Assembly: GCA_048571215.1 (NCBI GenBank)
Contig: CP182352.1
Coordinates: forward strand, 3,360,001-3,424,000
Source of the DNA: Halarcobacter sp.
GTDB lineage: Bacteria; Campylobacterota; Campylobacteria; Campylobacterales; Arcobacteraceae
Reading direction: 5' to 3'
Length of the DNA stretch: 64,000 bases
Part shown: positions 1 to 64,000 of the stretch, piece by piece
Layout of the letters: the number at the start of each line of letters is the position of its first letter
Position numbering within the stretch: position 1 is the first letter of the stretch
Made by a program: the position numbers and the translations under genes
The notes under the pieces: generated by a model
Seen by the model: the letters and a program-made list of their open reading frames with translations, nothing else
The model's database searches: none
What the model was told of the DNA's origin: nothing

Positions 1-280
1 ATTTTCTTTGTGGAAGATAAAAGTCGATAAAAAAATTATTGGTTTGCAATCTTTCAATATATTCTCCATAAGCACTTGCTACTGAGGCTTGTGAGTAGAT
101 GCCTTTCCCATTTGAGTAGATATGTTTGGGTGCTTCAACTGAGGCTAGGTTGACTGAAAAACAGTTTTCAAGTGGATGTTTCTCTTGTGCAAAAGTAGTT
201 TCACAGCCAACACTTTCTAAGGCAGTTTTCATTTTATTTATTGATTCTTCTAATGGAAGATTTTTTGATGCTAAATTCAT
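1..280 (-). CDS. ycaO: YcaO-family protein, 5' part (runs off window)
   Basis: Hand translation from ATG at 280: MNLASKNLPLEESINKMK...YSNGKGIYSQASVASAYGEYIERLQTNNFF, matching the YcaO N-terminal pattern (NGKG...ASALGEYxERL). Confidence 0.8.
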   Translation of the reverse strand, partial: MNLASKNLPLEESINKMKTALESVGCETTFAQEKHPLENCFSVNLASVEAPKHIYSNGKGIYSQASVASAYGEYIERLQTNNFFIDFYLPQRK

Positions 281-408
281 AAGGGTATTCTCGATTCTGT
301 AGCTATTTTTTTAATGAGAAGTATATCCAAAATAAAGATTTTATCGCTTACAAGCCCAAGTTTATTTGGATATAATGACAATAAATAAGAAAAAAATAAA
401 GGATTCAT

Positions 409-834
409 TTGGCAAAGGGTAAAAAAGTTGCAATAAAAGAGATTAAGAGCTTAGAGGATAATGATATTTTAATCAATGGAAAAGAGTATATTCTCCTTGA
501 AGAGTGTGAAGATATACAAAGTGCTAAATTTATGAAAATATCATCAAATGGAAATAGAATATTAAGATTTGAAGATGAAAATAAAATAGCAAAGATAGAT
601 GTGAAAAGAGATATTGATATTGTAAAATATACCTTCAAAGACCCTCAAAAAGCAGAAAAATTTGCCAAATCAAATGACAAAGGTTTTTTAGCTAAAGAAG
701 CAAGTAAAGAGGTTATAGGTAATGCCAATTCATACACCAAAGCCAAAGAGATTTTAGCAAATTATAAAAATAAAAAAAGTGTAAACTATGATGCAAATCC
801 AAATACTTTTTATCTAAGTGAAGAGATTGTTTAG
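409..834 (+). CDS. Hypothetical protein (141 aa), probably core genome
   Basis: TTG start with AAGGA RBS, a TATAAT box upstream, and a hairpin downstream. Confidence 0.7.
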   Translation: MAKGKKVAIKEIKSLEDNDILINGKEYILLEECEDIQSAKFMKISSNGNRILRFEDENKIAKIDVKRDIDIVKYTFKDPQKAEKFAKSNDKGFLAKEASKEVIGNANSYTKAKEILANYKNKKSVNYDANPNTFYLSEEIV

Positions 835-857
835 CAAATATCTTAGCTTTTAGATTT

Positions 858-889
858 ATTGAAGCAAAGAAAAATTTTTTTGCTTCAAT
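858..889. terminator. Hairpin, probable bidirectional intrinsic terminator
   Basis: ATTGAAGCAAA...TTTGCTTCAAT inverted repeat with A/T-rich flanks. Confidence 0.65.
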
Positions 890-1074
890 GAATATTTATT
901 TTTTATCTTCTTTGATGCTCTCATATAGATTATATTATTTGTTAGATATAAAGTAAAATCTAGTTTTGAATTATCTTTGAAAAGATGACCTTTTTATGTA
1001 AATAGTATGATATATCATCTTTTTCAAAATTTCCCTTTTAACTTTTTAGATTTTATTGAATCAAATCATTTGGA

Positions 1075-1296
1075 TTGAAATATATACCATTTTGGTATGA
1101 GAATTTATTGTATGAATTGATTCTCAAACAAAATAAGATAGGACGAGAGATTAGTGAAAAAGAAGTGATTGGAGCTATTAAATATTTAAAAAGCCAAGGT
1201 AAGATTGTAAATCAATTAAATATATCGGAAATTATTGGATGTCATTTTACTATACATAAAGGATTTGTACGGATTTATAAAAATCTAAAATCATAA
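1075..1296 (+). pseudogene. tniQ: C-terminal remnant of TniQ/TnsD-like target selector
   Basis: About two-thirds identical (48/72 by hand count) to the C-terminus of 56468..57640 (IPFWY...QNKIGR.ISE.EV.GAIKYLK...GCHFTIHKGF); N-terminal part absent. Confidence 0.9.
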
Positions 1297-1470
1297 ATAA
1301 CCACTTTCTTTAAGTGCTTGGAGACATATACGAGATAAGGACGAGTCAAGTTCTTCTGCCTTATTTTCTAAAATTTTTTTTTGACTTTCTGTAATGTTTA
1401 CAAATATTTTTGCAGTTTTTTTTCTACTTTTAATAGTTTTCGGTCGTCCAACTTTAGGCTTTTTAATCAT
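1291..1470 (-). CDS. Small ribbon-helix-helix/CopG-like regulator (~59 aa)
   Basis: MIKKPKVGRPKT...KIFVNITESQKKILENKAEELDSSLSRICLQAL: GRP basic arm plus RHH-like pattern; divergent from the RM operon. Confidence 0.55.
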   Translation of the reverse strand: MIKKPKVGRPKTIKSRKKTAKIFVNITESQKKILENKAEELDSSLSRICLQALKESGYL

Positions 1471-1722
1471 TATTAATTCCAAATTATTTTTTACAGTATT
1501 TAATTGTATTATAAAGTATATTAAAGTATAATATATTGAAAAAGAAACCATATTAGTGTGGATGTTTTTATTAGTTAAATTTAGCTAATATTGCGGTTTT
1601 AATTGAAAAGAAAAATAAACATTAAAACACGTCAATATGATTAAAATATTGCAAAATGTAATTAAATTTAAAGATTTCGATTTTTTAATTTACAATTAGC
1701 AAGAAAAATAAAAGGAGAAGTT

Positions 1723-3315
1723 ATGACAATACCAATGAAAATCAAAACATCTGAAAAAACTTTGGGAGATTATTATTGGGCTTATTCTGATATTCTAAGA
1801 GATATAGGAATAAATGAGTCTACTTATGACCAAAGAATAATGGCTTTTATGGCTTTAAAACTTCTTATAGACAATGATAAAATACAATTTAATTTTGAAT
1901 ATAAAAATAAGTTTGGATTAACTACAAAATTATATAACCAATATAAAAAAGAGGATACTAAATCTACATTCTTAAATCTTATTCAAAATATTGAGCAGCT
2001 TGGACAAAAATTAAATTATTTTGAGCAAGATAGCAAATACAATCCAGATGATTCGACAAATATTTTAACTTATCTAAATCATTTTAAAACTTTTGAACTT
2101 GAAAGATATATTCAAGAGCTACCTAATAACCATCTTGAAAATGTACTTGATATATATACTTACAAAGCAAACTTTAGAGACTATCCAAAAGAGCAATATA
2201 AAGATTTATATGAAACCACTATTTCAAGAATGAAAAAACTTAGTGGTGATTTGACTGGTCAGCACTTTACACAAAAATCTATCATACATCTTATGTGTGA
2301 AGTCTCTTCTTTGGATGTGCGAACAAGGGATAAAATAGCTATCTATGATCCTGCTTGCGGGACCTCGAGTATGCTTATGGAGTCAGCTCATTACTTTTAC
2401 AACAAAAATAAAAAACAAAATATAGAAGTATATGGGCAAGAACTTCATGGACAAACTTGGCTGCTAGCAAAAATATTTTTAGAGATAAGTTCACTTGATG
2501 GTAAAAAACAAGGGATCAAAAATACTATAGCTTATGGAAATACTTTAACAAACCCAGCTTTTGCGAATGGTATTAATGGAAGCGAGAGCTTCGATTTCAT
2601 AATAGCCAACCCACCGTTCGGGGTGGATTGGAAACACAACTATGAAGAAGTAGTTCAAAATATGAGATTAGGTAAAAAGAGTGATTTCTTTATAGTAGAA
2701 GATGAAAAAGGAAAGATAGTAACTCCTAAAAAATCAGATGGACAATTTCTATTTATGCAACATATTATCAATCTTATGGAAGCTGAAAAGAACAGAGGCA
2801 AAAAAGCACAAGCTGCTATCATAAGCTCATCTACTCTTATAAGTACTGGTGGTGCTACAAGTAGTGAAGCAAAGATAAGAAAAGCTATTTTTAAGACAGG
2901 ATTTGTAAGTGCCGTACTTGAACAACCAAATGCGATGTTTACTAACACTGACATAAGTTCTCATATATGGTTTTTAGATAGCGATGAAAGTGACAGCGTA
3001 AAAATAGTAAAAGCAGATACAAAAGAAGATGAACTTTGTAGTTCACATCCTATGCCAAACGATAAAATGAAAAATTGTTATAGTGAAAAAAATATAAAAG
3101 ATATTGTCAAATATATTCAAAGAAAAAAAGATTATGAATACATATCTAAAACAATTAAATCAAAAGATAGATGTGAGATAAATATATCAAATGAGATAGG
3201 TTTTAAAGAGACAAATGAAGATGTGAGTTTTGATGAACTTACAAATGAGTTAAACTCACTTATGAAACAGATGTGTGAAGATTTTCAAGATAATCTACTT
3301 TTTGGGATAAAGTAA
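1723..3315 (+). CDS. hsdM: Type I RM-like N6-adenine methyltransferase M subunit
   Basis: GQHFTQ, IYDPACGT (motif I), YGQEL, IIANPPFG (motif IV). Confidence 0.9.
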   Translation: MTIPMKIKTSEKTLGDYYWAYSDILRDIGINESTYDQRIMAFMALKLLIDNDKIQFNFEYKNKFGLTTKLYNQYKKEDTKSTFLNLIQNIEQLGQKLNYFEQDSKYNPDDSTNILTYLNHFKTFELERYIQELPNNHLENVLDIYTYKANFRDYPKEQYKDLYETTISRMKKLSGDLTGQHFTQKSIIHLMCEVSSLDVRTRDKIAIYDPACGTSSMLMESAHYFYNKNKKQNIEVYGQELHGQTWLLAKIFLEISSLDGKKQGIKNTIAYGNTLTNPAFANGINGSESFDFIIANPPFGVDWKHNYEEVVQNMRLGKKSDFFIVEDEKGKIVTPKKSDGQFLFMQHIINLMEAEKNRGKKAQAAIISSSTLISTGGATSSEAKIRKAIFKTGFVSAVLEQPNAMFTNTDISSHIWFLDSDESDSVKIVKADTKEDELCSSHPMPNDKMKNCYSEKNIKDIVKYIQRKKDYEYISKTIKSKDRCEINISNEIGFKETNEDVSFDELTNELNSLMKQMCEDFQDNLLFGIK

Positions 3316-4668
3316 ATGATAGGTACTTTAGATAGTCAGGTTATTGAAAAGTTTAAAGAGTTTCAGGATAAAACTGGGAATTATAAACAGTTAAAACTTG
3401 AAGATATTGAGTTTAAACAGGAAATATTAGATAAATTAATTGATATTTTTGACTCACAAAGAGTACCCTTGAGTACTATCGAAAGAAATAAAAGAAAAGG
3501 AAAGTATCCTTATTATGGTGCATCAGGTATTATTGACTATATAGATGATTTTATTTTTGATGGAAAATATTTAATAATCTCAGAAGATGGTGAAAATTTA
3601 AGATCACGAAAAACACCTATCGCATTTTGGGCAATTGGGCAATTCTGGGTCAATAACCATGCACATATTGTTTTAGGGAAAGAAAATATATTATACACTG
3701 ACTATCTAAGATTATTTATATCAAGTAATAAACTGAGCAATTTTATTTCAAATTCATCGCAACCTAAATTATCGCAAGGAAATTTGCAAAAAATACCTAT
3801 TCCTTTACCAAAAGATTATAATGAACAGTATAAATCAATAGATATTCAAAAAGCTATAGTTGAGTTTTTAGAATTTTGGAAAATAAATTATACAGATGTT
3901 TTTAGACAAACCGTTACACATCAAAAACCAATCTTAGAAAAAATCAAAAAAGCTTTAATTCCTGGAACTTTAAGATATGATAAAACTATTGTAAATAGTT
4001 TTAATGAGTTTGCAAAATCAAATAATTATAAAATCAAACTTGAAGAAGTTACATTCAAAAAAATAGATTTTTTTAATATTAAAAAAAATGACTTATTATC
4101 TCCTAAAAAACTAGAAAAAAATCAAAATTTAATTTTACTAAACTCTTCAAATAATGGTTATCCAGTCTATTCTGGTGCTATAGAACCATTGTGTAAAGTT
4201 GATGAGTCAAAGTATCCAAATAAAATATTTGTACCAAATCATCAAAATCTAGATATTTCATTTGCAAATAATGGTGATGGCTCTGCTGGTAGAAACTTTT
4301 TTGTACATACCGATAAATACTTTGTTAATCAAGAGAGAACAGTTATATCATTTAAAAATGATAATGACTTTTATAGTTTATATATTTTAAATCAAATCAT
4401 TAACATGAGAGACAAATATAATATGAATCGTGAAAATCGACCAACGCCAAAAGATTTACCAAAATTTGGTATAGAAATAACTCTTCCATTTCATAATACA
4501 GTTTCTTCATTTGATATACAAAAAATATTAGTTCAATTTTGGGAAATGATTTTAAATAATATAGATGAAAGATTTACAAAATTTGATAATATAGAAAGAT
4601 TAACAGATAAAATCGATGAAGCCTTTTTATATAGAACGTTTAGCAAAATAGAATGGAGAGAAGAATGA
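3316..4668 (+). CDS. hsdS: Type I RM-like specificity subunit
   Basis: TRD pattern YPYYGASGIIDYIDD...VNNHAH...QPKLSQGNLQKIPIPLP, two TRD/helical halves, abuts hsdM. Confidence 0.85.
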   Translation: MIGTLDSQVIEKFKEFQDKTGNYKQLKLEDIEFKQEILDKLIDIFDSQRVPLSTIERNKRKGKYPYYGASGIIDYIDDFIFDGKYLIISEDGENLRSRKTPIAFWAIGQFWVNNHAHIVLGKENILYTDYLRLFISSNKLSNFISNSSQPKLSQGNLQKIPIPLPKDYNEQYKSIDIQKAIVEFLEFWKINYTDVFRQTVTHQKPILEKIKKALIPGTLRYDKTIVNSFNEFAKSNNYKIKLEEVTFKKIDFFNIKKNDLLSPKKLEKNQNLILLNSSNNGYPVYSGAIEPLCKVDESKYPNKIFVPNHQNLDISFANNGDGSAGRNFFVHTDKYFVNQERTVISFKNDNDFYSLYILNQIINMRDKYNMNRENRPTPKDLPKFGIEITLPFHNTVSSFDIQKILVQFWEMILNNIDERFTKFDNIERLTDKIDEAFLYRTFSKIEWREE

Positions 4669-6752
4669 TAAATCAAAATGTATATAATCAAATTGATTCT
4701 TTTGTTGAAAAAAGAGTAGGAAAATCAAAACTCCATGAAATTAAATTTTATGTTGATAGTGAAACAGCAAAAGACAAAGCCTCCTTTGTAAAATTTCTTG
4801 TAGATAATAATGAAATAATTGAAAAAGGGAAGGCATATAAAACCATAGATTTGTGCTATGGTAGTGGAAATTTAACAACACATATTTTAGGTGATTGTGA
4901 TATTAAATTTTCTGAATTAGTTCTTAATGATGTGAATACAGACGATAGAAATAATGCAATCCTGATAGGCTCAAAGCAAGATGATGATTTTTTAGATGCT
5001 ACAAAATTTACTACTAAATATGATTTAATTGTATTTAATCCCCAAATTGGTGGTAAAGATACCTATCCTAACGGTATAGTCGAATTTGAAAAAATAGAAC
5101 CTATTATTTATAATAGCACTTTTGAAGATTATTTAATTTCTCAAGGAATTGATATAAATTTATTAGATATCTCAGTTGATGAAAATGAAAAAAGTATTTT
5201 AGTACACTCAGATGACATGACAAAATCTCAGATGAATGAGTTTTTTAAAAATATAAAAATATTTAATTATTACAATGTTTTTTATAAGTCTAAAACATCG
5301 AATACTGAAGGTAAATCAACAAAAATAGTTCAATTTAGAAAAACACTTGAAAATATTTCACATAAAAATAGTATTGTTATATTTTACGGAGAGATGAATT
5401 ATTTTAAATATTTATTTGCTGATTATACAAATATAAGATTTTATCTGCAAGACTCAGGGAAACAACTATTTGTTCTTGCAAAAGGTGAAAGCTCTAAAAA
5501 GTGTTATGAAAAAATAGAAAACCAATTTATAGAAAATGAAAATTGTGAAATAGAAAAAAATTCTGATGATGAAGATTTAGATATTGTAAAACTTATGGAA
5601 AAATTAGAAGAAAATAAAACAGAAAATAATTCTAGTGGTCTTCTTCAATCAGAATCATTAACTGTAACTAGTGTACAAAATGATAATGAGGAAAAATTCA
5701 AACAATCTAAATTTTCAAATGAACCAAAAGGTAATTTAATTTTTGAGTATAAGAATATACTTTTAAAGGGAGTCCCTGGTACTGGGAAAAGTGAAACTAT
5801 AAAAAATATAATTACTAATAAGTTAGATATGAAAGAGTTAGCTAATAATGTACTTCGTATTAATATTCATTCTGCTTCATCAAATAGTGACCTTATGCAG
5901 GGTATTTCAATCTCAACAACAAAAGATAATGAAAATGTACTTTATAGAGAAAAGCAAGGGGCTGTTTTAAATCATATCTTTAAAGCTATATATAAACCAA
6001 AGCAGCCTTTTGTATTAGTTCTTGAAGAGATACAAGAAAATAGTTTAAATGAGTTGATTGGAGATTTGATTTATCTTATTGAAGATAAAAAAAGAACGAT
6101 TGTAGATTTGGATATCCCTAATAATACCGAAATAGTTTATGATGAACTATTTGAAAAGATTAATGAAAAATCTAAAGAAAATGGTAGCTCTTTAGATTAT
6201 GTAGAATTACCAAGCTTAGTTGAAAATAGTCAAAACAATACAAAAATGATAGTGCCTGATAACCTTTTTATCTTTTGTACTTCAAATTATAGAGATGATA
6301 AAAAAGTGATAGAGGATAATCTTTTAAGAAGGTTTGATGTAATAGAGATATACCCTAAATATAACGGTATATATAAATCTGAAGATATACCAAAATTTTT
6401 AGAAAAACTAAATAATCAAATATTAGAACAGTTTAAAGATGAAATTCATCCTGATAGATATTTGATAGGTCATGCCAATTGGATTGACATACAAAAAGAT
6501 AATGAAGATAGTCAAATTACATTTTACAAGGCACTACTAAAAGTCATTATTGAGTTTAAGGAGATAAGGGAAATAGACTTTGATAGTGAAGTAAAACCTA
6601 TATTAGAAAAGGTCTTTAAAAATATAAAATCAATCTCTGATAGGCTGGATCAATACTTGAAAATATTTTATAATGATGACAAGTTAGAACTAAAATCTTA
6701 TAAGCATATTGTAGATCTCTTACAAAAAGAAATTTATAAATCATTTTTATAA
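4665..6752 (+). CDS. McrB-family AAA+ GTPase with N-terminal methyltransferase-like domain
   Basis: Walker A GVPGTGKS, Walker B LVLEEIQ, NxxD-type TSNYRDD, LLRRF; N-terminal DLCYGSG and FNPQIGG. Start placed at the ATGA overlap with the hsdS stop. Confidence 0.8.
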   Translation: MINQNVYNQIDSFVEKRVGKSKLHEIKFYVDSETAKDKASFVKFLVDNNEIIEKGKAYKTIDLCYGSGNLTTHILGDCDIKFSELVLNDVNTDDRNNAILIGSKQDDDFLDATKFTTKYDLIVFNPQIGGKDTYPNGIVEFEKIEPIIYNSTFEDYLISQGIDINLLDISVDENEKSILVHSDDMTKSQMNEFFKNIKIFNYYNVFYKSKTSNTEGKSTKIVQFRKTLENISHKNSIVIFYGEMNYFKYLFADYTNIRFYLQDSGKQLFVLAKGESSKKCYEKIENQFIENENCEIEKNSDDEDLDIVKLMEKLEENKTENNSSGLLQSESLTVTSVQNDNEEKFKQSKFSNEPKGNLIFEYKNILLKGVPGTGKSETIKNIITNKLDMKELANNVLRINIHSASSNSDLMQGISISTTKDNENVLYREKQGAVLNHIFKAIYKPKQPFVLVLEEIQENSLNELIGDLIYLIEDKKRTIVDLDIPNNTEIVYDELFEKINEKSKENGSSLDYVELPSLVENSQNNTKMIVPDNLFIFCTSNYRDDKKVIEDNLLRRFDVIEIYPKYNGIYKSEDIPKFLEKLNNQILEQFKDEIHPDRYLIGHANWIDIQKDNEDSQITFYKALLKVIIEFKEIREIDFDSEVKPILEKVFKNIKSISDRLDQYLKIFYNDDKLELKSYKHIVDLLQKEIYKSFL

Positions 6753-6768
6753 AAAATGAGTTGTTAAG

Positions 6769-8943
6769 ATGATTCAAACAATCTTTTTGCAAGAGAGTGA
6801 AAAAGATATTTTTCGTTCTCTTCAAAATCAAGAGATCAATACCACCAAATTTGAACATCATTTTATTGATTTGTTCAATAAAATGTATAACAATGAAGTA
6901 GGCTATTACATCTTTGAGCAAGATGAACAAATTTATAAAATCATTATACTACCTAAAACGATAGATGAAAAAAGTCCAACAGTACAAAAGGAGTTTGTGG
7001 ATTATTTACTTCATTATCATCGAGTAAACAATAAATACAATTTTGACAAAACCAAACAAATACCAAATTCACTTCTAAGTCTTGCATTTGAACAGAACAA
7101 TCAAGATGAAAATAACTCACATAATCCAATTGAAGAGTTTGAGTATTATAAATATAAATCAATACTTGAATCTATAGAGGCATTTTTCAAACGACATAAA
7201 AACTATAAAAAAGTTCAAGTTGATTATAAATCACAAGATATAAAATATAAGCTTAACCTCTCAAAAAATATAAAAGAACTAGACAAAACAAAAATACATC
7301 AAACACAATCTATTGAGATGATGTATTCTCAAATAGCAACTATAGCTCAAGGTGCTTTAAAATTGTTTGCTAAAAGAAGAATTGATATTATCAAAGATGA
7401 AGAATATAAAAAACAACTTATTCAAGAAACAAAAAAAGTGATAAGTTTTATCGCTAAAAAATATCCAATAGATAAAAATTATAAATTTAGTTTATCAAAA
7501 TTGAATAATTCTAAAACAACAAAAGTGTATAGTAAAAAGAGTGATACTAAACTGTTGCTAGTAGATATAAAATCGTTGTTTGGTTTTGAACAGATGTATG
7601 AAGATAAGAATTTGTATGTTAATAATAGATATGACTTAACAACTACATCGTTTTTTATTAACCCTATACTTTTTTATGAGTGGTATGTGTATGATATATT
7701 AAATGATTTTACAAGTACAAATAATTATAAAACTTTATTTGATAAAGATGAAGATAATAAAACAACTATCAAATATGAGTTGGTTTCACAAAAGTTTAAA
7801 AAAGATAAAGAGAGAAGTTCAAACCCTGATTATATCTTGATAGATGAAGAAAAGAAGATAAAAATAGTTCTCGATGCAAAATGGAAAAACATAGAAAAGC
7901 TTGGAGATATAAAATCAAGTGATTTTTTAAAACTTAAACATGATGCTTCATTACTTGAAAACTCTTATAAAACTGTTCCTTATTTAATCTACCCTAATTA
8001 TTTAAGTGACGAGGATAAAATAAGTATTTCAAAAGATGATAATCAAGCTTTTAATTTTGGTATTTTACAAATTGATATGAATTTTGAGAAGGAAGACAAT
8101 AATATAGATTTTAAATATGATTTTGAAGAAATAGAAAAGCAAATTGAGAAAGATCAAAAAGATACTAGTGTCAAAAAATTATCTGAACATTTTATAAATG
8201 AAATTGAAAATAAAAGAACAGAATTAATAACTAAACTTTTAAATAGTGAAGATTTAGAAGATAAAGAAGATGTCTTTAATAAACTTGATAATCAGTTAAT
8301 AGAATCTTCCAAATTGTTAAGTAATCAACTAATTGGGGAAAAGTTACCAAATGAGATTGAACAAATATTAAAAGATTATGATAAAACACTCTCAGATATT
8401 AGTAAAGACTTTTTAAAATCATCTGGATTAATTTATAAGTACTATAAAAAGAAAAACTATAAATACTTTGACTATTCAATGCCTGCAAGTGGATTGTGGA
8501 AATTAGTTGAGAGAGAATTAAATACATCTTTTGTTTGGTATGTTAGAATTCAAAAAAGAGTTTGTGATTCAACTTGCCCTTGGACTTCATTGTTTACACG
8601 AAAAGATAAAATTACACATGAAATTGAAAAAGGTAAAACTGTAAAACTAAATCAATTTCATTATACAAAAGATGAATTACAAGGTGTAATGCTTGGTGGG
8701 ATAAATTTATTGTTAAAAGATAATGATATTTTAAATTACTTTAATACTTTTATAAATATTGATGATTATATAACTAGTGATATAATAAAAAATATTTCTA
8801 CTATTAGAAATGAAAATGCTCATATTAAAGCTATGAGTTTAGAAAAGTTTGAAGAATTATACAAATTATTATTTAAAGATGGAAATATTAATAAGCTATT
8901 AGATATGACGGGAATAATTAGAAATAAGATTGAATCTTTATAG
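6769..8943 (+). CDS. McrC-like PD-(D/E)xK nuclease with helical linker and C-terminal HEPN-like domain
   Basis: IILPK, FYEWYV, NPDYIL...VLDAKWK; C-terminal RNENAH (RxxxxH). Confidence 0.7.
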   Translation: MIQTIFLQESEKDIFRSLQNQEINTTKFEHHFIDLFNKMYNNEVGYYIFEQDEQIYKIIILPKTIDEKSPTVQKEFVDYLLHYHRVNNKYNFDKTKQIPNSLLSLAFEQNNQDENNSHNPIEEFEYYKYKSILESIEAFFKRHKNYKKVQVDYKSQDIKYKLNLSKNIKELDKTKIHQTQSIEMMYSQIATIAQGALKLFAKRRIDIIKDEEYKKQLIQETKKVISFIAKKYPIDKNYKFSLSKLNNSKTTKVYSKKSDTKLLLVDIKSLFGFEQMYEDKNLYVNNRYDLTTTSFFINPILFYEWYVYDILNDFTSTNNYKTLFDKDEDNKTTIKYELVSQKFKKDKERSSNPDYILIDEEKKIKIVLDAKWKNIEKLGDIKSSDFLKLKHDASLLENSYKTVPYLIYPNYLSDEDKISISKDDNQAFNFGILQIDMNFEKEDNNIDFKYDFEEIEKQIEKDQKDTSVKKLSEHFINEIENKRTELITKLLNSEDLEDKEDVFNKLDNQLIESSKLLSNQLIGEKLPNEIEQILKDYDKTLSDISKDFLKSSGLIYKYYKKKNYKYFDYSMPASGLWKLVERELNTSFVWYVRIQKRVCDSTCPWTSLFTRKDKITHEIEKGKTVKLNQFHYTKDELQGVMLGGINLLLKDNDILNYFNTFINIDDYITSDIIKNISTIRNENAHIKAMSLEKFEELYKLLFKDGNINKLLDMTGIIRNKIESL

Positions 8944-9119
8944 CTACTATTTTACTTGATTTTATCAGATAGTCTCAACAATCACCTCTCAAGCACGTCA
9001 TTATGCTCATTTTCATTGTTAATTTGAGCATGTCTATAAGTAAAGAATTTTAATTATTATAGGTGTCTTTAATAGTATCTCTTCTTCCTCTTTATGAAAA
9101 TGACAAAAGTTACCTCTGT

Positions 9120-9207
9120 ATTTAAAACTAGAAAATTGACCTTTTGAAGTTTGTATAAAGTCAAGAGATCAATTTTTTAGTTGAAGTTTTAAATTCTCAT
9201 TAACTAA
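9120..9207. repeat. ~88 bp palindrome-containing direct repeat, copy 1
   Basis: ATTTAAAACTAGAAAATTGACCTTTTGAAGTTTG...TAGTTGAAG...AAATTCTCA.TAACTAA also found at 11217-11308. Confidence 0.9.
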
Positions 9208-9270
9208 AGATTTGCTTTTACATATTTTGAAAGTATAAGTAAATATTCTTTTTTGTAATTTTCAGAGAAA

Positions 9271-10989
9271 TTAGTCTTCGTTATTTAAATCATTGTGAAG
9301 TTTTCTTATTGTTTCATAATCATCTTTTCTAAAATAGGTTAATATCTCTATAACCTCTTCTCTTGTTCTTCCTAGATTTAGAAGAGTTTCTGCTCCCAAT
9401 CTTAAACTTCCTTCCGATGATTCTGGCATAGCCCACGAAGCTCCATGACTTAGGAGTGCATCTCTTGTTTTCATATTTTTTGTTCTTGATAAGATTCTCA
9501 TACTAGGAAATTGATTTCTTATATGTGAAACAATTTTTGAAGAAGTATAATGACTATCAACTGTAACAATAACAGCCTGAGCTTTTTCCAAACCTATTTG
9601 GGATAAAAAGTCAAGATTACTTAACTCTCCATAATAAACTGCTCTTCCCTCTTTTTGACCAAGTTCTACTCTTTGGGGATCTATATCAAAAGCTACAAAT
9701 GGCACATTTGCATGGCTTAGCATAGTTGCAACAAGTCGTCCAACTCTTCCATATCCTGCTATTATAACACCTTCCCATTCATCACTTGGAACATAAGCAG
9801 ATTTAATCTCAACAGGAGTTGTATCAAATTTTATTGATAGTTTTTCACTTATATTTACAACAATAGGAGTGATTAGCATACTAAATGAGATGATTGTAAC
9901 AGCTGCAATAAACATCTCATCTGAGATAACACCTAAAGCTTTTGCTGCTCCAAAAACAACAAATCCAAACTCTCCACTTTGAGCTAATAAAAAAGAAACT
10001 GAGATTGCAGTAGAGCGTTTATATCCCATAAAAAGCATAATTGAAAATAAAACTACAATTTTTATACCCATAATCACAACTAGGTGTTGGACTAAAATTA
10101 AGGGATCATTTAACATAGCCTTTAAATCTATCGACATCCCCACAGCTACAAAAAACAAGGTCATCAAGATACCTTTATATGGCTCTACATGCGCTTGTAT
10201 TTGATAATGATATCTTGAACTTGATAAAATCATACCCATAATAAATGCACCCAATGCCATAGATAAACCTGCATGTTCCATTGCCCAAGCTGCAAATACA
10301 ACCGATAAGATTACAGAGAAAAAGAACGCATCTTTGTTTTTGTTTCTAGCTAAATAATCCAATACTTTAGGTATCACAAATTTTCCAAGAACAAGTAAAA
10401 GTAAAATAAGTGCTACAGCTATTAAGACCTGTTGCCATAGTGGGTGTCCATCTGTAAGATTTCCTTTTTCAGCTAAAATTGGAACAAGTGCTAGTAGGGG
10501 AACAACTGCTAAATCTTGCATCAATAAGATAGAAAAACTACTTTTACCCATAGGGGAATATAGCTCCCCTTTTTCTTGTAAAATCTGCATAACAAATGCA
10601 GTTGAAGAAAGAGCAAAAGTTAAACCAACCAATATGGCAACTTGCCATGAAGTAGAATAAAAAATTGAATATAAAAATATAAAAAATCCAGAAACTAAAA
10701 TCTGTGCACTACCAAGACCAAAAACCTCTTTTCTCATACTCCAAAGCTTTTTAGGTTGCATCTCTAAACCGATAACAAAAAGTAGTAATACCACCCCAAA
10801 CTCGGTAATATGTCGTACCGCTTCAACCTTCTGGGTTAGTATTGGTCCAGGAGAATAAGGTCCTACAATAACCCCAGCAACTAATAATCCCAAAATACTA
10901 CCTAAGCCTAAATATTTCGATAGGGTGATTAAAACGGTAGCAACAACAATTAAATATAACGTTGAATTTAGAAGCTCTTCATTTGTCAT
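9271..10989 (-). CDS. CPA2-family K+/H+ antiporter (KefB/KefC-like) with KTN domain
   Basis: Many TM helices, EFGVVLLLFVIGLE, LLAQSGEFGFV, GYGRVG KTN motif. Confidence 0.9.
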   Translation of the reverse strand: MTNEELLNSTLYLIVVATVLITLSKYLGLGSILGLLVAGVIVGPYSPGPILTQKVEAVRHITEFGVVLLLFVIGLEMQPKKLWSMRKEVFGLGSAQILVSGFFIFLYSIFYSTSWQVAILVGLTFALSSTAFVMQILQEKGELYSPMGKSSFSILLMQDLAVVPLLALVPILAEKGNLTDGHPLWQQVLIAVALILLLLVLGKFVIPKVLDYLARNKNKDAFFFSVILSVVFAAWAMEHAGLSMALGAFIMGMILSSSRYHYQIQAHVEPYKGILMTLFFVAVGMSIDLKAMLNDPLILVQHLVVIMGIKIVVLFSIMLFMGYKRSTAISVSFLLAQSGEFGFVVFGAAKALGVISDEMFIAAVTIISFSMLITPIVVNISEKLSIKFDTTPVEIKSAYVPSDEWEGVIIAGYGRVGRLVATMLSHANVPFVAFDIDPQRVELGQKEGRAVYYGELSNLDFLSQIGLEKAQAVIVTVDSHYTSSKIVSHIRNQFPSMRILSRTKNMKTRDALLSHGASWAMPESSEGSLRLGAETLLNLGRTREEVIEILTYFRKDDYETIRKLHNDLNNED

Positions 10990-11216
10990 TGTATTCCTTA
11001 AAAAAGTAATTTATAATTAATATCAATATTATATTTTACTCAATAATATTAAAGAAAGGATTAGAGATATTTGAATTTTGGAAAAGTTGGTGATATTGTA
11101 TGATTTAAGGTTATAAAAATTTATATTTATAGTTTGTTTTATGTTTTAAAATTGAACTAAAAAGTTGTGACTATGTTTATTTTCGTGATTGCGTTTTAGT
11201 CCAAGAATAGCATTTA

Positions 11217-11308
11217 ATTTAAAACTAGAAAATTGACCTTTTGAAGTTTGCATAAAATCAAGGGTCAAATTTCTAGTTGAAGTAGGCATTTAAATTCTCA
11301 CTAACTAA
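11217..11308. repeat. ~90 bp palindrome-containing direct repeat, copy 2
   Basis: Matches 9120-9207; arms AACTAGAAAATTGACCTT / AAGGGTCAAATTTCTAGTT. Confidence 0.9.
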
Positions 11309-11339
11309 TGTATATTCTCATTAGTTAGTTTGTCTTACA
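11290..11339 (-). mobile_element. Tn7-like terminus of oldest element (A), mnmG-proximal end
   Basis: Minus strand TGTA-N15-TGAGAATAT with a second TGAGAAT 20 bp inward; same geometry as the other termini; abuts CCTCA. Confidence 0.7.
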
Positions 11340-11486
11340 CCTCATGTCATAATCAAAATAAATTTAGTATATAAATATTACTTATTTACGAACTTTATTA
11401 AGTTAGATATGAAAATTTATTTTTTTATTTGTCAAGTAAAAAATGATAATCAGTTAAAAATATTTTTATTTGTAATTAATTGAAAA

Positions 11487-11975
11487 TTATTTTACATTTA
11501 AGTGTTCAATGGTCACATCTACAGAACTATCTCTTAAATTTATATTTTTATTTAGTTGTAATAGTCTAAAATTTCTACCAAACACATCAAGTTTATTAAA
11601 GTTAATGTTTGTGTTTAATTTTTTCAATGAACTAGTATTGTTTATCTCAATTAAATTTATAGATTTTTTTGATTTAAGAGTTTGATTAGAGGTTATATAT
11701 ATGTTTACGATTTGCTTGTTAGCTAATTCTTCTTTGCCAAGAGAAAGAACAACTTTTTTATTTTTTTTATTTGCAACTTCAATCAAGTCTTTTATCTCAT
11801 TACCTTTAAGATAAATGCTTTTAGTTGCTCCAATATCATTGTTATAAGATTTGTTTCTTATTTTAATGATTTTCATTTTATCTTCAATCGTTAAGTTTTT
11901 TTTATTAAAAGAACTATCTGCATTTAAAATATAGTGAGAAAATAGTATGCAAATTAAAAAGCTAATTGTTTTCAT
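11487..11975 (-). CDS. Secreted hypothetical protein
   Basis: Signal peptide MKTISFLICILFSHYILNA; ATGA overlap with the upstream gene. Confidence 0.65.
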   Translation of the reverse strand: MKTISFLICILFSHYILNADSSFNKKNLTIEDKMKIIKIRNKSYNNDIGATKSIYLKGNEIKDLIEVANKKNKKVVLSLGKEELANKQIVNIYITSNQTLKSKKSINLIEINNTSSLKKLNTNINFNKLDVFGRNFRLLQLNKNINLRDSSVDVTIEHLNVK

Positions 11976-13366
11976 GATTGTACTCCACCATAGCTAATAA
12001 ATTTAATGTTCCCTTGATTATCTCTGTATAATTTAAATTTTCTTTTAAGTGTTCTGCCTTCTCTTTTAATTTCAACATTAACGGTATATATTGATTTCTT
12101 AAAAGGTGGAATTAAAATTTTTAATGATTTAATGTCATAATTAGGTTTACCTCTTAGTTTAAAAGTTTTAAGGTTATTCCAGCTTGTTTTAAAAGTTTGT
12201 GGTAACCATATATATTCTAGTTGATATTTACAATCATTAACCTTTTTGTAGTTAGATTTTTTGTCATTCATGAATCTAAAAAAGTAGCTAATAATTTCTC
12301 TTTCATCTTTAAAATCATGGAATGTCTCATTATTCCCATAATAATCAGTCATTTGGTTTTTAATATCATTTAGTTTTTTGATTCCTTTTTCATCAAATTT
12401 TACAGGGATTAAATTATATAAAGAAAAAGCTGTTGATAAATCTGCTTTATCTCCTAATAAACTTAGGTTATGGTATCCATTCTTTAAATCAATAGTAGAG
12501 TATCTGTTGTAAGTACCTTTTTTCTTGAAATTTGTTGCATCAAAAATGTCATTAAGTTTTTTTAAAATATCTTGTTGACTTCTTGATGAAAGTGTGTCTA
12601 TAAAGTGGTTTTTTAATAAAGTTTTATATTCTTCATTGTTAGTTCCTAAGATTCTATTATAATCTATAAAATTTATTGTTGAATATAATTGGACGAAGGC
12701 AACATCAAGTAAAGCGTAAATTGCATCTTGTTTTGATTCGTATATTATTTTATTGTCATTAATACCAAATCCTGTACCTGCAATATAAACATTAAATCCA
12801 AAACTATCAGTTTTAGACTTAATAGTGATTTTAGTACTTTGCGTTCCATACATTATATTTTCATTTCGATTGTAAATGTTAAGTGTAAGTGTCATTCTTA
12901 TATCTTCTATAATATTTTCAATACCAGTATAGTTACTAGAAGAACCTCTTCCTTTTCCACCTTCAATTGTAAAATCTTTACCAATTGATATTGATTTTGT
13001 AGTTTCACAAAAAAGAATAGGTTCAATTGAAAAATCTTGAGAATTTAAACCTTCATTATATTTAATTGTTGAATCTTCAAATCGTGTAGCTCTTCCTTTT
13101 ATCCAAGCTATAAATATAGAAGAATCAAATTTTTTAAAACAGTTTGAAAATGCACCTTCTGTAAATGCAATATTAAATCGGTTATTTTTGAAAACTTTAT
13201 TATTTACTTTTGCAAGTTCATTGTATCGTTTGACATATTGATCAGTATAAACTTCAACATTTTCTACTTTTTGTTTGCCAAAAGGATTTGATAAATTAAC
13301 ACTTGAACAACCTGATAAAACGAAAATGCTAAATATAAACAGAGTGTAAATCTTTGAACTTTTCAT
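11972..13366 (-). CDS. Outer-membrane lipoprotein with CsgG/HfaB-like region
   Basis: Lipobox LSGC; segment MTLTLNIYN...TQSTKITI...GFGI...ESKQDAIYALLDVAFVQL resembles the CsgG-type strand/helix pattern. Confidence 0.45.
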   Translation of the reverse strand: MKSSKIYTLFIFSIFVLSGCSSVNLSNPFGKQKVENVEVYTDQYVKRYNELAKVNNKVFKNNRFNIAFTEGAFSNCFKKFDSSIFIAWIKGRATRFEDSTIKYNEGLNSQDFSIEPILFCETTKSISIGKDFTIEGGKGRGSSSNYTGIENIIEDIRMTLTLNIYNRNENIMYGTQSTKITIKSKTDSFGFNVYIAGTGFGINDNKIIYESKQDAIYALLDVAFVQLYSTINFIDYNRILGTNNEEYKTLLKNHFIDTLSSRSQQDILKKLNDIFDATNFKKKGTYNRYSTIDLKNGYHNLSLLGDKADLSTAFSLYNLIPVKFDEKGIKKLNDIKNQMTDYYGNNETFHDFKDEREIISYFFRFMNDKKSNYKKVNDCKYQLEYIWLPQTFKTSWNNLKTFKLRGKPNYDIKSLKILIPPFKKSIYTVNVEIKREGRTLKRKFKLYRDNQGNIKFISYGGVQS

Positions 13367-13412
13367 TATCAATCCTTTTTCATTATTGGATAATAAAGGT
13401 GTAAAACCTTTA

Positions 13413-13724
13413 TTATCTACTTATATTACCTATTATGGCACTTGCTTCTTTCCCAACTTTAATACTTCTACCTTTGTAATTAACACTATATTTTGAGTTA
13501 CTAACATTGCCCCCTGTTTGATTTCCTATGAATAGAAGACCTTCTTTTTCAACTACTGCACTAGTTAGATTTACATCAGCTATCATTTTAATATTAGATA
13601 CTTTTGTATAAGTACTGCCTGAGACTGAAGCAAGTTTTTTTAAAAAAGTTGCAGATAAATTTAGAGCAGATAAATTTAAAGCACAAACACACCCGATAAC
13701 TGTTACTTTGATTACATTTTTCAT
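13413..13724 (-). CDS. Small secreted Ser/Asn/Gly/Val-rich protein
   Basis: Signal peptide, GAAGGA RBS, beta-prone composition. Confidence 0.65.
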   Translation of the reverse strand: MKNVIKVTVIGCVCALNLSALNLSATFLKKLASVSGSTYTKVSNIKMIADVNLTSAVVEKEGLLFIGNQTGGNVSNSKYSVNYKGRSIKVGKEASAIIGNISR

Positions 13725-13775
13725 GACTTTTCCTTCATATTTACTATATTAGATAATAAAGGTATTCACCTTTTT

Positions 13776-14043
13776 TATCTAATATATAAGTTGAAATGAT
13801 TTCAACTTTGCTACTGATTAATATCATTTATAGATGATATAACAACGTCTTTTTACACCAATATTATCCATGTCTATGTTAGACTAATATTGTGTTAGAA
13901 ACATTTTTTCAAGTACTTCTTGATGTAGAAGCAATTTCTTTATAAAATGTTCCAGACAGTCCAAAAGTCCAAGATACTTCTATTACAGACATATTGTATG
14001 CACAAAGACAGCTTATAAAAGTAAATGAAATTACTTTTTTCAT
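13776..14043 (-). pseudogene. Degenerate paralogue of 13413..13724
   Basis: Hand translation MKKVISFTFISCLCAYNMS...LSGTFYKEIASTSRST*KNVSN versus LSATFLKKLASVSGSTYTKVSN; shared downstream AAGGT...CCTTTATTATC motif. Confidence 0.7.
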
Positions 14044-14212
14044 TGTAAACTCCTTTAGTACATCAATAAATTGTTCAAATGAACACCACTCTTAGTAACC
14101 ATAAATGAACTATAGCATAGAAAATTTAAATTTAAAAGAGCCTATATATTAGATTATTATGATACATTTTGGATATGCAAATTTAAATTTACTGCGGTAT
14201 AATAATTTTAAG

Positions 14213-14250
14213 ATATTTTCGCATATTTTTCGCATATTTTTCGCATATTT
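14213..14250 (+). repeat. 11-bp tandem repeat (GCATATTTTTC, ~3 units) between a -10 box and the RBS
   Basis: Read directly; GGTATAAT lies just upstream. Confidence 0.8.
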
Positions 14251-14268
14251 AAATTTAAGGATGATGTT

Positions 14269-16671
14269 ATGGCTAGAGAACAAGTTTTTGATTCAAAGAT
14301 GTTTAAAGATAAAATAGATTTTTTTTTAAAAGAGTTTTATAAAGGTAATAAAGATGATTTATGTCATGATTTTTTAGAGTTTAAAAAATTAGATTTTTTA
14401 AAAGTAAAAAAAATTCTGAATATTAAAGAGAACCATGGTGGAACTGAACCTAAAAGATTATTAAACAATATTTTAAAATATAAAAATGAAGATTTTTATA
14501 AAAACCTTGATTTGATATATGATTATAAAACAAATGAAAAAAGCATTAAAGGAATAAATTCAACATTATATAGATGGTTAAGTAAACAACGTAGTTTACC
14601 TAATTTTTTTAAAGAGGCGTATGAAACTTTATATTTTTACCATAAGTATCAAAATTCTGATAAATTTCTTGAAAAAGAATATTTTAATAATAAAACTGAC
14701 ATAGAAGATTTTAAAAAAAGGGTAATAGCTTTTAAAAAAAGTGTTGAAGAAAATGAAGAGGATAATATTTTTAAAGATTTTAAATACTTATATATTTTTA
14801 GTAATACAATAAAGGAAAAATATGAAAAGGGTAAATCAAAAACTAAATTTGGTATTTATGATATAAAAACTATTTCAGACAATGAATTAATATTTAGGTC
14901 ACGAAATTTAAAAGAGAGATATGAAGTTTCTTATGCAATTAAAGATAGACAAATAATTCTAACAGCAGAAGCTGACTCAAGATATATTTTGATGTATATT
15001 TTTTATGATAATCCAAATTTTACAGTAACTAAGAAGATTGAAGATGATTATATTGTTGGTATATCAGTTTCATTAAGTACTTATAATAAAAAAGAACCTG
15101 ATGTTGTTACAAAAAAAATTATACTTTCAAAACATTTATTTTCAACTAATAACAGTGCAACATTATTAAATGAAGAACATCTTCAAACTTTCATTAATGG
15201 TTATAATTTGTTAAAAATAGATAGTTTTGACCACACTATATTAAAATCTTTAAATGAAAATAGCAAAACCAAAGATATGAAGTTATCAGAATATAAAATA
15301 AGAAGAATAGAAGATAATTTTATTGAACGAACAAATGAAGTTATTTCTTCTATTCACAAAAATGCACAGTTAATGATTGACTATTTAGCAAATAAGAATA
15401 CATTTTACCTTGAACCTATATTAAAACATTTAGAAAATAATCTGAGTCTTCTATCAAAAATTAAATATTCAAATCCTTCATTTACGATTGAAATGAGTGT
15501 TAAAAATACTTTTTTAGCAATTATCAATTCAAAACAATTTCAAAATAAAATTGAAAAAAATGAAATAAATAAGATTCGTTTTTTAATGAATATGGAGAGA
15601 AAAGTTTCAACTGCTTATTTTAAAAGTCAGTCTGAAATAATAGATTTTTTCACCCCACTTGAAAAACTTATTGAAAAAAATTTATTCGAATTGATAATTG
15701 TTCATAGTGAGCATCATAATGAAAAGATAAATGAGATTTTTAATACTTTGAGTGAAGTTAGAAAATGTACAAACCTAATTACCGTTACTGATTTAAATAA
15801 AGCAGGATTTGGTGAAAAAGAATACTTTTTTACAATAAATGAACTGTTGGTATCAAAAGACTCTACTAATAGTTTTTTTGAATGTACAATTTACAATAAT
15901 AAAGAAAAAGTAGAACATGCAAATAATATTTTTCATACAATTCTTAAAAAGACTGATAGAGTTGAATATAGATACAAAATAATATATTTGATAAAAAGAG
16001 AGCTAAAGAAGTATAAATTAAATTATAGTATAAATTCATTAGGGTATTTATTTTACAAACAATATCCAGATGAAAGAGATATTGCGGTTATAGAAATATT
16101 AAAATATGATAAAAATATTCAAAAAATATTGAATAACTTGTTAGTTAATAAAGAAGTATCTAATAAAAAACAAATTTTAAATTCTTTAAATGAATATTAT
16201 AAGTTAATAGATATTAGAGAAAAAGTATTTGATATTTTTTCAGATAGATACACTGAAGATAATTCATCTAAAAGCATTTCAGTAAAAAATAGAATTAATG
16301 GTTTTATTGAATATTATGAATTAAAATTTAAAGATTATGAATTTCTAGATTTTTATGCAACAATAAATGAAACTTGTAAAATATTAGATGATTTATTAAA
16401 TATACATGATGTTGAATTACCTTTTAGTAAAAAATGTATAAATAAACATCTTTTGGAATATTCTGAATATATTGAAAAAATAGTAAATGAAATTGAAGAA
16501 ATTAAAGATAATCTTATAAAACAGGGACTATCTAACATTTTATCAAATAAAAATATTAAAATAAATTTTGAAATTAAATTTGCTTTAGAAGATTTTATGA
16601 TTGGAGAAAATATTGATAAAGAGAATCTTAAAAAATTATTAGGTTTACAAGCTAAGAATTGTATGGAATGA
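14269..16671 (+). CDS. Large hypothetical protein, possible N-terminal HTH
   Basis: 800 aa ORF with AAGGA RBS; NSTLYRWLSKQRSLP resembles an HTH recognition helix. Confidence 0.6.
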   Translation: MAREQVFDSKMFKDKIDFFLKEFYKGNKDDLCHDFLEFKKLDFLKVKKILNIKENHGGTEPKRLLNNILKYKNEDFYKNLDLIYDYKTNEKSIKGINSTLYRWLSKQRSLPNFFKEAYETLYFYHKYQNSDKFLEKEYFNNKTDIEDFKKRVIAFKKSVEENEEDNIFKDFKYLYIFSNTIKEKYEKGKSKTKFGIYDIKTISDNELIFRSRNLKERYEVSYAIKDRQIILTAEADSRYILMYIFYDNPNFTVTKKIEDDYIVGISVSLSTYNKKEPDVVTKKIILSKHLFSTNNSATLLNEEHLQTFINGYNLLKIDSFDHTILKSLNENSKTKDMKLSEYKIRRIEDNFIERTNEVISSIHKNAQLMIDYLANKNTFYLEPILKHLENNLSLLSKIKYSNPSFTIEMSVKNTFLAIINSKQFQNKIEKNEINKIRFLMNMERKVSTAYFKSQSEIIDFFTPLEKLIEKNLFELIIVHSEHHNEKINEIFNTLSEVRKCTNLITVTDLNKAGFGEKEYFFTINELLVSKDSTNSFFECTIYNNKEKVEHANNIFHTILKKTDRVEYRYKIIYLIKRELKKYKLNYSINSLGYLFYKQYPDERDIAVIEILKYDKNIQKILNNLLVNKEVSNKKQILNSLNEYYKLIDIREKVFDIFSDRYTEDNSSKSISVKNRINGFIEYYELKFKDYEFLDFYATINETCKILDDLLNIHDVELPFSKKCINKHLLEYSEYIEKIVNEIEEIKDNLIKQGLSNILSNKNIKINFEIKFALEDFMIGENIDKENLKKLLGLQAKNCME

Positions 16672-16700
16672 TTCTTATTTAAGATTATTTGAGAACTTCA

Positions 16701-16863
16701 GAGACCGTTCAAAAATCTGTGTCAAGTCACCTAAAGTAACAAATCCATACTTGTTACAACTCTAAATAATTATCCAATCTCCCTTCGAAAAATATAGCAA
16801 GTTGAGAGATTGTTAAACTCCAATTATGCACTGGCTGAGTCCATTTTACTTTTGCATTTAATA
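16701..16863 (-). mobile_element. IS256 fragment (terminal IR plus transposase 3' end)
   Basis: Near-identical to 28676-28838 (one mismatch seen). Confidence 0.95.
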
Positions 16864-17132
16864 CCTCATGTCATATTCAAAAAAGATTATAATGACCTTT
16901 ACTAATCTAGGTAACTATACTATAGAGGTCTTTCCCTTACTTTTTGACTTCTTCATATTAGAAATATATCAATTAAAAAATGATAATAGTTTGTTAAAAA
17001 CTGATATTACAAATTACAACATAAATATGAGTAATGGATAATACTTAATTATCAGTTGTTAATTTTTATATATTTTATCATACTTGTCATTACTATTGTG
17101 TCATATATTTAGAATTTTAAAAAAACTTTAAA

Positions 17133-17492
17133 TTATTCTTCTTTTAATACCGTTTCTCTAATATAAATTAATAAGTCTTTCTCATCAATAATAGTAACCT
17201 TGTCTTTTTTTACAATTATTTTATTCTTACCATTATTCATCAATTTATCATAAATAGTATTTGCTATTATACCCGCTGGTACTCCACTTAATAAACCTAT
17301 TGATAAACCTATAACTAAATCTTTTTTACCAAATGCTTTTTCATCAGATTCATTTTCAAATAAATATTTAACATCTATATCATTTTCTAATAAAATACTT
17401 TCTTCTTTATTTGGTATAGAATTAAATAAATTCTCTAAAAAATTAGTATCTTCGGTAACTATTGTAATATCTTTAAAAATCTTTGCATCCAT
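17133..17492 (-). CDS. Small membrane protein (119 aa) with Gly-rich hydrophobic segment
   Basis: ATG at 17492 with GGAGAG RBS; LVIGLSIGLLSGVPAGIIANTIYDKL. Confidence 0.7.
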   Translation of the reverse strand: MDAKIFKDITIVTEDTNFLENLFNSIPNKEESILLENDIDVKYLFENESDEKAFGKKDLVIGLSIGLLSGVPAGIIANTIYDKLMNNGKNKIIVKKDKVTIIDEKDLLIYIRETVLKEE

Positions 17493-17493
17493 A

Positions 17494-18522
17494 TTAACTC
17501 TCCATATAAGTTTGAATTTTTCTATCCAATTCATCTAATAAATCTAAAAATCCTAAATCATCATTAGTGATCTTCATCATCTCATTTTTTAATCGACATG
17601 CTCTATCTAAAGGTGATGGATGTATTTTAGAAAGTTCTTCTCCATTTTTATACTCAATTAGATTAAGCCACATAAAGAAATAATAAATAGAATAAAAAGT
17701 TGACCACTTTTGAATATCCTCTTCTATATTAGCAAATAAGTTTTCAAAAGCAAATAGATCAGCTTTATATTCAAGTTCATGACTTTTACTAATTGAATCT
17801 ATATTAGAAATTTTTTCATCATCTTTTAACATATACATTTTATGATAATCCATAATATCAAAATCTCCATTTACTATGTGGCCTAACTCATGTAATCCAA
17901 TAAATTGCATAACCTTTATACTAAAGGATGATTGTGCTGCACTAGCTACTGAGTGAACATCATCTGGGTATTCATGCCAATAAATATCATTTGTTACTTT
18001 ATGATCTCGATTAAAAAATATATCTACTGATTTATTCAAGTAAGATGTTCCATCTCCTTTATATTCTATAAAGTCCCCTTGAAAATTTTCAATGATTATA
18101 CTTTTTGCAATTAATTGCAATGCATAGTATGTACCAAGATTAATAAAAATTGCATAACCATCTATGATTTCATCATAATCATTTTTATTTACACACCCTG
18201 CATGTATCTTACCACTTTCTAATATCCCAAGGCTTGATCTATTAATTATCTCTTCATACTTATTGTTCGTATATAAATTTAGATCTTCTTTTAAACTCGA
18301 TGCCATTTCACTGATAATATTTAAATAATTATCATAATTAGATCTTTCCTTATTAAATTGAGATAGTTGTCTAACACTTTCTTCATCATTATTTAGAGCC
18401 TTTAGTGTATTCTCTAAAACATTACTTTCTTTTTGACTTAAAGGATATGCTTTTAATAGCCAAGCATGAATACTTTTTCTTTCTTCTTCTTTTTTTATTT
18501 CTATAAATTCTTTAGCTGTCAT
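17494..18522 (-). CDS. HExxH zinc metallopeptidase (Lit/U49- or M48-like)
   Basis: LHELGH, ELEYKAD, HPSPLDR motifs; no signal peptide. Confidence 0.75.
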   Translation of the reverse strand: MTAKEFIEIKKEEERKSIHAWLLKAYPLSQKESNVLENTLKALNNDEESVRQLSQFNKERSNYDNYLNIISEMASSLKEDLNLYTNNKYEEIINRSSLGILESGKIHAGCVNKNDYDEIIDGYAIFINLGTYYALQLIAKSIIIENFQGDFIEYKGDGTSYLNKSVDIFFNRDHKVTNDIYWHEYPDDVHSVASAAQSSFSIKVMQFIGLHELGHIVNGDFDIMDYHKMYMLKDDEKISNIDSISKSHELEYKADLFAFENLFANIEEDIQKWSTFYSIYYFFMWLNLIEYKNGEELSKIHPSPLDRACRLKNEMMKITNDDLGFLDLLDELDRKIQTYMES

Positions 18523-20211
18523 TTATGATCCATTAAAAAGTTTAGGTGTTAATGATGTTGGTTTAATATTAGGTTCTTTAATTTTTATAATTATAGGCAT
18601 TGGCATTTCTATACTAATTAAAAGAGCTTCACCTGATTGTAATGTAGGTAAATAAGAAAGTGAATTTTTACTTCCCTCAGAACAAGCCTTTTCTATTACA
18701 GCTCTATCTGATTCATTTATTAATCTATGTACTATAAAAGTACCCATTTGACTTAATGTACCAACTGGTATATCTTTCGGATTTTGGGTAGAGATACATA
18801 AGAATAATCCATGTTTTCTACATTCTTTAGCTATTTTATCAAATGCATCAAGTTCTAAGTCCTGAATAGTATCATCATTAATTGTTTTCTTAAGAAACTG
18901 ATGTGCCTCATCTATAAATAATACTATTGGATTTTTCTTAAACTTATAATCTCTAGCTTCATCTAATAAATAACTTCCAATTGCATTTGTTAATATTTCC
19001 CTTAGTCCATTTTCAAAAGGAGCATCTTTTAGAGAGATTATAAAAAGTGTTTGTTCAGTTTGAGCTTCATCTAAAAAATCTTCTAATTGTTGATTAAACT
19101 CATTTTCATCATCCAGTTGTTTATCAAAACCAAAAATATTTTTGAACTCTTTTTGCCCCTTTATTCTTTCTATTCTATTTATCAGAGGATTAACATGATT
19201 TTTTGCTGTTTTATCTTCATCTCCAAATGAATTTGTAGCACTTGCTTTTACACATTCAGCATAAATTTGAGGACATAAATTATTGATTTTAAAATCACTT
19301 TTGTCAGATTCGACTTCTTTTCTATATTTATTTAATGCATTTTCATAATTACTTTTTGGTTGTCCAGCCTTTGGATATGTATTTTGACCATAGCCTTCAT
19401 TTAATTCTAATTGCTTTACTAATTTTAGACTCTTTATAGCATCAAGTAACCTTGGTTTCTGTACACCTTCACTTGGTTTAAATATTGATACTAAATCCAT
19501 TGTTCGTAATCTTGAATAATGAAAAAATGTATCTTCATTATTTGAACCAAATTTTACAGTTTTTACATTATCTAGCTCATAGAAGTTTTCATACTCACCT
19601 GTAGCATCAATTAGAATTGCTTTTGATTGATTTAATTCTAAAAACTCTTCAAGTATCCTGGAAACAGTATAACTTTTACCACCTCCCGTTGTCCCAACAA
19701 CAGCACAATGTCGTCCAAATAATTGATTTGGATTTAAAGGCAAACTAGTTTCTAAAGTATTAGTAAGTTTTGCAATATCAAAAGTAATACTACTATCTGA
19801 AGTATCACTCACAAATAGTGTTTTAATTAGATCTGCAGAACACAAATATACTTTTGAGCCTACAGCAGGATATTTATCTAAACCTTTATCAATCTTTGTA
19901 GAATAGTAATTAAATGATAGTAATAGTTCCACTTTACCTTGAGGATGAAATGAAGAATCATAAAAAGCATGCTCACCTAAAAAATTTTGTTCTTTTTCAG
20001 GTAATGAAATCTCTTGAAGCTTTCCTAAGAATCCATAGTTTTCACCTTCTATGACAACATAGTTTCCAACTATTCCACCTGATAATTCATCGTCATAATG
20101 CCAAAACTTTTTAAGTAATTTAGGAGTTGGAAAATGTATATTTGAAAAACTTGGTGTTACTTTAGATATATAACCTACAAATTTTTCATTTGTAAAGATA
20201 TGTTTATTCAT
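18523..20211 (-). CDS. herA: HerA/DUF87 ATPase of Sir2-HerA defence system
   Basis: HCAVVGTTGGGKS, LFIDEAHQF, IAKECRKHGL, STQNP. Confidence 0.9.
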   Translation of the reverse strand: MNKHIFTNEKFVGYISKVTPSFSNIHFPTPKLLKKFWHYDDELSGGIVGNYVVIEGENYGFLGKLQEISLPEKEQNFLGEHAFYDSSFHPQGKVELLLSFNYYSTKIDKGLDKYPAVGSKVYLCSADLIKTLFVSDTSDSSITFDIAKLTNTLETSLPLNPNQLFGRHCAVVGTTGGGKSYTVSRILEEFLELNQSKAILIDATGEYENFYELDNVKTVKFGSNNEDTFFHYSRLRTMDLVSIFKPSEGVQKPRLLDAIKSLKLVKQLELNEGYGQNTYPKAGQPKSNYENALNKYRKEVESDKSDFKINNLCPQIYAECVKASATNSFGDEDKTAKNHVNPLINRIERIKGQKEFKNIFGFDKQLDDENEFNQQLEDFLDEAQTEQTLFIISLKDAPFENGLREILTNAIGSYLLDEARDYKFKKNPIVLFIDEAHQFLKKTINDDTIQDLELDAFDKIAKECRKHGLFLCISTQNPKDIPVGTLSQMGTFIVHRLINESDRAVIEKACSEGSKNSLSYLPTLQSGEALLISIEMPMPIIIKIKEPNIKPTSLTPKLFNGS

Positions 20212-21416
20212 TAACTAGCTCCATTAGAATCTAAATATTGACTAGATGGTAAATAGGTTACAAAATCTTTAAAAAACTCTCCAATTATAACTATTTGACT
20301 GCTTCTTTTTGATTGTTCAAATAGTTTTTTAAAATTTTCATTTAAATCGGGTTTTATAAATGGCTCGATTATTACTAAATTTAAACTAGGGTTTTGATTT
20401 AAAGCCTCATTTATCATAGTAAATATATGTTTATCTGCAAAACTAAATCCAACTGTTATTAAAGTTGTTGTTCCATTCTTTCTAAGTTCTGATTGAAATC
20501 TACTCATCATTTCAAAATATGGTTGTTCATATGATGATTCATACTTATTACTATTTGGATAAATCATCATAGCTTTAAGTGGACTATTTGTTTGAATTAC
20601 ATCATTGTCTTTTTTTTCCCAATTTACTGAACCATGAAGTTTATATAAATGAAATACATTATTTGCAAAATTCTCTGTTGACGAAGTACGACTATTTTCA
20701 CGAATTACTATATCATAATCAAAATATTTACCACTAAACTTTCTTGGTTGAGTGAAAGAGAAACCATCAATAATTACATATCCTCCTTCAGCTCCAGCTT
20801 CTTCAAATGCTCTATCATAATTTGTCGTAAATATTTTAAGTCTAGATTGTTTAGTTTTACGACTCGTAAGTTTTTTTATAAATTCCAAATGTATTGACTT
20901 ATCTATTAATGAAAAATTACATAGATTTAATATCCAACTTTCAATTGTAGCTACATGCCAAGCAATATTTTCATTATTATTAAATTCTAAATATAATTTT
21001 GCTTTTGATAAAACGGTTTCTAAATCTTTTTTACTTTTAATATTTTCATCTATACCAATAGTATTTAAAAATGTATTAAAATTATAATTCTCTCCTTGAA
21101 GTGTTAACATAAAATCCCATAGTTCCCACATTAATTTGCCACCAAATAATTCATCATCTTTAGAACTACCTGCACCAGTTAAAACTAATAGTTTTTCTGC
21201 AGATACTAGTTTTTCAAGTAATTTAATATAATAACTTTGAGATACTTCAAGAGCCTTTTTAGTTAAAGTTGCTTCATCCATTCCCTCAGGAGATAATTTA
21301 TATTCAATTGTTTCATCACCTTGTTTTTCTTTTAATAAAACTCCATTAATTTTTAATTCATCCCCATTAATTTCAACCAATTTATTTTTTGTACTTAAAA
21401 AAATTTTATTTTCCAT
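20211..21416 (-). CDS. SIR2-family NADase of Sir2-HerA defence system
   Basis: LTGAGSS, FTTNYD, KLHGSVNW, GFSFADKHI. Confidence 0.9.
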   Translation of the reverse strand: MENKIFLSTKNKLVEINGDELKINGVLLKEKQGDETIEYKLSPEGMDEATLTKKALEVSQSYYIKLLEKLVSAEKLLVLTGAGSSKDDELFGGKLMWELWDFMLTLQGENYNFNTFLNTIGIDENIKSKKDLETVLSKAKLYLEFNNNENIAWHVATIESWILNLCNFSLIDKSIHLEFIKKLTSRKTKQSRLKIFTTNYDRAFEEAGAEGGYVIIDGFSFTQPRKFSGKYFDYDIVIRENSRTSSTENFANNVFHLYKLHGSVNWEKKDNDVIQTNSPLKAMMIYPNSNKYESSYEQPYFEMMSRFQSELRKNGTTTLITVGFSFADKHIFTMINEALNQNPSLNLVIIEPFIKPDLNENFKKLFEQSKRSSQIVIIGEFFKDFVTYLPSSQYLDSNGAS

Positions 21417-21463
21417 AAATTACCTCTTCTTTAATATCATAAAATCTATATTACTTTTATACT

Positions 21464-22189
21464 TCAAAAAGTTATCATTTTTAAATTATTCTCTAACTGT
21501 ATCTTGGTTTGTTCATGAGAAAGTTCCCATAAGCTTGATAAATAATTTATTACAATATCTACATCCCATGGATAAAGTGTACTATTATTCAAGATTGCAA
21601 ATGGACCATCTGTTTCTGGAAAAATCTTTTCTTTTGGTATTTTACTAATTAAAGACATACCTTTTTTTGCATAACACATTTTAGGATTTATACTAAAATA
21701 GCAACCTAAGTTAATAGCTCTATCTAATTCTCTTTGTGTACCTGAAAACCAATGTAAAATTGATGTACCACAACTAGGATACTTTTCTAATAAATTTAAA
21801 ACTTCCGTAGCTGCTCCTCTTGAATGTATACTAAGAACCTTTCCTGTTTGGTTTGAACACTCTTTTAAAACTTTTTCAAAAACATCAATTTGAAGATTAA
21901 AAGTATGTTTAAAATCTTTAGTCCCATCTAAGCCGATTTCACCAATATATTTAGTATTTTTTATTAAATCAATTAGTAAATTAACTTCATTGATTTTTTT
22001 ATCAACAATTTCAGGATGCAAACCTAAAGCAACATGTATATTCTTATAGTTCTTAAATACATTACTTGTCGCTACATATGCCCTTGGACTTGTTGTAACA
22101 CATAATGTAAATATATTATTTACATTAACTTTAGATATTATTTTTAGAGAATTTGGATACAAATCTAAATGTGAATGCATATCTATCAT
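21464..22189 (-). CDS. qatD: QatD, TatD-family nuclease
   Basis: DMHSHLDLYP, LGLHPE, GEIGLDG, SIHSR, HWFSG, ETDGPF; last gene of the qat operon. Confidence 0.9.
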   Translation of the reverse strand: MIDMHSHLDLYPNSLKIISKVNVNNIFTLCVTTSPRAYVATSNVFKNYKNIHVALGLHPEIVDKKINEVNLLIDLIKNTKYIGEIGLDGTKDFKHTFNLQIDVFEKVLKECSNQTGKVLSIHSRGAATEVLNLLEKYPSCGTSILHWFSGTQRELDRAINLGCYFSINPKMCYAKKGMSLISKIPKEKIFPETDGPFAILNNSTLYPWDVDIVINYLSSLWELSHEQTKIQLENNLKMITF

Positions 22190-23478
22190 AATACGCCCTT
22201 AGCTTTTAAAAACTCACCTAATTCTTCAAGTCCATTCTTTACAACATTTACATATTTACTTCTATCATCTACTGACGAAAAAGACAATGAACCTCCTATT
22301 ACTGACTCTATCCCAAATTTTTTATATTTTACATAAGCTAAAGCAACAGCTTGAATATCATCATGCTTGTCATTTCTAGCAGCATCAGCTGTCAAATCTG
22401 TATAAAAATATTTTGTTTTATCTTCTATTTTTGCATGATAATAAGAAGCTCTTCTAACTAAACATGGCACACAACGTCCGCAATGTGTATAAGCAAATCG
22501 ACTGTATCTTCCACAACTTGTAGTAGTATTTATCAATGAATTTATAAGTGTTTTATTTTTACATTTTTTTAACATTTCACCTTTAGTAGTAAACTGATAG
22601 TTCCTTATTAATTTAACATTTATTCCTACACTATTTAATATCTCTTCAATTGAATTTAAAAAAACTGGATGTGTCGTTTTTGTACTAAGACTACCTAATC
22701 TAGAACCTGTTAAAGCTGTATTCAAACTTATAAATCCATTTTCAGCTATAAATACTGGAACAGTTACTTTCCCCCATTTTTTTAAGGATGATGCAGCAAG
22801 CAATGCATATGCTAAAAAGACTATTGAACGTCCTCTCGTAGAATCTTCAACCTTATTTCTTGTGATTGGGTTCTTCCATTGAAAATGTTTTAATTTAGGT
22901 GCTAGCTTCTGAGCAAACTCTATTTGCTTATCTGTATCTCCTTTAGCTCCCTGAGATATAAAACATGGACTATAACCATCTGAAACAAGGTCTATTCCTC
23001 CTATTAAACTATCCATACCACCTGAAAGTAAAGCAATACAGTCTGCATTATTATCTATTTTATCAAAGAGCTTTTTAGGTTTTGGTGGAGGCATTCCTCC
23101 ATCAAAAAAAGTAAATTCCCAAAAGTCACCTGTCAAAAACCTTATAGTTTTTTCCAACTTGTTTTTAACTTTTTCCCATGGCTTTTTGTTGTGTAAATAA
23201 ATCTCTAATTGTATTTTTCTAGTCCATCCATCACTACTAGAACTTCTAACACAACTTAAATCTGCTGCATATATACTAAAACATATCGATATAAAATCCC
23301 ATACCGTATCATCAGGATAAAAACCTTGTTTTTTTATTATTTTATCCCATCCAAAAGCAACATAACCTGGAACTTTTTTACCAGCTAATGAAAATCTTAA
23401 ATTATATAATGAAAAATATATAACATCTTTATCTAAGAATTCAGGTAATACTTCTATTGGTCCACATACAACTTTCAT
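22186..23478 (-). CDS. qatC: QatC, QueC-like PP-loop protein
   Basis: LLSGGMDS, STKTTHP, HCGRCVPCLVRR. Confidence 0.9.
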   Translation of the reverse strand: MKVVCGPIEVLPEFLDKDVIYFSLYNLRFSLAGKKVPGYVAFGWDKIIKKQGFYPDDTVWDFISICFSIYAADLSCVRSSSSDGWTRKIQLEIYLHNKKPWEKVKNKLEKTIRFLTGDFWEFTFFDGGMPPPKPKKLFDKIDNNADCIALLSGGMDSLIGGIDLVSDGYSPCFISQGAKGDTDKQIEFAQKLAPKLKHFQWKNPITRNKVEDSTRGRSIVFLAYALLAASSLKKWGKVTVPVFIAENGFISLNTALTGSRLGSLSTKTTHPVFLNSIEEILNSVGINVKLIRNYQFTTKGEMLKKCKNKTLINSLINTTTSCGRYSRFAYTHCGRCVPCLVRRASYYHAKIEDKTKYFYTDLTADAARNDKHDDIQAVALAYVKYKKFGIESVIGGSLSFSSVDDRSKYVNVVKNGLEELGEFLKAKGVL

Positions 23479-24320
23479 TCAATTTCCTCTTCAAATACCG
23501 CAAATGTATTCTCTATTGCTTGTCTCATAATTGCATCTAGTCTAGTAATTTCAGGATCTGGATCTTTTTCTCTAAATGGTTTAATTTGAGCTACTATTTC
23601 TGCTTTCAAATATTCATACATTTCGTTACTTCTTTCAACTTGTTGAACTGGAGTTAATTTTGAACTTTCAAATATTTGTCCAATATCAAGTTCAATCCTA
23701 CTCTTTGCTTCATAAGATAAAACATTTTCAATTAAAGTCCATACTTCATTACTCCCCATATTTAATAAATCGATATCAGGATCAGTAGTTAACATCTCAG
23801 ACATTGCAAATGTCATAGAGTTTTTTATACTATCTTCATCTAGAGTGCCACCTTCATTTGTAACACGTTGAACTATTGCATCTATAATTTCATTTGGAGT
23901 TGGATTCTTTGAAATGAGATTTTTATGCCAATCACTAATTTCAGGAGTTGCTTCATTTTTAACATCATTTATAAAAGAGACTAAACCTGCTGTAGCTTTT
24001 GTAGAAACTCTCATTCTTTTTGATATGTTTTGAGCACCACCCATTCCTGTTTTGGAATAATGTCCCATTGACTTTCTAAAAGAAGTTCTATCACCAGATC
24101 TAGCATAATTTCCTAAATATCTACGTGCGTCAGCAAATCTTCTAGGTGGAGCTACTTCCTGATTAGGATTATCTTTTTTTGGTTCTTTTTTATCATCATT
24201 TGGTACTTCTGTATTTCCATCATTTGGTAAAGATGGTAATTCACTACCTAAATCATCTAGCCAAGGTGGATCCATAGAAACACCTGGACCTGGACCACCA
24301 CTTGAAGTTGAAGTTCCCAT
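23475..24320 (-). CDS. qatB: QatB
   Basis: MGTSTSSGGP start and position between the KAP NTPase and QueC-like genes. Confidence 0.85.
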   Translation of the reverse strand: MGTSTSSGGPGPGVSMDPPWLDDLGSELPSLPNDGNTEVPNDDKKEPKKDNPNQEVAPPRRFADARRYLGNYARSGDRTSFRKSMGHYSKTGMGGAQNISKRMRVSTKATAGLVSFINDVKNEATPEISDWHKNLISKNPTPNEIIDAIVQRVTNEGGTLDEDSIKNSMTFAMSEMLTTDPDIDLLNMGSNEVWTLIENVLSYEAKSRIELDIGQIFESSKLTPVQQVERSNEMYEYLKAEIVAQIKPFREKDPDPEITRLDAIMRQAIENTFAVFEEEIE

Positions 24321-26179
24321 TATTTATCTCCTTTTACTTTTATTTCAATTGCATTTTTTACTCTTTTAGGAGTTGCATCATCTTTAGCCCATCTTGATAA
24401 TACTTCTTTAGCCCATTTCTCTGTTGAAATTATAGGAATCAAAGGAGCTGGTCTATTTTTAGGTGATATCCCATCTAATATTTGAATAAATATATTTGAT
24501 AAACTTGGATAAGCATTCACAATATGATAACATCGAAGAATAGAAACTGAACTTTCTTGTTCTCTAGCAATATGTTTTCTTAAACGAACAAGTAATTTAT
24601 TTGCTTGTTCTTCTCCTAATAATTTAATTTTAGGAATTAACATATTTTGGAAGTTTTTTATATTTAAAAGAGCATCAAATATCTCTTGAACTTCTAAAGA
24701 GAGTTCATCAATACCTACTAAAGATACATTTATATTTCTACTTAAATATAGGAAGGGACGTAAATCAATATCATTAAGTAAAGGTTTTATTTGTATCCAC
24801 TCTTGAATAAAACTATCATCCCAACTAGTATCAGGAGCTTTATAATCTTCCCCATTCTTTTGACTTTCTTCTAACTCAGTTAAAAACTCTGGTTTACCTG
24901 TCTTACTCTCATAAACTTTTTTAGATAAAAACTCAAATGCTGCTGTAGATGCACATCTTTCAAATATTTGTATTTTTACTAGTTCTTCAAAAGAAATACT
25001 CATTTCATGAGACTTAGCAATCTTCTCTCTAATAACTAAATTATTCAAAAAACGTTTTATTAATCTTGGATTACCAGCTAACTGATTAGAAGTAGCCATA
25101 ATAGCTGCTAATTGATCTGCAATATCTATCTCTTTTAATATTTTTGTATCTTTATTAAATGCTTCATACATGTCATTATGAGTAAGACCACCAAGCCATG
25201 GTTGTTTAAGTTTTTTTAGAATTTTTTCTTTTGCAGCTAAATAAGATTCTTTTGTTATTGTATTTTTTCTAACTGCCAAATCTGTTAAAAGTAAAATCAA
25301 ATAAGCTTTAACTTCATTAATACCTAATCTTGGCACTTGAAGAGGAACTTGAATTAGTTTATCAAAATAGCTTGTCACAAGTTCATCATCAATTTGAGCT
25401 GCAGAAAAATGTGCATGTACAGCATTTCTAATCATCTTCTCATCAGCTGCAATGATAAAAGCTGTTCTAGGTAAAAATAAAAGTAATCTCATAGCTTCTA
25501 GTGTTGAAATTGCCGTATTTGGCATACATCTATCTAAATCATCTATTAGAACTACTAGTTTAATATTTAATTCTTCCAAAATATCTTGAAAGTTTTTTCT
25601 TAAACTATTAACTTCTTTAGGTAAAGAGGTCATATCTTCACCTTTTATTAAATCAGATAATGCAGGTTCAACCTCTAGATACTTTTCATGTAGCTCTTGT
25701 ATTTGTTCTTGTGAAGGAGTAGCATTACCACTAAATAAACCACCAATAGAACCTATAAATGCTCCAATTGGTCCACCTGTAACTCCACCAATTGTTGCAC
25801 CAGTTATGGCAGGTGCGGAAAGCTTTATAAGCTTAAACCAATTAATTTTTTTTACTAGTTTTTTTACTTTTTCTAATAATTTCTCATCAGTTTGTGCTTT
25901 TTCAAGAAGTTTATCTGATACAGATTGTAATAAAGCTATTTTTGCTTCATCAAAACCTTGATATAGCCAGGCATTGAATTCAAGAAATATATATTCTGTA
26001 TTTTCTTCACTAAGTTCTTTACCTATCATTTTTACTAAAGAAGATTTTCCACTCCCCCAGCTACCAGAGATACCAATAGATAATGGTTCATTTCCACTAT
26101 CTTTAATTAGTTCTGCTGCAACTTTTGATAATGACTGAAAATTTAATAAATCGTTAGTAGTTTCAAGATCGTGCCACAT
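24320..26179 (-). CDS. qatA: QatA, KAP-family P-loop NTPase
   Basis: MWHDLET, GSWGSGKSS, IDDLDRC, YFDKLIQVP, NPRLIKRFLN. Confidence 0.9.
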   Translation of the reverse strand: MWHDLETTNDLLNFQSLSKVAAELIKDSGNEPLSIGISGSWGSGKSSLVKMIGKELSEENTEYIFLEFNAWLYQGFDEAKIALLQSVSDKLLEKAQTDEKLLEKVKKLVKKINWFKLIKLSAPAITGATIGGVTGGPIGAFIGSIGGLFSGNATPSQEQIQELHEKYLEVEPALSDLIKGEDMTSLPKEVNSLRKNFQDILEELNIKLVVLIDDLDRCMPNTAISTLEAMRLLLFLPRTAFIIAADEKMIRNAVHAHFSAAQIDDELVTSYFDKLIQVPLQVPRLGINEVKAYLILLLTDLAVRKNTITKESYLAAKEKILKKLKQPWLGGLTHNDMYEAFNKDTKILKEIDIADQLAAIMATSNQLAGNPRLIKRFLNNLVIREKIAKSHEMSISFEELVKIQIFERCASTAAFEFLSKKVYESKTGKPEFLTELEESQKNGEDYKAPDTSWDDSFIQEWIQIKPLLNDIDLRPFLYLSRNINVSLVGIDELSLEVQEIFDALLNIKNFQNMLIPKIKLLGEEQANKLLVRLRKHIAREQESSVSILRCYHIVNAYPSLSNIFIQILDGISPKNRPAPLIPIISTEKWAKEVLSRWAKDDATPKRVKNAIEIKVKGDK

Positions 26180-26208
26180 TAAATACCTTTCATATTATAT
26201 ATTTACTA

Positions 26209-27933
26209 TTATATATCCATTATTTCAAAAATTTTACTTTCTAAGCAATTTTTTCTATTTTCTATAGAAGTAACATTCCACTCCATAGGATAATCAGCAA
26301 TAACTTTTTTAGTCATATCAAATGCTGTTACACCTGTATCATCTTCAGAATATTTACCTTTTCCTTTATAAATATTGATTTTTATATTATAAGGATTATT
26401 ACTTGCAGAAATATTTTTTGAACCACTCAATAGAGTTAAATTACCTAAACTATGTAAATATCTATTTACTTCATCTATAGTAAATTTATTTTTCCAATCA
26501 TCAAATTCATTCCAACCAATTGGTAAAATATGTTCTGTATGAATTGTATTATCTAAGTGAATATACGCTAATTTTGCATCATCTGTTATCCTATATTCTA
26601 TAATTGTTAATAAAGGCTTTATCCATGCTGTATGATAAACATCATTACTATTAATCACCTCTTTAACTTGTTTTACAATATTATCTTTTTCAAGTTTATT
26701 ATTTAAACTAGTAGTTATATAGTTTATATGCTTTTTATCTTTTATCCATGAAATCATATTAAATGAAATTTGTTTAATATGAGATAGTGTTTTTCCTGAC
26801 ATCCAATTTAAATAATAAAATCTTCTAAGAGCAATTTGTAACTCATCATAATATTCATAGTTTGTATGTAAGGCTGTAAGTAAAATACTCTTCCAATATA
26901 CTGTCCATCTTAAATACCAAAAGGAATAAAGTATTTTATCTTCCTTGTCCCAAATCTGATTTTTATAGGTATTAACAAATTCTGAAAAATCTTTTATAGT
27001 ATCATTAGGATCTTGTTGTTCAAAAATATCTTGCAATTCATCAGAAAGTGATTTTTTTGGATTTCTAGCAATTAAATAATAAAGATATACTGTAAACATA
27101 TCATTCATACTGTCACTTGTACCTGTTAATAAGTTTTCTAAACGTCTCCACTCAGCAATAAACTCGTTTTCATCTTCTATCCTCGCTTCAAAATTTTCAC
27201 CCTCATCAACATATTTTTTTTCTATTTGTTCTAATAAAAAGCTTTTTACTAAATCTGATGCAGTAAGGTCCATTCCCCTATCATTTAAGACTTGAAATAG
27301 TTTTATTGCAAAACTTCTATCTTCACAATCTATTCTAATTATTGACACTTTATTAAATAAATATTCAATTAAATCTCCTGATCTATCTTCACCAATCTCT
27401 TCAAGTTTACTTCTTAATATATAGGCACTATTTTGGAATTTCAACTTTGGTTGTTCATCATCCTTAAGTTGATACTTATAAGGTTTTTGATGCTTTAAAG
27501 TTGAACCCTCACTTATAATATTTTGTTTAAAGTCTGCAGAATGTTGGGGATCAGTAAGTAAAGTTAGTCTTTGATCACCAAAATTAAATATGGCACTGTT
27601 AATATGCTTTGTATTAATAGTATTTTTATTGTTATTAATATTAGGATATAAATCTCTTAATACGCATAACAATATCATTAAAGTTGTTAACCTTTGTTGA
27701 CCATCAACAATATCAAATCTATTTGAACCAGTTTGAGGAGCAGCAGTAATTATTGAACCTAAAAAATAGTTTTTTGATTCATTCACAAATGATTCAGAAA
27801 TATCATCCCATAACTGTTCAATTTGTTCATCTAGCCACTTATATGGTCTTTGATATTTAGGTATTCTATAAATAGAATCTGTATCCATAAAAAGTTGCTT
27901 TATTGTTCTTGATCTTGGTGTAAATAATTCCAT
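26209..27933 (-). CDS. DUF262-DUF1524 (GmrSD/SspE-like) nuclease
   Basis: IPKYQRPYKW, DGQQRLTT, LNDRG, EHILP, LGNLTLL. Confidence 0.9.
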   Translation of the reverse strand: MELFTPRSRTIKQLFMDTDSIYRIPKYQRPYKWLDEQIEQLWDDISESFVNESKNYFLGSIITAAPQTGSNRFDIVDGQQRLTTLMILLCVLRDLYPNINNNKNTINTKHINSAIFNFGDQRLTLLTDPQHSADFKQNIISEGSTLKHQKPYKYQLKDDEQPKLKFQNSAYILRSKLEEIGEDRSGDLIEYLFNKVSIIRIDCEDRSFAIKLFQVLNDRGMDLTASDLVKSFLLEQIEKKYVDEGENFEARIEDENEFIAEWRRLENLLTGTSDSMNDMFTVYLYYLIARNPKKSLSDELQDIFEQQDPNDTIKDFSEFVNTYKNQIWDKEDKILYSFWYLRWTVYWKSILLTALHTNYEYYDELQIALRRFYYLNWMSGKTLSHIKQISFNMISWIKDKKHINYITTSLNNKLEKDNIVKQVKEVINSNDVYHTAWIKPLLTIIEYRITDDAKLAYIHLDNTIHTEHILPIGWNEFDDWKNKFTIDEVNRYLHSLGNLTLLSGSKNISASNNPYNIKINIYKGKGKYSEDDTGVTAFDMTKKVIADYPMEWNVTSIENRKNCLESKIFEIMDI

Positions 27934-28119
27934 TTAAATCCTTGTTGTAAAATGTCGGATATGTAAATATAAATTTTAATAATACATAAATTATTATCTA
28001 AATAACTTTAATATATATTTTAAATTATTATTTGATAATACGAAGAATAATTATAATATAAAAAATAAAGCTTTTTTAATATACAGTTGAAAAATAACTA
28101 AAGTTTATAGAAAATAACT

Positions 28120-28456
28120 ATGTTAGAAGACTATATTAAATTTTTATAACGTAAAATAAAAAAGAGCTATCGTTCTGTTATTGGACATTTCCCTAGCATA
28201 AAAAATGGTAAATCAATTATTTATGAGTCCCTATTGGAAAGAGACATTTATCTATCTTTTGAATTTGATGATAGTGTTGTTAGTTATTATGAATAGCCTC
28301 AAATGGAAATATAATTTAAAAATAGAGAGATAACATATAGTTTGGATTGTTATATTGTAAGAGATAAAGAAAAAGAACTGAAAGATTCTATTAGTGAAGT
28401 AAAATCATATTTGTTTACTAATGAACTTACAATGAAATCTTTAGTGGAGTTAAACA
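28120..28456 (+). pseudogene. tnsA: Decayed tnsA of element C
   Basis: Homologous to 53044..53712 including upstream DNA; in-frame stops and a large internal deletion. Confidence 0.9.
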
Positions 28457-28637
28457 GGAAAATGGGTAAATAGAAGTTCTGGAGATACTTGATAAGTGAA
28501 AACTTCACTTTTTGTCATGTTTTTTACTACGACATCATAGTGACTATTCCCAAACTTATCTTCATCGAGTATTAGTTTTAAAGGAAATAAAAATTTAAAA
28601 GTATCATCTGGATTATCTGACATAAAATCTGGAATGA
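28455..28637 (-). pseudogene. Internal fragment of element C tnsE-like gene (5' end stranded at 59425-59448)
   Basis: Translates IPDFMSDNPDDTFKFLFPLKLILDEDKFGNSHYDVVVKNM...SPELLFTHFP, homologous to 57643..59340. Confidence 0.9.
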
Positions 28638-28675
28638 TGTGAGAATCAATAAAAAATGATAATAGCTTTTCCTTT

Positions 28676-30005
28676 GAGACCGTTCAAAAATCTGTGTCAA
28701 GTCACCTAAAGTAACAAATCCATACTTGTTACAACTCTAAATAATTATCCAATCTCCCTTCGAAAAATATAGCAAGTTGGGAGATTGTTAAACTCCAATT
28801 ATGCACTGGCTGAGTCCATTTTACTTTTGCATTTAATATTCCCATATACAACAATTTTAAAAGTGAATTCTCATTAGGGAAAGCTCCTTTTGTTTTGGTT
28901 AATTTTCTAAATTGCCTATGTACAGATTCAATAATATTTGTAGTGTACATAATCTTTCTTATCTCTTTTGGATATTTAAAATAATAAGATAAATTCTCCC
29001 ATTTATTTTGCCAAGATTGAAGTACTATGGGATATCTTTTCCCCCATTTTTCATCTAGTTTTAAAAGCTCATCTTCTGCAAGTTCTTTTGTTGTTGCTTG
29101 ATAAACAAGTTTTAAATCTCTCATAAACTCTTTTTGGTCTTTAGAAGCTACATACTTCAATGAATTACGAATTTGATGTACAACACAAAGTTGTACTTCG
29201 GTATTTGGATATATTGTTTTAATAGCTTCAGGAAAGCCTTTAAGACCATCTACTGATGCAATTAGTATATCTTCTAATCCTCTATTATTTAAATCAGTAA
29301 GAACACTAAGCCAGAAGTTTGCTCCTTCACTTTGGGATAAATATAATCCTAATATATCTTTTTTACCATCAATTCCCATCCCTAAAACTGTGTAAACTGC
29401 TTTACTCACATACTTCCCACCATCTTTTATTTTATAATGTATCGCATCAAGCCATACAAATGGATAAATAGCTTCTAAAGGTCTACTTTGCCAAGCTTTT
29501 ACCTTATCTATAATTTTATCTGTAATAGTGCTTATTGTTGCACTTGATAATTGTATTTGATATATCTCTTCAATATGTTTTATAATATCTCTATAGCTTA
29601 ATCCTAAGCCATACATAGATAATATCTTTTCTTCTATTTCATTAGACATTGTTGTTTGGTTTTTCTTTACAAGTTGTGGTTCAAAAGAACCTGTTCTATC
29701 TCTTGGAGTATTCAATTCAAAGGAACCACTTGTTGATTTTATTGTTTTAGAGCTTTTACCATTCTTTCTATTTTTATTTCCTGCAAATACATCTTGAGTT
29801 ATATGAGAATCTAATTCTGCTTCTAAAGCAGCTTCAACTAATTGTTTTACTAATGGAGCAAGTACTCCATCTTTACCATTGATATTTTTACCTGCAAGTA
29901 AATCTTGTACAGCTTCATTAAAATCAAATTGTTTTTTCTTTTCCATCTATATCAATCCTTATAATATTTATTATATCAGACTGACACAGATTTTCTAACA
30001 CTCCC
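28676..30005 (-). mobile_element. IS256-family element with 8-bp TSD TTTCCTTT
   Basis: IRs GAGACCGTTCAAAAATCTGTGTCA / GGGAGTGTTAGAAAATCTGTGTCA; TSD at 28668-28675 and 30006-30013. Confidence 0.95.
28729..29946 (-). CDS. IS256-family (Mutator-type) transposase
   Basis: PRDRTGSFEP, WLDAIH, VDGLKGF, QLCVVHQIRN, YTTNIIES. Confidence 0.95.
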   Translation of the reverse strand: MEKKKQFDFNEAVQDLLAGKNINGKDGVLAPLVKQLVEAALEAELDSHITQDVFAGNKNRKNGKSSKTIKSTSGSFELNTPRDRTGSFEPQLVKKNQTTMSNEIEEKILSMYGLGLSYRDIIKHIEEIYQIQLSSATISTITDKIIDKVKAWQSRPLEAIYPFVWLDAIHYKIKDGGKYVSKAVYTVLGMGIDGKKDILGLYLSQSEGANFWLSVLTDLNNRGLEDILIASVDGLKGFPEAIKTIYPNTEVQLCVVHQIRNSLKYVASKDQKEFMRDLKLVYQATTKELAEDELLKLDEKWGKRYPIVLQSWQNKWENLSYYFKYPKEIRKIMYTTNIIESVHRQFRKLTKTKGAFPNENSLLKLLYMGILNAKVKWTQPVHNWSLTISQLAIFFEGRLDNYLEL

Positions 30006-30108
30006 TTTCCTTTAATAAATATCATTTATTAGGAAGAACAATGATTTTACTATCTTCGTTTGATTATCAATGCATAAAATAAATATTGATAATAAAAACA
30101 ATCTTAAT

Positions 30109-32264
30109 TTAAATTTTCAACCTATAAACTTTTGCAATAGGAGTCATAATAACTGGTTCAAAAAGTTTTTTATCGTAGTTCTCTAATACAAAGTGTTGAA
30201 TTAACATAGAATTATAGACTTTTTCTTCTACCACTAAATACTTTCTATAACTAGACATATAAATAACTGAATATTTTCCGGTAGGGTATATATTAGAAAT
30301 ATGTTTTTTAAACTCTTTTTCTTTTGTGTATGCTGTTGTGATAAATCTTTTTATAGGGAAAGTATATTTCCCTACTTGAAGTAAGGCTTTATTTTTTATA
30401 ATTTTTACATTATTTCCTAAATCTATAGATATATTGTTTTCTGCAAAATCTACTGATTCAAAGAAGAAACTAGATTTTCTTTTTTCTCCAGTCATCAAAT
30501 CTAAATTTGAAAATAACTCTATAGTTGAATATAAACTTAACATTTTATAAGGATAGTAAAAATAAATTTCTCTTGTCTTTTTTGGTAAGTTTATTTTTGA
30601 ATTAAGTGAATCTAAAAAATCATTTGTATTTTTAAACTTATAGTCTTTTGTCATCATGGCTATATTAGGTATAACACCTTCTCTATCCTCTCTAAAGTTT
30701 GTAACATCTATAGGCATTGTTCTAAAAGCTTTTTCTGTATATTCTACATCTAGTCTTGCAAGTTTCGAAGATATATTTTGCTTATTCATAAGCATAAAAC
30801 TTACTGGAAAGCTAACACTGCCTCCATGTTTACCATGATCTGTTAATACTTTTGTATCACTATAATATCTAATAGGACAACCAAAATCCCACCAAGAAAC
30901 TACATAATCTTCTCTTGAAGCAATATTTTTTAGTTTATCTAAAACCTCTGCTTCACTATTACTAACTTCACTAGGTACTTTATATTTAACTATATGATTT
31001 AGATTGGGATATAAAGATAAAGATGTAAAGATAATTAACATTGAATAAAAAAATATTTTAGAGTCTTTTTTTATCCTCACTGTGATAAATTTAGAGAATT
31101 CATAAATAAAATATCCTAAACCCAAAGCAAAAATAGGTACAGCATATATGGAAAACCTTAATCCTCCTGATGGTATCAAATATGGGATACCATAAGCTAA
31201 CATACCTAATCCCATCAAAGGAAGAATTAAAAACATTATTCTATATCTATATATTAAAAATATCAAACCTAAAGTGGCAAATAAAAAGGAGATAAAATGC
31301 CCACTTACTCTTCTTGTAAACTCTAAAAAGCCAATATGACTTGTCTCTTTTATAGTTTGCATAGTAGTATAAAAATGAAGTTTTAACTCTTTTCCTAATT
31401 CTAAAATATGTTTTTGAAAAAGATAGTTTTCTAGTTTTTCCCAGATTGGAGTAATCCCTCCAGTAAAAACAAAGATTATACAAACTATAAAGAAAATATA
31501 AAATAGATAGTTTTTAAATATCTGTTTTTTTAGACTCAAATATAATCCTAATAAAACAATTACTTTTAATAAGGCATTTGCATATATCATAGAAAAAAGC
31601 ATTATGATAATAAGTTTTAACTCATATTTATAGTTTTGTTTTTTTACAAACAAATAAATTGTGTAACAAAATATTAAAAGAAAAAAAGCAAACTCTAGGG
31701 CATAACTTTGTGGATACCACCAACGATATGCAATAATCTCAAGACCAGTAAATAGTAGATATTTATCTTCTTTTGTTTTAAAGCTAAAACTAAAGACCAC
31801 AAAAGAAAAGTGGGAAAAACAATATTTAACATATCCGTATCATAGTATCCCACCATAGTACGATTGTAATAGCTCCATGATATAGAAGCTAATAAGGCAG
31901 ATATAAATCCAAACTCTATTTTATTAAAATTTTTTGCTAATAAAATCAAAGGGATAACTATAAGTGATGAGAAAAATATAGGCATATAAAAAATAATTGA
32001 TTCAAATGAAAAAGGTAAAATTTGAACTAAAAAAGCAGTTATTTTTGAAAGAGCGCTATATACAGGAGACAAATCATACTCTTGATGAAAACCATTTAAT
32101 ATATCTCTGGCTCCTTCTGCATAAAAGAATCCATCATTTGAGTTTATTATAAACTCATTGTTGAATTTAAAGTTTTCATTTGATGAAAACTCATATACCC
32201 AAAAAAGTCTAGTAATAACAGAGAATAAAAATGCAATTGTAATCAATAATAAAGTTTTTTTCAT
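30109..32264 (-). pseudogene. pglB: STT3/PglB oligosaccharyltransferase split by one frameshift near 31776-31780
   Basis: NDGFFYAEGARD and RTMVGYYDTDML in ORF 31695..32264; WWYPQSY, WWDFG, DHGKH in ORF 30109..31800. Confidence 0.85.
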
Positions 32265-32266
32265 AG

Positions 32267-33529
32267 TTAATCTTTTATAAATAAAAATAGAGCTTTTGAT
32301 TTGATGATAAACATCTTTTTAGTATCTTTTAAAAATAAATCAAATAAGTAATATACAAAAATATATGTTATCAAACTAGCATATGCAGCACCTGATATTC
32401 CAAATTTTTTTATAAATATAAAATTTAATCCTATGTTTATAATAACACCTATTAGATTTCTATAAAGCTCAAGATTTGTTTTATTTTCTATTACTAACCA
32501 TTTACTACTAACTAGTCCCATATATACAAAAACTGTTGAAAATATATGTATAACTAAAATTTGTGAAGAGGATAAAAAATTTTCACCATAAAGAGATACT
32601 ATAATAAAATCAGACAAAAAATAAACACTTCCAATAAGTAAATATGCACAAAAAATCAAAAAAACTAAAAGCTGTTGTATCTTTTTATAATATAAAGATA
32701 TAGATTTATCTTTTGATTTTATAATCAAAGGGAAAAAAGAGGAGCAAACCAAACCTCCTATTATAAACCAAATCTCACTTAATCTAACAGCAGCAGAGTA
32801 ATAACCACTTTGAGCAACATCTAAAATCTCTTTTATCATAACTTGATCAATTTTTGCATATATAGTTGTAAGAACTCCTGCAAAAATCAGAGGATAGGAG
32901 TGTTTTAGTAAACTCTTTATTAAAGAATTATCAACTTTCCAAGAAAAAACACTAAACTTATTTTGAAAATAAAAAAACAATAATCCTAAAGCTACGATAA
33001 CACTTTCTATTAGTATTACCCAAGCAAAATAGATTAGAGGATAACTATAAACTATCAGATAAATTTTAAGTGATGAAGAAACAAGAAGAGCAATAAGTTT
33101 TGAAAAAACTACATATTTACTTAAAACTTTACTTTGAAAATAAAAATCTATTACATTGAAACTATGAAAAATAAAAGAGAATGAGATAACTATAAGAAGT
33201 AAATTTATAGGATATTCATTATCAATTAGATTAATATATATAAAAATAAAAAATATAACAACTATAGAGCTTAGAAATTTCAATACAAAAGCAGTACCCA
33301 AAAGTTCATTGACTCTTTTTTGATTTTTTACTAGTTCTTTTATAACAATAGAATCAAGTCCTAATGTTGTAAAAACAACTACTATAGAGATAATACTTTC
33401 TACAAAACTAAACTTTCCAAAATCATTTGGACCTAAATATCTTGCCATCCAAGAAAAAACAAAAACCCATAAAATCATTCGAACTATTTTTTCAAAAACA
33501 AGATAAGTGGTATTTTTAATATATTCCAA
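32267..33529 (-). CDS. Wzx-type flippase
   Basis: ARYLGPNDFG, KIDQVMI, GYYSAAVRLSE, multi-TM. Confidence 0.85.
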   Translation of the reverse strand: MEYIKNTTYLVFEKIVRMILWVFVFSWMARYLGPNDFGKFSFVESIISIVVVFTTLGLDSIVIKELVKNQKRVNELLGTAFVLKFLSSIVVIFFIFIYINLIDNEYPINLLLIVISFSFIFHSFNVIDFYFQSKVLSKYVVFSKLIALLVSSSLKIYLIVYSYPLIYFAWVILIESVIVALGLLFFYFQNKFSVFSWKVDNSLIKSLLKHSYPLIFAGVLTTIYAKIDQVMIKEILDVAQSGYYSAAVRLSEIWFIIGGLVCSSFFPLIIKSKDKSISLYYKKIQQLLVFLIFCAYLLIGSVYFLSDFIIVSLYGENFLSSSQILVIHIFSTVFVYMGLVSSKWLVIENKTNLELYRNLIGVIINIGLNFIFIKKFGISGAAYASLITYIFVYYLFDLFLKDTKKMFIIKSKALFLFIKD

Positions 33530-33531
33530 AA

Positions 33532-34143
33532 CTAATATACCCCTTTTTTCTGAAAAAGAATTAGAAAAGTTTTAAAAATGATTTTTATATCATTTAAAAG
33601 AGATTTATTATTTATATATTTTATATCTAATGCTATTCTTTGTTTTAAATCTAAATGATTTCTTCCACTAACTTGCCAAAGACCTGTAAGACCAGGTTTT
33701 ACTGAGCATAATTGTTTATATTCATTTTCAAAATGACATATCTCCTCTTCTAAGAATGGTCTAGGTCCTACAAAGGTCATATCTCCTTTAATAATATTAA
33801 AAAACTGAGGAAGTTCATCAAGACTTGTTTTTCTAAGAAAGAAGCCTAATTTACCCATAACTCTAGGATCATTTTTTAATTTACATGTTTTAGCGTACTC
33901 TTCTTTTAGATTTGGATTATTCTTAAGAATATTTGCCAATTCTTTTTCTGCATTTTTAGTCATAGTTCTAAACTTATATATTGTAAAAAGTTTTTTATCT
34001 TTGCCTACTCTTTTTTGTTTAAATATAATCTTCCCCTCTTTAAAAAAAGATTTGATTAATAAAACAATTACTAATATAAAAGGAGATAGAATTATTAAAA
34101 TTAATATTGATAGAATAATCTCTAAAAATCTTTTAAAGTACAT
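33532..34143 (-). CDS. Undecaprenyl-phosphate sugar phosphotransferase (bacterial sugar transferase family)
   Basis: YKFRTM, DPRV, LRKTSLDELPQ, VGPRP, KPGLTGLWQV. Confidence 0.9.
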   Translation of the reverse strand: MYFKRFLEIILSILILIILSPFILVIVLLIKSFFKEGKIIFKQKRVGKDKKLFTIYKFRTMTKNAEKELANILKNNPNLKEEYAKTCKLKNDPRVMGKLGFFLRKTSLDELPQFFNIIKGDMTFVGPRPFLEEEICHFENEYKQLCSVKPGLTGLWQVSGRNHLDLKQRIALDIKYINNKSLLNDIKIIFKTFLILFQKKGVY

Positions 34144-35264
34144 TTTTCTGTTCTTTTTTTAAATTCATTATATTTGTTAAAAACAAACTCTTTTATCTCT
34201 TTTTCAAATCTTTCTTTTGAAAACTGTAAGGTGTGTTTTCTTATTTTTGAAGGGATAAAACTGCTTATGTTTTTTTCAAATTTTTCAATTGCATTTAAAA
34301 TACTTTTTGTATTTTGTTCCTGAAAATATACACCTGTTACACCATCTATAACGGTTTCTCTTGTACCACCTTGATTTAGACAAATTACAGGTGTCCCACA
34401 AGCTTGCGCTTCAACTGGCAATATTCCAAAATCTTCAATTGCTGCATATACAAAGGCTTTTGCTTTTTGTAGCATTTTTATTAATACTTCATCTTCTTGA
34501 AAGCCTAATATCTTCATATTTGAACTAGCTTTTGCTTTTATTTTCAAAAGATCTGGACCATCGCCTATCACATACAAGATTTTATTTGTTTTAGAAAAAG
34601 CTTCAACTATCAAATCTATTTTTTTATATGAAACCATCCTTCCAGCAGTGATATAAAAATCTTCTTTATTTTCATCTAATTGAAATTTATTTATATCAAC
34701 AGGGGGATAGATAACTATTGAATCTCTATTATAAATTTTTTTTACTCTATTTGCCACAAAATTAGAGTTTGCAATAAAGTAATCCACTCTATTTATAGTT
34801 TCCAAATCCCAAATCTTAATTTTCTTTAAAATATATTGGACCAATCTTCCTTTAATACCTTTTTTTAGATTATTATCTTCTAAATATTGTTCAGATAAAT
34901 CCCAAGCATATCTCATAGGTGTATGTATATAACAAATATGAAGTTGATTATGATTTGTGATAACACCTTTCGCTACTGCATGTGAACTAGATAAGACTAA
35001 ATCATATTTATTTATATCTAACTGCTCTATAGCAAAGGGATAAAAAGGTAATAAATATCTATAATATTTTTTGGCTAAAGGAAAGTATTGTAAAAAAGAG
35101 GTTTTTGTTTTTTTATTATTTAAAATATCTTTTCTATCATCTTCTTTGAAGTAATCAAATAGAGTATAAATATCAGCATGTGTAAAAATATTATTAAAAC
35201 TTTTTACACACTTTTCAGCCCCAGCTGATGTGATAAACCAATCATGTACAAATACAATTTTCAT
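34122..35264 (-). CDS. GT4 glycosyltransferase (WbaZ-like)
   Basis: VHDWF...GAEK, HTPMRYAWD, EDFGILPVEAQACG. Confidence 0.85.
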   Translation of the reverse strand: MKIVFVHDWFITSAGAEKCVKSFNNIFTHADIYTLFDYFKEDDRKDILNNKKTKTSFLQYFPLAKKYYRYLLPFYPFAIEQLDINKYDLVLSSSHAVAKGVITNHNQLHICYIHTPMRYAWDLSEQYLEDNNLKKGIKGRLVQYILKKIKIWDLETINRVDYFIANSNFVANRVKKIYNRDSIVIYPPVDINKFQLDENKEDFYITAGRMVSYKKIDLIVEAFSKTNKILYVIGDGPDLLKIKAKASSNMKILGFQEDEVLIKMLQKAKAFVYAAIEDFGILPVEAQACGTPVICLNQGGTRETVIDGVTGVYFQEQNTKSILNAIEKFEKNISSFIPSKIRKHTLQFSKERFEKEIKEFVFNKYNEFKKRTEKCTLKDF

Positions 35265-35458
35265 AAACTTCCTATAGATATTATAAATAACATTATAATA
35301 TATCATATGTTGAGTAAAATTATGGTTTTAGTGTGTAGCTTAGTGTAATCTCTTTTCATAATTTAAGATTTTTTATTGAAATTTATTATGTTATGTTGTT
35401 AGTTAGAAATTTTAAAATTGAAAAGTTTTTTAAGATGGCACTGACCCCCTAAATTCAG

Positions 35459-35612
35459 TTCCAAAGCTAATAATAACAAACTATTGTTATTATTTTAACG
35501 CTTTTCACATAAATTATCTCTTTAATTATATTTTATCTAAGTTCTTCTCAAAAGTGGAGATTCATTCACTGGGTGTTACTGTATTAATTATGTAAACTGT
35601 CCCCGGAATTTT
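35459..35612. repeat. ~150 bp direct repeat, copy 1
   Basis: TTCCAAAGCTAATAATAACAAACTATTGTTATTAT...AAACTGTCCCCGGAATTTT also at 36656-36809. Confidence 0.9.
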
Positions 35613-35704
35613 TTATTTTATTTGAAATTTAATTGTGCCCGTCCCCTTTTCTCAGCTGGAACGAGAGAACTTGATTATGTTATTGTTATCACCTGACGCT
35701 TATT

Positions 35705-36352
35705 TTATTTTTGTTCTGATAAATCTCTTATTACTGACTTTAATGTACTTTGAGTTGCTATCGTTTTCTCATTTTTTAACGCTCTTTTCAAAATAGTTAG
35801 AACCTTTTGTTTATTTTTATTATCTACTAGAAAATATAAAAGATTAGCAGTTGCGGATCTTACTTGATACTCATCACACTCAAGAAAAGAAATAAAATCA
35901 TTAAAATATACTTTCTTTTTAAATCTGAGTAATGAATATAAGATTCTTAATTTTTCAGTATTTGTTGTATTTTTTTTCTTAAGTTTTTTTAGTAACAATG
36001 GTAAATACTTTTTTGCTTTTAAATTACCTATAGATTCATAAACGTATGCACGTACAAGGGTGTCCTCATCTTCTAATAAGTGTAATATATATTTTAAATA
36101 AGCTTTATTTTTGCTAGCACTAACAAGTTCAATAATAGAAATTTTAGTTAAATCATCTCCTTTTCTTAAAGATTCTTTTATTAATCTTTCTATGTTAAAT
36201 GACATTAGGGAAGTTATAGCATCAATACTATCTGCTCTTATTAGTATTTCATTACTACTTGTAAACTTTATTAATTTATCACGTAACTCCAATAGTTTAA
36301 TTAAGGTTTTTTCTATTTCTAATAATTTATTATTCAATTTTTTATTTTTCAA
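35705..36352 (-). CDS. HEAT-repeat protein, probable immunity protein
   Basis: LLEDEDTLVRAYVYESIG and ECDEYQVRSATA HEAT motifs; follows the orphan toxin tip. Confidence 0.65.
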   Translation of the reverse strand: MKNKKLNNKLLEIEKTLIKLLELRDKLIKFTSSNEILIRADSIDAITSLMSFNIERLIKESLRKGDDLTKISIIELVSASKNKAYLKYILHLLEDEDTLVRAYVYESIGNLKAKKYLPLLLKKLKKKNTTNTEKLRILYSLLRFKKKVYFNDFISFLECDEYQVRSATANLLYFLVDNKNKQKVLTILKRALKNEKTIATQSTLKSVIRDLSEQK

Positions 36353-36370
36353 AATCTTTTTCCTACAAAA

Positions 36371-36640
36371 TTATTTTTTTGCGCTACTATGTCTGTCTTG
36401 TAAAGCCTTTTGATGTTTTTTTATTCTTTGTTTCATCTTTTTAGATACATTAGGGTCTCTATACATCCTATCTAATTCTTCTTTACTATATCCTTCTAAC
36501 TCAGTGTCCCTAATATTTTGTTTACCACCTTTAGCATTATAAACATTAGGTAATTCACAATAAGAACCATTATTGGGCTTATAAACATTTTTATTCCATA
36601 AATAAGCAGAAAGAACTGCCCAGCCTTCAGTGGTGCTAAA
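36371..36640 (-). pseudogene. Orphan polymorphic-toxin C-terminal fragment
   Basis: AKGGKQNIRD...KKHQKALQDRHS basic helical tip with no clear start, between repeat copy 2 and the HEAT gene. Confidence 0.55.
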
Positions 36641-36655
36641 GCACATCACTTTTAA

Positions 36656-36809
36656 TTCCAAAGCTAATAATAACAAACTATTGTTATTATCTTAACGCTT
36701 TTCACATAAATTATCTCTTTGATTATATTTTATTTAAAAAGTGGAGATTCATTCTCAGGGGTGTTATTGGTGTTACTGTATTAATTATGTAAACTGTCCC
36801 CGGAATTTT
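36656..36809. repeat. ~150 bp direct repeat, copy 2
   Basis: Matches 35459-35612 with small indels. Confidence 0.9.
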
Positions 36810-36817
36810 AATTTTAG

Positions 36818-37201
36818 CTATCCTTCAGAACTAATTATGAAATTTGCATCTTCATAAAGATTATATTCATCAAAATCAATATAGTTATGAGCTGGAGAAA
36901 ATGATATAGATAAAAAATATTCAATAATTTCTCTCCATAAATTAGCATCCAAGTTTATTGATACATTTAAACCCTCAATTTTATTCAAAATATTAGCATT
37001 ATTATTTGAACATAATAAGATATTCAATTCTTTAGTATCAATGTAATTAAGATTACTTAATTGAATTAAATTACCATTTTGTTCACCCAAAAAATATAAA
37101 TCTTTTATTAGTTTAATATAATCGTAAGGTTTTCCTCTCCATATAAAACTGGGAGGAGGTTCGCCATACGCATATTCATCAGTAAGTTCTATTGTTATCA
37201 T
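36818..37201 (-). CDS. Probable cognate immunity protein
   Basis: Small acidic ORF starting immediately after the RHS stop. Confidence 0.7.
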   Translation of the reverse strand: MITIELTDEYAYGEPPPSFIWRGKPYDYIKLIKDLYFLGEQNGNLIQLSNLNYIDTKELNILLCSNNNANILNKIEGLNVSINLDANLWREIIEYFLSISFSPAHNYIDFDEYNLYEDANFIISSEG

Positions 37202-40200
37202 TTATATCCATCCCATATTTAAATTATTCAAATAAATATTTTCCCATTTACTTTTACCATTATTCCCTCCTGGTTTATTATCCCAATGCCCTTTAGGATG
37301 ATATTTATCAGGTAAATGTGGTCTCCATTCTCCATTAGTATCATCATAGAGACTTTTTTCTCCTCTATTTTTAGGTTTGTTTTTTGAAGGATTACCTTCT
37401 TTACATTCACCATTAACTGGTGGCTTTGGCCAAGTAGAAGTGTCTGATAAATCAATACCTTCTCCTGACTCTATATCGCCAATTTGTATTATAGGATTAA
37501 TTGGCATTTTAGGAATAGTTATAGGTCTAGGTATAATCATTGGCCTAGTAATAACAAATGCATTTAACCCTTCAGGATCAATCCCATTAATAGGATCACC
37601 CAACACATACCCATAAAGATTAGTATCCCCACCACTAAAATCAATAGGATCCTTAGCAGTCCATTTCCCTGTGTAACTATCATAATCCCTATACCCAAAT
37701 CTAGTTAAACCAGTATCTGAATCATAAAGCCCACCTGCAAACCCAAATGGTACTTTAAAATCTGGATTTGAATCTTCTAGTATATTACCAAAGCTATCAT
37801 AAATTATCTCTTTGATTATATCATGATTAGAGTCAGATACTGCCCTTAAGCTTCCAACTTGGTCATAGTGTAAATAATATTTATTTGAACCTTGTGTCAT
37901 AGATATAGGCATTCTACTATTTGCGTATTCAAATCTTTGGACTAAATTATCATTTCCATCATATATAGCTAAAAGAGTTGTTAAATCAGCCCATAGGTAT
38001 TTTTCTACAACAACTCCATTTACAAGTTTTGCAACTCTTTGATTATTAGCATTATGTTTATAAGTAATAGTTTTAGAAGGTGTTTTTACCTCTTTTAACT
38101 CTCCCAAAGTAGAATAACTATAAGTAGTAGTTCCATTTGGCGTTACCTTTGAAGATAAATATCCATCTTCATCATAGGTATAAGTGTTATCTCCATATAC
38201 TTCTACTTGGTCATCTAAGGTATAGTATCCTGATGTTGTAACACCATTTACAGTTGCAGAGGTTCTATTTTCATTGTTATCATATGAATAAGTTTCTACT
38301 ATATTTCCATCTTTTTTTACTTCTATTAATCTTGCATTATCATCATAGGTATAGTCATATGTTTTTGTAGTATTGTTTACAGTTTCTTGTTTTTGTAAGA
38401 TTAAAGCTGAATTATCTTTTGAAATAATTTCATAACTAAAGCTATTATCTGCTACTTTTGTTAACTCTCCATAGTTATCATAACTTAGATTTTGAACAAA
38501 ATTTCCATCTGTAATTTTTGTAACATAGGCATTTTCTGCATCTCTTGTAAGAGTATAATCACCACTTGTTAAAACTAAACCATCATTATCATATGTATAG
38601 TTTTCAGTAATACCTGCATAAGTAAACGATATTGGTAAGAAATCATCATTATAGGTATAACTTAATCCTTCATTTAATACCCCATTATATGTTAATAAGC
38701 TTAATAAGTTTCCATCATAACCATATTCGATTTTTTCACTTCCTTTTGTAATAGTTCCTATTTGATTATTAAAAATATACTCATAGTTTATTGTAGCCTC
38801 AGGAGTTGTTGTAGAATCTAATCTATCATTTACATAGTTATTTACTATTGTTTTTCCACTTGGTCTTGTTATTTGGGTTAGTTTTCTATTTCCATTATAT
38901 TCATATAAAGTTTGTTTATTAAGCGCAGATTTCATAGAGGTTCTTTGACCTATATTATCATATGTAAAGTCGTGATTCGTAGAAATAGGAGTTATTAATC
39001 TAGTCATATTACCACTCACATCATAACTATATTCTTCTATTGCACCATTTGGATGAGTAACCCTTGTAACTCTATCTAATATGTCATATTGATATGAAGT
39101 TGTTTTTCCCCTTTCATCAGTGATAGTATCAATATTACCTCTACTATTATAAGTAAAACTTGTGGTTCTGGTACCAGTTGTTTGAGATATAACTCTTCCT
39201 TTATTATCATATGTATAAGTTGTAGGAGTTAAAGTACCTGAGGTTGAGCTTGTTGTAAGTCTTGTATTTATATCATACTCTTCCTTTGCAATTCTTCCTT
39301 CAGGAGTTGTAATAGTATTTATACCATTTTCATAATCATTTTTTATAGTAGTTGCTTTACCATTTGTTGTGATTGTTTGGGTTTTTGATGTTGTTAATCC
39401 ATTTTCATTAGTTTCATAAACTGCGCTATTACTTGTTACTTTACTTAAACTACTTGGAAGTATAGTTGTTACTGAATCAAGTACTCTTTTTTTTGTTTCT
39501 GGATCAGTTTTGTACTTACTTTGAATATTTATATTGTTCTTGATAGCATTTACTAATCTATTATCAGAAGATACTGTAATAGAATTACTATCTCCATTAG
39601 GGAAAACTGTTTCTTGTTTTAAAGAATCATTTTCTAATTTAATTTCTCTATAAAATTTAATATCTCCCTCAGGTTTACCTAAAGCATATTCAATAAATGC
39701 ATCACTTATATTCTTTTGTAAAAACCACTCTTCATTATTTACATCAATTTCCTTAATTATACGACCATTATCATCATATAAATTAAAAGAACTTGCTCCT
39801 GATGGCTCTGTATGTTTTGTAAGTAAAGAGTCATTATTATATTCAAATTGATGACTTGTATTATCTTCATATGTAACAGATAATAAATTTCCATTTGAAT
39901 CTACATTCAAATATGTTTTTTGACCATTTGGTGCAGTTATAATAGTTGGAATACCATTTTCATTTCTTCCTATTAAAATTTCATTATCAAACTGATTCTT
40001 AACACTAATCAACCTTTTATTTTCATCATGGGTAAAGCTTTTTAGAACCTTTTTTGAAAATAAGTCTATAGTTTCGATATGGTTTCCAGCTAAATTAAAC
40101 AACTCTGCTGTATTATTTGAGTTTATATTAATTATTCCATCTTCTATTTCATTATCTGTGAAGAAATTAGAGGTATAAATCCTATATAATTTATCATTTG

Positions 40201-43200
40201 ATGAAACTATTAAATCTTCATTATAATCTAATACAAGATTATTAGGATAACCAATTGAAGTATCAAGTGCATAACTATTATTTACTATAGAACCTGTAAT
40301 AGCATTTCCAGCATATGTTTCTATGTAACCATTTTCATTAACTTTTCTTATTACTTTATTTCCATAATCTAGTATAAATATATTACCTTTAGAATCAATA
40401 TCAATGTTTGAAGGACCATTTAATTTTGCATTAACTGCTAACCCTCCATCTCCTGAATAACCTGATTCTCCCGTACCAATAACAGTTGAAATAGTATTTA
40501 AAGTATCTACTTTTCTTATAACATTATTTATAGCATCAACTAAATATAAATTACCTTCACTATCAAGTTTTATGTCTCTTATAAAACCTATTTTAGCCTC
40601 TGTTGCTGAACCTCCATCCCCTGAATAACCTGATTCTCCTGTACCTACAATTGTTGAAATTATACCATCAGAATCTACTTTTCTAATAACATAATTATTT
40701 GAATCAATAAAATACAAACTGCCATCATTATCAATTTCAACTACACTGGGATGACTAATTTCTGCATTAATTGCTAGACCATTATCACCGGAATACCCAT
40801 ATGTACCAGTTCCTACAATTGTTCTTACTATACCATTCTCATCTATTTTTTTTATCTTATTAGCATACCTATCGACAATAAAAATTTCACCTTTTTCATT
40901 TACCTTTATATCCGAAATATCACTAAATGATGCATTTAATGCCAATCCCCCATCACCACTATCTTGACTTATACCATTTCCTGCAATATGACTAATCTCT
41001 CCTAAAGGATCAATCTTCAATATTTTACTATTATTATAATCTTGAGAAGCAACATAAGTATTTCCTCCAGATAAACTCACCAATGATGATTTCCAACTTC
41101 TATTATAACCAGAAACATTATTACTAAAAGCTTCAAAGTCGTATTCTATTTCCTCAATTTTTTGATTAAAAATTAAACTTTTATTATTTTCAGTTCCATC
41201 TCCTTTTTGAAGAGAGAAATGAAATATTTTATCATAATTTGATAATGTCCATCCATTTGAAATTGCATTTTCTTTATTAGCTTTATATTGACTATCTATT
41301 ATAAAAAACTTAAATGACTTTAGAATAAATTCTTTTCTTGAGAGAATCCCTGTTACCTCATTTCCAAACTTTGCCCATGCATTAATTGTCCCTTGTCTAC
41401 TAAGTCCTTTTTGATAAACTGCTTTATATAAATACTTTACTATTAACTTAGCTTTAACTTTTCCCGGAACATAATTACCTAGTTTATCTTTTCCATCCCA
41501 TGTAAATGTTGCATTTGTAGAAAACTCATCTAAAGTAAAACTTTTTTCCTGTCTTTTTCCAAATATGTCTAATATTAATATAATCTTTTTTACACTACTT
41601 GGAGGTTGAAGTTGATCTTTTAAATCAATAATATACTTATAACCTTTAGTTCTTTTTGAAGAATAATGTAAAGTCAGGTTTGTACCTGAAATTGGGATAT
41701 CATCATGAAAAGCTCCCGTTGTGGTTTCAACAAAAGAACTTATGTTAACACTTGCACAAGTTTCACTACATTTACCAAAAGTTTTTTTACAGTTTTCATT
41801 AAGTTTATTTTTATCTTTATCTGTAGTTATATCGTTAATTTTAGGTCTTTCAACATTTTTATCAGGTACCCAAGGATAATTAGGATCCCAAGGAGTAAAG
41901 TGATTGATTTCCATTCTAGAATATGTTTTACCTACTTGGTAAACTATATTATCTTCTAATCCAATAACTTCACTTGTAAAAGTTCCATCATTATCTAAAT
42001 CATTTGGTTGTCCATCACCTGTTGAGTCTAAAGCATCTACAGTTCCATCATTATTTGTATCAAGTAGTTGTACAACAACACCATTTTTTGAACCTTTCCA
42101 TACACTTTCATTTCTATCATAATATCCTACAGGAACTACTACTCCAACATCAAACCCTAAAAAATTATCTACATACATGATAACAGGAGAGTTAAACTCA
42201 ACTGTTTCATCATCACTTACTCCATCTACTGTAAGATCAGAGCAATATGTATATGCTGATTCTTTTGGTAAATTTGCAGGCATTGACTCTGGCGTTTTAA
42301 ACTCTGTTGCTCTTACATCTATAGTGTCTAAAATTCTTGTTGAACCATCAGGAGATTTAACTGTTGCACTTGAAACTCCGTTAAATACTAAAGTAGTTGA
42401 CCTTGAACCTCTATCGTCACTAATAATTGATGAAGTGTGAACTTGCGGAGTTGAATCATTTAAATCTATTGTTGTAACTTTATCATCTATTCTTAACATT
42501 GTTACATCATCAACAATGTTCCAATTTGAAGCCTCTGCAAAAAGCTTTCTATCTATTGTGGTATATCCATTTTTTGTATATCTTACAATAATTGTTTTAT
42601 TTCCTTCTACTGGTAATACATAACTTCCATTTAGGTCTGTTTGAACAGTTCCAAGCTCTTCATTATAAACAATACTAATGGTTACATTAGATAAAGGATT
42701 TCCACTTTCATCATAAATATTTCCAGTAATCATAGAAAAAAGATTTTCACTATAAAATTCTTTTGTTGCATTAACTGGAATTTGATCTATATACTTTGTA
42801 CCAAAATGTGTAAAATTAAAATTTGTTGTTGCAGGTTTATCCACTACTTTTACTGGGATTAAAGCTGAAGTTATATCTCCTGATATTATCTTTAAAGTTG
42901 TTTCTCCTATTTGTAAACCAGTAAAAGTATCTACACCATCAAAAGAAACAATACTAGTATCTGCTATTTCATAAGTAAAATTTCCATTAATAGGTTTTAT
43001 AGAACCATCACTATATATTCCTTGTATGGATATTTGCTTATCATTATTTACTCTTAAAGTTATTGGATTTGGAGTTATTTTTATTGAATCTAAAACTAAA
43101 GGTTTTTTAACTTTTATAGTTACATCATTTGATTGAATTGTATCAATAGTTGCTTTTAAAGTTGTAATTCCTTCTTTTAATGATGTAATTGTTCCTGCAT

Positions 43201-44239
43201 TATCAACTGAAGCTATGGTATTATCTGCAATAGTCCAAGTAACATTTGAAGATAAATCTAATGAAGTCTCGTCACTGTAATATCCAGTAGCAACTATATT
43301 TTCTGTTTCTCCGATAGTTAAGCTTAGTTCATTTGGAGTTAGTTCTATGGAGTTTAATACAGCTTGAACTGTTATTGAAACCTCTTTTGTACTTGTTTGT
43401 CCATCATTGTCTGTTACAGTTAATGTAATAGTATATTCCCCTTGGGTATTAAATACATATGAGAATGTTTTTTCAGATGCTAATATATTAGAATTTTGAT
43501 CAGTCCAAAGATAGCTTACTATCTCCCCATCTTCATCCCTTGATAAGCTTGCATCAAAGCTAATTGATTCTCCAATTAAAATAGTAGTTGCACTTACTTG
43601 AAAATCTGCAATAGGTTTTATATAATCTATAACTTCAATATCAACAGTTGAAGATGAACTTAATCCATCATCATCTGTTACAGTTAATGTAATAGTATGT
43701 ATTCCAATACTTGTAAAAGTATAATCAAATATTTGATTACTGCTTAATATATCTCCATTATTATCTGTCCAACTATATGAGACAATATTACCATCACTAT
43801 CTGACGATGAAGAAGCATCAAAGGTTATTGAATCATTTATTTTTATCTTTGTATTATTTGTTTGTATTATTGCTTGAGGTGGTGTGTCGTTTGAAGTTTG
43901 GGGTTTTACTAAAATTTCAATTGTATCACTAGATTTTAAAGGAGAAATATAACCTCCTTTTTCTGTAGTTGTTAATTCAAAAATAAGTTTGGTGTCTTTT
44001 TTCACTACAGGAGCTATAAAACTTGCATTTATTGTGTTTTTATTTAAAAGTTTTACTTTTTTACCAAAAACTTGTTTCCATTTATATTTTTCTATTTTCC
44101 CACCAACTTCAGTGGTACTCAAACTTCCATTTAACACTACAGGTGAAGAAGATTCAACCACTTTATCTTTACCTGCATCTGCACATCCTGTAAAAAGTAT
44201 TGCAAATAAAAGCATCAAACTAAAATACAAAGATTTCAT
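37202..44239 (-). CDS. Teneurin-like RHS/YD-repeat lipoprotein toxin (PKD, Ig-like, NHL, YD shell, C-terminal toxin)
   Basis: Lipobox LFTGC; PKD DASxSxDxDGxIVSY repeats; GYSGDGG NHL repeats; YD repeats; PFGFAGGLYD...PINGIDPEGL; His-rich tip GEWRPHLPDKYHPKGHWD. Confidence 0.9.
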   Translation of the reverse strand: MKSLYFSLMLLFAILFTGCADAGKDKVVESSSPVVLNGSLSTTEVGGKIEKYKWKQVFGKKVKLLNKNTINASFIAPVVKKDTKLIFELTTTEKGGYISPLKSSDTIEILVKPQTSNDTPPQAIIQTNNTKIKINDSITFDASSSSDSDGNIVSYSWTDNNGDILSSNQIFDYTFTSIGIHTITLTVTDDDGLSSSSTVDIEVIDYIKPIADFQVSATTILIGESISFDASLSRDEDGEIVSYLWTDQNSNILASEKTFSYVFNTQGEYTITLTVTDNDGQTSTKEVSITVQAVLNSIELTPNELSLTIGETENIVATGYYSDETSLDLSSNVTWTIADNTIASVDNAGTITSLKEGITTLKATIDTIQSNDVTIKVKKPLVLDSIKITPNPITLRVNNDKQISIQGIYSDGSIKPINGNFTYEIADTSIVSFDGVDTFTGLQIGETTLKIISGDITSALIPVKVVDKPATTNFNFTHFGTKYIDQIPVNATKEFYSENLFSMITGNIYDESGNPLSNVTISIVYNEELGTVQTDLNGSYVLPVEGNKTIIVRYTKNGYTTIDRKLFAEASNWNIVDDVTMLRIDDKVTTIDLNDSTPQVHTSSIISDDRGSRSTTLVFNGVSSATVKSPDGSTRILDTIDVRATEFKTPESMPANLPKESAYTYCSDLTVDGVSDDETVEFNSPVIMYVDNFLGFDVGVVVPVGYYDRNESVWKGSKNGVVVQLLDTNNDGTVDALDSTGDGQPNDLDNDGTFTSEVIGLEDNIVYQVGKTYSRMEINHFTPWDPNYPWVPDKNVERPKINDITTDKDKNKLNENCKKTFGKCSETCASVNISSFVETTTGAFHDDIPISGTNLTLHYSSKRTKGYKYIIDLKDQLQPPSSVKKIILILDIFGKRQEKSFTLDEFSTNATFTWDGKDKLGNYVPGKVKAKLIVKYLYKAVYQKGLSRQGTINAWAKFGNEVTGILSRKEFILKSFKFFIIDSQYKANKENAISNGWTLSNYDKIFHFSLQKGDGTENNKSLIFNQKIEEIEYDFEAFSNNVSGYNRSWKSSLVSLSGGNTYVASQDYNNSKILKIDPLGEISHIAGNGISQDSGDGGLALNASFSDISDIKVNEKGEIFIVDRYANKIKKIDENGIVRTIVGTGTYGYSGDNGLAINAEISHPSVVEIDNDGSLYFIDSNNYVIRKVDSDGIISTIVGTGESGYSGDGGSATEAKIGFIRDIKLDSEGNLYLVDAINNVIRKVDTLNTISTVIGTGESGYSGDGGLAVNAKLNGPSNIDIDSKGNIFILDYGNKVIRKVNENGYIETYAGNAITGSIVNNSYALDTSIGYPNNLVLDYNEDLIVSSNDKLYRIYTSNFFTDNEIEDGIININSNNTAELFNLAGNHIETIDLFSKKVLKSFTHDENKRLISVKNQFDNEILIGRNENGIPTIITAPNGQKTYLNVDSNGNLLSVTYEDNTSHQFEYNNDSLLTKHTEPSGASSFNLYDDNGRIIKEIDVNNEEWFLQKNISDAFIEYALGKPEGDIKFYREIKLENDSLKQETVFPNGDSNSITVSSDNRLVNAIKNNINIQSKYKTDPETKKRVLDSVTTILPSSLSKVTSNSAVYETNENGLTTSKTQTITTNGKATTIKNDYENGINTITTPEGRIAKEEYDINTRLTTSSTSGTLTPTTYTYDNKGRVISQTTGTRTTSFTYNSRGNIDTITDERGKTTSYQYDILDRVTRVTHPNGAIEEYSYDVSGNMTRLITPISTNHDFTYDNIGQRTSMKSALNKQTLYEYNGNRKLTQITRPSGKTIVNNYVNDRLDSTTTPEATINYEYIFNNQIGTITKGSEKIEYGYDGNLLSLLTYNGVLNEGLSYTYNDDFLPISFTYAGITENYTYDNDGLVLTSGDYTLTRDAENAYVTKITDGNFVQNLSYDNYGELTKVADNSFSYEIISKDNSALILQKQETVNNTTKTYDYTYDDNARLIEVKKDGNIVETYSYDNNENRTSATVNGVTTSGYYTLDDQVEVYGDNTYTYDEDGYLSSKVTPNGTTTYSYSTLGELKEVKTPSKTITYKHNANNQRVAKLVNGVVVEKYLWADLTTLLAIYDGNDNLVQRFEYANSRMPISMTQGSNKYYLHYDQVGSLRAVSDSNHDIIKEIIYDSFGNILEDSNPDFKVPFGFAGGLYDSDTGLTRFGYRDYDSYTGKWTAKDPIDFSGGDTNLYGYVLGDPINGIDPEGLNAFVITRPMIIPRPITIPKMPINPIIQIGDIESGEGIDLSDTSTWPKPPVNGECKEGNPSKNKPKNRGEKSLYDDTNGEWRPHLPDKYHPKGHWDNKPGGNNGKSKWENIYLNNLNMGWI

Positions 44240-44462
44240 GAGTATCCTTAGATAATAAATATAGAGTTTTATTATTACTATATAATCTTTTATATTTCCT
44301 TAAATTCATTATAAAATTAATATTTAACACTAATTTTGAAAATTAATTTGTAGTGGGAATAGATTTTCTTGTCTAATGGGTTTTAAAAATGTAACTAATA
44401 GTTTAATTAAAAATTAAGAAATAATTAATAATAATATTATAAATTTAAAAAAGGAGAATAGT

Positions 44463-44684
44463 ATGCCAAAAGAGACAAAAGAAGTAAGTGAAACAATTGT
44501 AATTAACAATGGAAATGAAGAGGTTTTTGAGTTTTTAGGCAATGTGATTCAAGAAGCACAAGCAACAGGTAGTATTGTACAAATTATTACGATATATCCT
44601 TCAGTTGATAATTTAGATGATTCTGGTGATGTAATAAAAGGTTGTAAACCAAAAGCTGACCATTGCCCTAAAGGTGCTTATTGA
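44463..44684 (+). CDS. Putative RiPP precursor peptide (73 aa)
   Basis: AAGGAG RBS; acidic leader-like region, C-terminal GCKPKADHCPKGAY; 6 bp upstream of a rSAM gene. Confidence 0.6.
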   Translation: MPKETKEVSETIVINNGNEEVFEFLGNVIQEAQATGSIVQIITIYPSVDNLDDSGDVIKGCKPKADHCPKGAY

Positions 44685-44690
44685 TATATA

Positions 44691-45920
44691 ATGAGAATAA
44701 AAAATCATATAAAAGTTCTTAAGGGTAAGAATCGTTTTGCAGTTTATAATCTAAAAAATGGAACCTGCGAACCTGCAACTAAAATAGAGATTGAATTGCT
44801 TAGATTAATCTCTATAAGGAAAACCCTTACCCCTAAGAAAGCTAATATCAAAAATTTATGGTTTCACTTATCTTCTATGAGAAAAAAAGGTTGGTTAGAA
44901 GCTGGAAAAGCTCAAGTTTATCTTCTTGATTTAGAGATTAAAAAAATAGATAATTCCAATAATAAAACTTTTGAAAGAGTTTGGATTGAACCCACTTTAT
45001 CTTGTAACTTCTCTTGTAATCACTGTTATGCAATGTCCAATAATAAAGTAAATCGTGATAATGAATTAGATGAAAATCAATGGATAAACATCTTACAAAA
45101 AGTTTTAGTTTATGATATAAAGTATATTACCTTTATTGGTGGAGAACCAATGATTAGAAAAGATTTAATAAAATCTTTAGTGATATATATAAAAGAAAAT
45201 TCTCCTAATATTAAAGTTGGCATTTTTTCTAATTTATACAACATAATAGATGCTGATATTCAATTTATAATTGAGCATAATTTAGGTGTATCTACTTCTT
45301 TATATGGAATAGAAGCTAATGAACATGATAAAATGACTAACAAAGTTGGTTCCTGGGTTCGAACAGTAGAAGTGATTAAAAAACTGACAAAAAATAATAT
45401 AAATGTATTTGTTGGTTACTTTAAAAACAATAAAGAAATCACAAACTTAACTATCAAGTCATTTCTCAACAGTTTAGGAGTTACATCTTTTGATATCCAA
45501 AATCATCATAATGTAGGAAGAGCTATACAAAAAGCGCCTATAAAAGTTTCAAAAGACAATATATTGCCTTTAAAAATGTCATTTAATCCTAACACTATTT
45601 CAAAGTATAGTAGTGAACATAATTGTTTTTCTAATCATATATCAATATCTTCAAATGGAGATGTAATGGGTTGTATTATGATGAGAAAGCCTGAATATGG
45701 AAACTTACTTAGTGATTCACTTGACAAAATATTAAGTAGTAAAAATTATATTCAACTTTCAAAATTAACAAAAGATAAAATAGAAGGTTGCTCTGAATGC
45801 GAATTTAGATATGGATGTTTTGACTGTAGAGCAGGTGCAATGAGTGACTCTAATAATCTTTTTAAAAAACCAGATTGTGGCTATGATCCAAGATTAGTAT
45901 TAAGTTTTGAAAATGACTAA
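44691..45920 (+). CDS. Radical SAM/SPASM peptide maturase
   Basis: CNFSCNHC, GGEP, SPASM cysteines incl. CSECEFRYGCFDCR. Confidence 0.9.
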   Translation: MRIKNHIKVLKGKNRFAVYNLKNGTCEPATKIEIELLRLISIRKTLTPKKANIKNLWFHLSSMRKKGWLEAGKAQVYLLDLEIKKIDNSNNKTFERVWIEPTLSCNFSCNHCYAMSNNKVNRDNELDENQWINILQKVLVYDIKYITFIGGEPMIRKDLIKSLVIYIKENSPNIKVGIFSNLYNIIDADIQFIIEHNLGVSTSLYGIEANEHDKMTNKVGSWVRTVEVIKKLTKNNINVFVGYFKNNKEITNLTIKSFLNSLGVTSFDIQNHHNVGRAIQKAPIKVSKDNILPLKMSFNPNTISKYSSEHNCFSNHISISSNGDVMGCIMMRKPEYGNLLSDSLDKILSSKNYIQLSKLTKDKIEGCSECEFRYGCFDCRAGAMSDSNNLFKKPDCGYDPRLVLSFEND

Positions 45921-46584
45921 TGAAACTTTTTTAAATATAATGTTTGAAGTTGAAACAAAAGGTTTCTGTGATTTAGGGGTTATTAAAAATTTTGATTTAT
46001 TAAAATTTGCATATAAAATTGGCAAACCAATTCCAATCTTACCAGATGAACCTAAATTAGGTTTAGTAGGTGCAAGAAGTCTTTCATCAAATCTTTCTAG
46101 TAATGAATACGCAACAATTTATAAAGAAAATATACCTTTTCATACTGATGCAGCCTATTATAAAATTCCCCCAAAGTATTTAATACTTAGATTAAAGAAA
46201 ACATCTTTGTCTAATCGCAATACGACTGTAAAAAAATTGTTTACAAATCTCTCTCAAGAGATAGTTGATATTTTAAGCAAATCTCTTTGGAAAGTTAGAA
46301 GTCCAAATGGTAGATATTTTATAGGAAAAATTATTGAAAGAAGAAATAATGATTTTTTTATTAGATATGATTCAAATTCAATGGTACCTTATTTCAAAAA
46401 AAATCAATATTCAAGGGAAGTATTAGAAGGAGTATTAGATAAGATACAAACTTTTGAGATAACTTGGGAGCCTGAAAAAATTGTTATATTAAATAATTGG
46501 AAAGTACTTCATGGTAACAGCAAAGTTATAAATGATATTGACTCTTCGAATAGAATTTTAGAAAGAGTTTTGGTTGAAGTTTGA
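45907..46584 (+). CDS. TauD-like Fe(II)/2-oxoglutarate dioxygenase
   Basis: FHTD (HxD), NWKVLHG, terminal RILER. Confidence 0.75.
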   Translation: MKMTNETFLNIMFEVETKGFCDLGVIKNFDLLKFAYKIGKPIPILPDEPKLGLVGARSLSSNLSSNEYATIYKENIPFHTDAAYYKIPPKYLILRLKKTSLSNRNTTVKKLFTNLSQEIVDILSKSLWKVRSPNGRYFIGKIIERRNNDFFIRYDSNSMVPYFKKNQYSREVLEGVLDKIQTFEITWEPEKIVILNNWKVLHGNSKVINDIDSSNRILERVLVEV

Positions 46585-46805
46585 AATTTCTAATTATAAA
46601 TATAAAGTTAAATTTTTAAAAGTTCTTTTTTTTTATTATATTACTAATTAAATAATATTTAGACTGTTATAATTTTAGAATATAAGATATAAAATCTAAT
46701 CATTCTAAACACTATTTGTTAAATATAATGCATTATCTTTAAAAATAAATGACAAATATTCTCATCTTTAAACCAAAGTATAAACAATTGATAATACTAA
46801 ATTAT

Positions 46806-49673
46806 TTATACTTTTTTGATATAAGAAATTAATATATCACGTACTTTAGGGTCTACATGGTTATTTTCAATCAAGTTTTTTATACTACGGTGATATTGTT
46901 TATCAATTTCATAGTATTTTTTGATGCGTAGTGGGTCTTGAATTAAAAAAGTATTGGATATCAAAAAATCTAGAATATTATGTTTTTTATTTAGGAATTT
47001 AGGTGTTATAGTAATATTTTCCATAAGTTTCGCTTCAAAAGCTACACCATTAAAAAAGTTTCTACAAAATTTTTGAAAGTCTTCTTCAAAGGCTTTTAGT
47101 TTATCTTGGAAACTTGATTCTTGATTATCTATATAATGTTGAATTGTATCAAGCGTACAGCTATCTAAATCAAAGTTTTCTTTGCTAATACTACAATTTT
47201 GAATTTCAATGTCTACAAATAAGCTGTGATAAAAAATTGTGTTTTCAAACTTACATTTACTAAAAGAATTATATTCATGGAATTCAGAACTCCAAATTTG
47301 GATATTAGAAAAGTCTAGCGGATAAAACTCACCCCAAATGTAGAAGTGTTTTATTTCACTGTTAGAATATAAACTTTTTACAATTTCTATTCTTTTATCT
47401 TTTGACAAATTTGTACCATGTATTTTTTGCGTGAAGTAAAGTAAAGTACTAATTGTATGTTTCAACTTTAAAAGATTTTTATCTTCTTTATTAATTTCTA
47501 GAATAATTAAATTAATAACTCTTTTCGTATTTTTAATACACAAAGGAATATTTTTGGAAAAGTACTTTATACACTCATTTAAAACTATATGACTACCATC
47601 ATAGTATTTAGATAAGTCATTGATTATTTGCTTATCAAGTAGTTTAATCTCATCACTCGAAAAATAATCAATAATTGCTAATGTCTTGAAATAGTTACCT
47701 AAAAAATCATATTTAAAATATAAGACCTCTAATGAATTGTTGACTTTTACTAAAGGATTCAATAAAATCTTTTTATAAATTTCATTTGTATCATTCCCAT
47801 CAAAGGATATTTCAATTAAATCTTTTAAATTATCAAATGAAAGTTTATCTCCATATGACATTACTAGTTCTTTAAAGAATGCAACAAATTTAGTTACTGG
47901 TATATTAAATTGTTGTCTTTTTATTTCTCTTTTTAATATAGCATGTATTAAATAATCTATGGGTTCACAGTTACTTGGGTAGTCACTATTGATTGAATCA
48001 ATAATAAATGAATTTTTTTCAACTTTTATTTCTTCTTCAACTATTTCAGATATTAAATCGAGAAAGAAAGGAAGTAAAACTTTTTCACTATTATCAGATA
48101 TCGTTAGCAAAGATGTTATGTATTTATTTATTTTTTTTAAGTAAACATCTGTATTTGGGTATTTAGAAAATCTTTTTTCAATATACTTATTCCAAATATC
48201 TTCTTCAAATCCTTTGAGATAAAAGATTTCTGTTTCATCGTTTTCTTTTAAATAGGCATAGTTTTCTAAAATATTAAGTCTAGAAGTAATCATAATTTTT
48301 GTTTTCCCCAATTGCATATTTAATTCATAAAGGGAGTTTAAAAATTCTTTTACATTAAAGTTCTCGTGAAATAATGTAATGATTTCATCAAGTCCATCAA
48401 TTATGACTATGATTTTGCCAGAAATGATTCCTAATTCGAATTGTTTTTGCGTTAATAGAGACTTATTTGTAATTAAAATTTTTTCATAAATGTCATAAAG
48501 TTCATATAGATTTTTAATTTCAAAGTTTCTAATCGCATCCTTCTTGATATGATTTCTTATGATATCTGATTGTATTAATAATGCTTTTTTCTCATTATAA
48601 TCATTTATTTCATTTGTTAATACCTGTGATAATGTACTTTTCCCCATCCCACCTGCTGCAAATAGCATTAAAGTAGAATGTATTGTATTATCAGATAAGA
48701 ATTTATCTTTAATAAGAGGTAAGGATAATTCTAAGGTTCTTTTATCCCCCATTTCATCTTCTTGGTACACTCTTTGATCTATAAAGAACTCTTCTTCTAT
48801 AATTTTATTTTCATTTTTCCAATCTTGGTCAATACACTCATCCCAAATAAATTGTTCAATTGTAAATTCTGCAATATTAATATTTATGTCATGAGCTTGA
48901 AATATTTTATAGATATAATCTTTTTCACCTTGACTAGTTCTAAGGATTACAAGGTTTTTTGTAATTCTGTGTTTATTAATTCGTATAAATCTTTCAATTG
49001 TATCTCGTATAGTAATATTGTTGAATAACACTAGGATAAATGAATTTGAATTAAAGCTGGTGGTTTTCCAATACTCATATTTGATTCTATTTTTATCTTT
49101 AAAGTCTGTTACTCCATCAAGTTTTTCTCTTTTTTTAGCAATTATTGCCAAAATATCTTCTACTCTATCAAATTGAAAATAATTAACAGGTGTATTTTTT
49201 AATGATTTAGTTTTTGGAGGTCTTGATGAAGTTTGATTCATAGTATTTTTTATTTGTTTGATTAGGTAACTAAGGCTCTTGTTATATTTATCATCATTTT
49301 GAAAAGAAATAGATATTTTACCTTTTAAGTAATTTGGAGTGGAAATATACCTGTCTTCTCGCATAATTGCAAAGATATTACTTGTTTGTTTATTTTCCAT
49401 CTCTTCCCAGTGTCTGATAGTATTCATAAATGTTTCTATTCCAACTCCACCTAGTCGGTTATTCGCTTTATATGCATATTCTTTTGTACAAACTACTAAT
49501 ATTAAATCGCTTTCAAATATACCTTTTTCCATGAAATGATTTTTATCAATATTATGATTTAAATCGTATTGATCTAGTATGATGTGAAATTCACTATATG
49601 CTTCTAAATCATCTGCTAATTTTTTTACCCACTCTTGATTTTCCCAATTGTAACTTATAAAAATTTTATACAT
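46806..49673 (-). CDS. TIR/SEFIR-NACHT (STAND) protein, bacterial NLR-like
   Basis: KIFISYNW...WVKKLADDL...DQYDL...GGVGIE; GGMGKST; IIDGLDE; ITSR; pentapeptide-like C-terminus. Confidence 0.8.
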   Translation of the reverse strand: MYKIFISYNWENQEWVKKLADDLEAYSEFHIILDQYDLNHNIDKNHFMEKGIFESDLILVVCTKEYAYKANNRLGGVGIETFMNTIRHWEEMENKQTSNIFAIMREDRYISTPNYLKGKISISFQNDDKYNKSLSYLIKQIKNTMNQTSSRPPKTKSLKNTPVNYFQFDRVEDILAIIAKKREKLDGVTDFKDKNRIKYEYWKTTSFNSNSFILVLFNNITIRDTIERFIRINKHRITKNLVILRTSQGEKDYIYKIFQAHDININIAEFTIEQFIWDECIDQDWKNENKIIEEEFFIDQRVYQEDEMGDKRTLELSLPLIKDKFLSDNTIHSTLMLFAAGGMGKSTLSQVLTNEINDYNEKKALLIQSDIIRNHIKKDAIRNFEIKNLYELYDIYEKILITNKSLLTQKQFELGIISGKIIVIIDGLDEIITLFHENFNVKEFLNSLYELNMQLGKTKIMITSRLNILENYAYLKENDETEIFYLKGFEEDIWNKYIEKRFSKYPNTDVYLKKINKYITSLLTISDNSEKVLLPFFLDLISEIVEEEIKVEKNSFIIDSINSDYPSNCEPIDYLIHAILKREIKRQQFNIPVTKFVAFFKELVMSYGDKLSFDNLKDLIEISFDGNDTNEIYKKILLNPLVKVNNSLEVLYFKYDFLGNYFKTLAIIDYFSSDEIKLLDKQIINDLSKYYDGSHIVLNECIKYFSKNIPLCIKNTKRVINLIILEINKEDKNLLKLKHTISTLLYFTQKIHGTNLSKDKRIEIVKSLYSNSEIKHFYIWGEFYPLDFSNIQIWSSEFHEYNSFSKCKFENTIFYHSLFVDIEIQNCSISKENFDLDSCTLDTIQHYIDNQESSFQDKLKAFEEDFQKFCRNFFNGVAFEAKLMENITITPKFLNKKHNILDFLISNTFLIQDPLRIKKYYEIDKQYHRSIKNLIENNHVDPKVRDILISYIKKV

Positions 49674-49949
49674 AATTACCCTAAATTATTTTTATTATAT
49701 ATTACAGTAAAAAAATATATAAAAAATTAAATCTATAACTATAAGTATTACAAAAAATTATTATTGAGTGATTTAGATACTATTTTATATAATATAAATT
49801 GTTTTTATTATAGCTTTAGATTTATTTTTATAAACTAGGAAATAACTGTTTTATTTAGCGTTATTATATTTTTGTATGAAAAGTATTTTAAGAGAAATAA
49901 AGTTATTTTAAAATATCATATATAATTAAATTAAATATAAAGGCATCAT

Positions 49950-51596
49950 GTGTCAAAAAGTATTGAAAATGTTGTAAAAATAGATATATCTCCTGAAATG
50001 TCAATTTATAACACATTAAAAAATCATTCTTATAGTTTGGGTGGCGCTTTATCTGAATATATTGACAACTCTTTACAGTCTTTTATTGATAATGAAAAAG
50101 AACTAAAAACAAAAAAATTAAAGATAACAATTACAATAGATGATAAAGATATTAATGATAGAAAAATTATTATTGAAGATAATGCAGGTGGAATAAGTCA
50201 TAAAAATTTAGATCGTGCTATGAAACCTGCATATAAGCCCGAAAAACAAAATCTTAATGAGTTTGGAATAGGTATGAAAGCAGCTTCTCTTTGGATAGGT
50301 AGAAAATGGACTTTATTTAATCACTATTTGCATAGAAAAAATAAAAGTGAATCTGAGAAAATTTTATTTGATCTTGATGAACTTATTGAAAATAATGAGA
50401 CTTTAGTTCCAATAAGTCCTATTGCAAGTAATGATAATAAAAATGGTGTTACTATTATTATAGAAAGATTAAATAGAGATTTCGATAAAGAACTAATTGA
50501 AGATGCCTTTTGTAGTTTAATAGAAAATTATCAATATTTTATTTATAGAAGTAAGATATTAGATTTAAATCTAGTCTCTACAAAGTACGATGATTTAAAG
50601 ATTACACCAGAAGAAGAGGTAGAAATTCCTAATGTTTTAAAATCACGTAAAATGATAACAAAAGGTACTAGTTCATATTGGGGAGGGAACGAAGTAAAAG
50701 AATGGAGGCAGGATGTAGATTTTTTCTTTAATGAAAAACGTGTTACAGGTTTTGTTATGTGTAGAGAACCATCTAACCAAAAAAATCCTGGACTAAAGTA
50801 TTTTAGGGAAAAACGTTTAATTCAAGGTACTTATAGAAATTGGAATAGACCAATATATTTACTTAAAACTCCAAATAAACATGATTCATTAAGGTTTTAT
50901 GCAGAATTACACCTTGATGGACAACCGATATCAAATAACAAAGATAAATTAGATATAAATGAAAAAAAATTTTTAGATACCTTAAAATCACAATCTGGAG
51001 TTGATGAGATTCTTGAACAAGCAAAAGATTATAGACCTAGATCAATAAAACAAGCAAATCAGTACGAAAAAGAGGGGGTTACTCCTAAATCAAGAGGTAA
51101 GGGAAATCAGAAAAATAGTACAGTAGGTTCTAAAGATAACATTAAATCACAAATAAAAGAAAAACAACCTATTAATTTATTAGATTTAATTATTAAAAGT
51201 ACTGAAAACTTAGTTACACAAAGCATTGCAAAAGAAGCAAAGAAATTGTATGGAACAAGTGATTTGGGTTTTTTACTTTGTTATCGAGCCATTATGGAAA
51301 AAGTAGTGCAAGAAAAAATAAAAGGATTAATTTCCAATGAGGAATTTAAAAAGAGTAATATTTCAGATAAATCAATTAATAAATTAATTACTTGGCTTAA
51401 TAACAATAAAAATAATTTACCTTTTGAGGGTGAGTGGCAATCTGTTAAACGAAATTTGCAACATTTTGATAAAGAAAAAGTTTTTGATGTTACAAATATT
51501 GTTATTCATGCTCATTATCACCCAACAACAAATGATGTTAATAACCTTTTAATTAATAGCCAGAAGCTTTTAGAGTGGGCATTATCTCAGGAATAG
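49950..51596 (+). CDS. MORC/GHKL ATPase with small C-terminal helical (HEPN-like) domain
   Basis: EYIDNSL, DNAGGI, FGIGMKAAS; C-terminal LLCYRAIME...NIVIH. Confidence 0.75.
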   Translation: MSKSIENVVKIDISPEMSIYNTLKNHSYSLGGALSEYIDNSLQSFIDNEKELKTKKLKITITIDDKDINDRKIIIEDNAGGISHKNLDRAMKPAYKPEKQNLNEFGIGMKAASLWIGRKWTLFNHYLHRKNKSESEKILFDLDELIENNETLVPISPIASNDNKNGVTIIIERLNRDFDKELIEDAFCSLIENYQYFIYRSKILDLNLVSTKYDDLKITPEEEVEIPNVLKSRKMITKGTSSYWGGNEVKEWRQDVDFFFNEKRVTGFVMCREPSNQKNPGLKYFREKRLIQGTYRNWNRPIYLLKTPNKHDSLRFYAELHLDGQPISNNKDKLDINEKKFLDTLKSQSGVDEILEQAKDYRPRSIKQANQYEKEGVTPKSRGKGNQKNSTVGSKDNIKSQIKEKQPINLLDLIIKSTENLVTQSIAKEAKKLYGTSDLGFLLCYRAIMEKVVQEKIKGLISNEEFKKSNISDKSINKLITWLNNNKNNLPFEGEWQSVKRNLQHFDKEKVFDVTNIVIHAHYHPTTNDVNNLLINSQKLLEWALSQE

Positions 51597-52863
51597 TATT
51601 TTCAGCAATCATTTGAATAACCGTTGAGTTAACGGCATTTCCTAAAGCTTTAAATGCAGTTGATCTCGCACGTGGTAATTCCTTTAGGTTATGTAGACCC
51701 TGTAAACAAGCTGCTTCTTTGCTGTTTAAATATCTTTTTTCCAAGCCTAAAATTGGTATTTGAGTAGTTGTCATTGATATCAAAGAGGGAGCTGAGTTAG
51801 CTCTAATTATTCTAATACCAGAAGCTCTAAATTGTATTAGATGTTCCCATAGATTTTTTTTAGATAAACTTCTATCACTTTGCCATTGAAGTTTTTGCCA
51901 GCTTTGAGGAGAGGCTTTTAATTCTTTAATAAAAGGATTAAATGTATTAGGAGAACTATTATAAATTTCTCTACTAGATGCTAATGAAGTTGATATCCAT
52001 TTAACAGGTTTTTTCATTTTTCTATCAATATAGTGAGGTAAGAGTTCAAAAATCTCATTCCATGTTTTACATTTACTTAATGGAACTCCCCATGCACCTT
52101 TGTATCTTTTCATCTCATTTAATGTTAATTTACTAAACTCAATAGGATAATTTGCTCCAAACTCACTAGATACAATGTAATGCCCCGTTAAACTAGGAAT
52201 ATTAGAAATAATTGATTGCCATGTATTTAAAATTTTTTCTTTTCTGTCTTCAAGCTTTTTTTCATTTTCATTAGATAATTCAAAGTTATTAAAATATTTA
52301 AGAATATGATCACTAGAATTTTCTGAAGAAACCTCTGGCCATTTTATTTTGGCAGTATTATTTTGTTTTTTTGCAATAATAAATATTCTTTTTCTTTTTT
52401 GTGGGATATTAAAATCAACGGGAGAATATATTTTATCTTCTAAATAATAGCCTATTTTAGAAAATGATTCATTCAAGTAATTCCAAAAACTACCATTATC
52501 AATTGTTTTGATATTAGGAACATTTTCTAAAAAAATCATTTCAGGAGTGTGATGTTTTGCTATTCGTATTACATCATCTATTAGTTTTCCAGAAGTAGGG
52601 CATTTAGCACCCTTTTGCATGCCTGCTATTGAAAAGGGCTGACAAGGAAAGCCTGCACATAAAATATCATGTTCAGGAATGTCTTTTTCCTTTACTTTTC
52701 TAATATCTCCCTCTGGTTTTATTCCGTAATTTTTTTCATACAATTCTCGTAAATGATTTTCAAGTTCACAAGCAAATACACATTCCATTCCTAGTGAATG
52801 AAGTGCATTATGAAAACCTCCAAGACCTGCAAATAAATCAATAAATTTAAGCTTTTCTCCCAT
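51553..52863 (-). CDS. C5 cytosine DNA methyltransferase
   Basis: DLFAGLGG, GFPCQPFS, ENV, PQKRKR, GNAV. Confidence 0.95.
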   Translation of the reverse strand: MGEKLKFIDLFAGLGGFHNALHSLGMECVFACELENHLRELYEKNYGIKPEGDIRKVKEKDIPEHDILCAGFPCQPFSIAGMQKGAKCPTSGKLIDDVIRIAKHHTPEMIFLENVPNIKTIDNGSFWNYLNESFSKIGYYLEDKIYSPVDFNIPQKRKRIFIIAKKQNNTAKIKWPEVSSENSSDHILKYFNNFELSNENEKKLEDRKEKILNTWQSIISNIPSLTGHYIVSSEFGANYPIEFSKLTLNEMKRYKGAWGVPLSKCKTWNEIFELLPHYIDRKMKKPVKWISTSLASSREIYNSSPNTFNPFIKELKASPQSWQKLQWQSDRSLSKKNLWEHLIQFRASGIRIIRANSAPSLISMTTTQIPILGLEKRYLNSKEAACLQGLHNLKELPRARSTAFKALGNAVNSTVIQMIAENTIPEIMPTLKASGY

Positions 52864-53043
52864 TTTATTTACCTTTTAAAAATTAATATTTATTTAAATA
52901 TAATTTATTATATTTAAATAAATATTAAAATAGACTTAATAAAAAGTATTAAAATATAATAATACGCATAAAAATTATTAAATAAAACATAAAGCTTCTT
53001 TACTATACAATTAAAAAATAATAAAATGTAATGGAAAATAATT

Positions 53044-53712
53044 ATGCTAGAAGATTATATTAAATTTCCACAACGCAAAATAAAAAAGAGCTATCGTTCT
53101 GTCATTGGGCATTTCCCTAGTATAAAAAATGGTAAATCAATAATCTATGAGTCACTATTGGAAAGAGCCTTATATCTATCTTTGGAATTTGATGATAGTG
53201 TTTTTGCATATTATGAACAGCCTCAAATTGAAATTGATTTTAAAAATAGACATTCAACATATAGCTTAGATTGCTATATCCGAAGAGTAAAAGAATCAGG
53301 GGTTAAAGATACGATTATTGAAGTAAAATATTCAAATGAACTTGAAAAAAATAAAGAATACTTTGAAGAAAAATTTGAAGATACGAAAGTGTTTGCGAAA
53401 GAACATGATTTAGAATTTGATGTATTTACTGAACTTTCATATAGCAAAGAATATATAGAAAATTTAGACTTTTTATATAGGTATAAAGAAAATCCAATAG
53501 AACATAAATATGAAAAAGAGATATTGGATGTTCTTAAAGACACTACAAAATTAGCTGCATTTGATTTAGTGCAAAAACTTACATCTAATCCAAAAGAATA
53601 TGCAATAGTTTCTAATAACATTTGGTCATTAGTTTCAACTGGTAAATTAAAGACAGATTTATTTGCTAATGAGTTTACTATGAATTCTTTAGTGGAGTTA
53701 AACAATGGCTAA
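53044..53712 (+). CDS. tnsA: TnsA endonuclease
   Basis: YESLLER...LEFD...EQP...D...IEVK PD-(D/E)xK pattern; overlaps the tnsB start. Confidence 0.85.
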   Translation: MLEDYIKFPQRKIKKSYRSVIGHFPSIKNGKSIIYESLLERALYLSLEFDDSVFAYYEQPQIEIDFKNRHSTYSLDCYIRRVKESGVKDTIIEVKYSNELEKNKEYFEEKFEDTKVFAKEHDLEFDVFTELSYSKEYIENLDFLYRYKENPIEHKYEKEILDVLKDTTKLAAFDLVQKLTSNPKEYAIVSNNIWSLVSTGKLKTDLFANEFTMNSLVELNNG

Positions 53713-55591
53713 TGTAATTTCCTTTGATATTGATAGTAAAATTTTTTACCAAGATGTAGAATATATTATAAAAGGATATCCCTCTTTAGAGGAAGTACTC
53801 CTCAAAAAATTAAATAAACCATATAATGAAAAAATTGTAAAAGTCAATGATTTAATTAGTGACCCTAAAAATATAAAAAAGAGAACAAAAGAATTAGTTG
53901 ATACTGAACAAAAAGAATTAGATAAAGCAACTGAACGATTTAAGATTATTGAACCTTTATTAGACATTGAAAATAGAACAGCAAAAGATGTTCAAAAAGT
54001 TGCAAAGAAAAATAAAAAAGGTATTGCCACAATATATAGATGGCTTAATACTTATGAGCAATACAAAACTGTAAGTTCACTAGCTTCTAGAAGAGAATTT
54101 TGTGGAGGTAAAGGAAAAAGTAGATTAGACGAATCTGTTGATACAATAATCAATAGTGTAATAGAAGAGATGTATTTACATAAACAACAATATCCCCTGC
54201 AAGATATCTATGAAGAGATTGTTTATAAATGCCAGAATATAGAACTAAAAGCACCCACAAAAAATACGATAAGAAATAGAATAAATGCTTTACATCCAAA
54301 AATTATTGCAAAATATAGAAATGGAATAAGAGTAAATGAAACTAGAGGAATGCCAAATAAATTTCCAGATGTGAAAATGCCTTTAGACATTATTCAAATT
54401 GATCATACTAAAGTTGATGTTATTTTGGTTGATGAAGAAAATAGAGAACCAATTGGAAGACCTTTTATTACTGTTGCAATTGATGTATATAGTAGGATGA
54501 TGTATGGCTTCTATATCTCTTTAGAAGCCCCTAGTTATTTTAGTGTAGGGCAATGTTTATTAAATGCAATTTTACCAAAGGATGAATTATTAGCAAAATA
54601 TAAAGTTGAGGGAGAATACCCTGTTTATGGATTGCCTAGAAAGGTACATATGGACAACGGTAAGGACTTTACTTCAATTAGTTTACGTAATTTTTGTCAA
54701 GAATTTAGAATAGAAGATCGCTATCGTCCAGTTGCTAGACCTGAGTTTGGTGGTGCAGTAGAAAGAGTTTTAGGCACATATATGAAAAAGATGCATTCCT
54801 TGCCAGGTACAACTAGATCTAATATATTTAAAAGAGGAAGTTACGATTCTGAGATAGAAGCTGCTATGACTATTGATGAACTTGAAGAATGGTATTTGGA
54901 TTTTGTAATAAATGTTTATCATAAAACTGAACATAGCTCAATATTTATGACACCTGAAGAGAAATTTTATCAAGGTTTATATGGCGTCGGAAAAGAAAAG
55001 TCTATCCCGTTTTTGCCTACAGTTCCAACAAATACTTTAAAGCTTAGAATGGCATTACTTCCTCAAATAAAACGTAGTGTTCAAAAAAATGGTATCACTA
55101 TTGATTATATTACTTATTTTTCAGAATCTTTGAGAAAATGGATTATTCCATCTCAATATAAAAAATTAAAACCTAATTTAAAAAATGAAGTTATTTGTAG
55201 ACGTGACCCAAGGGATATTAGTAAAATATATGTATATGATGAAGATATTAAAGATTATATCACTGTTCCATATGCAGATATTAGAAAACCTAAAATGAAC
55301 TTATCTGAGCTTAGAGAGGCAATTTCGGAAGCAAAAAAGCAAATAACAGGAAGAGAACTTGAACCTCATGATATTTTTGAAGCAAAAGAGAGACTTCGAC
55401 AAAGGGTTGAATCTGCAAAAAGAGAAAAAAAATCTGTAAGACGTAAAAGAAGTTCTAAAAAGCATCAAGAAAAAATTTTAAATATGGAAAAAGAGAGAAT
55501 TGATTATAAAGAGACCAAACCTACACCTTTAAAAATATCCCAAGCACAGGATGAAGATGAGGAAGGTTATGATATATATCCTATAGGTTGA
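53705..55591 (+). CDS. tnsB: TnsB/TniA DDE transposase
   Basis: QIDHTKVD, AIDVYSR, MDNGKDF, GAVER, RDPRDIS. Confidence 0.92.
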   Translation: MANVISFDIDSKIFYQDVEYIIKGYPSLEEVLLKKLNKPYNEKIVKVNDLISDPKNIKKRTKELVDTEQKELDKATERFKIIEPLLDIENRTAKDVQKVAKKNKKGIATIYRWLNTYEQYKTVSSLASRREFCGGKGKSRLDESVDTIINSVIEEMYLHKQQYPLQDIYEEIVYKCQNIELKAPTKNTIRNRINALHPKIIAKYRNGIRVNETRGMPNKFPDVKMPLDIIQIDHTKVDVILVDEENREPIGRPFITVAIDVYSRMMYGFYISLEAPSYFSVGQCLLNAILPKDELLAKYKVEGEYPVYGLPRKVHMDNGKDFTSISLRNFCQEFRIEDRYRPVARPEFGGAVERVLGTYMKKMHSLPGTTRSNIFKRGSYDSEIEAAMTIDELEEWYLDFVINVYHKTEHSSIFMTPEEKFYQGLYGVGKEKSIPFLPTVPTNTLKLRMALLPQIKRSVQKNGITIDYITYFSESLRKWIIPSQYKKLKPNLKNEVICRRDPRDISKIYVYDEDIKDYITVPYADIRKPKMNLSELREAISEAKKQITGRELEPHDIFEAKERLRQRVESAKREKKSVRRKRSSKKHQEKILNMEKERIDYKETKPTPLKISQAQDEDEEGYDIYPIG

Positions 55592-55596
55592 AATAG

Positions 55597-56466
55597 ATGA
55601 ATGAAAGAAATTTGACAAAAGAAGCTTTAGCGTATTTAGAAAAAAGTGATGAAGAAAGAATTTTATATTGTAAAAAAGATCATTGGATAGGATATGGTGC
55701 AGCTGTAAAATTAATTGAGATTTTAGAAGATAAGTTCTTTGATCCTCCTCAAATGAGACATGAAGGCTTATTGATTTATGGCGACTCAAACAATGGTAAA
55801 ACTGCTATCTTAAGAAAAATGTATGATTTACATAAAGTCAAATTAGAGCCAATTGAAAAAGGCGATAACATAACTTATGATATTCCTATAATATATTTTC
55901 AAGCTCCCACAGTTCCCGATGAAAGTAGATTGTATAGTCTTATATTAGAAGAACTTTGTGCTCCTTGTAAGCCAACAGAGAAATTATCAATAAAAGTAAA
56001 ACTTGCAAAGCATTATTTAAATAAATTAGGAACAAAGATGATTTTAATAGATGAGATTCATAGTTCGTTAACTGGTAATCTAAATAAACAAAGAACTTTT
56101 ATAGATGATTTAAAGCAGCTAAGCAATAGTTTGTCATTAACCATAGTTTTAGCAGGGACAAGAGCTGCTCACTCTGCTTTATCAATTGGAGAAGAAACAG
56201 CAACAAGGTTTCCTTCTATTGAACTTCCTAGATGGAACAATGATAGAAAGTTTAGGTCTTTTATTGCTACCTATGAACGATGTTTACCTCTAAAAGAGGC
56301 TTCAAATATGGCAGATAATCCAGAGATAATAAATGCACTTTTTCATCAATCTGAAGGATTAATTGGAAAAACAGTGAATTTATTGAAAAAAGCAGCAGTA
56401 AAAGCAATCAAATCAAAAAGAGAGTATATTATAGTCTCTGATATAGAGTATTTACCAAAGTTGTAA
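55597..56466 (+). CDS. tnsC: TnsC/TniB AAA+ ATPase
   Basis: HWIGY, GDSNNGKT, LIDEIH, TRF. Confidence 0.9.
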   Translation: MNERNLTKEALAYLEKSDEERILYCKKDHWIGYGAAVKLIEILEDKFFDPPQMRHEGLLIYGDSNNGKTAILRKMYDLHKVKLEPIEKGDNITYDIPIIYFQAPTVPDESRLYSLILEELCAPCKPTEKLSIKVKLAKHYLNKLGTKMILIDEIHSSLTGNLNKQRTFIDDLKQLSNSLSLTIVLAGTRAAHSALSIGEETATRFPSIELPRWNNDRKFRSFIATYERCLPLKEASNMADNPEIINALFHQSEGLIGKTVNLLKKAAVKAIKSKREYIIVSDIEYLPKL

Positions 56467-56467
56467 T

Positions 56468-57640
56468 ATGAAAACTAAAAAAAGAAATAGAGATTGGGTT
56501 CAAGACTATTTCTTTTTGTTTATTTCCAAACCTTTAAAAGATGAACTTTTAAGTTCTTGGTTAACCAGAGTTGCTTTTGAGCATCAACGAGATCTTTCAA
56601 GTTTTATATCACTTTTCATAAGACATCAAGGAAGCACAATAGCAAGAGCTGATATTGATTTTTTATATGATGAAAAACTATTTAAACAATTAGCTAGAAA
56701 AAGCCATTTATCTGATAAAGAAATATATCAAATGTCTTTACGTAGTGAAGAAGGACATCTTTTTATTTGTTCTGAAAATGGGTTATATCCACCTTTTCAA
56801 ATTAGAAAATTAACTGACAAAAGAACTCATCATGCTTTAATGTATTGTCCAAAGTGTTTAGCTGAGGAAAAAATTCCATATTTTAGGAAAAAATGGAGAT
56901 ACAACTTTTATAATGCTTGTCCAAAACATAAGATATTTTTAACAGACAGATGTTGGCGATGTTATACAAAAATTGAATTTCCAAAAATAAAACATCTAAA
57001 AGAACTTTGTTTTTGCTATAACTGTGAAAAAGATTTAAGAGAAACTATTACGATATCTATTCAATCAAATCATAAATATGGATTAAAAGCTATTGAGTGG
57101 TTTGAAAAAGGATTAAATAAAGGATATTTTATAATAAATAAACAAAAAGTTAAATCAGTTTTTATATTTGAAAGTTTTACAAAATTGAGATTTTTATTAG
57201 GTAAAAAACAAAAATTAGATTTAGAAGCCTTTCCTTTGATAGAAGAGTATAAAGATATTTGTAAAAAGCTAGAAAAATATAATTCTAAAAAAGCTTTATC
57301 TATATATAAAGAGTTCGTATTAACCTCAATGGTTTATTATCTATTTCAGAATTATCCTAATAATTTAATTGATTTCTCAAAACAAAACCATTTTACTCAT
57401 AGGGATTTTGTTCATGGTTTTAAAGATATTCCATTTTGGTATAAAGAACTAATAGATGAGATTATCCCCATGCAAAATAAAATAGGTAGAGTAATTAGTG
57501 AAAGTGAAGTTTTAGGAGCTATTAAGTATTTAAAAAATCAAAAGAAAGTTGTAAATCAATTAAATGTGGCAGAAGTTGTAGGTTGCCATTTTACAATACA
57601 TAAGGGTTTTATAAAAATCTACAAAAGAATAATCAAATAA
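56468..57640 (+). CDS. tniQ: TniQ/TnsD-like target selector with C-terminal HTH
   Basis: PLKDELLSSWLTR, YCPKCL, CPKH, CWRC, CYNC zinc motifs. Confidence 0.9.
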   Translation: MKTKKRNRDWVQDYFFLFISKPLKDELLSSWLTRVAFEHQRDLSSFISLFIRHQGSTIARADIDFLYDEKLFKQLARKSHLSDKEIYQMSLRSEEGHLFICSENGLYPPFQIRKLTDKRTHHALMYCPKCLAEEKIPYFRKKWRYNFYNACPKHKIFLTDRCWRCYTKIEFPKIKHLKELCFCYNCEKDLRETITISIQSNHKYGLKAIEWFEKGLNKGYFIINKQKVKSVFIFESFTKLRFLLGKKQKLDLEAFPLIEEYKDICKKLEKYNSKKALSIYKEFVLTSMVYYLFQNYPNNLIDFSKQNHFTHRDFVHGFKDIPFWYKELIDEIIPMQNKIGRVISESEVLGAIKYLKNQKKVVNQLNVAEVVGCHFTIHKGFIKIYKRIIK

Positions 57641-57642
57641 TC

Positions 57643-59340
57643 TTAAATTTTTCCTAATAATCCACTATACCACTTAGCTAATTGCATATCATTCAAACTT
57701 TCATTTCTCTCATGATTCTTTTTAGCAAATTTAGGATTAGTTTTTTTATATTTTTTGGAAATGTCAGGAATAGAAATATCATCTTTACAATATAAATTGA
57801 TGAAAAGATTAAATATATCTTTTGTTATAAATGAATCAGAAATTATTACCCAACAAGATGCAGATGAAGATGTATAGTTTTCTAATTCTAATAATCCTAC
57901 ATGAGAATTTTTATATTTAAAAGTAGCAGTTAAATATTGTCTAGCTCTTTTTTTCATTTTGCATTTAGAGTTAATCTTTTTTTCACCATTTTTTTCAACT
58001 ATAAATTCAGGTAAATGAGTTACTTCATTTAAAACAAAATTTTCAATAGGTTTTTGTTTCTGTAAAAAATCCATGTATTGCTTAAATACTATAAAATTAT
58101 CTATTTCCTTTAGAGGAGTTTTTTCACCTTTTTCAAATTCACTAGAGATTATCACTCTTCTGGTTGTTTTATCTCCTTTTGATGAGGACTCTGTAAGACT
58201 TTGATCAACTTTATCTCCATTCTCTTGCTCTTGATATATTTTTAGTAAATCCTCAATAATATCTTTAGTCTTTGTTTCATGTTCTATTTCAATATTTTGT
58301 AAACTTCCACAACTTTTTTTTCTGTCTTTTTGATGTTGAGTTCTGGTGTGTTTTTTATTTGCATGTTTTACTTTTAATATTTCAGTAGTCTCTTCAGGAA
58401 TTTCTCTATCAACTTTAGAAAGATTTTCTAAATCATTTATAGTTGTAATAACTTTATTTTGCTCAATAATTTTTGTAAATTTGTCAAATCCTATATCTGA
58501 GTAATCATTTAAAATTTCATGAATATAATAGTATTGTTCGTTTGTATCTTTATTTGTCAATAGAGTTGCTTTTACATCTATTTTAAATTTTTCTTTCACA
58601 GGAAAATTTATTTTTAGATGAATATCTCCAGGTTCTTTATCTATATCCTCTTGTCTCATATATGCAAGATAGTTGTGTATATACTTGCCTATATTATCAA
58701 ATTCATTATGAGCAGTTTCTTGACAAGCAAATCTATGTATAAAAGCAGCATCTTCATCTGTACGTGGAGTTGGTAATACAATTTTTGCATCTGCTCTATT
58801 ATCATCACACATAATATATAAACTTTCAACATTACACTCTAAAGAGGCTTCTCTCATTTCTGAAAATCTAAAGTAATAATATATACCTATCGCATAATGG
58901 GGGATTATAATTTTGATACCAGATTGCTCTATTAAATAACAGTTAATATATTTTGCAGTATTTAAAAATGTATAATTCCAACCAAGTAAAGTACCAATAG
59001 TCTTATAATCAAGTATTTCATGTAGTTTCTTTGATGAAGAGTTGTCTATTAAAGAGGTATCAATGAAAAAACTTTCTTCAAAATTTTCTTTATCTGGATA
59101 ATTTTCTGTTTTATCACTATTTTTAAAAGATTTACAAAGAGGAAAATGTGTAAATAAAAGTTCAGGAGAGATAAGTTTTGAAAACACATTACCAGTAGAC
59201 ATATTTTTAATTACGACTTCATAATGACTATTCCCAAACTTATCTTCATCAAGGATTAATTTTAAAGGAAATAAGAGTTTAAAAGTATCATTTGGATTAT
59301 CAGACATAAAATCAGGAATAATACTTTTACCCTTTGACAT
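57643..59340 (-). CDS. TnsE-like protein (tentative)
   Basis: 565 aa, conserved next to the element end in both C and D; IIIPHYAIGIYYYF and RQYLTATF...VGLLELE...SASCWVI recall TnsE N- and C-terminal patterns. Confidence 0.55.
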   Translation of the reverse strand: MSKGKSIIPDFMSDNPNDTFKLLFPLKLILDEDKFGNSHYEVVIKNMSTGNVFSKLISPELLFTHFPLCKSFKNSDKTENYPDKENFEESFFIDTSLIDNSSSKKLHEILDYKTIGTLLGWNYTFLNTAKYINCYLIEQSGIKIIIPHYAIGIYYYFRFSEMREASLECNVESLYIMCDDNRADAKIVLPTPRTDEDAAFIHRFACQETAHNEFDNIGKYIHNYLAYMRQEDIDKEPGDIHLKINFPVKEKFKIDVKATLLTNKDTNEQYYYIHEILNDYSDIGFDKFTKIIEQNKVITTINDLENLSKVDREIPEETTEILKVKHANKKHTRTQHQKDRKKSCGSLQNIEIEHETKTKDIIEDLLKIYQEQENGDKVDQSLTESSSKGDKTTRRVIISSEFEKGEKTPLKEIDNFIVFKQYMDFLQKQKPIENFVLNEVTHLPEFIVEKNGEKKINSKCKMKKRARQYLTATFKYKNSHVGLLELENYTSSSASCWVIISDSFITKDIFNLFINLYCKDDISIPDISKKYKKTNPKFAKKNHERNESLNDMQLAKWYSGLLGKI

Positions 59341-59532
59341 GTTAGTTTAAACTCCCATTATCAAATTTTATTTGACATATTATCACTTTTTATTTCCTAT
59401 TATCATTTTTTTTTGCTTTTGACAAATGATACTTTTACCTTTAGACATATTAAATTAAACTTCCATTATCAAAGTTTATTTTACATATTATCACTTTTTA
59501 TTTCCTATTATCATTTTTTATTTTTTCTGACA
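59321..59532. repeat. Two tandem ~108-bp-offset transposon ends, each with three ATTATCA TnsB-site cores
   Basis: 59321-59424 and 59429-59532 are homologous; each ends in GACA. Confidence 0.9.
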
Positions 59533-61389
59533 CCTCATACTAATATACATATGAATAATATCAATAGCAGCTGGAGTTACTCCTGAAATTTCACTTGCAT
59601 TGAAAAGTGTTGGTGGATTAAACTTTTCTAGTTTTTCAACTACTTCATTTGATAATCCTGGAATATCTTTAAAGTTAAAGTTTTCCGGGATTTTCAATTG
59701 AAGCATTTTTTTCATTTTTTCTATTTGTTTTTTTTGTTTTGCTACATATCTATAATATTTTGCTTCGATAATGATTTGCTCTTTTAGATAGTCTTCTGTA
59801 TTGGCTAAGCTTGGAACTAACTTATCAAATTTTTCTTTATCAACGGTATTTCTTCCCACTATATCAATAAGAAGTGCTCTGTCTTTGATTTTGTCTTCAC
59901 CTAAACTTTCAAGTAGTTCTAGGTTCTCTTTTTTTGAGGTAAACCATTCGTTTGCCATAAATTCAACTGCATTTTGTAGTACCTCTTTTTTGTGTTCTAC
60001 TTTTTGTAGTTGTTCTTGTGAAACTAGTCCAAGCTCATATCCATATTTTGATAGTCTCATATCTGCACTCTCTTCTCTTAGAAGAAGTCTATATTCAGCA
60101 CGGCTTGTAAACATTCTATATGGTTCATTTGTTCCTTTTGTAACTAAATCATCAATCAAAACTCCAATATATGCTTCATCTCTTCTTAGGATAAAAGGCT
60201 CTTTCCCATCAATTGCCAGACAAGCATTTATCCCTGCCATAAGCCCTTGTGATGCTGCCTCCTCATATCCTGTTGTTGCATTGATTTGTCCCGCATGGTA
60301 AAGGTTAGATATCTTTTTTGTTTCAAGGGTATGCTTCAATTCAGTTGGATCAACATAATCATATTCTATAGCATATCCATATCTTATGATTTTTGCATTT
60401 TCTAAACCTTGTATTGAGTGTATCATCTCTTTTTGTACATCAATTGGTAAAGAGGTACTTAGTCCATTTATATAGTACTCTGTTTTCATTGCTGTTTGTG
60501 GTTCTAAAAACAGTTGGTGTCTTTCTCTCTCGCTAAATCTACTTATTTTGTCTTCAATACTTGGACAATATCTAGGACCTCTACCTTCTATTTGACCTGT
60601 AAACATTGGAGCTCTATGGAAGTTACTTGAGATTTTATCATGGGTGTTTAGGTTTGTATATGTTATAAAACATGGATGTTGTGTTGGCTTGAAGTTTGAT
60701 TTATCTGTTCTAAATGAAAAAGGTGTTGGCTCTTCATCCCCTCCATGGGCATCCATAACATCAAAGTTAATAGAGCTTGCATCTATTCTTGCAGGTGTTC
60801 CTGTTTTTAGTCTTCCTACTTTTAGTCCTAACTCTTTTAACTGTATAGATAAGGTTGAAGATGGTAGTTCCCAAGCTCTTCCTGCATCATATTTGTTTTC
60901 CCCTATATGGATAAGTCCTTTCATAAAAGTACCTGTAGTTATGATAACTTTTTTACTTTCAAATACTTCACCAAGTTTTGTTTTTACTCCATAAACTTCA
61001 TTTTCATTTTTAACTAAAAGTGAAGATACTTCATCTTGATAAACTTCTAAGTTAGGAGTATTATGACAAACTTTTCTCATATACTCTCTATATTTATCCA
61101 TATCGATTTGTGCACGACTTCCTTGTACTGCTGCACCTTTTGAGGCATTTAGAACTCTAAATTGTATACCTGTTGCATCAGTACAAAGTCCCATCTCTCC
61201 ACCTAGTGCATCAAGCTCTCTTACTAGGTGACCTTTTGCAAGACCACCAATAGCAGGATTACAAGAAGCAGCTCCTATTTGTTCAACAAGCATAGTAATA
61301 AGTAGGGTTTTTTTACCCATTCTTGCACTTGCTAAACTAGCTTCTATCCCAGCGTGTCCACCGCCGACGACTATTACATCATATTTCAT
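59518..61389 (-). CDS. mnmG: tRNA uridine-34 5-carboxymethylaminomethyl modification enzyme MnmG/GidA
   Basis: [47 protein letters not shown]. Confidence 0.98.
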
Positions 61390-61745
61390 TTTTTTCCTTA
61401 AAATAGTCCCTGTTTTTTAGGACTTTAATCTAATGAGCTCTTTTAAGAGGATGGCTTTAGCATCTTTAAAGAGAACAACGAATTGTTTTTTTATTATTTA
61501 GGAAATCTCTTAGATAAATGTTTTCTTCCACTTATCTAAAAGATTTACAAAATTACTATCTTAATAAATTTTTGGTATTATATCACATTGAAGTTAGTTA
61601 ATACTTTATATTAGAAATTACAAAGAACAATTCATTGTTCTCTTTAGCTTTTTCCTTCTTTTTAACAAAATTTATTTTTGCACTATAAAAAGAAGAGATA
61701 TAATAACTGCTCCCTTTTTTAATGGGACATTTTAAAAGGACACAT

Positions 61746-62360
61746 TTGTTTACAGGTTTGATTAGAGAACTAGCTGATGTTATTAGTCTAAAAAACAATT
61801 TTTTAACTCTAAAGGCAAAATATACACCCAAAATAGGTGATTCTATCGCTGTTAATGGAGCTTGTTTAACTGTTGTTAGGCTTAGCTCTGATACTTTTAC
61901 AGTTGAGCTTTCACCTGAGACACAAAAAATCTTGGCTATGGAAAACTATAGAGGAAAGGTTCATATAGAACCTGCTATGATGATGGGTGATAGGTTTGAA
62001 GGACATATTGTCCAAGGTCATGTGGATTGTTTAGGGACAATAAAAACCATCACAAAGAGTGGAAATTCAACTGATTATATAATCTCACTTCCAAATGAAT
62101 ATTCAAAATATATTATTCCAAAGGGGAGTGTAACTATAGATGGGGTTTCACTTACTGTAAATGAGGTGATGAAAGACTCTTTTAGACTTACGATTATTCC
62201 ACATACTATTGAAAATACACTTTTTAGAACTTATAAAATAGGTTCAAAAGTGAATCTCGAAACCGATATGTTTGCCCGATATATTTATAATATGTTTAAA
62301 GGTGGTAAGGATAGTGGATTGACTTGGGATAAGGTTGATTCTATTATGGCTTCGTATTGA
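61746..62360 (+). CDS. ribE: Riboflavin synthase alpha subunit
   Basis: TTG start gives MFTGLIRE; GDSIAVNGACLTV, GHIVQGHVD, KGSVTIDGVSLTV. Confidence 0.95.
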   Translation: MFTGLIRELADVISLKNNFLTLKAKYTPKIGDSIAVNGACLTVVRLSSDTFTVELSPETQKILAMENYRGKVHIEPAMMMGDRFEGHIVQGHVDCLGTIKTITKSGNSTDYIISLPNEYSKYIIPKGSVTIDGVSLTVNEVMKDSFRLTIIPHTIENTLFRTYKIGSKVNLETDMFARYIYNMFKGGKDSGLTWDKVDSIMASY

Positions 62361-63114
62361 TATTGTTTTTTCTGTAGATAAAAAAGTTTTCCTCTTTTAG
62401 AACATGGGCATAGGGTTTTATTAAAGCTTCTTGCATATCTTGCATTTTGTTTACAGATACCACTTCTCCAACTAAAAGGCCCTCAAAAAATGTATTATCC
62501 ATACCAGAGGTTGTCACTATATCCCCTTCTTTTATAGAGTAGATAATAGGAATATATTTTACCATTAACAAACCATGTTCTTTTGAAGGGTGTACAATAC
62601 CTGGAGCTTTATTATTTCCAATAAATACAGCATAGTTACACTTTTCATTTCCATTTAAAAGTGCTTTTGCTCTGTTGTTATCATTTACTACAATTCCAGC
62701 TGCAAAGTTTCCTGAGATAAGACCTAGGATTTTGCTATCTTCCATTTTATAATCTAACCAAACTTTTGTAAAATCATCAAAATTGATATATGATAAAACA
62801 TGAGCAAACTTTACTTTCTCCTCATATTTTTTTTCTATATTTAGTGTTTGTTTTATATTATCTAATCTATTTTTTGCTGATAAGTAAAGAATTTTGTAAT
62901 TTTTTAGTGCCTCATTCTCTTTTTTTAATTCTTGAATAGTTGTTGCTTGATAAAAATATTTTTGTGTTGTATTCATTATTGAAATAGAAGTATCTATATA
63001 GAGTTTTTTTATTGAGTTAAAAGGATTTAGATTTGTTGCAATTAGTCTATCCACTTCAAATACATAAGCTAAACTAACTGCAACAAAAAGAAGAAAAAAA
63101 ATGAATTTATTCAT
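62344..63114 (-). CDS. mreC: Rod shape-determining protein MreC
   Basis: N-terminal TM, coiled coil, GDIVTTSGMD; downstream of mreB. Confidence 0.9.
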   Translation of the reverse strand: MNKFIFFLLFVAVSLAYVFEVDRLIATNLNPFNSIKKLYIDTSISIMNTTQKYFYQATTIQELKKENEALKNYKILYLSAKNRLDNIKQTLNIEKKYEEKVKFAHVLSYINFDDFTKVWLDYKMEDSKILGLISGNFAAGIVVNDNNRAKALLNGNEKCNYAVFIGNNKAPGIVHPSKEHGLLMVKYIPIIYSIKEGDIVTTSGMDNTFFEGLLVGEVVSVNKMQDMQEALIKPYAHVLKEENFFIYRKNNINTKP

Positions 63115-64000
63115 TAGTAATTAATTTTAATAAGTCATCCTGATCTAATACATTGCTTGTACCATAAGCTACTGCTAATAAAGGCTCTTCAGCAACTTTT
63201 ACTGGTAGTTTAATAATATCCGATAGATATTTATCTAAACCACGAATTAATGCACCACCACCTGTTAGGATTACACCATTATCAACAATATCTCCTGCTA
63301 AATCTGGTGGCATATCTTCAAGCACTGATCTAACTGCTGATACAATCTCTCTTAGTGGTTCTTTTATAGCAGTTCTAACCCCTTCACTTCCAAGTTCAAT
63401 AGTTGAAAGAAGTCCAGAGTTGTCTCTACCTTTTACTTTTATCTTAAGCTCTTGGTCTTGTTTTATAGCTGAACCTATCTCTATTTTGATATTTTCTGCT
63501 GTTCTTTCCCCAATATATAGATTGTAGTTTTGTCTAACATAATCAATAATTGATTTATCAAACTTATCACCAGCCACTTTTATTGATTTTGAAAGTACAA
63601 GTCCACCAAGAGAAGTAACTCCAATCTCAGTAGTACCTCCACCAATATCAACTACCACATAACCAGATGGATCAGCAACAGGGATACCAGCACCAATAGC
63701 TGCTGCCATAGGCTCTTCTACTAAGAAAACCTCTCTAGCACCAGCACTAATAGCTGATTCTTTTACCGCTTTTCTCTCAACTTGAGTAATACCAAATGGG
63801 ATACAGATAATTATTCTAGGTCTTATAAATGATTTTCTTGCATGAGCTTTTTCAATAAAATATCTTATCATCATTTCAGTCATCTCAAAATCTGCAATAA
63901 CACCATCTTTCATAGGACGTACAGCTTGAATATTTAGAGGTGTTTTACCAATCATTTGTTTAGCTTCTTGACCAACTGCTAATATTCTATCTTTCCCATA
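63107..64000 (-). CDS. mreB: Rod shape-determining protein MreB (5' end outside window)
   Basis: RPMKDGVIADF, EEPMAAAIGAG, DIGGGTTE, LTGGGALIRG. Confidence 0.97.
   Translation of the reverse strand, partial: YGKDRILAVGQEAKQMIGKTPLNIQAVRPMKDGVIADFEMTEMMIRYFIEKAHARKSFIRPRIIICIPFGITQVERKAVKESAISAGAREVFLVEEPMAAAIGAGIPVADPSGYVVVDIGGGTTEIGVTSLGGLVLSKSIKVAGDKFDKSIIDYVRQNYNLYIGERTAENIKIEIGSAIKQDQELKIKVKGRDNSGLLSTIELGSEGVRTAIKEPLREIVSAVRSVLEDMPPDLAGDIVDNGVILTGGGALIRGLDKYLSDIIKLPVKVAEEPLLAVAYGTSNVLDQDDLLKLITNE

Follow-up and report, generated by a model that had tools for sequence, protein, structure and literature searches.

The window analysed here, 64,000 nt of Halarcobacter sp. DNA, carries an array of Tn7-like transposons at the 3' end of mnmG (gidA; 59518..61389, minus strand; Pfam GIDA, 5.5e-164), the gene that serves as the att site. 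The element next to this gene, designated D, is a Tn7-like transposon of 30,787 bp (28638-59424, minus orientation), with its left end at 28638 and its right end at 59424. The core genes of D are located on the plus strand and comprise tnsA (53044..53712, 222 aa; Pfam Tn7_TnsA-like_N, 5.2e-11, with a weak TnsA-like NCBIfam match under the cut-off of that model), tnsB for a DDE transposase (53705..55591, 628 aa; Pfam rve and Mu-transpos_C), a short tnsC for a TniB-type AAA+ protein (55597..56466, 289 aa; Pfam TniB, 1.6e-50), and tniQ (56468..57640, 390 aa; Pfam TniQ, 2.7e-22). The nearest solved chains are the TnsB proteins of PseCAST and Tn6677 for D TnsB (E 1e-45) and VchTnsC of Tn6677 for D TnsC (1.7e-10), and D TniQ matches the solved transposon proteins of type I-F3 (Tn6677, PseCAST) at 2e-6. 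D TnsB is 94% identical to the TnsB of a related element in genome G001, and D TniQ shares 73-78% identity with the TniQs of G001, G004, G154, and G010 (78% with G001 and G004). The tnsB of D is the sole copy of this gene in the genome, and D itself is present once.

The remaining transposition-related gene of D (57643..59340, minus strand, 565 aa) begins 84 bp inward of the right terminus and converges with tniQ. The label tnsE-like, used in the initial annotation, was borne out by three kinds of comparison. With a 59-sequence family profile of the protein, the best three PDB sequence matches were the TnsE entries 5d17, 9d5l, and 5d16 (E 0.008-0.03). A Foldseek search with a structural model (pLDDT 91.5) returned TnsE C-terminal domains as its best seven rows, with probabilities of 0.98-1.00, TMt values of 0.54-0.64, and E-values of 0.014-0.09, none of them at or below 0.001. 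Of 30 distant homologues, six matched the Pfam TnsE_C domain (one above the cut-off), while Pfam and NCBIfam scans of the 565-aa protein itself were empty even at E <= 10 and an ESM Atlas look-up gave no usable match. The C-terminal DNA-binding domain fold of the TnsE family is thus predicted by the profile, by Foldseek, and by Pfam on distant homologues, which supports the protein as a putative remote TnsE homologue. TnsE proteins are known for steering transposition towards replicating or conjugal DNA. D therefore combines a TnsA-type endonuclease and a DDE-type TnsB with a TnsC/TniB protein and a TniQ/TnsD-type selector, and with its opposite-strand tnsE homologue it is a complete Tn7-like cut-and-paste transposon.

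The cargo of D (30015..52900) includes a split pglB/STT3 gene with further glycosylation genes, a gene for a 2345-aa RHS/teneurin-like protein, radical SAM and TauD genes, and genes for a TIR/SEFIR-NACHT protein, a GHKL ATPase, and a C5 DNA methylase. An insertion sequence of the IS256 family (28676..30006, minus strand; Pfam Transposase_mut, 5.6e-104) lies 38 bp inside the left end of D and is flanked by an 8-bp duplication, TTTCCTTT, at 28668-28675 and 30007-30014. Fifteen full-length copies of this insertion sequence, including the one in D, were found genome-wide at 100% identity. It would have entered the left end of D at a later time, and it probably impaired further movement of the transposon.

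D is surrounded by the remains of another element, designated C. The left end of C begins with TGTCAT at 16869 and has a degenerate terminal repeat, and the stretch that follows (16869..28023) carries a GmrSD-like nuclease, QatABCD, SIR2-HerA, and unknown ORFs. A tnsA remnant (28024..28456, plus strand) is fused directly to the remainder of a tnsE-like gene (28452..28637, minus strand; stop after approximately codon 67), which is 95% identical to the G001 gene and 81% identical to that of D. A deletion of ~5.4 kb, which may have preceded or followed the entry of D, removed tnsB, tnsC, tniQ, and the larger part of tnsE from C. On the other side of D, a 103-bp stub of the right end of C (59430..59532, minus strand) is 88% identical to the right end of D. 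Read on the minus strand, this stub carries the terminal TGT, followed by two TnsB-type repeats (bp 15-29 and bp 35-49) and a looser third one at approximately bp 57-71; repeats 1 and 2 are identical between the right ends of C and D (bp 15-49). It also carries the first eight codons of the tnsE-like gene of C and supplies the final codons of mnmG (MRCQKK-stop), whereas the native mnmG end (MRCKTN-stop) is found at the opposite border of the array and stops at ~11344.

CCTCA marks the standard att insertion point as its target duplication; the right copy is at 59533..59537, and further copies are at 16864-16868 and 11340-11344. Since this 5-mer is present three times, earlier occupants appear to have entered a used site undisplaced, at the standard position, and occupancy therefore does not always displace a newcomer. 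The older right end that would reveal whether the site was in fact occupied is absent, and an IS fragment (16701-16863) stands in its place.

The termini of D were defined on both sides. The left terminus at 28638 reads TGTGAG and the right terminus at 59424 ends in TTGACA; by a manual count on the printed sequence, the outermost 29 nt of the two ends agree at 24 of 29 positions. The repeat AAAAATGATAATAG is found at bp 15-29 of both ends. Three TnsB-type repeats are present in the right end (bp 15, 35, and 57), against one in the left end (bp 15); a motif scan allowing up to three mismatches gave no further left-end repeats, and looser look-alikes were noticed by eye. D is bordered by perfect copies of AATGA at 28633..28637 and 59425..59429, a match that two 5-mers would reach by chance with a probability of ~0.0025 at 27% G+C (our own arithmetic). 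These TGT...ACA termini, asymmetric multiple TnsB-binding repeats, and 5-bp duplication are characteristic of Tn7-like elements.

In silico removal of D, a check named in the initial annotation, fused MSKGKSII to PDFMSDNPDDTFK... and restored the resident sequence: of 300 nt spanning the excised site, 298 aligned with the uninterrupted G001 element at 94.6% identity and with zero gaps, and TCATT is present once in G001 at the position equivalent to the insertion site of D. The nested insertion with its AATGA duplication, as originally described, thus stands. D and C have the same orientation, and the three-repeat right end of each points to mnmG. C ends at 59532 and D at 59424, so the site of D is exactly 108 bp from the old one, just beyond the three TnsB sites of C, as had also been noted. 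D does separate the first eight codons of the C tnsE-like gene from the remainder, but the earlier description of a split gene was overstated in that the interrupted gene of C is a truncated remnant. These results confirm that D moved into the right end of a relative that is older and decayed and that occupies the same docking site at mnmG.

It is highly improbable that an assembly error, a tandem duplication, or recombination between similar right ends produced this arrangement without any insertion. The right ends of C and D amount to a direct repeat of 108 nt with 88% identity, and repeats of this kind can mislead assemblers. However, the perfect duplication lies at independently defined termini, the resident sequence is restored without a gap, and the two copies belong to different lineages, the C part being 95% identical to G001 and D only 81% identical to C. 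In runs X1 and X3, Logan contigs extend across the right junction with 0 differences, including a 131-nt piece (59382-59512) that spans the end of D, AATGA, and the C stub; the assembly may itself derive from these two runs, which are therefore not independent support. In X1, the shared 37-mer had approximately twice the depth of its neighbours (107.9 versus 49-53), and the assembly is a single contig of 3.61 Mb.

The usual insertion position was derived from relatives of D. The right end adjoined and faced the 3' end of mnmG in 17 of the 18 right-end sequences compared, and 13 of the 18 were inserted 12-13 nt past a conserved mnmG motif; this set is partly redundant (L008 equals L020, L018 resembles L029, and L022 resembles L032 and L033) and excludes L023, which matches the motif with two mismatches but does not represent an element end. 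Insertion in one orientation at a set position beside a conserved gene is typical of Tn7-like elements. The G001 and G004 elements are at offset 13, while offsets of 17, 33, and 60 at apparently empty sites in other subfamilies indicate some flexibility of spacing within the mnmG-targeting family. Two soil metagenome runs (X5 and X7, one contig each) contain a D-type right end with 8 differences in 726 nt relative to D (~99% identity), located at offset 14 on an unoccupied site lacking the C stub, in another host whose mnmG is only 84% identical; for this D-type element, the comparison covers only the 5' part of tnsE and the right end. The shift of 108 bp is therefore not the normal offset of D, and the X5 and X7 contigs contradict the scenario, raised in the initial annotation, in which D-type elements always insert about 108 bp downstream. 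No second nested case was found among the 18 right-end sequences, in 25 genomes of the genus and 184 of the family (10 with the right-end motif), or in three genome-contig and five metagenome loci; diverged ends would be missed by these motif scans, which need near-exact repeats.

A related right end in genome G163 lies away from mnmG, at the 3' end of what our own translation suggests is an IS3-type transposase gene, and non-att insertions thus seem to occur in the family of D. Its TCATT flank, the same as that of D, was treated as a coincidence, being read in that translation as the end of the transposase gene. The G163 end, the intact TnsE homologue of D, and the TnsE-dependent transposition shown for Tn6022 (PMC11014353, in excerpt) would all be compatible with entry of D by a TnsE-like pathway or by untargeted TnsABC activity, the insertion persisting because DNA inside a dead element is neutral. 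We regard such an entry as unlikely: an undirected event would hardly land 108 bp from att in the att-specific orientation within a genome of 3.6 Mb, ~48 kb of the transposon array would be equally neutral, and D is present in a single copy.

The two elements may also have been joined elsewhere, on a plasmid or in another strain, and C::D may have arrived whole through the action of D proteins on the outer ends of C or by homologous recombination, in which case the event involved no occupied att site on the chromosome. C has no transposase of its own in a genome with one tnsB, its right end is nearly identical to ends served by a 94%-identical TnsB, the outer CCTCA duplication is intact, and D-type elements do move between hosts, as indicated by ~99% identical DNA beside an 84%-identical mnmG. 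We nevertheless consider this origin quite unlikely, given that the left terminal repeat of C is degenerate and that no such composite was found in the 25 genus genomes, the 184 family genomes, or the five metagenome loci. It would also leave unexplained both the breach of immunity and the odd position of D, 108 bp from a tip bearing cognate TnsB sites.

The reading that we favour, with a probability of roughly 0.55 and drawn from this single event, is that TniQ guided D to mnmG, that target immunity did not fully stop this homing, and that the resident end shifted the landing position. TniQ recognition of the mnmG 3' end would still have directed the insertion, which would explain both its orientation and its landing within ~100 bp of att in a 3.6-Mb genome. 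Target immunity of the Tn7/Mu type, by which cognate TnsB sites in a resident end hold back insertion close by, would be leaky in the branch of D. The TnsB-site array of C (identical to that of D at bp 15-49, with the third site at bp 57-71) may have denied the target complex access to the standard position, and strand transfer would then have taken place in the nearest DNA without such sites, ~35 bp beyond the last of them. Cross-recognition of the C repeats is expected, because D TnsB is 94% identical to that of G001 and repeats 1 and 2 are identical in C and D. Leaky immunity has moreover been reported for the closest relatives studied so far, the V. cholerae element and Tn6022.

Other accounts of the position of D were tried and rejected. 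Mimicry of the mnmG recognition region by the right end of C, which would make it a pseudo-att site, gave 38 of 100 anchored matches; 155 of 2000 shuffles did as well, and no other register stood out as better. Quantised offsets in multiples of a 12-bp TnsC turn (48 and 108) were dropped after offsets of 17 and 33 appeared.

As a tentative extension of displaced TniQ homing, one that we consider possible but doubtful, a resident right end in this non-CRISPR branch, which is close to the I-F3 type, could act as a local block only and not across the whole att region. The TniQ complex would be pushed ~35 bp past the third TnsB site, into DNA free of such sites, and successive arrivals would therefore nest in the tnsE of their predecessor and decapitate it instead of stacking in tandem. 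If this is true, a newcomer disarms the plasmid-targeting pathway of the resident while sharing its safe harbour.

The locus documents an mnmG-targeting Tn7-like family with an inverted tnsE. A literature search yielded no link of Tn7-like elements with mnmG, gidA, or Arcobacter, and the supplementary tables of large surveys may list mnmG. Tn7-like elements are prized for precise, immunity-controlled integration and are the basis of CRISPR-guided integrases, and the behaviour of a newcomer at an occupied att site bears on the growth of defence and cargo islands. D-type elements provide a clean natural contrast in this respect, with insertion at the standard offset on an empty site (X5 and X7) and at +108 bp in the presence of a cognate right end.

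Among known systems, the type I-F3 CRISPR-associated transposons (Tn6677 and PseCAST) contain the nearest solved homologues of D TnsB, TnsC, and TniQ. Immunity of the V. cholerae element of this type can be measured but is leaky, with a relative efficiency of ~20% at 5 kb (bioRxiv 10.1101/2020.07.17.209452, in excerpt). Unlike these transposons, D is protein-directed to mnmG. No Cas Pfam domains were found in D ORFs of at least 100 aa, and no CRISPR-array-like repeats were found, at the thresholds used, among 20 of the 45 direct-repeat families; D thus appears to lack the cas effector genes and internal array of a CRISPR-associated transposon.

Tn7, with attTn7 downstream of glmS, resembles D in its TGT/ACA ends, 5-bp duplication, and right end with closely packed TnsB sites facing the target gene, as well as in having one sequence-specific and one TnsE-type selector and in targeting the 3' end of a conserved gene. 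In contrast to Tn7, where tnsE is the last gene of the tnsABCDE operon, D has an inverted tnsE adjoining the right end. D TnsC is short (289 aa, TniB-type), D TniQ has 390 aa whereas Tn7 has a long TnsD, and elements of the D family insert within the last mnmG codons and provide a new stop. Immunity of Tn7 prevents a second insertion into an occupied site (summarised in PMC11014353, in excerpt).

The Tn6022/AbaR-type islands at comM of Acinetobacter baumannii encode, like D, TnsA, TnsB, TnsC, TniQ, and, on the opposite strand, a remote TnsE (PMC10293859, in excerpt). However, Tn6022 targets comM and requires TnsF together with TniQ (PMC11014353, in excerpt), whereas D targets mnmG and has no gene between tniQ, ending at 57640, and the tnsE-like ORF, ending at 57643; D thus has neither the TnsF co-selector nor the comM target of the Tn6022 family. 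The tnsE of Tn6022 is close to the left end and distant from the core genes (Faure et al., in excerpt), whereas that of D abuts the right end and tniQ. Internal insertions of Tn6022 are tied to a TnsC'-'TnsF fusion (PMC11014353, in excerpt), whereas D tnsC is a plain 289-aa ORF. According to the same excerpted source (PMC11014353), Tn6022 showed strong immunity when measured in E. coli, and second elements with their own 5-bp duplication were found inside or beside the resident where the att site was already filled. Nesting of Tn7-like elements at occupied att sites is thus a kind of event already described for Tn6022, and D is a clear natural example of it.

The 30.8-kb Tn7-like element D (28638-59424) starts with TGTGAG at 28638, finishes with TTGACA at 59424, and is flanked on both sides by AATGA (28633-28637 and 59425-59429). 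By manual count, its left and right ends agree at 24 of the first 29 nt, with AAAAATGATAATAG at bp 15-29 of both, and the right end has two extra repeats at bp 35 and bp 57. In silico removal of D together with one AATGA copy restored MSKGKSIIPDFMSDNPDDTFK…, and the rejoined 300-nt site aligned over 298 nt without a gap (94.6% identity) to the uninterrupted element of the related genome G001, where TCATT is present once at the corresponding place. The nested insertion with AATGA duplication proposed in the initial annotation is secure, since termini, excision, and the G001 match agree. The right end of the resident element C stops at 59532, and the spacing of 108 bp between the two insertion points and their same orientation were likewise borne out, with both right ends pointing towards mnmG (gidA; 59518-61389, minus strand; Pfam GIDA, 5.5e-164). 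As for the proposed splitting of the tnsE-like gene of C, the AATGA junction does lie within that gene, but the gene is a remnant of ~67 codons, mostly deleted. Logan contigs of sequencing runs X1 and X3, which may be the assembly's own source and were compared at the right junction only (58700-60200), showed zero differences in the pieces covering it, including a 131-nt piece that spans the D end, AATGA, and the C stub; a shared 37-mer had ~2x depth.

The genome is a single contig of 3.61 Mb (G+C 27%), and transposon-derived DNA occupies the whole of 11345-59532. The 175 bp around 11188-11362 match (93.7%) the left end of the only element in G001 and the chromosome beyond it, the native mnmG end (…MRCKTN*) is read at 11323-11344 on the minus strand, and CCTCA, the 5 bp at the family insertion point, is found three times (11340, 16864, and 59533), directly followed by TGTCAT at the first two. 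C is a non-autonomous element with a cargo of a GmrSD-like nuclease, QatABCD, and SIR2-HerA. What is left of its tnsA (28024-28456) runs straight into the ~67 tnsE-like codons (28452-28637) at the junction …GTTAAACA|GGAAAATG…, with tnsB, tnsC, tniQ, and most of tnsE gone. The tnsA and cargo side (28405-25288) is 90.8% identical to L008, a Poseidonibacter MAG element with the full set of core genes, whereas the other side, comprising the right end and the 5' part of tnsE, is 95.2% identical to G001 and only 73.8% to L008. These unlike affinities suggest that C may be a mosaic, formed by deletion fusion of two successive (tandem) occupants. Next to C, a 163-bp IS256-family fragment (16701-16863; 99% identity with 28676-28838) terminates precisely at the left-flank CCTCA, and beyond it an older element survives as a 5.5-kb left-end remnant (11345-16700), its right end missing. 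The deletion endpoint of this older element falls within 1 bp of the expected right-end tip, a coincidence that hints at a transposase-made break. Just beyond the native flank of the array, a 56-nt direct repeat (9120-9175 and 11217-11272; 89% identity) brackets a Na+/H+ exchanger gene (9271-10989). About 10 kb outside the array, a copy of the tniQ 3' end (1071-1283; 74% identity) lies upstream of type I R-M methylase, specificity subunit, and AAA genes (1723-8943) and may be a remnant of a still older element.

Insertion offsets were measured between a motif conserved in mnmG (CATATGTA or variants) and the terminal TGT. The comparison covered 18 right-end rows; besides the window, it drew on 10 family genomes, 5 metagenome loci, and a single genome_contigs locus, and it excluded L023 (a motif match, not an end) and L012 and L021 (the window itself). 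The offset was 12-13 nt in 13 rows (C, G001, G004, G022, G154, G160-type contigs, G173/L008, and L030), which with duplicates and near-duplicates represent about nine independent junctions, and 121 nt for D. Sites with no resident stub gave 17 nt (G149, locus L016), 33 nt (L031), and 60 nt (G010, locus L014, downstream of the intact native stop and a terminator hairpin), so the offset varies by subfamily; D TniQ shares 78% identity with its counterparts in G001 and G004 (both at offset 13), and 73% with that of G010. The remaining end, in G163 (L019; contig C21, ~78.7 kb), is decayed and its tnsE start is broken; it lies away from mnmG, at the 3' end of an apparent IS3-type transposase gene (manual translation), with the same 5-bp flank as D, TCATT.

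Two runs of another study, X5 and X7 (soil metagenomes per record), each contain one contig matching the tnsE 5' part and right end of D, the portion compared, with 8 differences in 726 nt. After the D-type end come 12 other letters and then mnmG with 104 of 651 positions differing; the terminus is 14 nt from the mnmG motif, and the C stub is absent. The scenario considered initially, in which D-type elements always insert about 108 bp downstream, is thus contradicted, and D-type elements insert at the usual position where no resident occupies it. The ~99% identity of the D-type DNA beside an mnmG only 84% identical to that of the window genome indicates that elements of this type have recently moved from one host to another.

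The att-specific orientation of D, its closeness to att in a 3.6-Mb genome, and the standard spacing of D-type ends where the site is empty all favor an att-directed insertion displaced by 108 bp. Entry by TnsE-type or untargeted insertion, with D kept in neutral DNA, is less likely, given the orientation and closeness; arrival of a C::D composite formed beforehand is likewise less likely. Repeats 1 and 2 of the C end are identical to those of D, and D TnsB is 94% identical to the G001 TnsB, which serves a 95%-identical end, so classical target immunity would be expected to apply at the C end. Target immunity is described as conserved among transposons of this kind (PMC9798831), and as leaky in the V. 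cholerae I-F3 element (bioRxiv 10.1101/2020.07.17.209452). D inserted ~35 bp beyond the third repeat of the C end, which fits a local block by the repeats of C, whereby strand transfer would occur just past the third TnsB site. The C end was also considered as a mimic of the mnmG recognition region, and no look-alike was found in it. Against a general displacement rule we count four points: the triple CCTCA, by which the standard position was re-used earlier; the varying spacing in other subfamilies; the single case; and the X5/X7 evidence, which comes without the tniQ of that element.

D, the only tnsB-bearing element of the genome, encodes on the plus strand tnsA (53044-53712), tnsB (53705-55591), a TniB-type tnsC (55597-56466; 289 aa), and tniQ (56468-57640). 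Its left end is interrupted, 38 bp inside, by a 1331-bp IS256-family element (28676-30006) flanked by the 8-bp duplication TTTCCTTT, one of 15 full-length genome copies at 100% identity. In the cargo, a pglB/STT3 oligosaccharyltransferase (30109-32264) is broken by a frameshift or sequencing error, so that one ORF of 189 aa encodes the N-terminal part and a second, overlapping one of 563 aa the core and C-terminal part. Downstream of a 2345-aa RHS/teneurin-like gene (37202-44239), a ~160-nt block adjoining small ORFs and a HEAT-repeat protein occurs twice, 1197 nt apart (35454-35612 and 36651-36809; 87 nt at 94%, 41 nt at 100%).

Convergent with tniQ, a 565-aa ORF starts 84 bp inside the right end of D. 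The protein itself had no match in Pfam or NCBIfam; a profile from four orthologues matched 155 cluster representatives (E <= 0.001), most of them 540-600 aa long, and among 30 full-length distant homologues hand-picked from the 150 matches listed, 6 contained Pfam TnsE_C at E <= 0.01 (1 above the curated cut-off). The best three PDB matches of a 59-sequence profile were TnsE chains (E 0.0077, 0.025, and 0.027), followed by a ribosomal protein (E 0.16). With the AlphaFold model (pLDDT 91.5, pTM 0.74), the top 7 Foldseek rows were TnsE C-terminal domains (probability 0.98-1.00, TMt 0.54-0.64), with no row at E <= 0.001. From profiles and predicted structure, we accept the protein as a remote TnsE homologue. 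In a Sulfurimonas MAG (L010), a tnsE-like gene (38% identity) likewise begins immediately inside a right end, one with another repeat, AGTTTGAGAAT, and is followed by cargo (two-component system and two-partner secretion genes), with no tniQ in that place; the placement of tnsE at the right end thus predates the Arcobacteraceae family.

The nearest solved homologues of D TnsB, TnsC, and TniQ come from type I-F3 CRISPR-associated transposons, from which D differs in having no Cas domain in its ORFs of at least 100 aa. Like the 565-aa protein of D, remote TnsEs of Tn6022-like elements lie on the opposite strand, according to Faure et al. (PMC10293859). Immunity can be overcome for Tn6022 in nature, where PMC11014353 describes one element lying inside another and flanked by a separate TSD, as with D in C. 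The literature searched, large-survey supplements being outside its scope, yielded nothing on Tn7-like elements with mnmG, gidA, or Arcobacter, and no description of mnmG as the att gene or of a gene order in which an inverted tnsE adjoins the right end. Occupied att sites with nested or tandem Tn7-like elements have already been published, and D in C is a further instance, in a family with this att gene and tnsE arrangement.

Follow-up and report, generated by a model that had tools for sequence, protein, structure and literature searches.

The question raised by this locus is how a Tn7-like transposon chooses its target when its core joins TnsA to TniA/TniB/TniQ-style proteins and an inverted TnsE-like gene lies next to one of its ends. 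The window, which is the whole 64,000-nt stretch analysed here, comes from Halarcobacter sp. (contig CP182352.1, positions 3,360,001 to 3,424,000). The data are best explained by a transposon of the Tn7 family that resembles Tn6022, has five tns genes and lacks TnsF, in which TniQ would serve homing to the mnmG gene and TnsE dispersal, and we give this reading a probability of about 0.8.

Gene core and ends of element D

Element D, the most recent of the Tn7-like elements in the array, has the following features:

28638..59424, element D, 30,787 bp, with TGT...ACA ends and AATGA on each side; inside element C
28633..28637, + strand, left copy of the D target-site duplication, AATGA
28638..30100, + strand, distal end of D, with a terminal TnsB-like site at ~28650, an inner one at ~30080 and an IS256-family element in between
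28676..30005, - strand, IS256-family element (Mutator transposase 28729-29946) with the 8-bp duplication TTTCCTTT
30109..52863, D cargo, upstream of tnsA
53044..53712, + strand, tnsA, 222 aa (TnsA-like_N PF08722, E 5e-11; 23% identity to Tn6022 TnsA)
53705..55591, + strand, tnsB, 628 aa (rve and Mu-transpos_C; 33% identity to Tn6022 TnsB)
55597..56466, + strand, tnsC, 289 aa, TniB family (PF05621, E 2e-50; 35% identity to Tn6022 TnsC)
56468..57640, + strand, tniQ, 390 aa (PF06527; 24% identity to Tn6022 TniQ)
57643..59340, - strand, tnsE, 565 aa (residues 411-565 form the TnsE C-terminal DNA-binding fold)
59341..59424, - strand, att-proximal end of D, with TGT, three TnsB-like sites in close succession and, right after the third, a Shine-Dalgarno-like GGGAG
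59425..59429, + strand, right copy of the duplication, AATGA, which is codons 7-8 of the tnsE of C

The order tnsA-tnsB-tnsC-tniQ, the gene coordinates and the position of the cargo upstream of tnsA, as given in a preliminary description of this DNA, were borne out by the open reading frames and Pfam. The tniQ and tnsE genes are convergent, with stop codons 2 bp apart, and the ATG of tnsE falls on base 85 counted from the terminal TGT at 59424, which agrees with the earlier placement of the gene 84 bp inside the end. The TGATAAT core occurs three times ahead of this ATG, at positions 20, 40 and 62 of the end, and the upstream region of the gene appears to overlap the TnsB sites, as had been proposed. 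The ends have a Tn7-like architecture, with TGT/ACA termini and TnsB-site arrays that are clustered at one end and spaced at the other, and are accompanied by 5-bp duplications (AATGA for D and CCTCA for C), which are also found in relatives. According to a review, Tn7-like elements carry their overlapping sites at the end that lies closest to the att sequence. When a matrix made from the ends of eight relatives was run on the 3.6-Mb genome, positions 59424, 28638 and 59532 were the top three of five above threshold, and hence these ends do not reflect chance.

The cargo of D includes pgl-like glycosylation genes, a 2345-aa RHS/YD protein, a radical SAM and TauD pair, a SEFIR/TIR-NACHT protein, a GHKL ATPase and a C5 methyltransferase. 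No cas genes or CRISPR array were seen inside D, and an Rfam scan of the window gave 0 matches. Because the IS256-family element splits the distal end, D may no longer be able to move.

The 565-aa protein is a TnsE

The 565-aa protein alone matched nothing in Pfam and NCBIfam, and was therefore identified only through its homologues and folds. The TnsE_C family (PF18623) was matched by 26 of 60 aligned homologues, and the profile match to Tn6022 TnsE (E 4.9e-5) covered 361 columns, starting from column 124. The seven top rows of a Foldseek search, which had been suggested as a check, were TnsE C-terminal domains. VIA-align of the C-terminal domain against Tn7 TnsE gave Z 13.4 and rmsd 3.2 A over 145 residues, and a fold search of 48,161 representatives placed TnsE first at Z 12.1, with the runner-up at 6.4. 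The protein is a TnsE, as the preliminary description had supposed from the letters. Its N-terminal part is strand-rich with a high-confidence model; the N-terminal two thirds gave no solved-fold match in the fold searches, whose lists were taken up by matches to the C-terminal domain. A single-protein scan of the genome contigs returned two loci, one of them spurious-looking.

D is nested in an older element at mnmG

The array around D contains these further features:

16869..59532, element C (older), 42,664 bp including D, flanked by CCTCA at 16864-16868 and 59533-59537
59425..59532, - strand, att-proximal end of C and first tnsE codons (ATG at 59448)
59533..59537, + strand, CCTCA duplication within the mnmG reading frame, the canonical att position
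59518..61389, - strand, mnmG (gidA), the att host gene; its Pfam domains stop at residue 612, before the junction
28120..28470, + strand, decayed tnsA of C, with internal stops and the middle deleted (77% to TnsA)
about 28453..28637, - strand, 5' part of the C tnsE remnant, resuming at the codon split by D (79%)
11150..11344, - strand, att-proximal end of the still older element A, with TGT at 11339, a short tnsE remnant and CCTCA at 11340-11344

The core had been described as pointing toward an mnmG-proximal end. The + strand core does point to the end at 59424, but this position is not the mnmG junction. The end of C (59425-59532) lies between it and mnmG, and it is this second end that is joined in frame to mnmG, with bases 59532-59518 supplying the last four codons and the stop. 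The two ends are identical at 95 of 108 bases. Two simpler arrangements were considered and rejected: D is not inserted in mnmG, as it sits, flanked by AATGA, in the tnsE of C, and the 108-bp repeat is not a simple tandem duplication, because AATGA stands on both sides of D and the tnsE frame of C continues across it. The remnants of C, a decayed tnsA (+) and a 5' part of tnsE (-), show the same layout as D, as had been noted before. The cargo of C comprises Qat, SIR2-HerA and GmrSD-like systems.

The CCTCA sequence is present three times in the window, which marks stacked insertions at one point, and the next distal end starts at 11345, directly after the CCTCA of A. For the left boundary of the whole island there are two candidates, as relatives with an empty site continue into the KefC-type gene (9271-10989) or into a gene ~35 kb to the left of the window. 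D lies 108 bp off this canonical site, just past the TnsB sites of C, and is a late arrival that split the tnsE of C. On balance, the most likely source of this insertion is the TniQ pathway, shifted from its usual position because that end was already occupied. Target immunity would be expected to oppose stacking, yet the array exists, and the stacked copies show that immunity can be overcome.

The mnmG site and its counterparts among relatives

The mnmG gene was directly upstream in 16 of 40 relative loci fetched, and its motif was upstream in 34 of 48 further loci. At 32 of these 34 the position and orientation were fixed, with the transposon end 20-23 bp beyond a His codon that is conserved, while D itself is 108 bp off; a junction set at offsets 20, 21 and 23 was chosen by design, and is not a count of spacings. 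Perfect 5-bp duplications at mnmG were found in 6 of 18 loci tested, and in all three same-genus elements with intact ends. Because joining occurs past the conserved His codon, the loss to mnmG is confined to its variable tail, and the transposon end provides the stop codon. As the recognised mnmG sequence survives, later elements can stack at the same point. Insertion outside the gene is the usual rule, from which this last-codon insertion with a donated stop departs. The mnmG site also collects defence systems.

Sister clades use argJ, dprA and comM, with mid-gene sites in dprA and comM, and at each of the four att genes tnsE points the same way as the host gene. The attachment sites in mnmG, argJ and dprA were not found described in the literature searched; dprA adds to the natural-transformation genes that are broken by such elements. 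The only genes common to all eight complete elements (G258 not included) are tnsA, tnsB, tnsC, tniQ and tnsE. In trees with midpoint root only, the mnmG elements and one off-site copy formed one starred clade each for TniQ (100/100), TnsC (100/98) and TnsB (97/99), apart from Tn6022 and from two TnsF-bearing elements of the Campylobacterota sample; the TnsB and TnsC trees had been proposed as a check in the preliminary description. The family was found in 33 of the 39 TniQ-positive genomes among 401 of the phylum sample, which makes it the commonest TniQ element there, and a TnsE match was found in 35 TniQ-positive genomes, two of them with a TnsF-type TniQ.

Relation to known Tn7-like systems

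The core had been called unusual, which did not hold, because Tn6022 already combines TnsA and TniA/TniB/TniQ-type proteins with an opposite-strand tnsE near an end (Faure 2023, PMC10293859; Correa 2024, PMC11014353). In Tn6022/AbaR of Acinetobacter, as here, tnsABC-tniQ runs toward the tnsE end, tnsE lies on the opposite strand ~100 bp inside, a 5-bp duplication is formed, and stacked and internal insertions occur at the att site. The layout is therefore not new, and itself matters little; the differences are the lack of TnsF and another attachment site. In Tn6022 TnsF is operonic with tniQ, while here tniQ is followed by the stop codon of tnsE, and tblastn with TnsF gave no match below E 0.5 in the genome, although the same query matched two other loci (E 2e-57 and 5e-46). 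The att gene of Tn6022 is comM, while here it is mnmG, which looks functional and is not split mid-gene. The HTH-like unit at the end of TniQ is a further difference from Tn6022. Among the 17 places covered of 387 'tnse' places in Data S1 of Faure 2023 (PMC10293859) are TnsF-less tnsA-B-C-tniQ loci with an opposite-strand tnsE (node4288, node38945), which share gene set and orientation with D and for which no att gene is named there; one Arcobacter locus is listed with tnsA, B, C and tniQ.

As proposed here, Tn7 (glmS) has two pathways, one served by a TniQ-family protein that recognises the 3' part of a conserved coding sequence and one served by TnsE, and it shares the clustered TnsB sites at the att-proximal end and the TnsE C-terminal fold. 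It differs in that here TnsC is a TniB-type protein of 289 aa, TniQ has 390 aa, there is neither co-oriented tnsABCDE nor a glmS att site, and tnsE stands by itself, inverted, at the end with clustered sites, while tnsABC lies closer to the opposite end; Tn7 inserts downstream of glmS, while here insertion is within the last codons of the target gene. Tn5053 is not known to carry TnsA. The Tn5053/Tn402 tni module has the same TniA/TniB/TniQ Pfam families, but uses plasmid res sites (Table 1 of the review), in contrast to the chromosomal coding-sequence target, TnsA and TnsE found here. The fold of TniQ in type I-F3 CASTs (Tn6677, Tn7016) is shared over most of the length of TniQ, while D shows no cas gene or array and has TnsE.

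TniQ as the likely mnmG selector

Because only five tns genes are present in all eight elements, the 390-aa TniQ with its C-terminal HTH is the likely mnmG selector. The TniQ model (pLDDT 85) consists of a TniQ domain and a helical C-terminal half that ends in a three-helix HTH-like unit (residues ~340-390); the fold match of this unit was weak (Z 4-5 over ~45 residues, a common arrangement). There was no match of TniQ to PF15978 in Pfam, and comparison with Atlas TnsD clusters gave 0.80-0.82, a lead only. The element would move by cut and paste through TnsA and TnsB with a 5-bp duplication; the duplications are seen in the sequences, and the chemistry is taken from knowledge of the family. 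TniQ, probably via the HTH, would bind conserved codons close to the 3' end of mnmG and load TnsC there. As the sequences show, the clustered-site end is joined 20-21 bp past the last conserved His codon.

Alternatively, TnsE could have been co-opted into an att-site selector, replacing TnsF beside a short TniQ. This could explain the presence of TnsE in 8/8 complete elements, and the TnsE tree clusters by att gene like the TniQ tree (6 changes, shuffled mean 16.4). Also, TniQ is about as short as the Tn6022 protein (371 aa), which needs TnsF, and three TnsF-less comM-clade TniQs (313-332 aa) end before the HTH and still reach comM, hence the HTH is not the whole story in the wider family. However, the TnsC and TnsB trees cluster by att gene equally well, so that the clustering shows only shared descent. 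Since, in addition, the C-terminal fold is the structure-specific TnsE domain, transposition by Tn6022 TnsABC+E was spread over the F plasmid (Correa 2024, PMC11014353), and the HTH-like tail is conserved in mnmG-clade TniQs, we consider the co-option improbable. A complex prediction for TniQ and TnsE scored 0.00, which is no verdict and bears neither way.

It is equally improbable that TniQ is needed but not sufficient, with a host protein or a gene-end structure (a terminator or stalled polymerase) giving much of the specificity. Such help is known for TnsD of Tn7, which is aided by host factors, and it would fit several off-site copies that directly adjoin the 3' ends of genes running in the same direction, a same-genus element that closely follows a terminator-like hairpin and lies 48 bp beyond the canonical point, and the insertion of D within an inverted repeat, in its 5' arm. 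On the other hand, the spacing from the conserved coding motif is fixed to 1-3 bp at 32 of the 34 mnmG loci, and the dprA and comM sites are mid-gene. The four sister clades, each with one small TniQ, form a natural series on how TniQ proteins gain new DNA specificity.

Off-site copies and the TnsE pathway

By analogy with Tn7 and Tn6022, TnsE, read inward from the att-proximal end, would direct insertion to replicating or conjugating DNA. The family behaves like the two-pathway element that had been proposed, with att-site insertions and copies on mobile-type DNA. One mnmG-clade element away from mnmG, with the duplication CTATG, has integrase, ParA-like, primase-like and toxin-antitoxin genes as neighbours. 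A TnsF-less comM-clade element was found in comM, and a 99-100% identical copy lies on a 102.7-kb contig with TraN/TraH/TraC, coupling protein and Rep3 genes, where the flanks form no duplication (ACAAA versus CAGAG). Of the 48 further loci, 9 were away from mnmG. Two of these 9, which have long flanks, adjoin ordinary genes of the chromosome at their 3' ends and are not plasmid-borne, one of them with an intact HTH. The rule that all off-site copies have a damaged TniQ HTH was dropped, as it was true for one (370 aa) and false for two others.

It could be argued that tnsE is only a passenger adjoining the end that gives mnmG its stop, with no working plasmid pathway, as truncated tnsE remnants (63-126 codons) are common at the att-proximal end and tblastn of PLSDB with two TnsE queries matched no plasmid record. 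This is very improbable, because tnsE is full-length in all complete elements and under purifying selection (dN/dS 0.11-0.25 in 6/6 pairs), and copies occur on the conjugative-type contig and in the integrative-element-like backbone.

Control of tnsE

One further feature lies inside the 5' part of tnsE:

59280..59329, - strand, 13-bp inverted repeat in tnsE codons ~4-20 (arms 59329-59317 and 59292-59280)

The preliminary description had suggested that TnsB binding or mnmG read-through may control tnsE, and the geometry plausibly allows both. The promoter at the right end of Tn7 is repressed by TnsB. By analogy, since the third TnsB site is directly followed by the start of tnsE, there is about an even chance that end-bound TnsB damps its expression. 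In the hairpin, double changes affected 3 of 13 pairs and the RNAalifold covariation term was 0, so an RNA structure is not proven. A promoter scan of 52700-61800 gave 61 sites versus 54.4 +/- 6.4 in shuffles, which is chance level, and a scan demanding three G-C pairs in this AT-rich genome found no terminator-like site between mnmG and tnsE. In an RNA run consisting of contigs only, with no usable cover, the listed pieces were on host genes, and 0 of the 8 shown bridged the mnmG-end junction.

A more speculative, and rather doubtful, reading is that the dispersal gene is wired to the host gene: as insertion in mnmG occurs before its terminator, tnsE would become the next cistron of the host transcript, with end-bound TnsB and the conserved hairpin of the first 20 codons as a valve, and TniQ would have been retargeted four times. 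If so, a compact 390-aa scaffold would have been retargeted within one phylum without TnsF or CRISPR. Because dprA and comM serve natural transformation, TnsE there would come under competence signals, which would switch it on while the element disables DNA uptake. Against this, the orientation of tnsE also follows from which end faces the TniQ site, and some comM elements have a cargo gene between the end and tnsE.

Core genes and tandem ends

The ORF and Pfam data agreed with the preliminary description of five genes in element D, the youngest Tn7-like element of the window, with four core genes on one strand and a 565-aa ORF on the other. The features were as follows:

53044-57640, + strand, tnsA, tnsB, tnsC and tniQ (ORFs and Pfam)
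57643-59340, - strand, 565-aa ORF (tnsE), stop codon 2 bp from the tniQ stop
16869-59532, element C, the older element in which D is nested, with CCTCA on both sides

Pfam searches of the core detected TnsA-like_N, rve with Mu-transpos_C, TniB and TniQ domains, and a single-sequence Pfam search gave no match for the 565-aa protein. The core genes and tnsE are each single-copy in the 3.6-Mb genome, except for remnants within the window. Gene content and GC suggest a host in the Campylobacterota. Two att-proximal ends, the type that carries closely spaced TnsB-like sites, are arranged in tandem (59317-59424 and 59425-59532) with 95 of 108 bases identical, which had been overlooked in the first reading. 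The end beginning with TGT at 59424 contains TGATAAT cores at positions 20, 40 and 62, with GGGAG directly after the third, and the ATG of tnsE is at its base 85.

The 565-aa protein is TnsE

A phmmer search found 133 relatives of the 565-aa protein, many of them 540-600 aa long, and the query with 59 long relatives was used for an alignment and a profile. PF18623 (TnsE_C) was matched by 26 of the 60 aligned sequences. The profile matched PDB entries weakly, with TnsE chains in three of five rows (E 0.06-0.23), and its alignment with Tn6022 TnsE covered 361 columns (E 4.9e-5, probability 68). The earlier proposal that the gene is TnsE-like was borne out by the predicted model (pLDDT 92), for which the top seven Foldseek rows were all TnsE C-terminal domains (E 0.01-0.18), and which superimposed on 9d5l with a Z score of 13.4 and an rmsd of 3.2 Å over 145 residues. 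In a wide fold search TnsE scored Z 12.1 and the next-best fold 6.4, while for the N-terminal part the structure searches matched no solved fold. The dN/dS values of tnsE were 0.11-0.25 in all six pairs among four same-genus copies. These data show that the 565-aa protein is TnsE.

Insertions stacked at mnmG

Element D extends from 28638 to 59424: the inner tandem end has its distal partner at 28638, and a copy of AATGA adjoins each of the two. Its insertion broke the tnsE gene of element C at codons 7-8, so that the first codons of the latter are at 59448-59425 and the frame continues from 28637. A third copy of the CCTCA flanking C, at 11340, separates an older att-proximal end from a further distal end. 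CCTCA lies within the mnmG reading frame, which finishes with four codons and a stop provided by the end of C, and the MnmG Pfam domains finish at residue 612, ahead of this end. Hence, the window contains several insertions stacked at one point, plus D displaced by 108 bp, and the same stacking was observed in another genome, G492.

The distal end of D is interrupted by an IS256-family element (28676-30005), which separates the terminal TnsB site from the inner one. A 163-bp fragment of the same IS element (16701-16863) abuts the left duplication of C, and the att-proximal end of element B is missing where this fragment sits. Further left, two degenerate att-proximal ends of the type found in genomes G273 and G065 (9100-9222 and 11150-11339) flank a KefC-type antiporter gene. 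A 3′ remnant of tniQ (992-1290, 68% to the tniQ of D) and, at 1723-8943, paired type I methyltransferase and specificity genes together with a gene for an AAA protein probably represent the cargo region of a still older element.

Attachment sites in relatives

Of the 401 genomes of the class, 42 contained a match to the TnsE profile. The upstream gene on the tnsE strand was scored in the 40 loci fetched first, two of which were unreadable. This gene was mnmG in 16 loci, argJ in six, a 5′ piece of dprA in five and a 5′ piece of comM in four; the remainder were five near-clonal loci with an intervening cargo gene (the comM end was shown for two), one off-site locus and one plasmid-like contig. 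Among 48 further loci, which were 47 of 51 metagenome loci (four partial ones excluded) and L001, and which include a few repeat genomes already counted, the mnmG motif was upstream in 34, while nine were elsewhere and five were too short. In those 34 the end lay 20 (n = 17), 21 (n = 13), 23 (n = 2), 32 (n = 1) or 41 bp (n = 1) after the conserved His codon of mnmG, and in 40 distinct junctions at the canonical position the mnmG stop was 15-42 bases inside the end. Perfect duplications were found at mnmG in six of 18 elements tested, with one mismatch in two more, and no duplication was detected in the others, in many cases because the fetched DNA did not reach the far end. All three same-genus elements with intact ends had perfect duplications, as did two of five elements at argJ, three of five at dprA and four of six at comM, with three further comM cases.

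The trees of TniQ, TnsC, TnsB and TnsE, which are midpoint-rooted and include kin that are not independent, each grouped by attachment gene. In them the mnmG elements and one off-site copy form one clade, separate from Tn6022 and from two elements bearing TnsF, the Tn6022 targeting helper for comM.

Several individual loci differed in position. dprA was split at two positions by two sub-clades (L046/L090 and L045/L092 versus L047 and L069/L094), and L071 (G219) contained a tandem array at argJ with a repeated GTAAA duplication. In L001, L188, L207 and L084 a newer element seemed to have inserted into the end of an older one, some tens of bases away from the canonical point. In G472 (L131, L158) an intact element was located 48 bp past this point, directly after a terminator-like hairpin, with the duplication TTTTT. 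Four mnmG sites seemed empty (L116, L117, L120, L129), and hairpins downstream of mnmG there resembled by eye the inverted repeat of tnsE; they are perhaps scars retained as terminators.

Selection of mnmG and of other targets

Only the five tns genes were common to all eight complete, duplication-bounded mnmG elements. A query with Tn6022 TnsF gave no match in this genome, and two other loci were strongly matched. The TniQ model showed a TniQ fold followed by a C-terminal three-helix unit, which resembled the helix-turn-helix regions of TetR and sigma proteins at Z scores of 4-5 only. This tail is kept in the TniQ proteins of the mnmG, argJ, dprA and one comM clade, and is missing from three other comM TniQ proteins. 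Insertions in comM with neither TnsF nor the tail were seen in L063, L098 and L100 (TniQ of 313-332 aa). It is the clustered end that is turned toward the 5′ part of mnmG. According to the rule on the end facing the att sequence in the Hsieh and Peters review (PMC11406308), the recognized sequence would then lie in the conserved upstream codons. We infer that TniQ is the selector of mnmG.

Other observations bear on a putative second, TnsE-dependent pathway. One element of the mnmG clade, with the duplication CTATG, sits among integrase, ParA-like, primase-like and toxin–antitoxin genes. In G067 a TnsF-less element is present in comM and, at 99-100% identity, on a 102.7-kb contig that also carries conjugation and Rep3 genes; on this contig its flanks do not match. 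Two other off-site copies at chromosomal gene ends count against this pathway, as does the fact that TnsE was not found in PLSDB. The off-site copies L190 and L210 lie directly after genes for an HD-domain protein and a deaminase, which run in the same direction as tnsE, and these positions could be secondary sites.

Comparison with Tn6022 and Tn7

The core layout had been regarded as unusual, which did not hold, as Faure 2023 (PMC10293859) already describes an opposite-strand tnsE near an end in Tn6022. In one Tn6022 record, the start of tnsE lies about 100 bp in from the end, and among 17 of 387 'tnse' places in Data S1 of Faure 2023 there are loci with tnsA-B-C-tniQ, opposite-strand tnsE and no tnsF entry. 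Correa 2024 (PMC11014353) equates orf4 with TnsE, demonstrates TnsABC+E transposition into an F plasmid, and reports internal and proximal insertions. In the relatives, the core and tnsE were convergent in most elements and co-oriented in G258 and G191. The element is a Tn7-like element that probably works like both Tn6022 and Tn7, and it is not a Tn6022 member, because it has no TnsF, uses a different site and belongs to a different clade.

Full-text searches found no literature on Tn7-like or TniQ elements at mnmG/gidA, argJ or dprA, although subscription papers and the Peters 2019 review may list them. The words 'gidA' and 'mnmG' are absent from the main texts of Faure 2023, an archaeal Tn7 preprint, Petassi 2020, and Hsieh and Peters 2023, and from the Faure 2023 supplements as searched, while other supplements, including those on bioRxiv, may list sites. 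The layout is already known, and the novel part would be the attachment sites and the compact putative selector.

The start region of tnsE

The start of tnsE was 74-85 bp inside the end in all eight elements compared, so its transcription would begin within the putative TnsB sites or come from mnmG. In Tn7, TnsB represses a promoter in the right end (PMC9308760). In the window element, tnsE is the gene that is read from the end with clustered sites. A 13-bp inverted repeat spans tnsE codons 4-20, with 88.9% of cells paired in 18 sequences, compared with 71.3 ± 2.4% after synonymous codon resampling (0/5000). Seven double changes accompanied this pairing (4 of 500 shuffles); the RNAalifold covariation term was 0, and no excess was seen in 3 to 5 sequences of the set. 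The repeat could function as an attenuator or as a protein-binding dyad. Both degenerate ends of the window also retain a strong inverted repeat of the tnsE start (z −3.0 for the 11190-11300 copy).

Cargo

The defence cargo of C (18523-27933) includes SIR2-HerA, a complete QatABCD and a GmrSD-like protein. D carries a pgl-like cluster (30109-35306), in which the STT3/PglB gene is present as two overlapping ORFs (31695-32264 and 30109-31800), and a radical SAM/SPASM gene beside a TauD-family gene (44691-46584). The region 35705-44239 encodes a 2345-aa RHS/YD-repeat protein, in which PKD, Ig and NHL domains are present, and behind this gene it contains small ORFs and repeats of 41-87 bp, which appear to resemble orphan toxin–immunity modules.

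Follow-up and report, generated by a model that had tools for sequence, protein, structure and literature searches.

The 3' end of mnmG as an attachment site for a Tn7-like transposon lineage whose terminal repeats rewrite the end of the gene

Tn7 uses TnsABC with TnsD at attTn7 (glmS) and TnsABC with TnsE. According to the accessible text of PMC2918618, its insertion point lies about 20 bp beyond the glmS stop codon, in agreement with the preliminary description of the locus analysed here, which had contrasted Tn7 with it on this point. Sparing of the target gene by insertion outside it is said of Tn7-family elements in general in the portions available of PMC8649781 and 10.1101/2025.07.27.667033, and type I-F3 sites guide insertion to just outside the reading frame (10.1101/2020.07.02.184150, available in part). 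Attachment sites inside a host gene have also been described. Tn6022/AbaR elements interrupt comM and need TnsF; their TnsE homologue is encoded separately from the remaining tns genes, and they form stacked and nested insertions (excerpts of PMC11014353). An archaeal Tn7-family element at a methylase gene disrupts that gene and carries a replacement copy (10.1101/2025.07.27.667033, same portion). In the RNA-guided VchCAST (Tn6677), the wild-type right end has stops in all three frames within 57 bp, and engineered ends have been used to add an in-frame extension to a host protein at the stop codon (PMC10201428, partial text). Our literature search, whose coverage left out most subscription journals, returned no description of an attachment site at mnmG. 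The term mnm was absent from the searched parts of the main texts of PMC10293859, PMC8649781, PMC11406308 and 10.1101/2025.07.27.667033; in the accessible part of the PMC10293859 supplement, mnmG/gidA was not found and one Arcobacter tnsABC-tniQ locus is given.

The window analysed here is a 64,000-nt stretch of a Halarcobacter sp. genome (contig CP182352.1) in which a 48,188-bp Tn7-like element, element C (11345-59532), is inserted in mnmG directly behind codon 619. Nested in C is a second element, D (28638-59424; 30,787 bp). The coordinates of both, and of an older end behind C, are collected in Table 1. The locus shares with Tn7 the five-protein set, TGT...ACA ends, a 5-bp duplication, a single orientation, asymmetric repeat arrays at the ends and insertion targeted to a conserved gene at its 3' end. 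Of the features of the Tn7-like family, TnsABC (in D), TniQ, TnsE (by relatives and predicted fold), TGT...ACA ends, and specificity of site and orientation were found. It is not, however, a glmS-homing Tn7. The target is mnmG and most ends lie in its reading frame, TniQ has 390 aa, and tnsE lies by itself at the end next to the target, oriented toward tniQ. With Tn6022 it shares the intragenic site, the separate TnsE homologue and the nested insertions, but here the modelled MnmG domains are whole, and no TnsF-like or recombinase-like match was found among 43 of the 49 listed ORFs, taking the top five families for each. Unlike the archaeal element, only the tail of the protein is swapped. Stops in all three frames are shared with VchCAST, although here the in-frame extension is natural. 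The locus is not a CRISPR-associated transposon: no Cas family was detected among the 43 proteins scanned, and none of the 20 largest direct-repeat families listed was array-like.

Table 1. Positions of mnmG, the two Tn7-like elements and the older end within the window
Feature	Position	Strand	Remarks
mnmG (gidA)	59518..61389	minus	623 aa; final four residues and stop transposon-derived
5-bp target-site duplication TGAGG, mnmG side	59533..59537	minus	insertion 21 nt from first base of His613
Element C proximal end, nt 1-15	59518..59532	minus	translated Cys-Gln-Lys-Lys-stop
Element C mnmG-proximal end	59449..59532	minus	starts with TGT; three TnsB-site-like repeats in close succession
C tnsE-like gene, first 8 codons, interrupted by D	59425..59448	minus	59425-59429 is the duplication TCATT of D
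Distal end of C (from 11345), preceded by second TGAGG copy (11340-11344)	11340..11460	plus	
Element C cargo	11490..27933		includes GmrSD-like, QatABCD and Sir2-HerA defence genes
Element C remnants	28120..28637		duplication of D, rest of truncated tnsE-like gene, broken tnsA
Older proximal end, second lineage	11290..11339	minus	wrote C-K-T-N-stop before C
tnsE-like stub of older element	11146..11289	minus	47 codons; 44/47 residues identical to the N-terminus in genome G013
D proximal end	59341..59424	minus	AAA at nt 13-15; 108-nt repeat, 88%
D distal end	28638..28675	plus	TAA at nt 13-15; IS256-family element starts just inside
D tnsE-like gene	57643..59340	minus	565 aa
D tniQ	56468..57640	plus	390 aa; PF06527, E 2.7e-22
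D tnsA, tnsB, tnsC	53044..56466	plus	PF08722; rve and Mu-transpos_C; TniB and AAA_22; all frames open

On the minus strand mnmG ends with ATG AGG TGT CAG AAA AAA TAA, which gives the protein end M-R-C-Q-K-K-stop. The TGT had been proposed to be the first triplet of element C, and this was confirmed by the positions of the TGT (59532) and of its partner end (from 11345), with TGAGG on both flanks. Repeat cores lie at nt 20, 40 and 62 of this proximal end, and the first stops in the three frames fall at nt 13, 20 and 33. The repeats are probably TnsB binding sites. MnmG contains the Pfam domains GIDA, GIDA_C_1st and SAM_GIDA_C, the last of which ends at residue 612, immediately before the histidine used as an anchor (residue 613); the modelled part of the protein therefore stops seven residues ahead of the insertion point. 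In E. coli MnmG the entire C-terminal region was too flexible for modelling in earlier crystal structures (PMC12397908, partial text), which says nothing direct about the last residues. It is plausible, given the persistence of such alleles, that intragenic insertion at this position is harmless. An RNA-library contig matches the mnmG of the window through the TGT, as far as 59530, and then continues for 169 further letters; it fits a strain without element C, though it is not proof of one.

Element C retains only remnants of tnsA and tnsE, and no further tnsB or tnsC of the type in D was found elsewhere in the genome. D lies 108 nt inside the end of C, past codon 8 of the C tnsE-like gene, and is bounded by its own duplication, TCATT, at 59425-59429 and 28633-28637. 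A tandem duplication of the end of C was considered as the origin of D and was ruled out by D's own distal end and its own duplication. The 565-aa protein of D had no Pfam match of its own, but TnsE_C (PF18623) was matched by 11 of 57 aligned relatives. Its structural model reached a pLDDT of 91, and TnsE C-terminal domains filled the first five places among its Foldseek matches (probability 1.0 and E 0.013 for the best). The protein can accordingly be described as TnsE-like by relatives and predicted fold. A protein atlas search with it gave no usable match, and a single-sequence fold of TniQ had a pLDDT of 35, too low for use.

The two tnsE-like genes (starts 59340 and 59448) both begin at nt 85 of a proximal end and lie on the same strand as mnmG. 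A scan of 59200-59700 found no terminator and nine promoter sites, compared with 4.1 +/- 2.1 in shuffled sequences, and these sites largely overlap the repeats. Since mnmG and the tnsE-like gene share a strand and no terminator was found between them, insertion may place the tnsE-like gene under mnmG transcription. At the other end of D, an IS256-family element (28676-29990) lies about 38 nt inside the terminus, which may leave D immobile; the cargo of C contains a 163-nt fragment of this IS (16701-16863). The cargo of D at 30109-44239 includes N-glycosylation genes (pglB in two frames, a flippase and sugar transferases) and a gene for a 2345-aa Rhs/YD-repeat protein with PKD and NHL domains. 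After the small genes behind the latter there are direct repeats of 41 nt and 87 nt, 1,197 nt apart. At 44691-52863 there are a viperin-like radical SAM gene with a TauD-family neighbour, a TIR/SEFIR-NACHT gene, an ATPase gene and a cytosine methylase gene.

The occurrence of such ends was surveyed in 175 mnmG 3' ends, 165 of them from Arcobacteraceae genomes (family membership judged from record titles), three from collection loci and seven from genomes of four other families. An end was called from a TGT and two repeat cores (TGA at nt 20 and about nt 40), and nt 13-15 were ignored. In its 20-nt-spacing form the rule called 28 of 139 mnmG 3' ends in the discovery set, as compared to none of 18,016 control positions lying 150-280 nt downstream of the same anchor. 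Ends were called in 41 of the 175 alleles (31/165 in Arcobacteraceae), 42 ends in total, from related genomes whose counts are not independent. Measured from the last conserved His codon, 27/42 lie at +21 and 8/42 at +20; the others occur once each, at +16, +23, +25, +27, +41, +68 and +129. Offsets of +20, +21 or +23 account for 36 of the 42 ends, and the multi-repeat end always points toward mnmG. The insertion in the window had been described as intragenic, with the end supplying the last residues and the stop codon, and this holds in 38 of the 42 ends. Matching 5-bp duplications were found in 10 of the 12 elements in which the far end was reached, and also in D; two of the 12 had no match.

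The distribution of TniQ agrees with that of the ends. All 18 Arcobacteraceae matches of at least 56% identity lie within 18 kb downstream of mnmG, as do matches of the same clade, within 22 kb, in 7/7 genomes of the four other families, which were chosen for their TniQ out of 401 genomes searched. In total the clade was found downstream of mnmG in 25/25 genomes of five families. Where more distant matches (25-39% identity) shared a contig with mnmG, all eight were more than 80 kb away from it; one copy in G439 is on a separate contig and could not be placed. Judged from sequence, the mnmG 3' end is a dedicated attachment site of this Tn7-like lineage, and the co-occurrence of the TniQ clade with mnmG, by analogy with known selectors, makes the TniQ of D the likely selector of the site. 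A plasmid search with TniQ gave 187 records, all below 60% identity and the best-ranked at 28%, with no plasmid-borne member of the clade, so no ends of the TnsE pathway were available for comparison.

The sole end found away from mnmG is a proximal-type end in G081 (L039, C21, near 78686). It has AAG at nt 13-15, has no tns genes in the surrounding 60 kb and was kept outside the counts of 42 ends; the mnmG of G081 is without a called end. Left out of the survey were L056 (near-identical to G087b), G170 (no anchor), nine of the 12 collection loci (eight repeating mnmG junctions already included, one repeating the G081 end) and nine low-ranking or contig-edge genomes from the list of relatives. 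G120, in which the contig ends at the TGT, and G133, with a run of N, were left out of the set without an end. G015 and G175 carry decayed ends missed by the rule and were classed as stubs. Two mnmG 3' ends were present in each of two assemblies, G087 (L038 and L043, both occupied) and G093 (L130 and L040, one occupied), which are likely mixed bins. In G068 (L191, 142-1371) the site is occupied by a mini-element of 1,230 bp that has both ends, between matching duplications, but lacks tns genes.

The site has been used more than once in the window. Directly behind the distal duplication of C, positions 11325-11339 read TGT AAG ACA AAC TAA, which had been interpreted as an older transposon end. 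This interpretation was upheld: two 20-nt repeats in the register of TnsB sites follow, and then the tnsE stub. The same type of end heads intact elements in G013 and G124, with a TnsB about 47% identical to that of D. A displaced native tail was considered for 11325-11339 since G147, the best-scoring relative, has nearly the same DNA at its mnmG, and was dropped in view of the G013 and G124 elements and the stub. It follows that G147 is not a true empty site, and that the MnmG tail before C, C-K-T-N, was by this comparison already transposon-written. Older ends stand behind the newer element in five of ten matched cases, directly in G000, G115, G124 and G142 and at +2 nt in G056. Further along the window, beyond a Kef-type antiporter gene, the inner repeat and tnsE start of the older end occur a second time, without a TGT (9120-9207). 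Another 8 kb on, past restriction-modification genes, is a remnant of a tniQ 3' end (992-1287; 68-72% to both lineages). This block, which G147 does not have, is probably a third, decayed element.

The end of D had been noted to have AAA at nt 13-15 and not to abut mnmG. Both statements are correct for the window, but the second does not describe a fixed property of the end: an element about 98.5% identical to D (27 differences in 1,826 nt), in contigs of two soil metagenome runs of one study, joins a different mnmG allele directly, skipping the end of C, at an intragenic junction that by count lies at +22. C landed exactly on the end of another lineage, and D, at +129, landed 108 nt inside the near-identical end of C. 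The position of D past the three repeats of C may thus reflect immunity to a near-identical resident end, with ends of other lineages being overrun; this is one case, and G142, with a related one-repeat end immediately behind the newer element, is a partial exception.

The tails written by these ends vary widely, the 38 intragenic ends giving 32 different tails. Their stops lie at nt 13 (13 ends), 16 (3), 20 (9), 33 (1), 40 (11) and 7 (1). In eleven in-frame alleles translation continues as far as the TGA at nt 40, and in the out-of-frame ones it ends at nt 20 or 33. Native tails were recovered behind matching duplications in four elements, and show TKK replaced by CKKQ, NKKA by CHKH, and SKKK and NKLKDGK each by a 13-residue tail. 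The question raised in the preliminary description, whether empty-site MnmG also ends in CQKK, can therefore be answered in the negative for these four. In the 124 alleles without a called end and without Cys, the length of the tail beyond the insertion point varies between -1 and 14 residues.

It had further been claimed that ends landing in the attachment site are selected for an in-frame stop at nt 13-15. In support, the three in-frame ends of the type in the window's history (C, the 11339 end and a displaced end in G115) all have TAA, TAA at this position yields the commonest tail length of four residues, and the cluster closest to the window leans the same way (4/6 in-frame compared with 3/6 others). 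Tabulation of nt 13-15 across all ends nevertheless showed no excess of TAA where it can act. It is present in 13/27 in-frame ends and in 12/15 ends where it cannot act (9/10 out-of-frame and 3/5 past the stop of the gene, with G044, at +27 with a TCT start and a stop at nt 7, grouped among the 15); the one-sided p for the predicted enrichment is 0.99. The direction is the same without the most sampled genus (9/23 as compared to 6/9) and with one vote per cluster (0.51 as compared to 0.94). Eleven alleles read through, and distal ends have TAA in 5/13, including that of D, which never faces mnmG. By the refutation criterion set out in the preliminary description the claim is largely refuted, and selection for this stop is very unlikely. 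TAA recurs one repeat later, at nt 33-35, in 29/42 ends, compared with 25/42 at nt 13-15, which places it within the TnsB repeat. The opposite form of selection, by which in-frame ends would lose an early TAA in favour of a longer tail or read-through, could be read from the deficit in in-frame ends (13/27 against 9/10 out-of-frame, two-sided p 0.028, uncorrected). However, a single genus, all ten of whose ends have TAA, contributes six of the ten out-of-frame ends, the genomes are related and the pattern was found after looking, so that this too is very unlikely. A weaker, general selection, in which intragenic homing demands quick closure of all frames and so helps to keep the TnsB repeats rich in stops, would agree with the finding that all 38 intragenic ends stop within 42 nt, compared with 248/396 (63%) of native post-stop frames within 14 codons. 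That figure is partly circular, since the calling rule demands TGA cores at nt 20 and about nt 40 and so builds in closure of two frames within 42 nt (nt 13-15 are unaffected). The same cores also occur in distal ends, and an unrelated guide-RNA element likewise has stops in all frames (PMC10201428, partial text). We regard general selection as unlikely. The stop seems to come along with the repeats to which the transposase binds, rather than being a selected feature.

Traces of such ends also appear in alleles without an element. Among the 132 alleles without a called end, eight have Cys at the insertion codon, all encoded by TGT, and there is no Cys among 542 later tail residues. Six of the eight match a known end for 8-16 nt beyond the TGT, as compared to 5 of the 124 other alleles matching some end for at least 8 nt from nt 4; the other two match for just 5-6 nt. 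The G096 stub equals the G119 end over 19 nt, and the G012 stub the G007 end over 16 nt. These could instead be native tails that resemble the ends by chance, both being A-rich; the five matches among the alleles without Cys show that such resemblance occurs, and the G154 tail could derive from one like the displaced native tail of G148. The restriction of Cys to the insertion codon, its invariable TGT and the length of the matches make a chance origin rather unlikely. The stubs are better read from their sequences as fossil ends retained as the coding tail of the host. A TniQ match was present in none of the eight genomes, and no tns gene was seen in the downstream 10-20 kb of the four that were read there. 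In G088 (L112) and G049 (L102), a CQKQ-stop stub is followed by the next gene, whose ATG lines up with the first core of the former end's repeats.

The explanation we favour, at a probability of roughly 0.8, is that a Tn7-family lineage homes to the mnmG 3' end and that its end replaces the tail, the stop being a by-product of the repeats that needs no adaptation. The lineage, found in Campylobacterales, would carry TnsA, TnsB, TnsC, a 390-aa TniQ and a TnsE-like protein, with its attachment site at the mnmG 3' end. By analogy with TnsD at glmS, TniQ would read the conserved codons just upstream and TnsC would set a fixed distance. Because the MnmG tail is short, variable, Lys-rich and beyond the last modelled domain, this distance usually falls in frame and the end replaces the tail. 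TAA and TGA are so frequent in the TnsB repeats that every frame is closed within 42 nt, as observed in the ends of both C and D, and no special adaptation is needed. Newcomers would land on the same nucleotide before older ends and rewrite the tail again, and on decay of an element its first 12-20 nt, by then coding, could persist as the host C-terminus. A broader reading would make the Campylobacterales MnmG C-terminus a palimpsest, repeatedly overwritten at one nucleotide by a single Tn7-like family, in which trapped stretches of 12-20 nt outlive the element as fixed host sequence and many apparently native tails of the xKKQ type are decayed ends; we consider the odds of this to be even.

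The mnmG attachment site with gene-sparing intragenic landing is real and general, and apparently undescribed. New here are the serial overwriting at one nucleotide and the eight element-free alleles with a Cys-initiated, end-like stub. The site represents a further route by which the target gene is spared, in which insertion occurs in dispensable last codons and the transposon end finishes the gene. It is occupied in about a fifth of Arcobacteraceae alleles (31/165), is loaded with defence genes in this genome, and could be a landing pad in Campylobacterales. The 32 tails form a natural series of C-terminal variants of one enzyme. If the palimpsest reading is true, a near-universal enzyme would have recurrently domesticated the end of a transposon.
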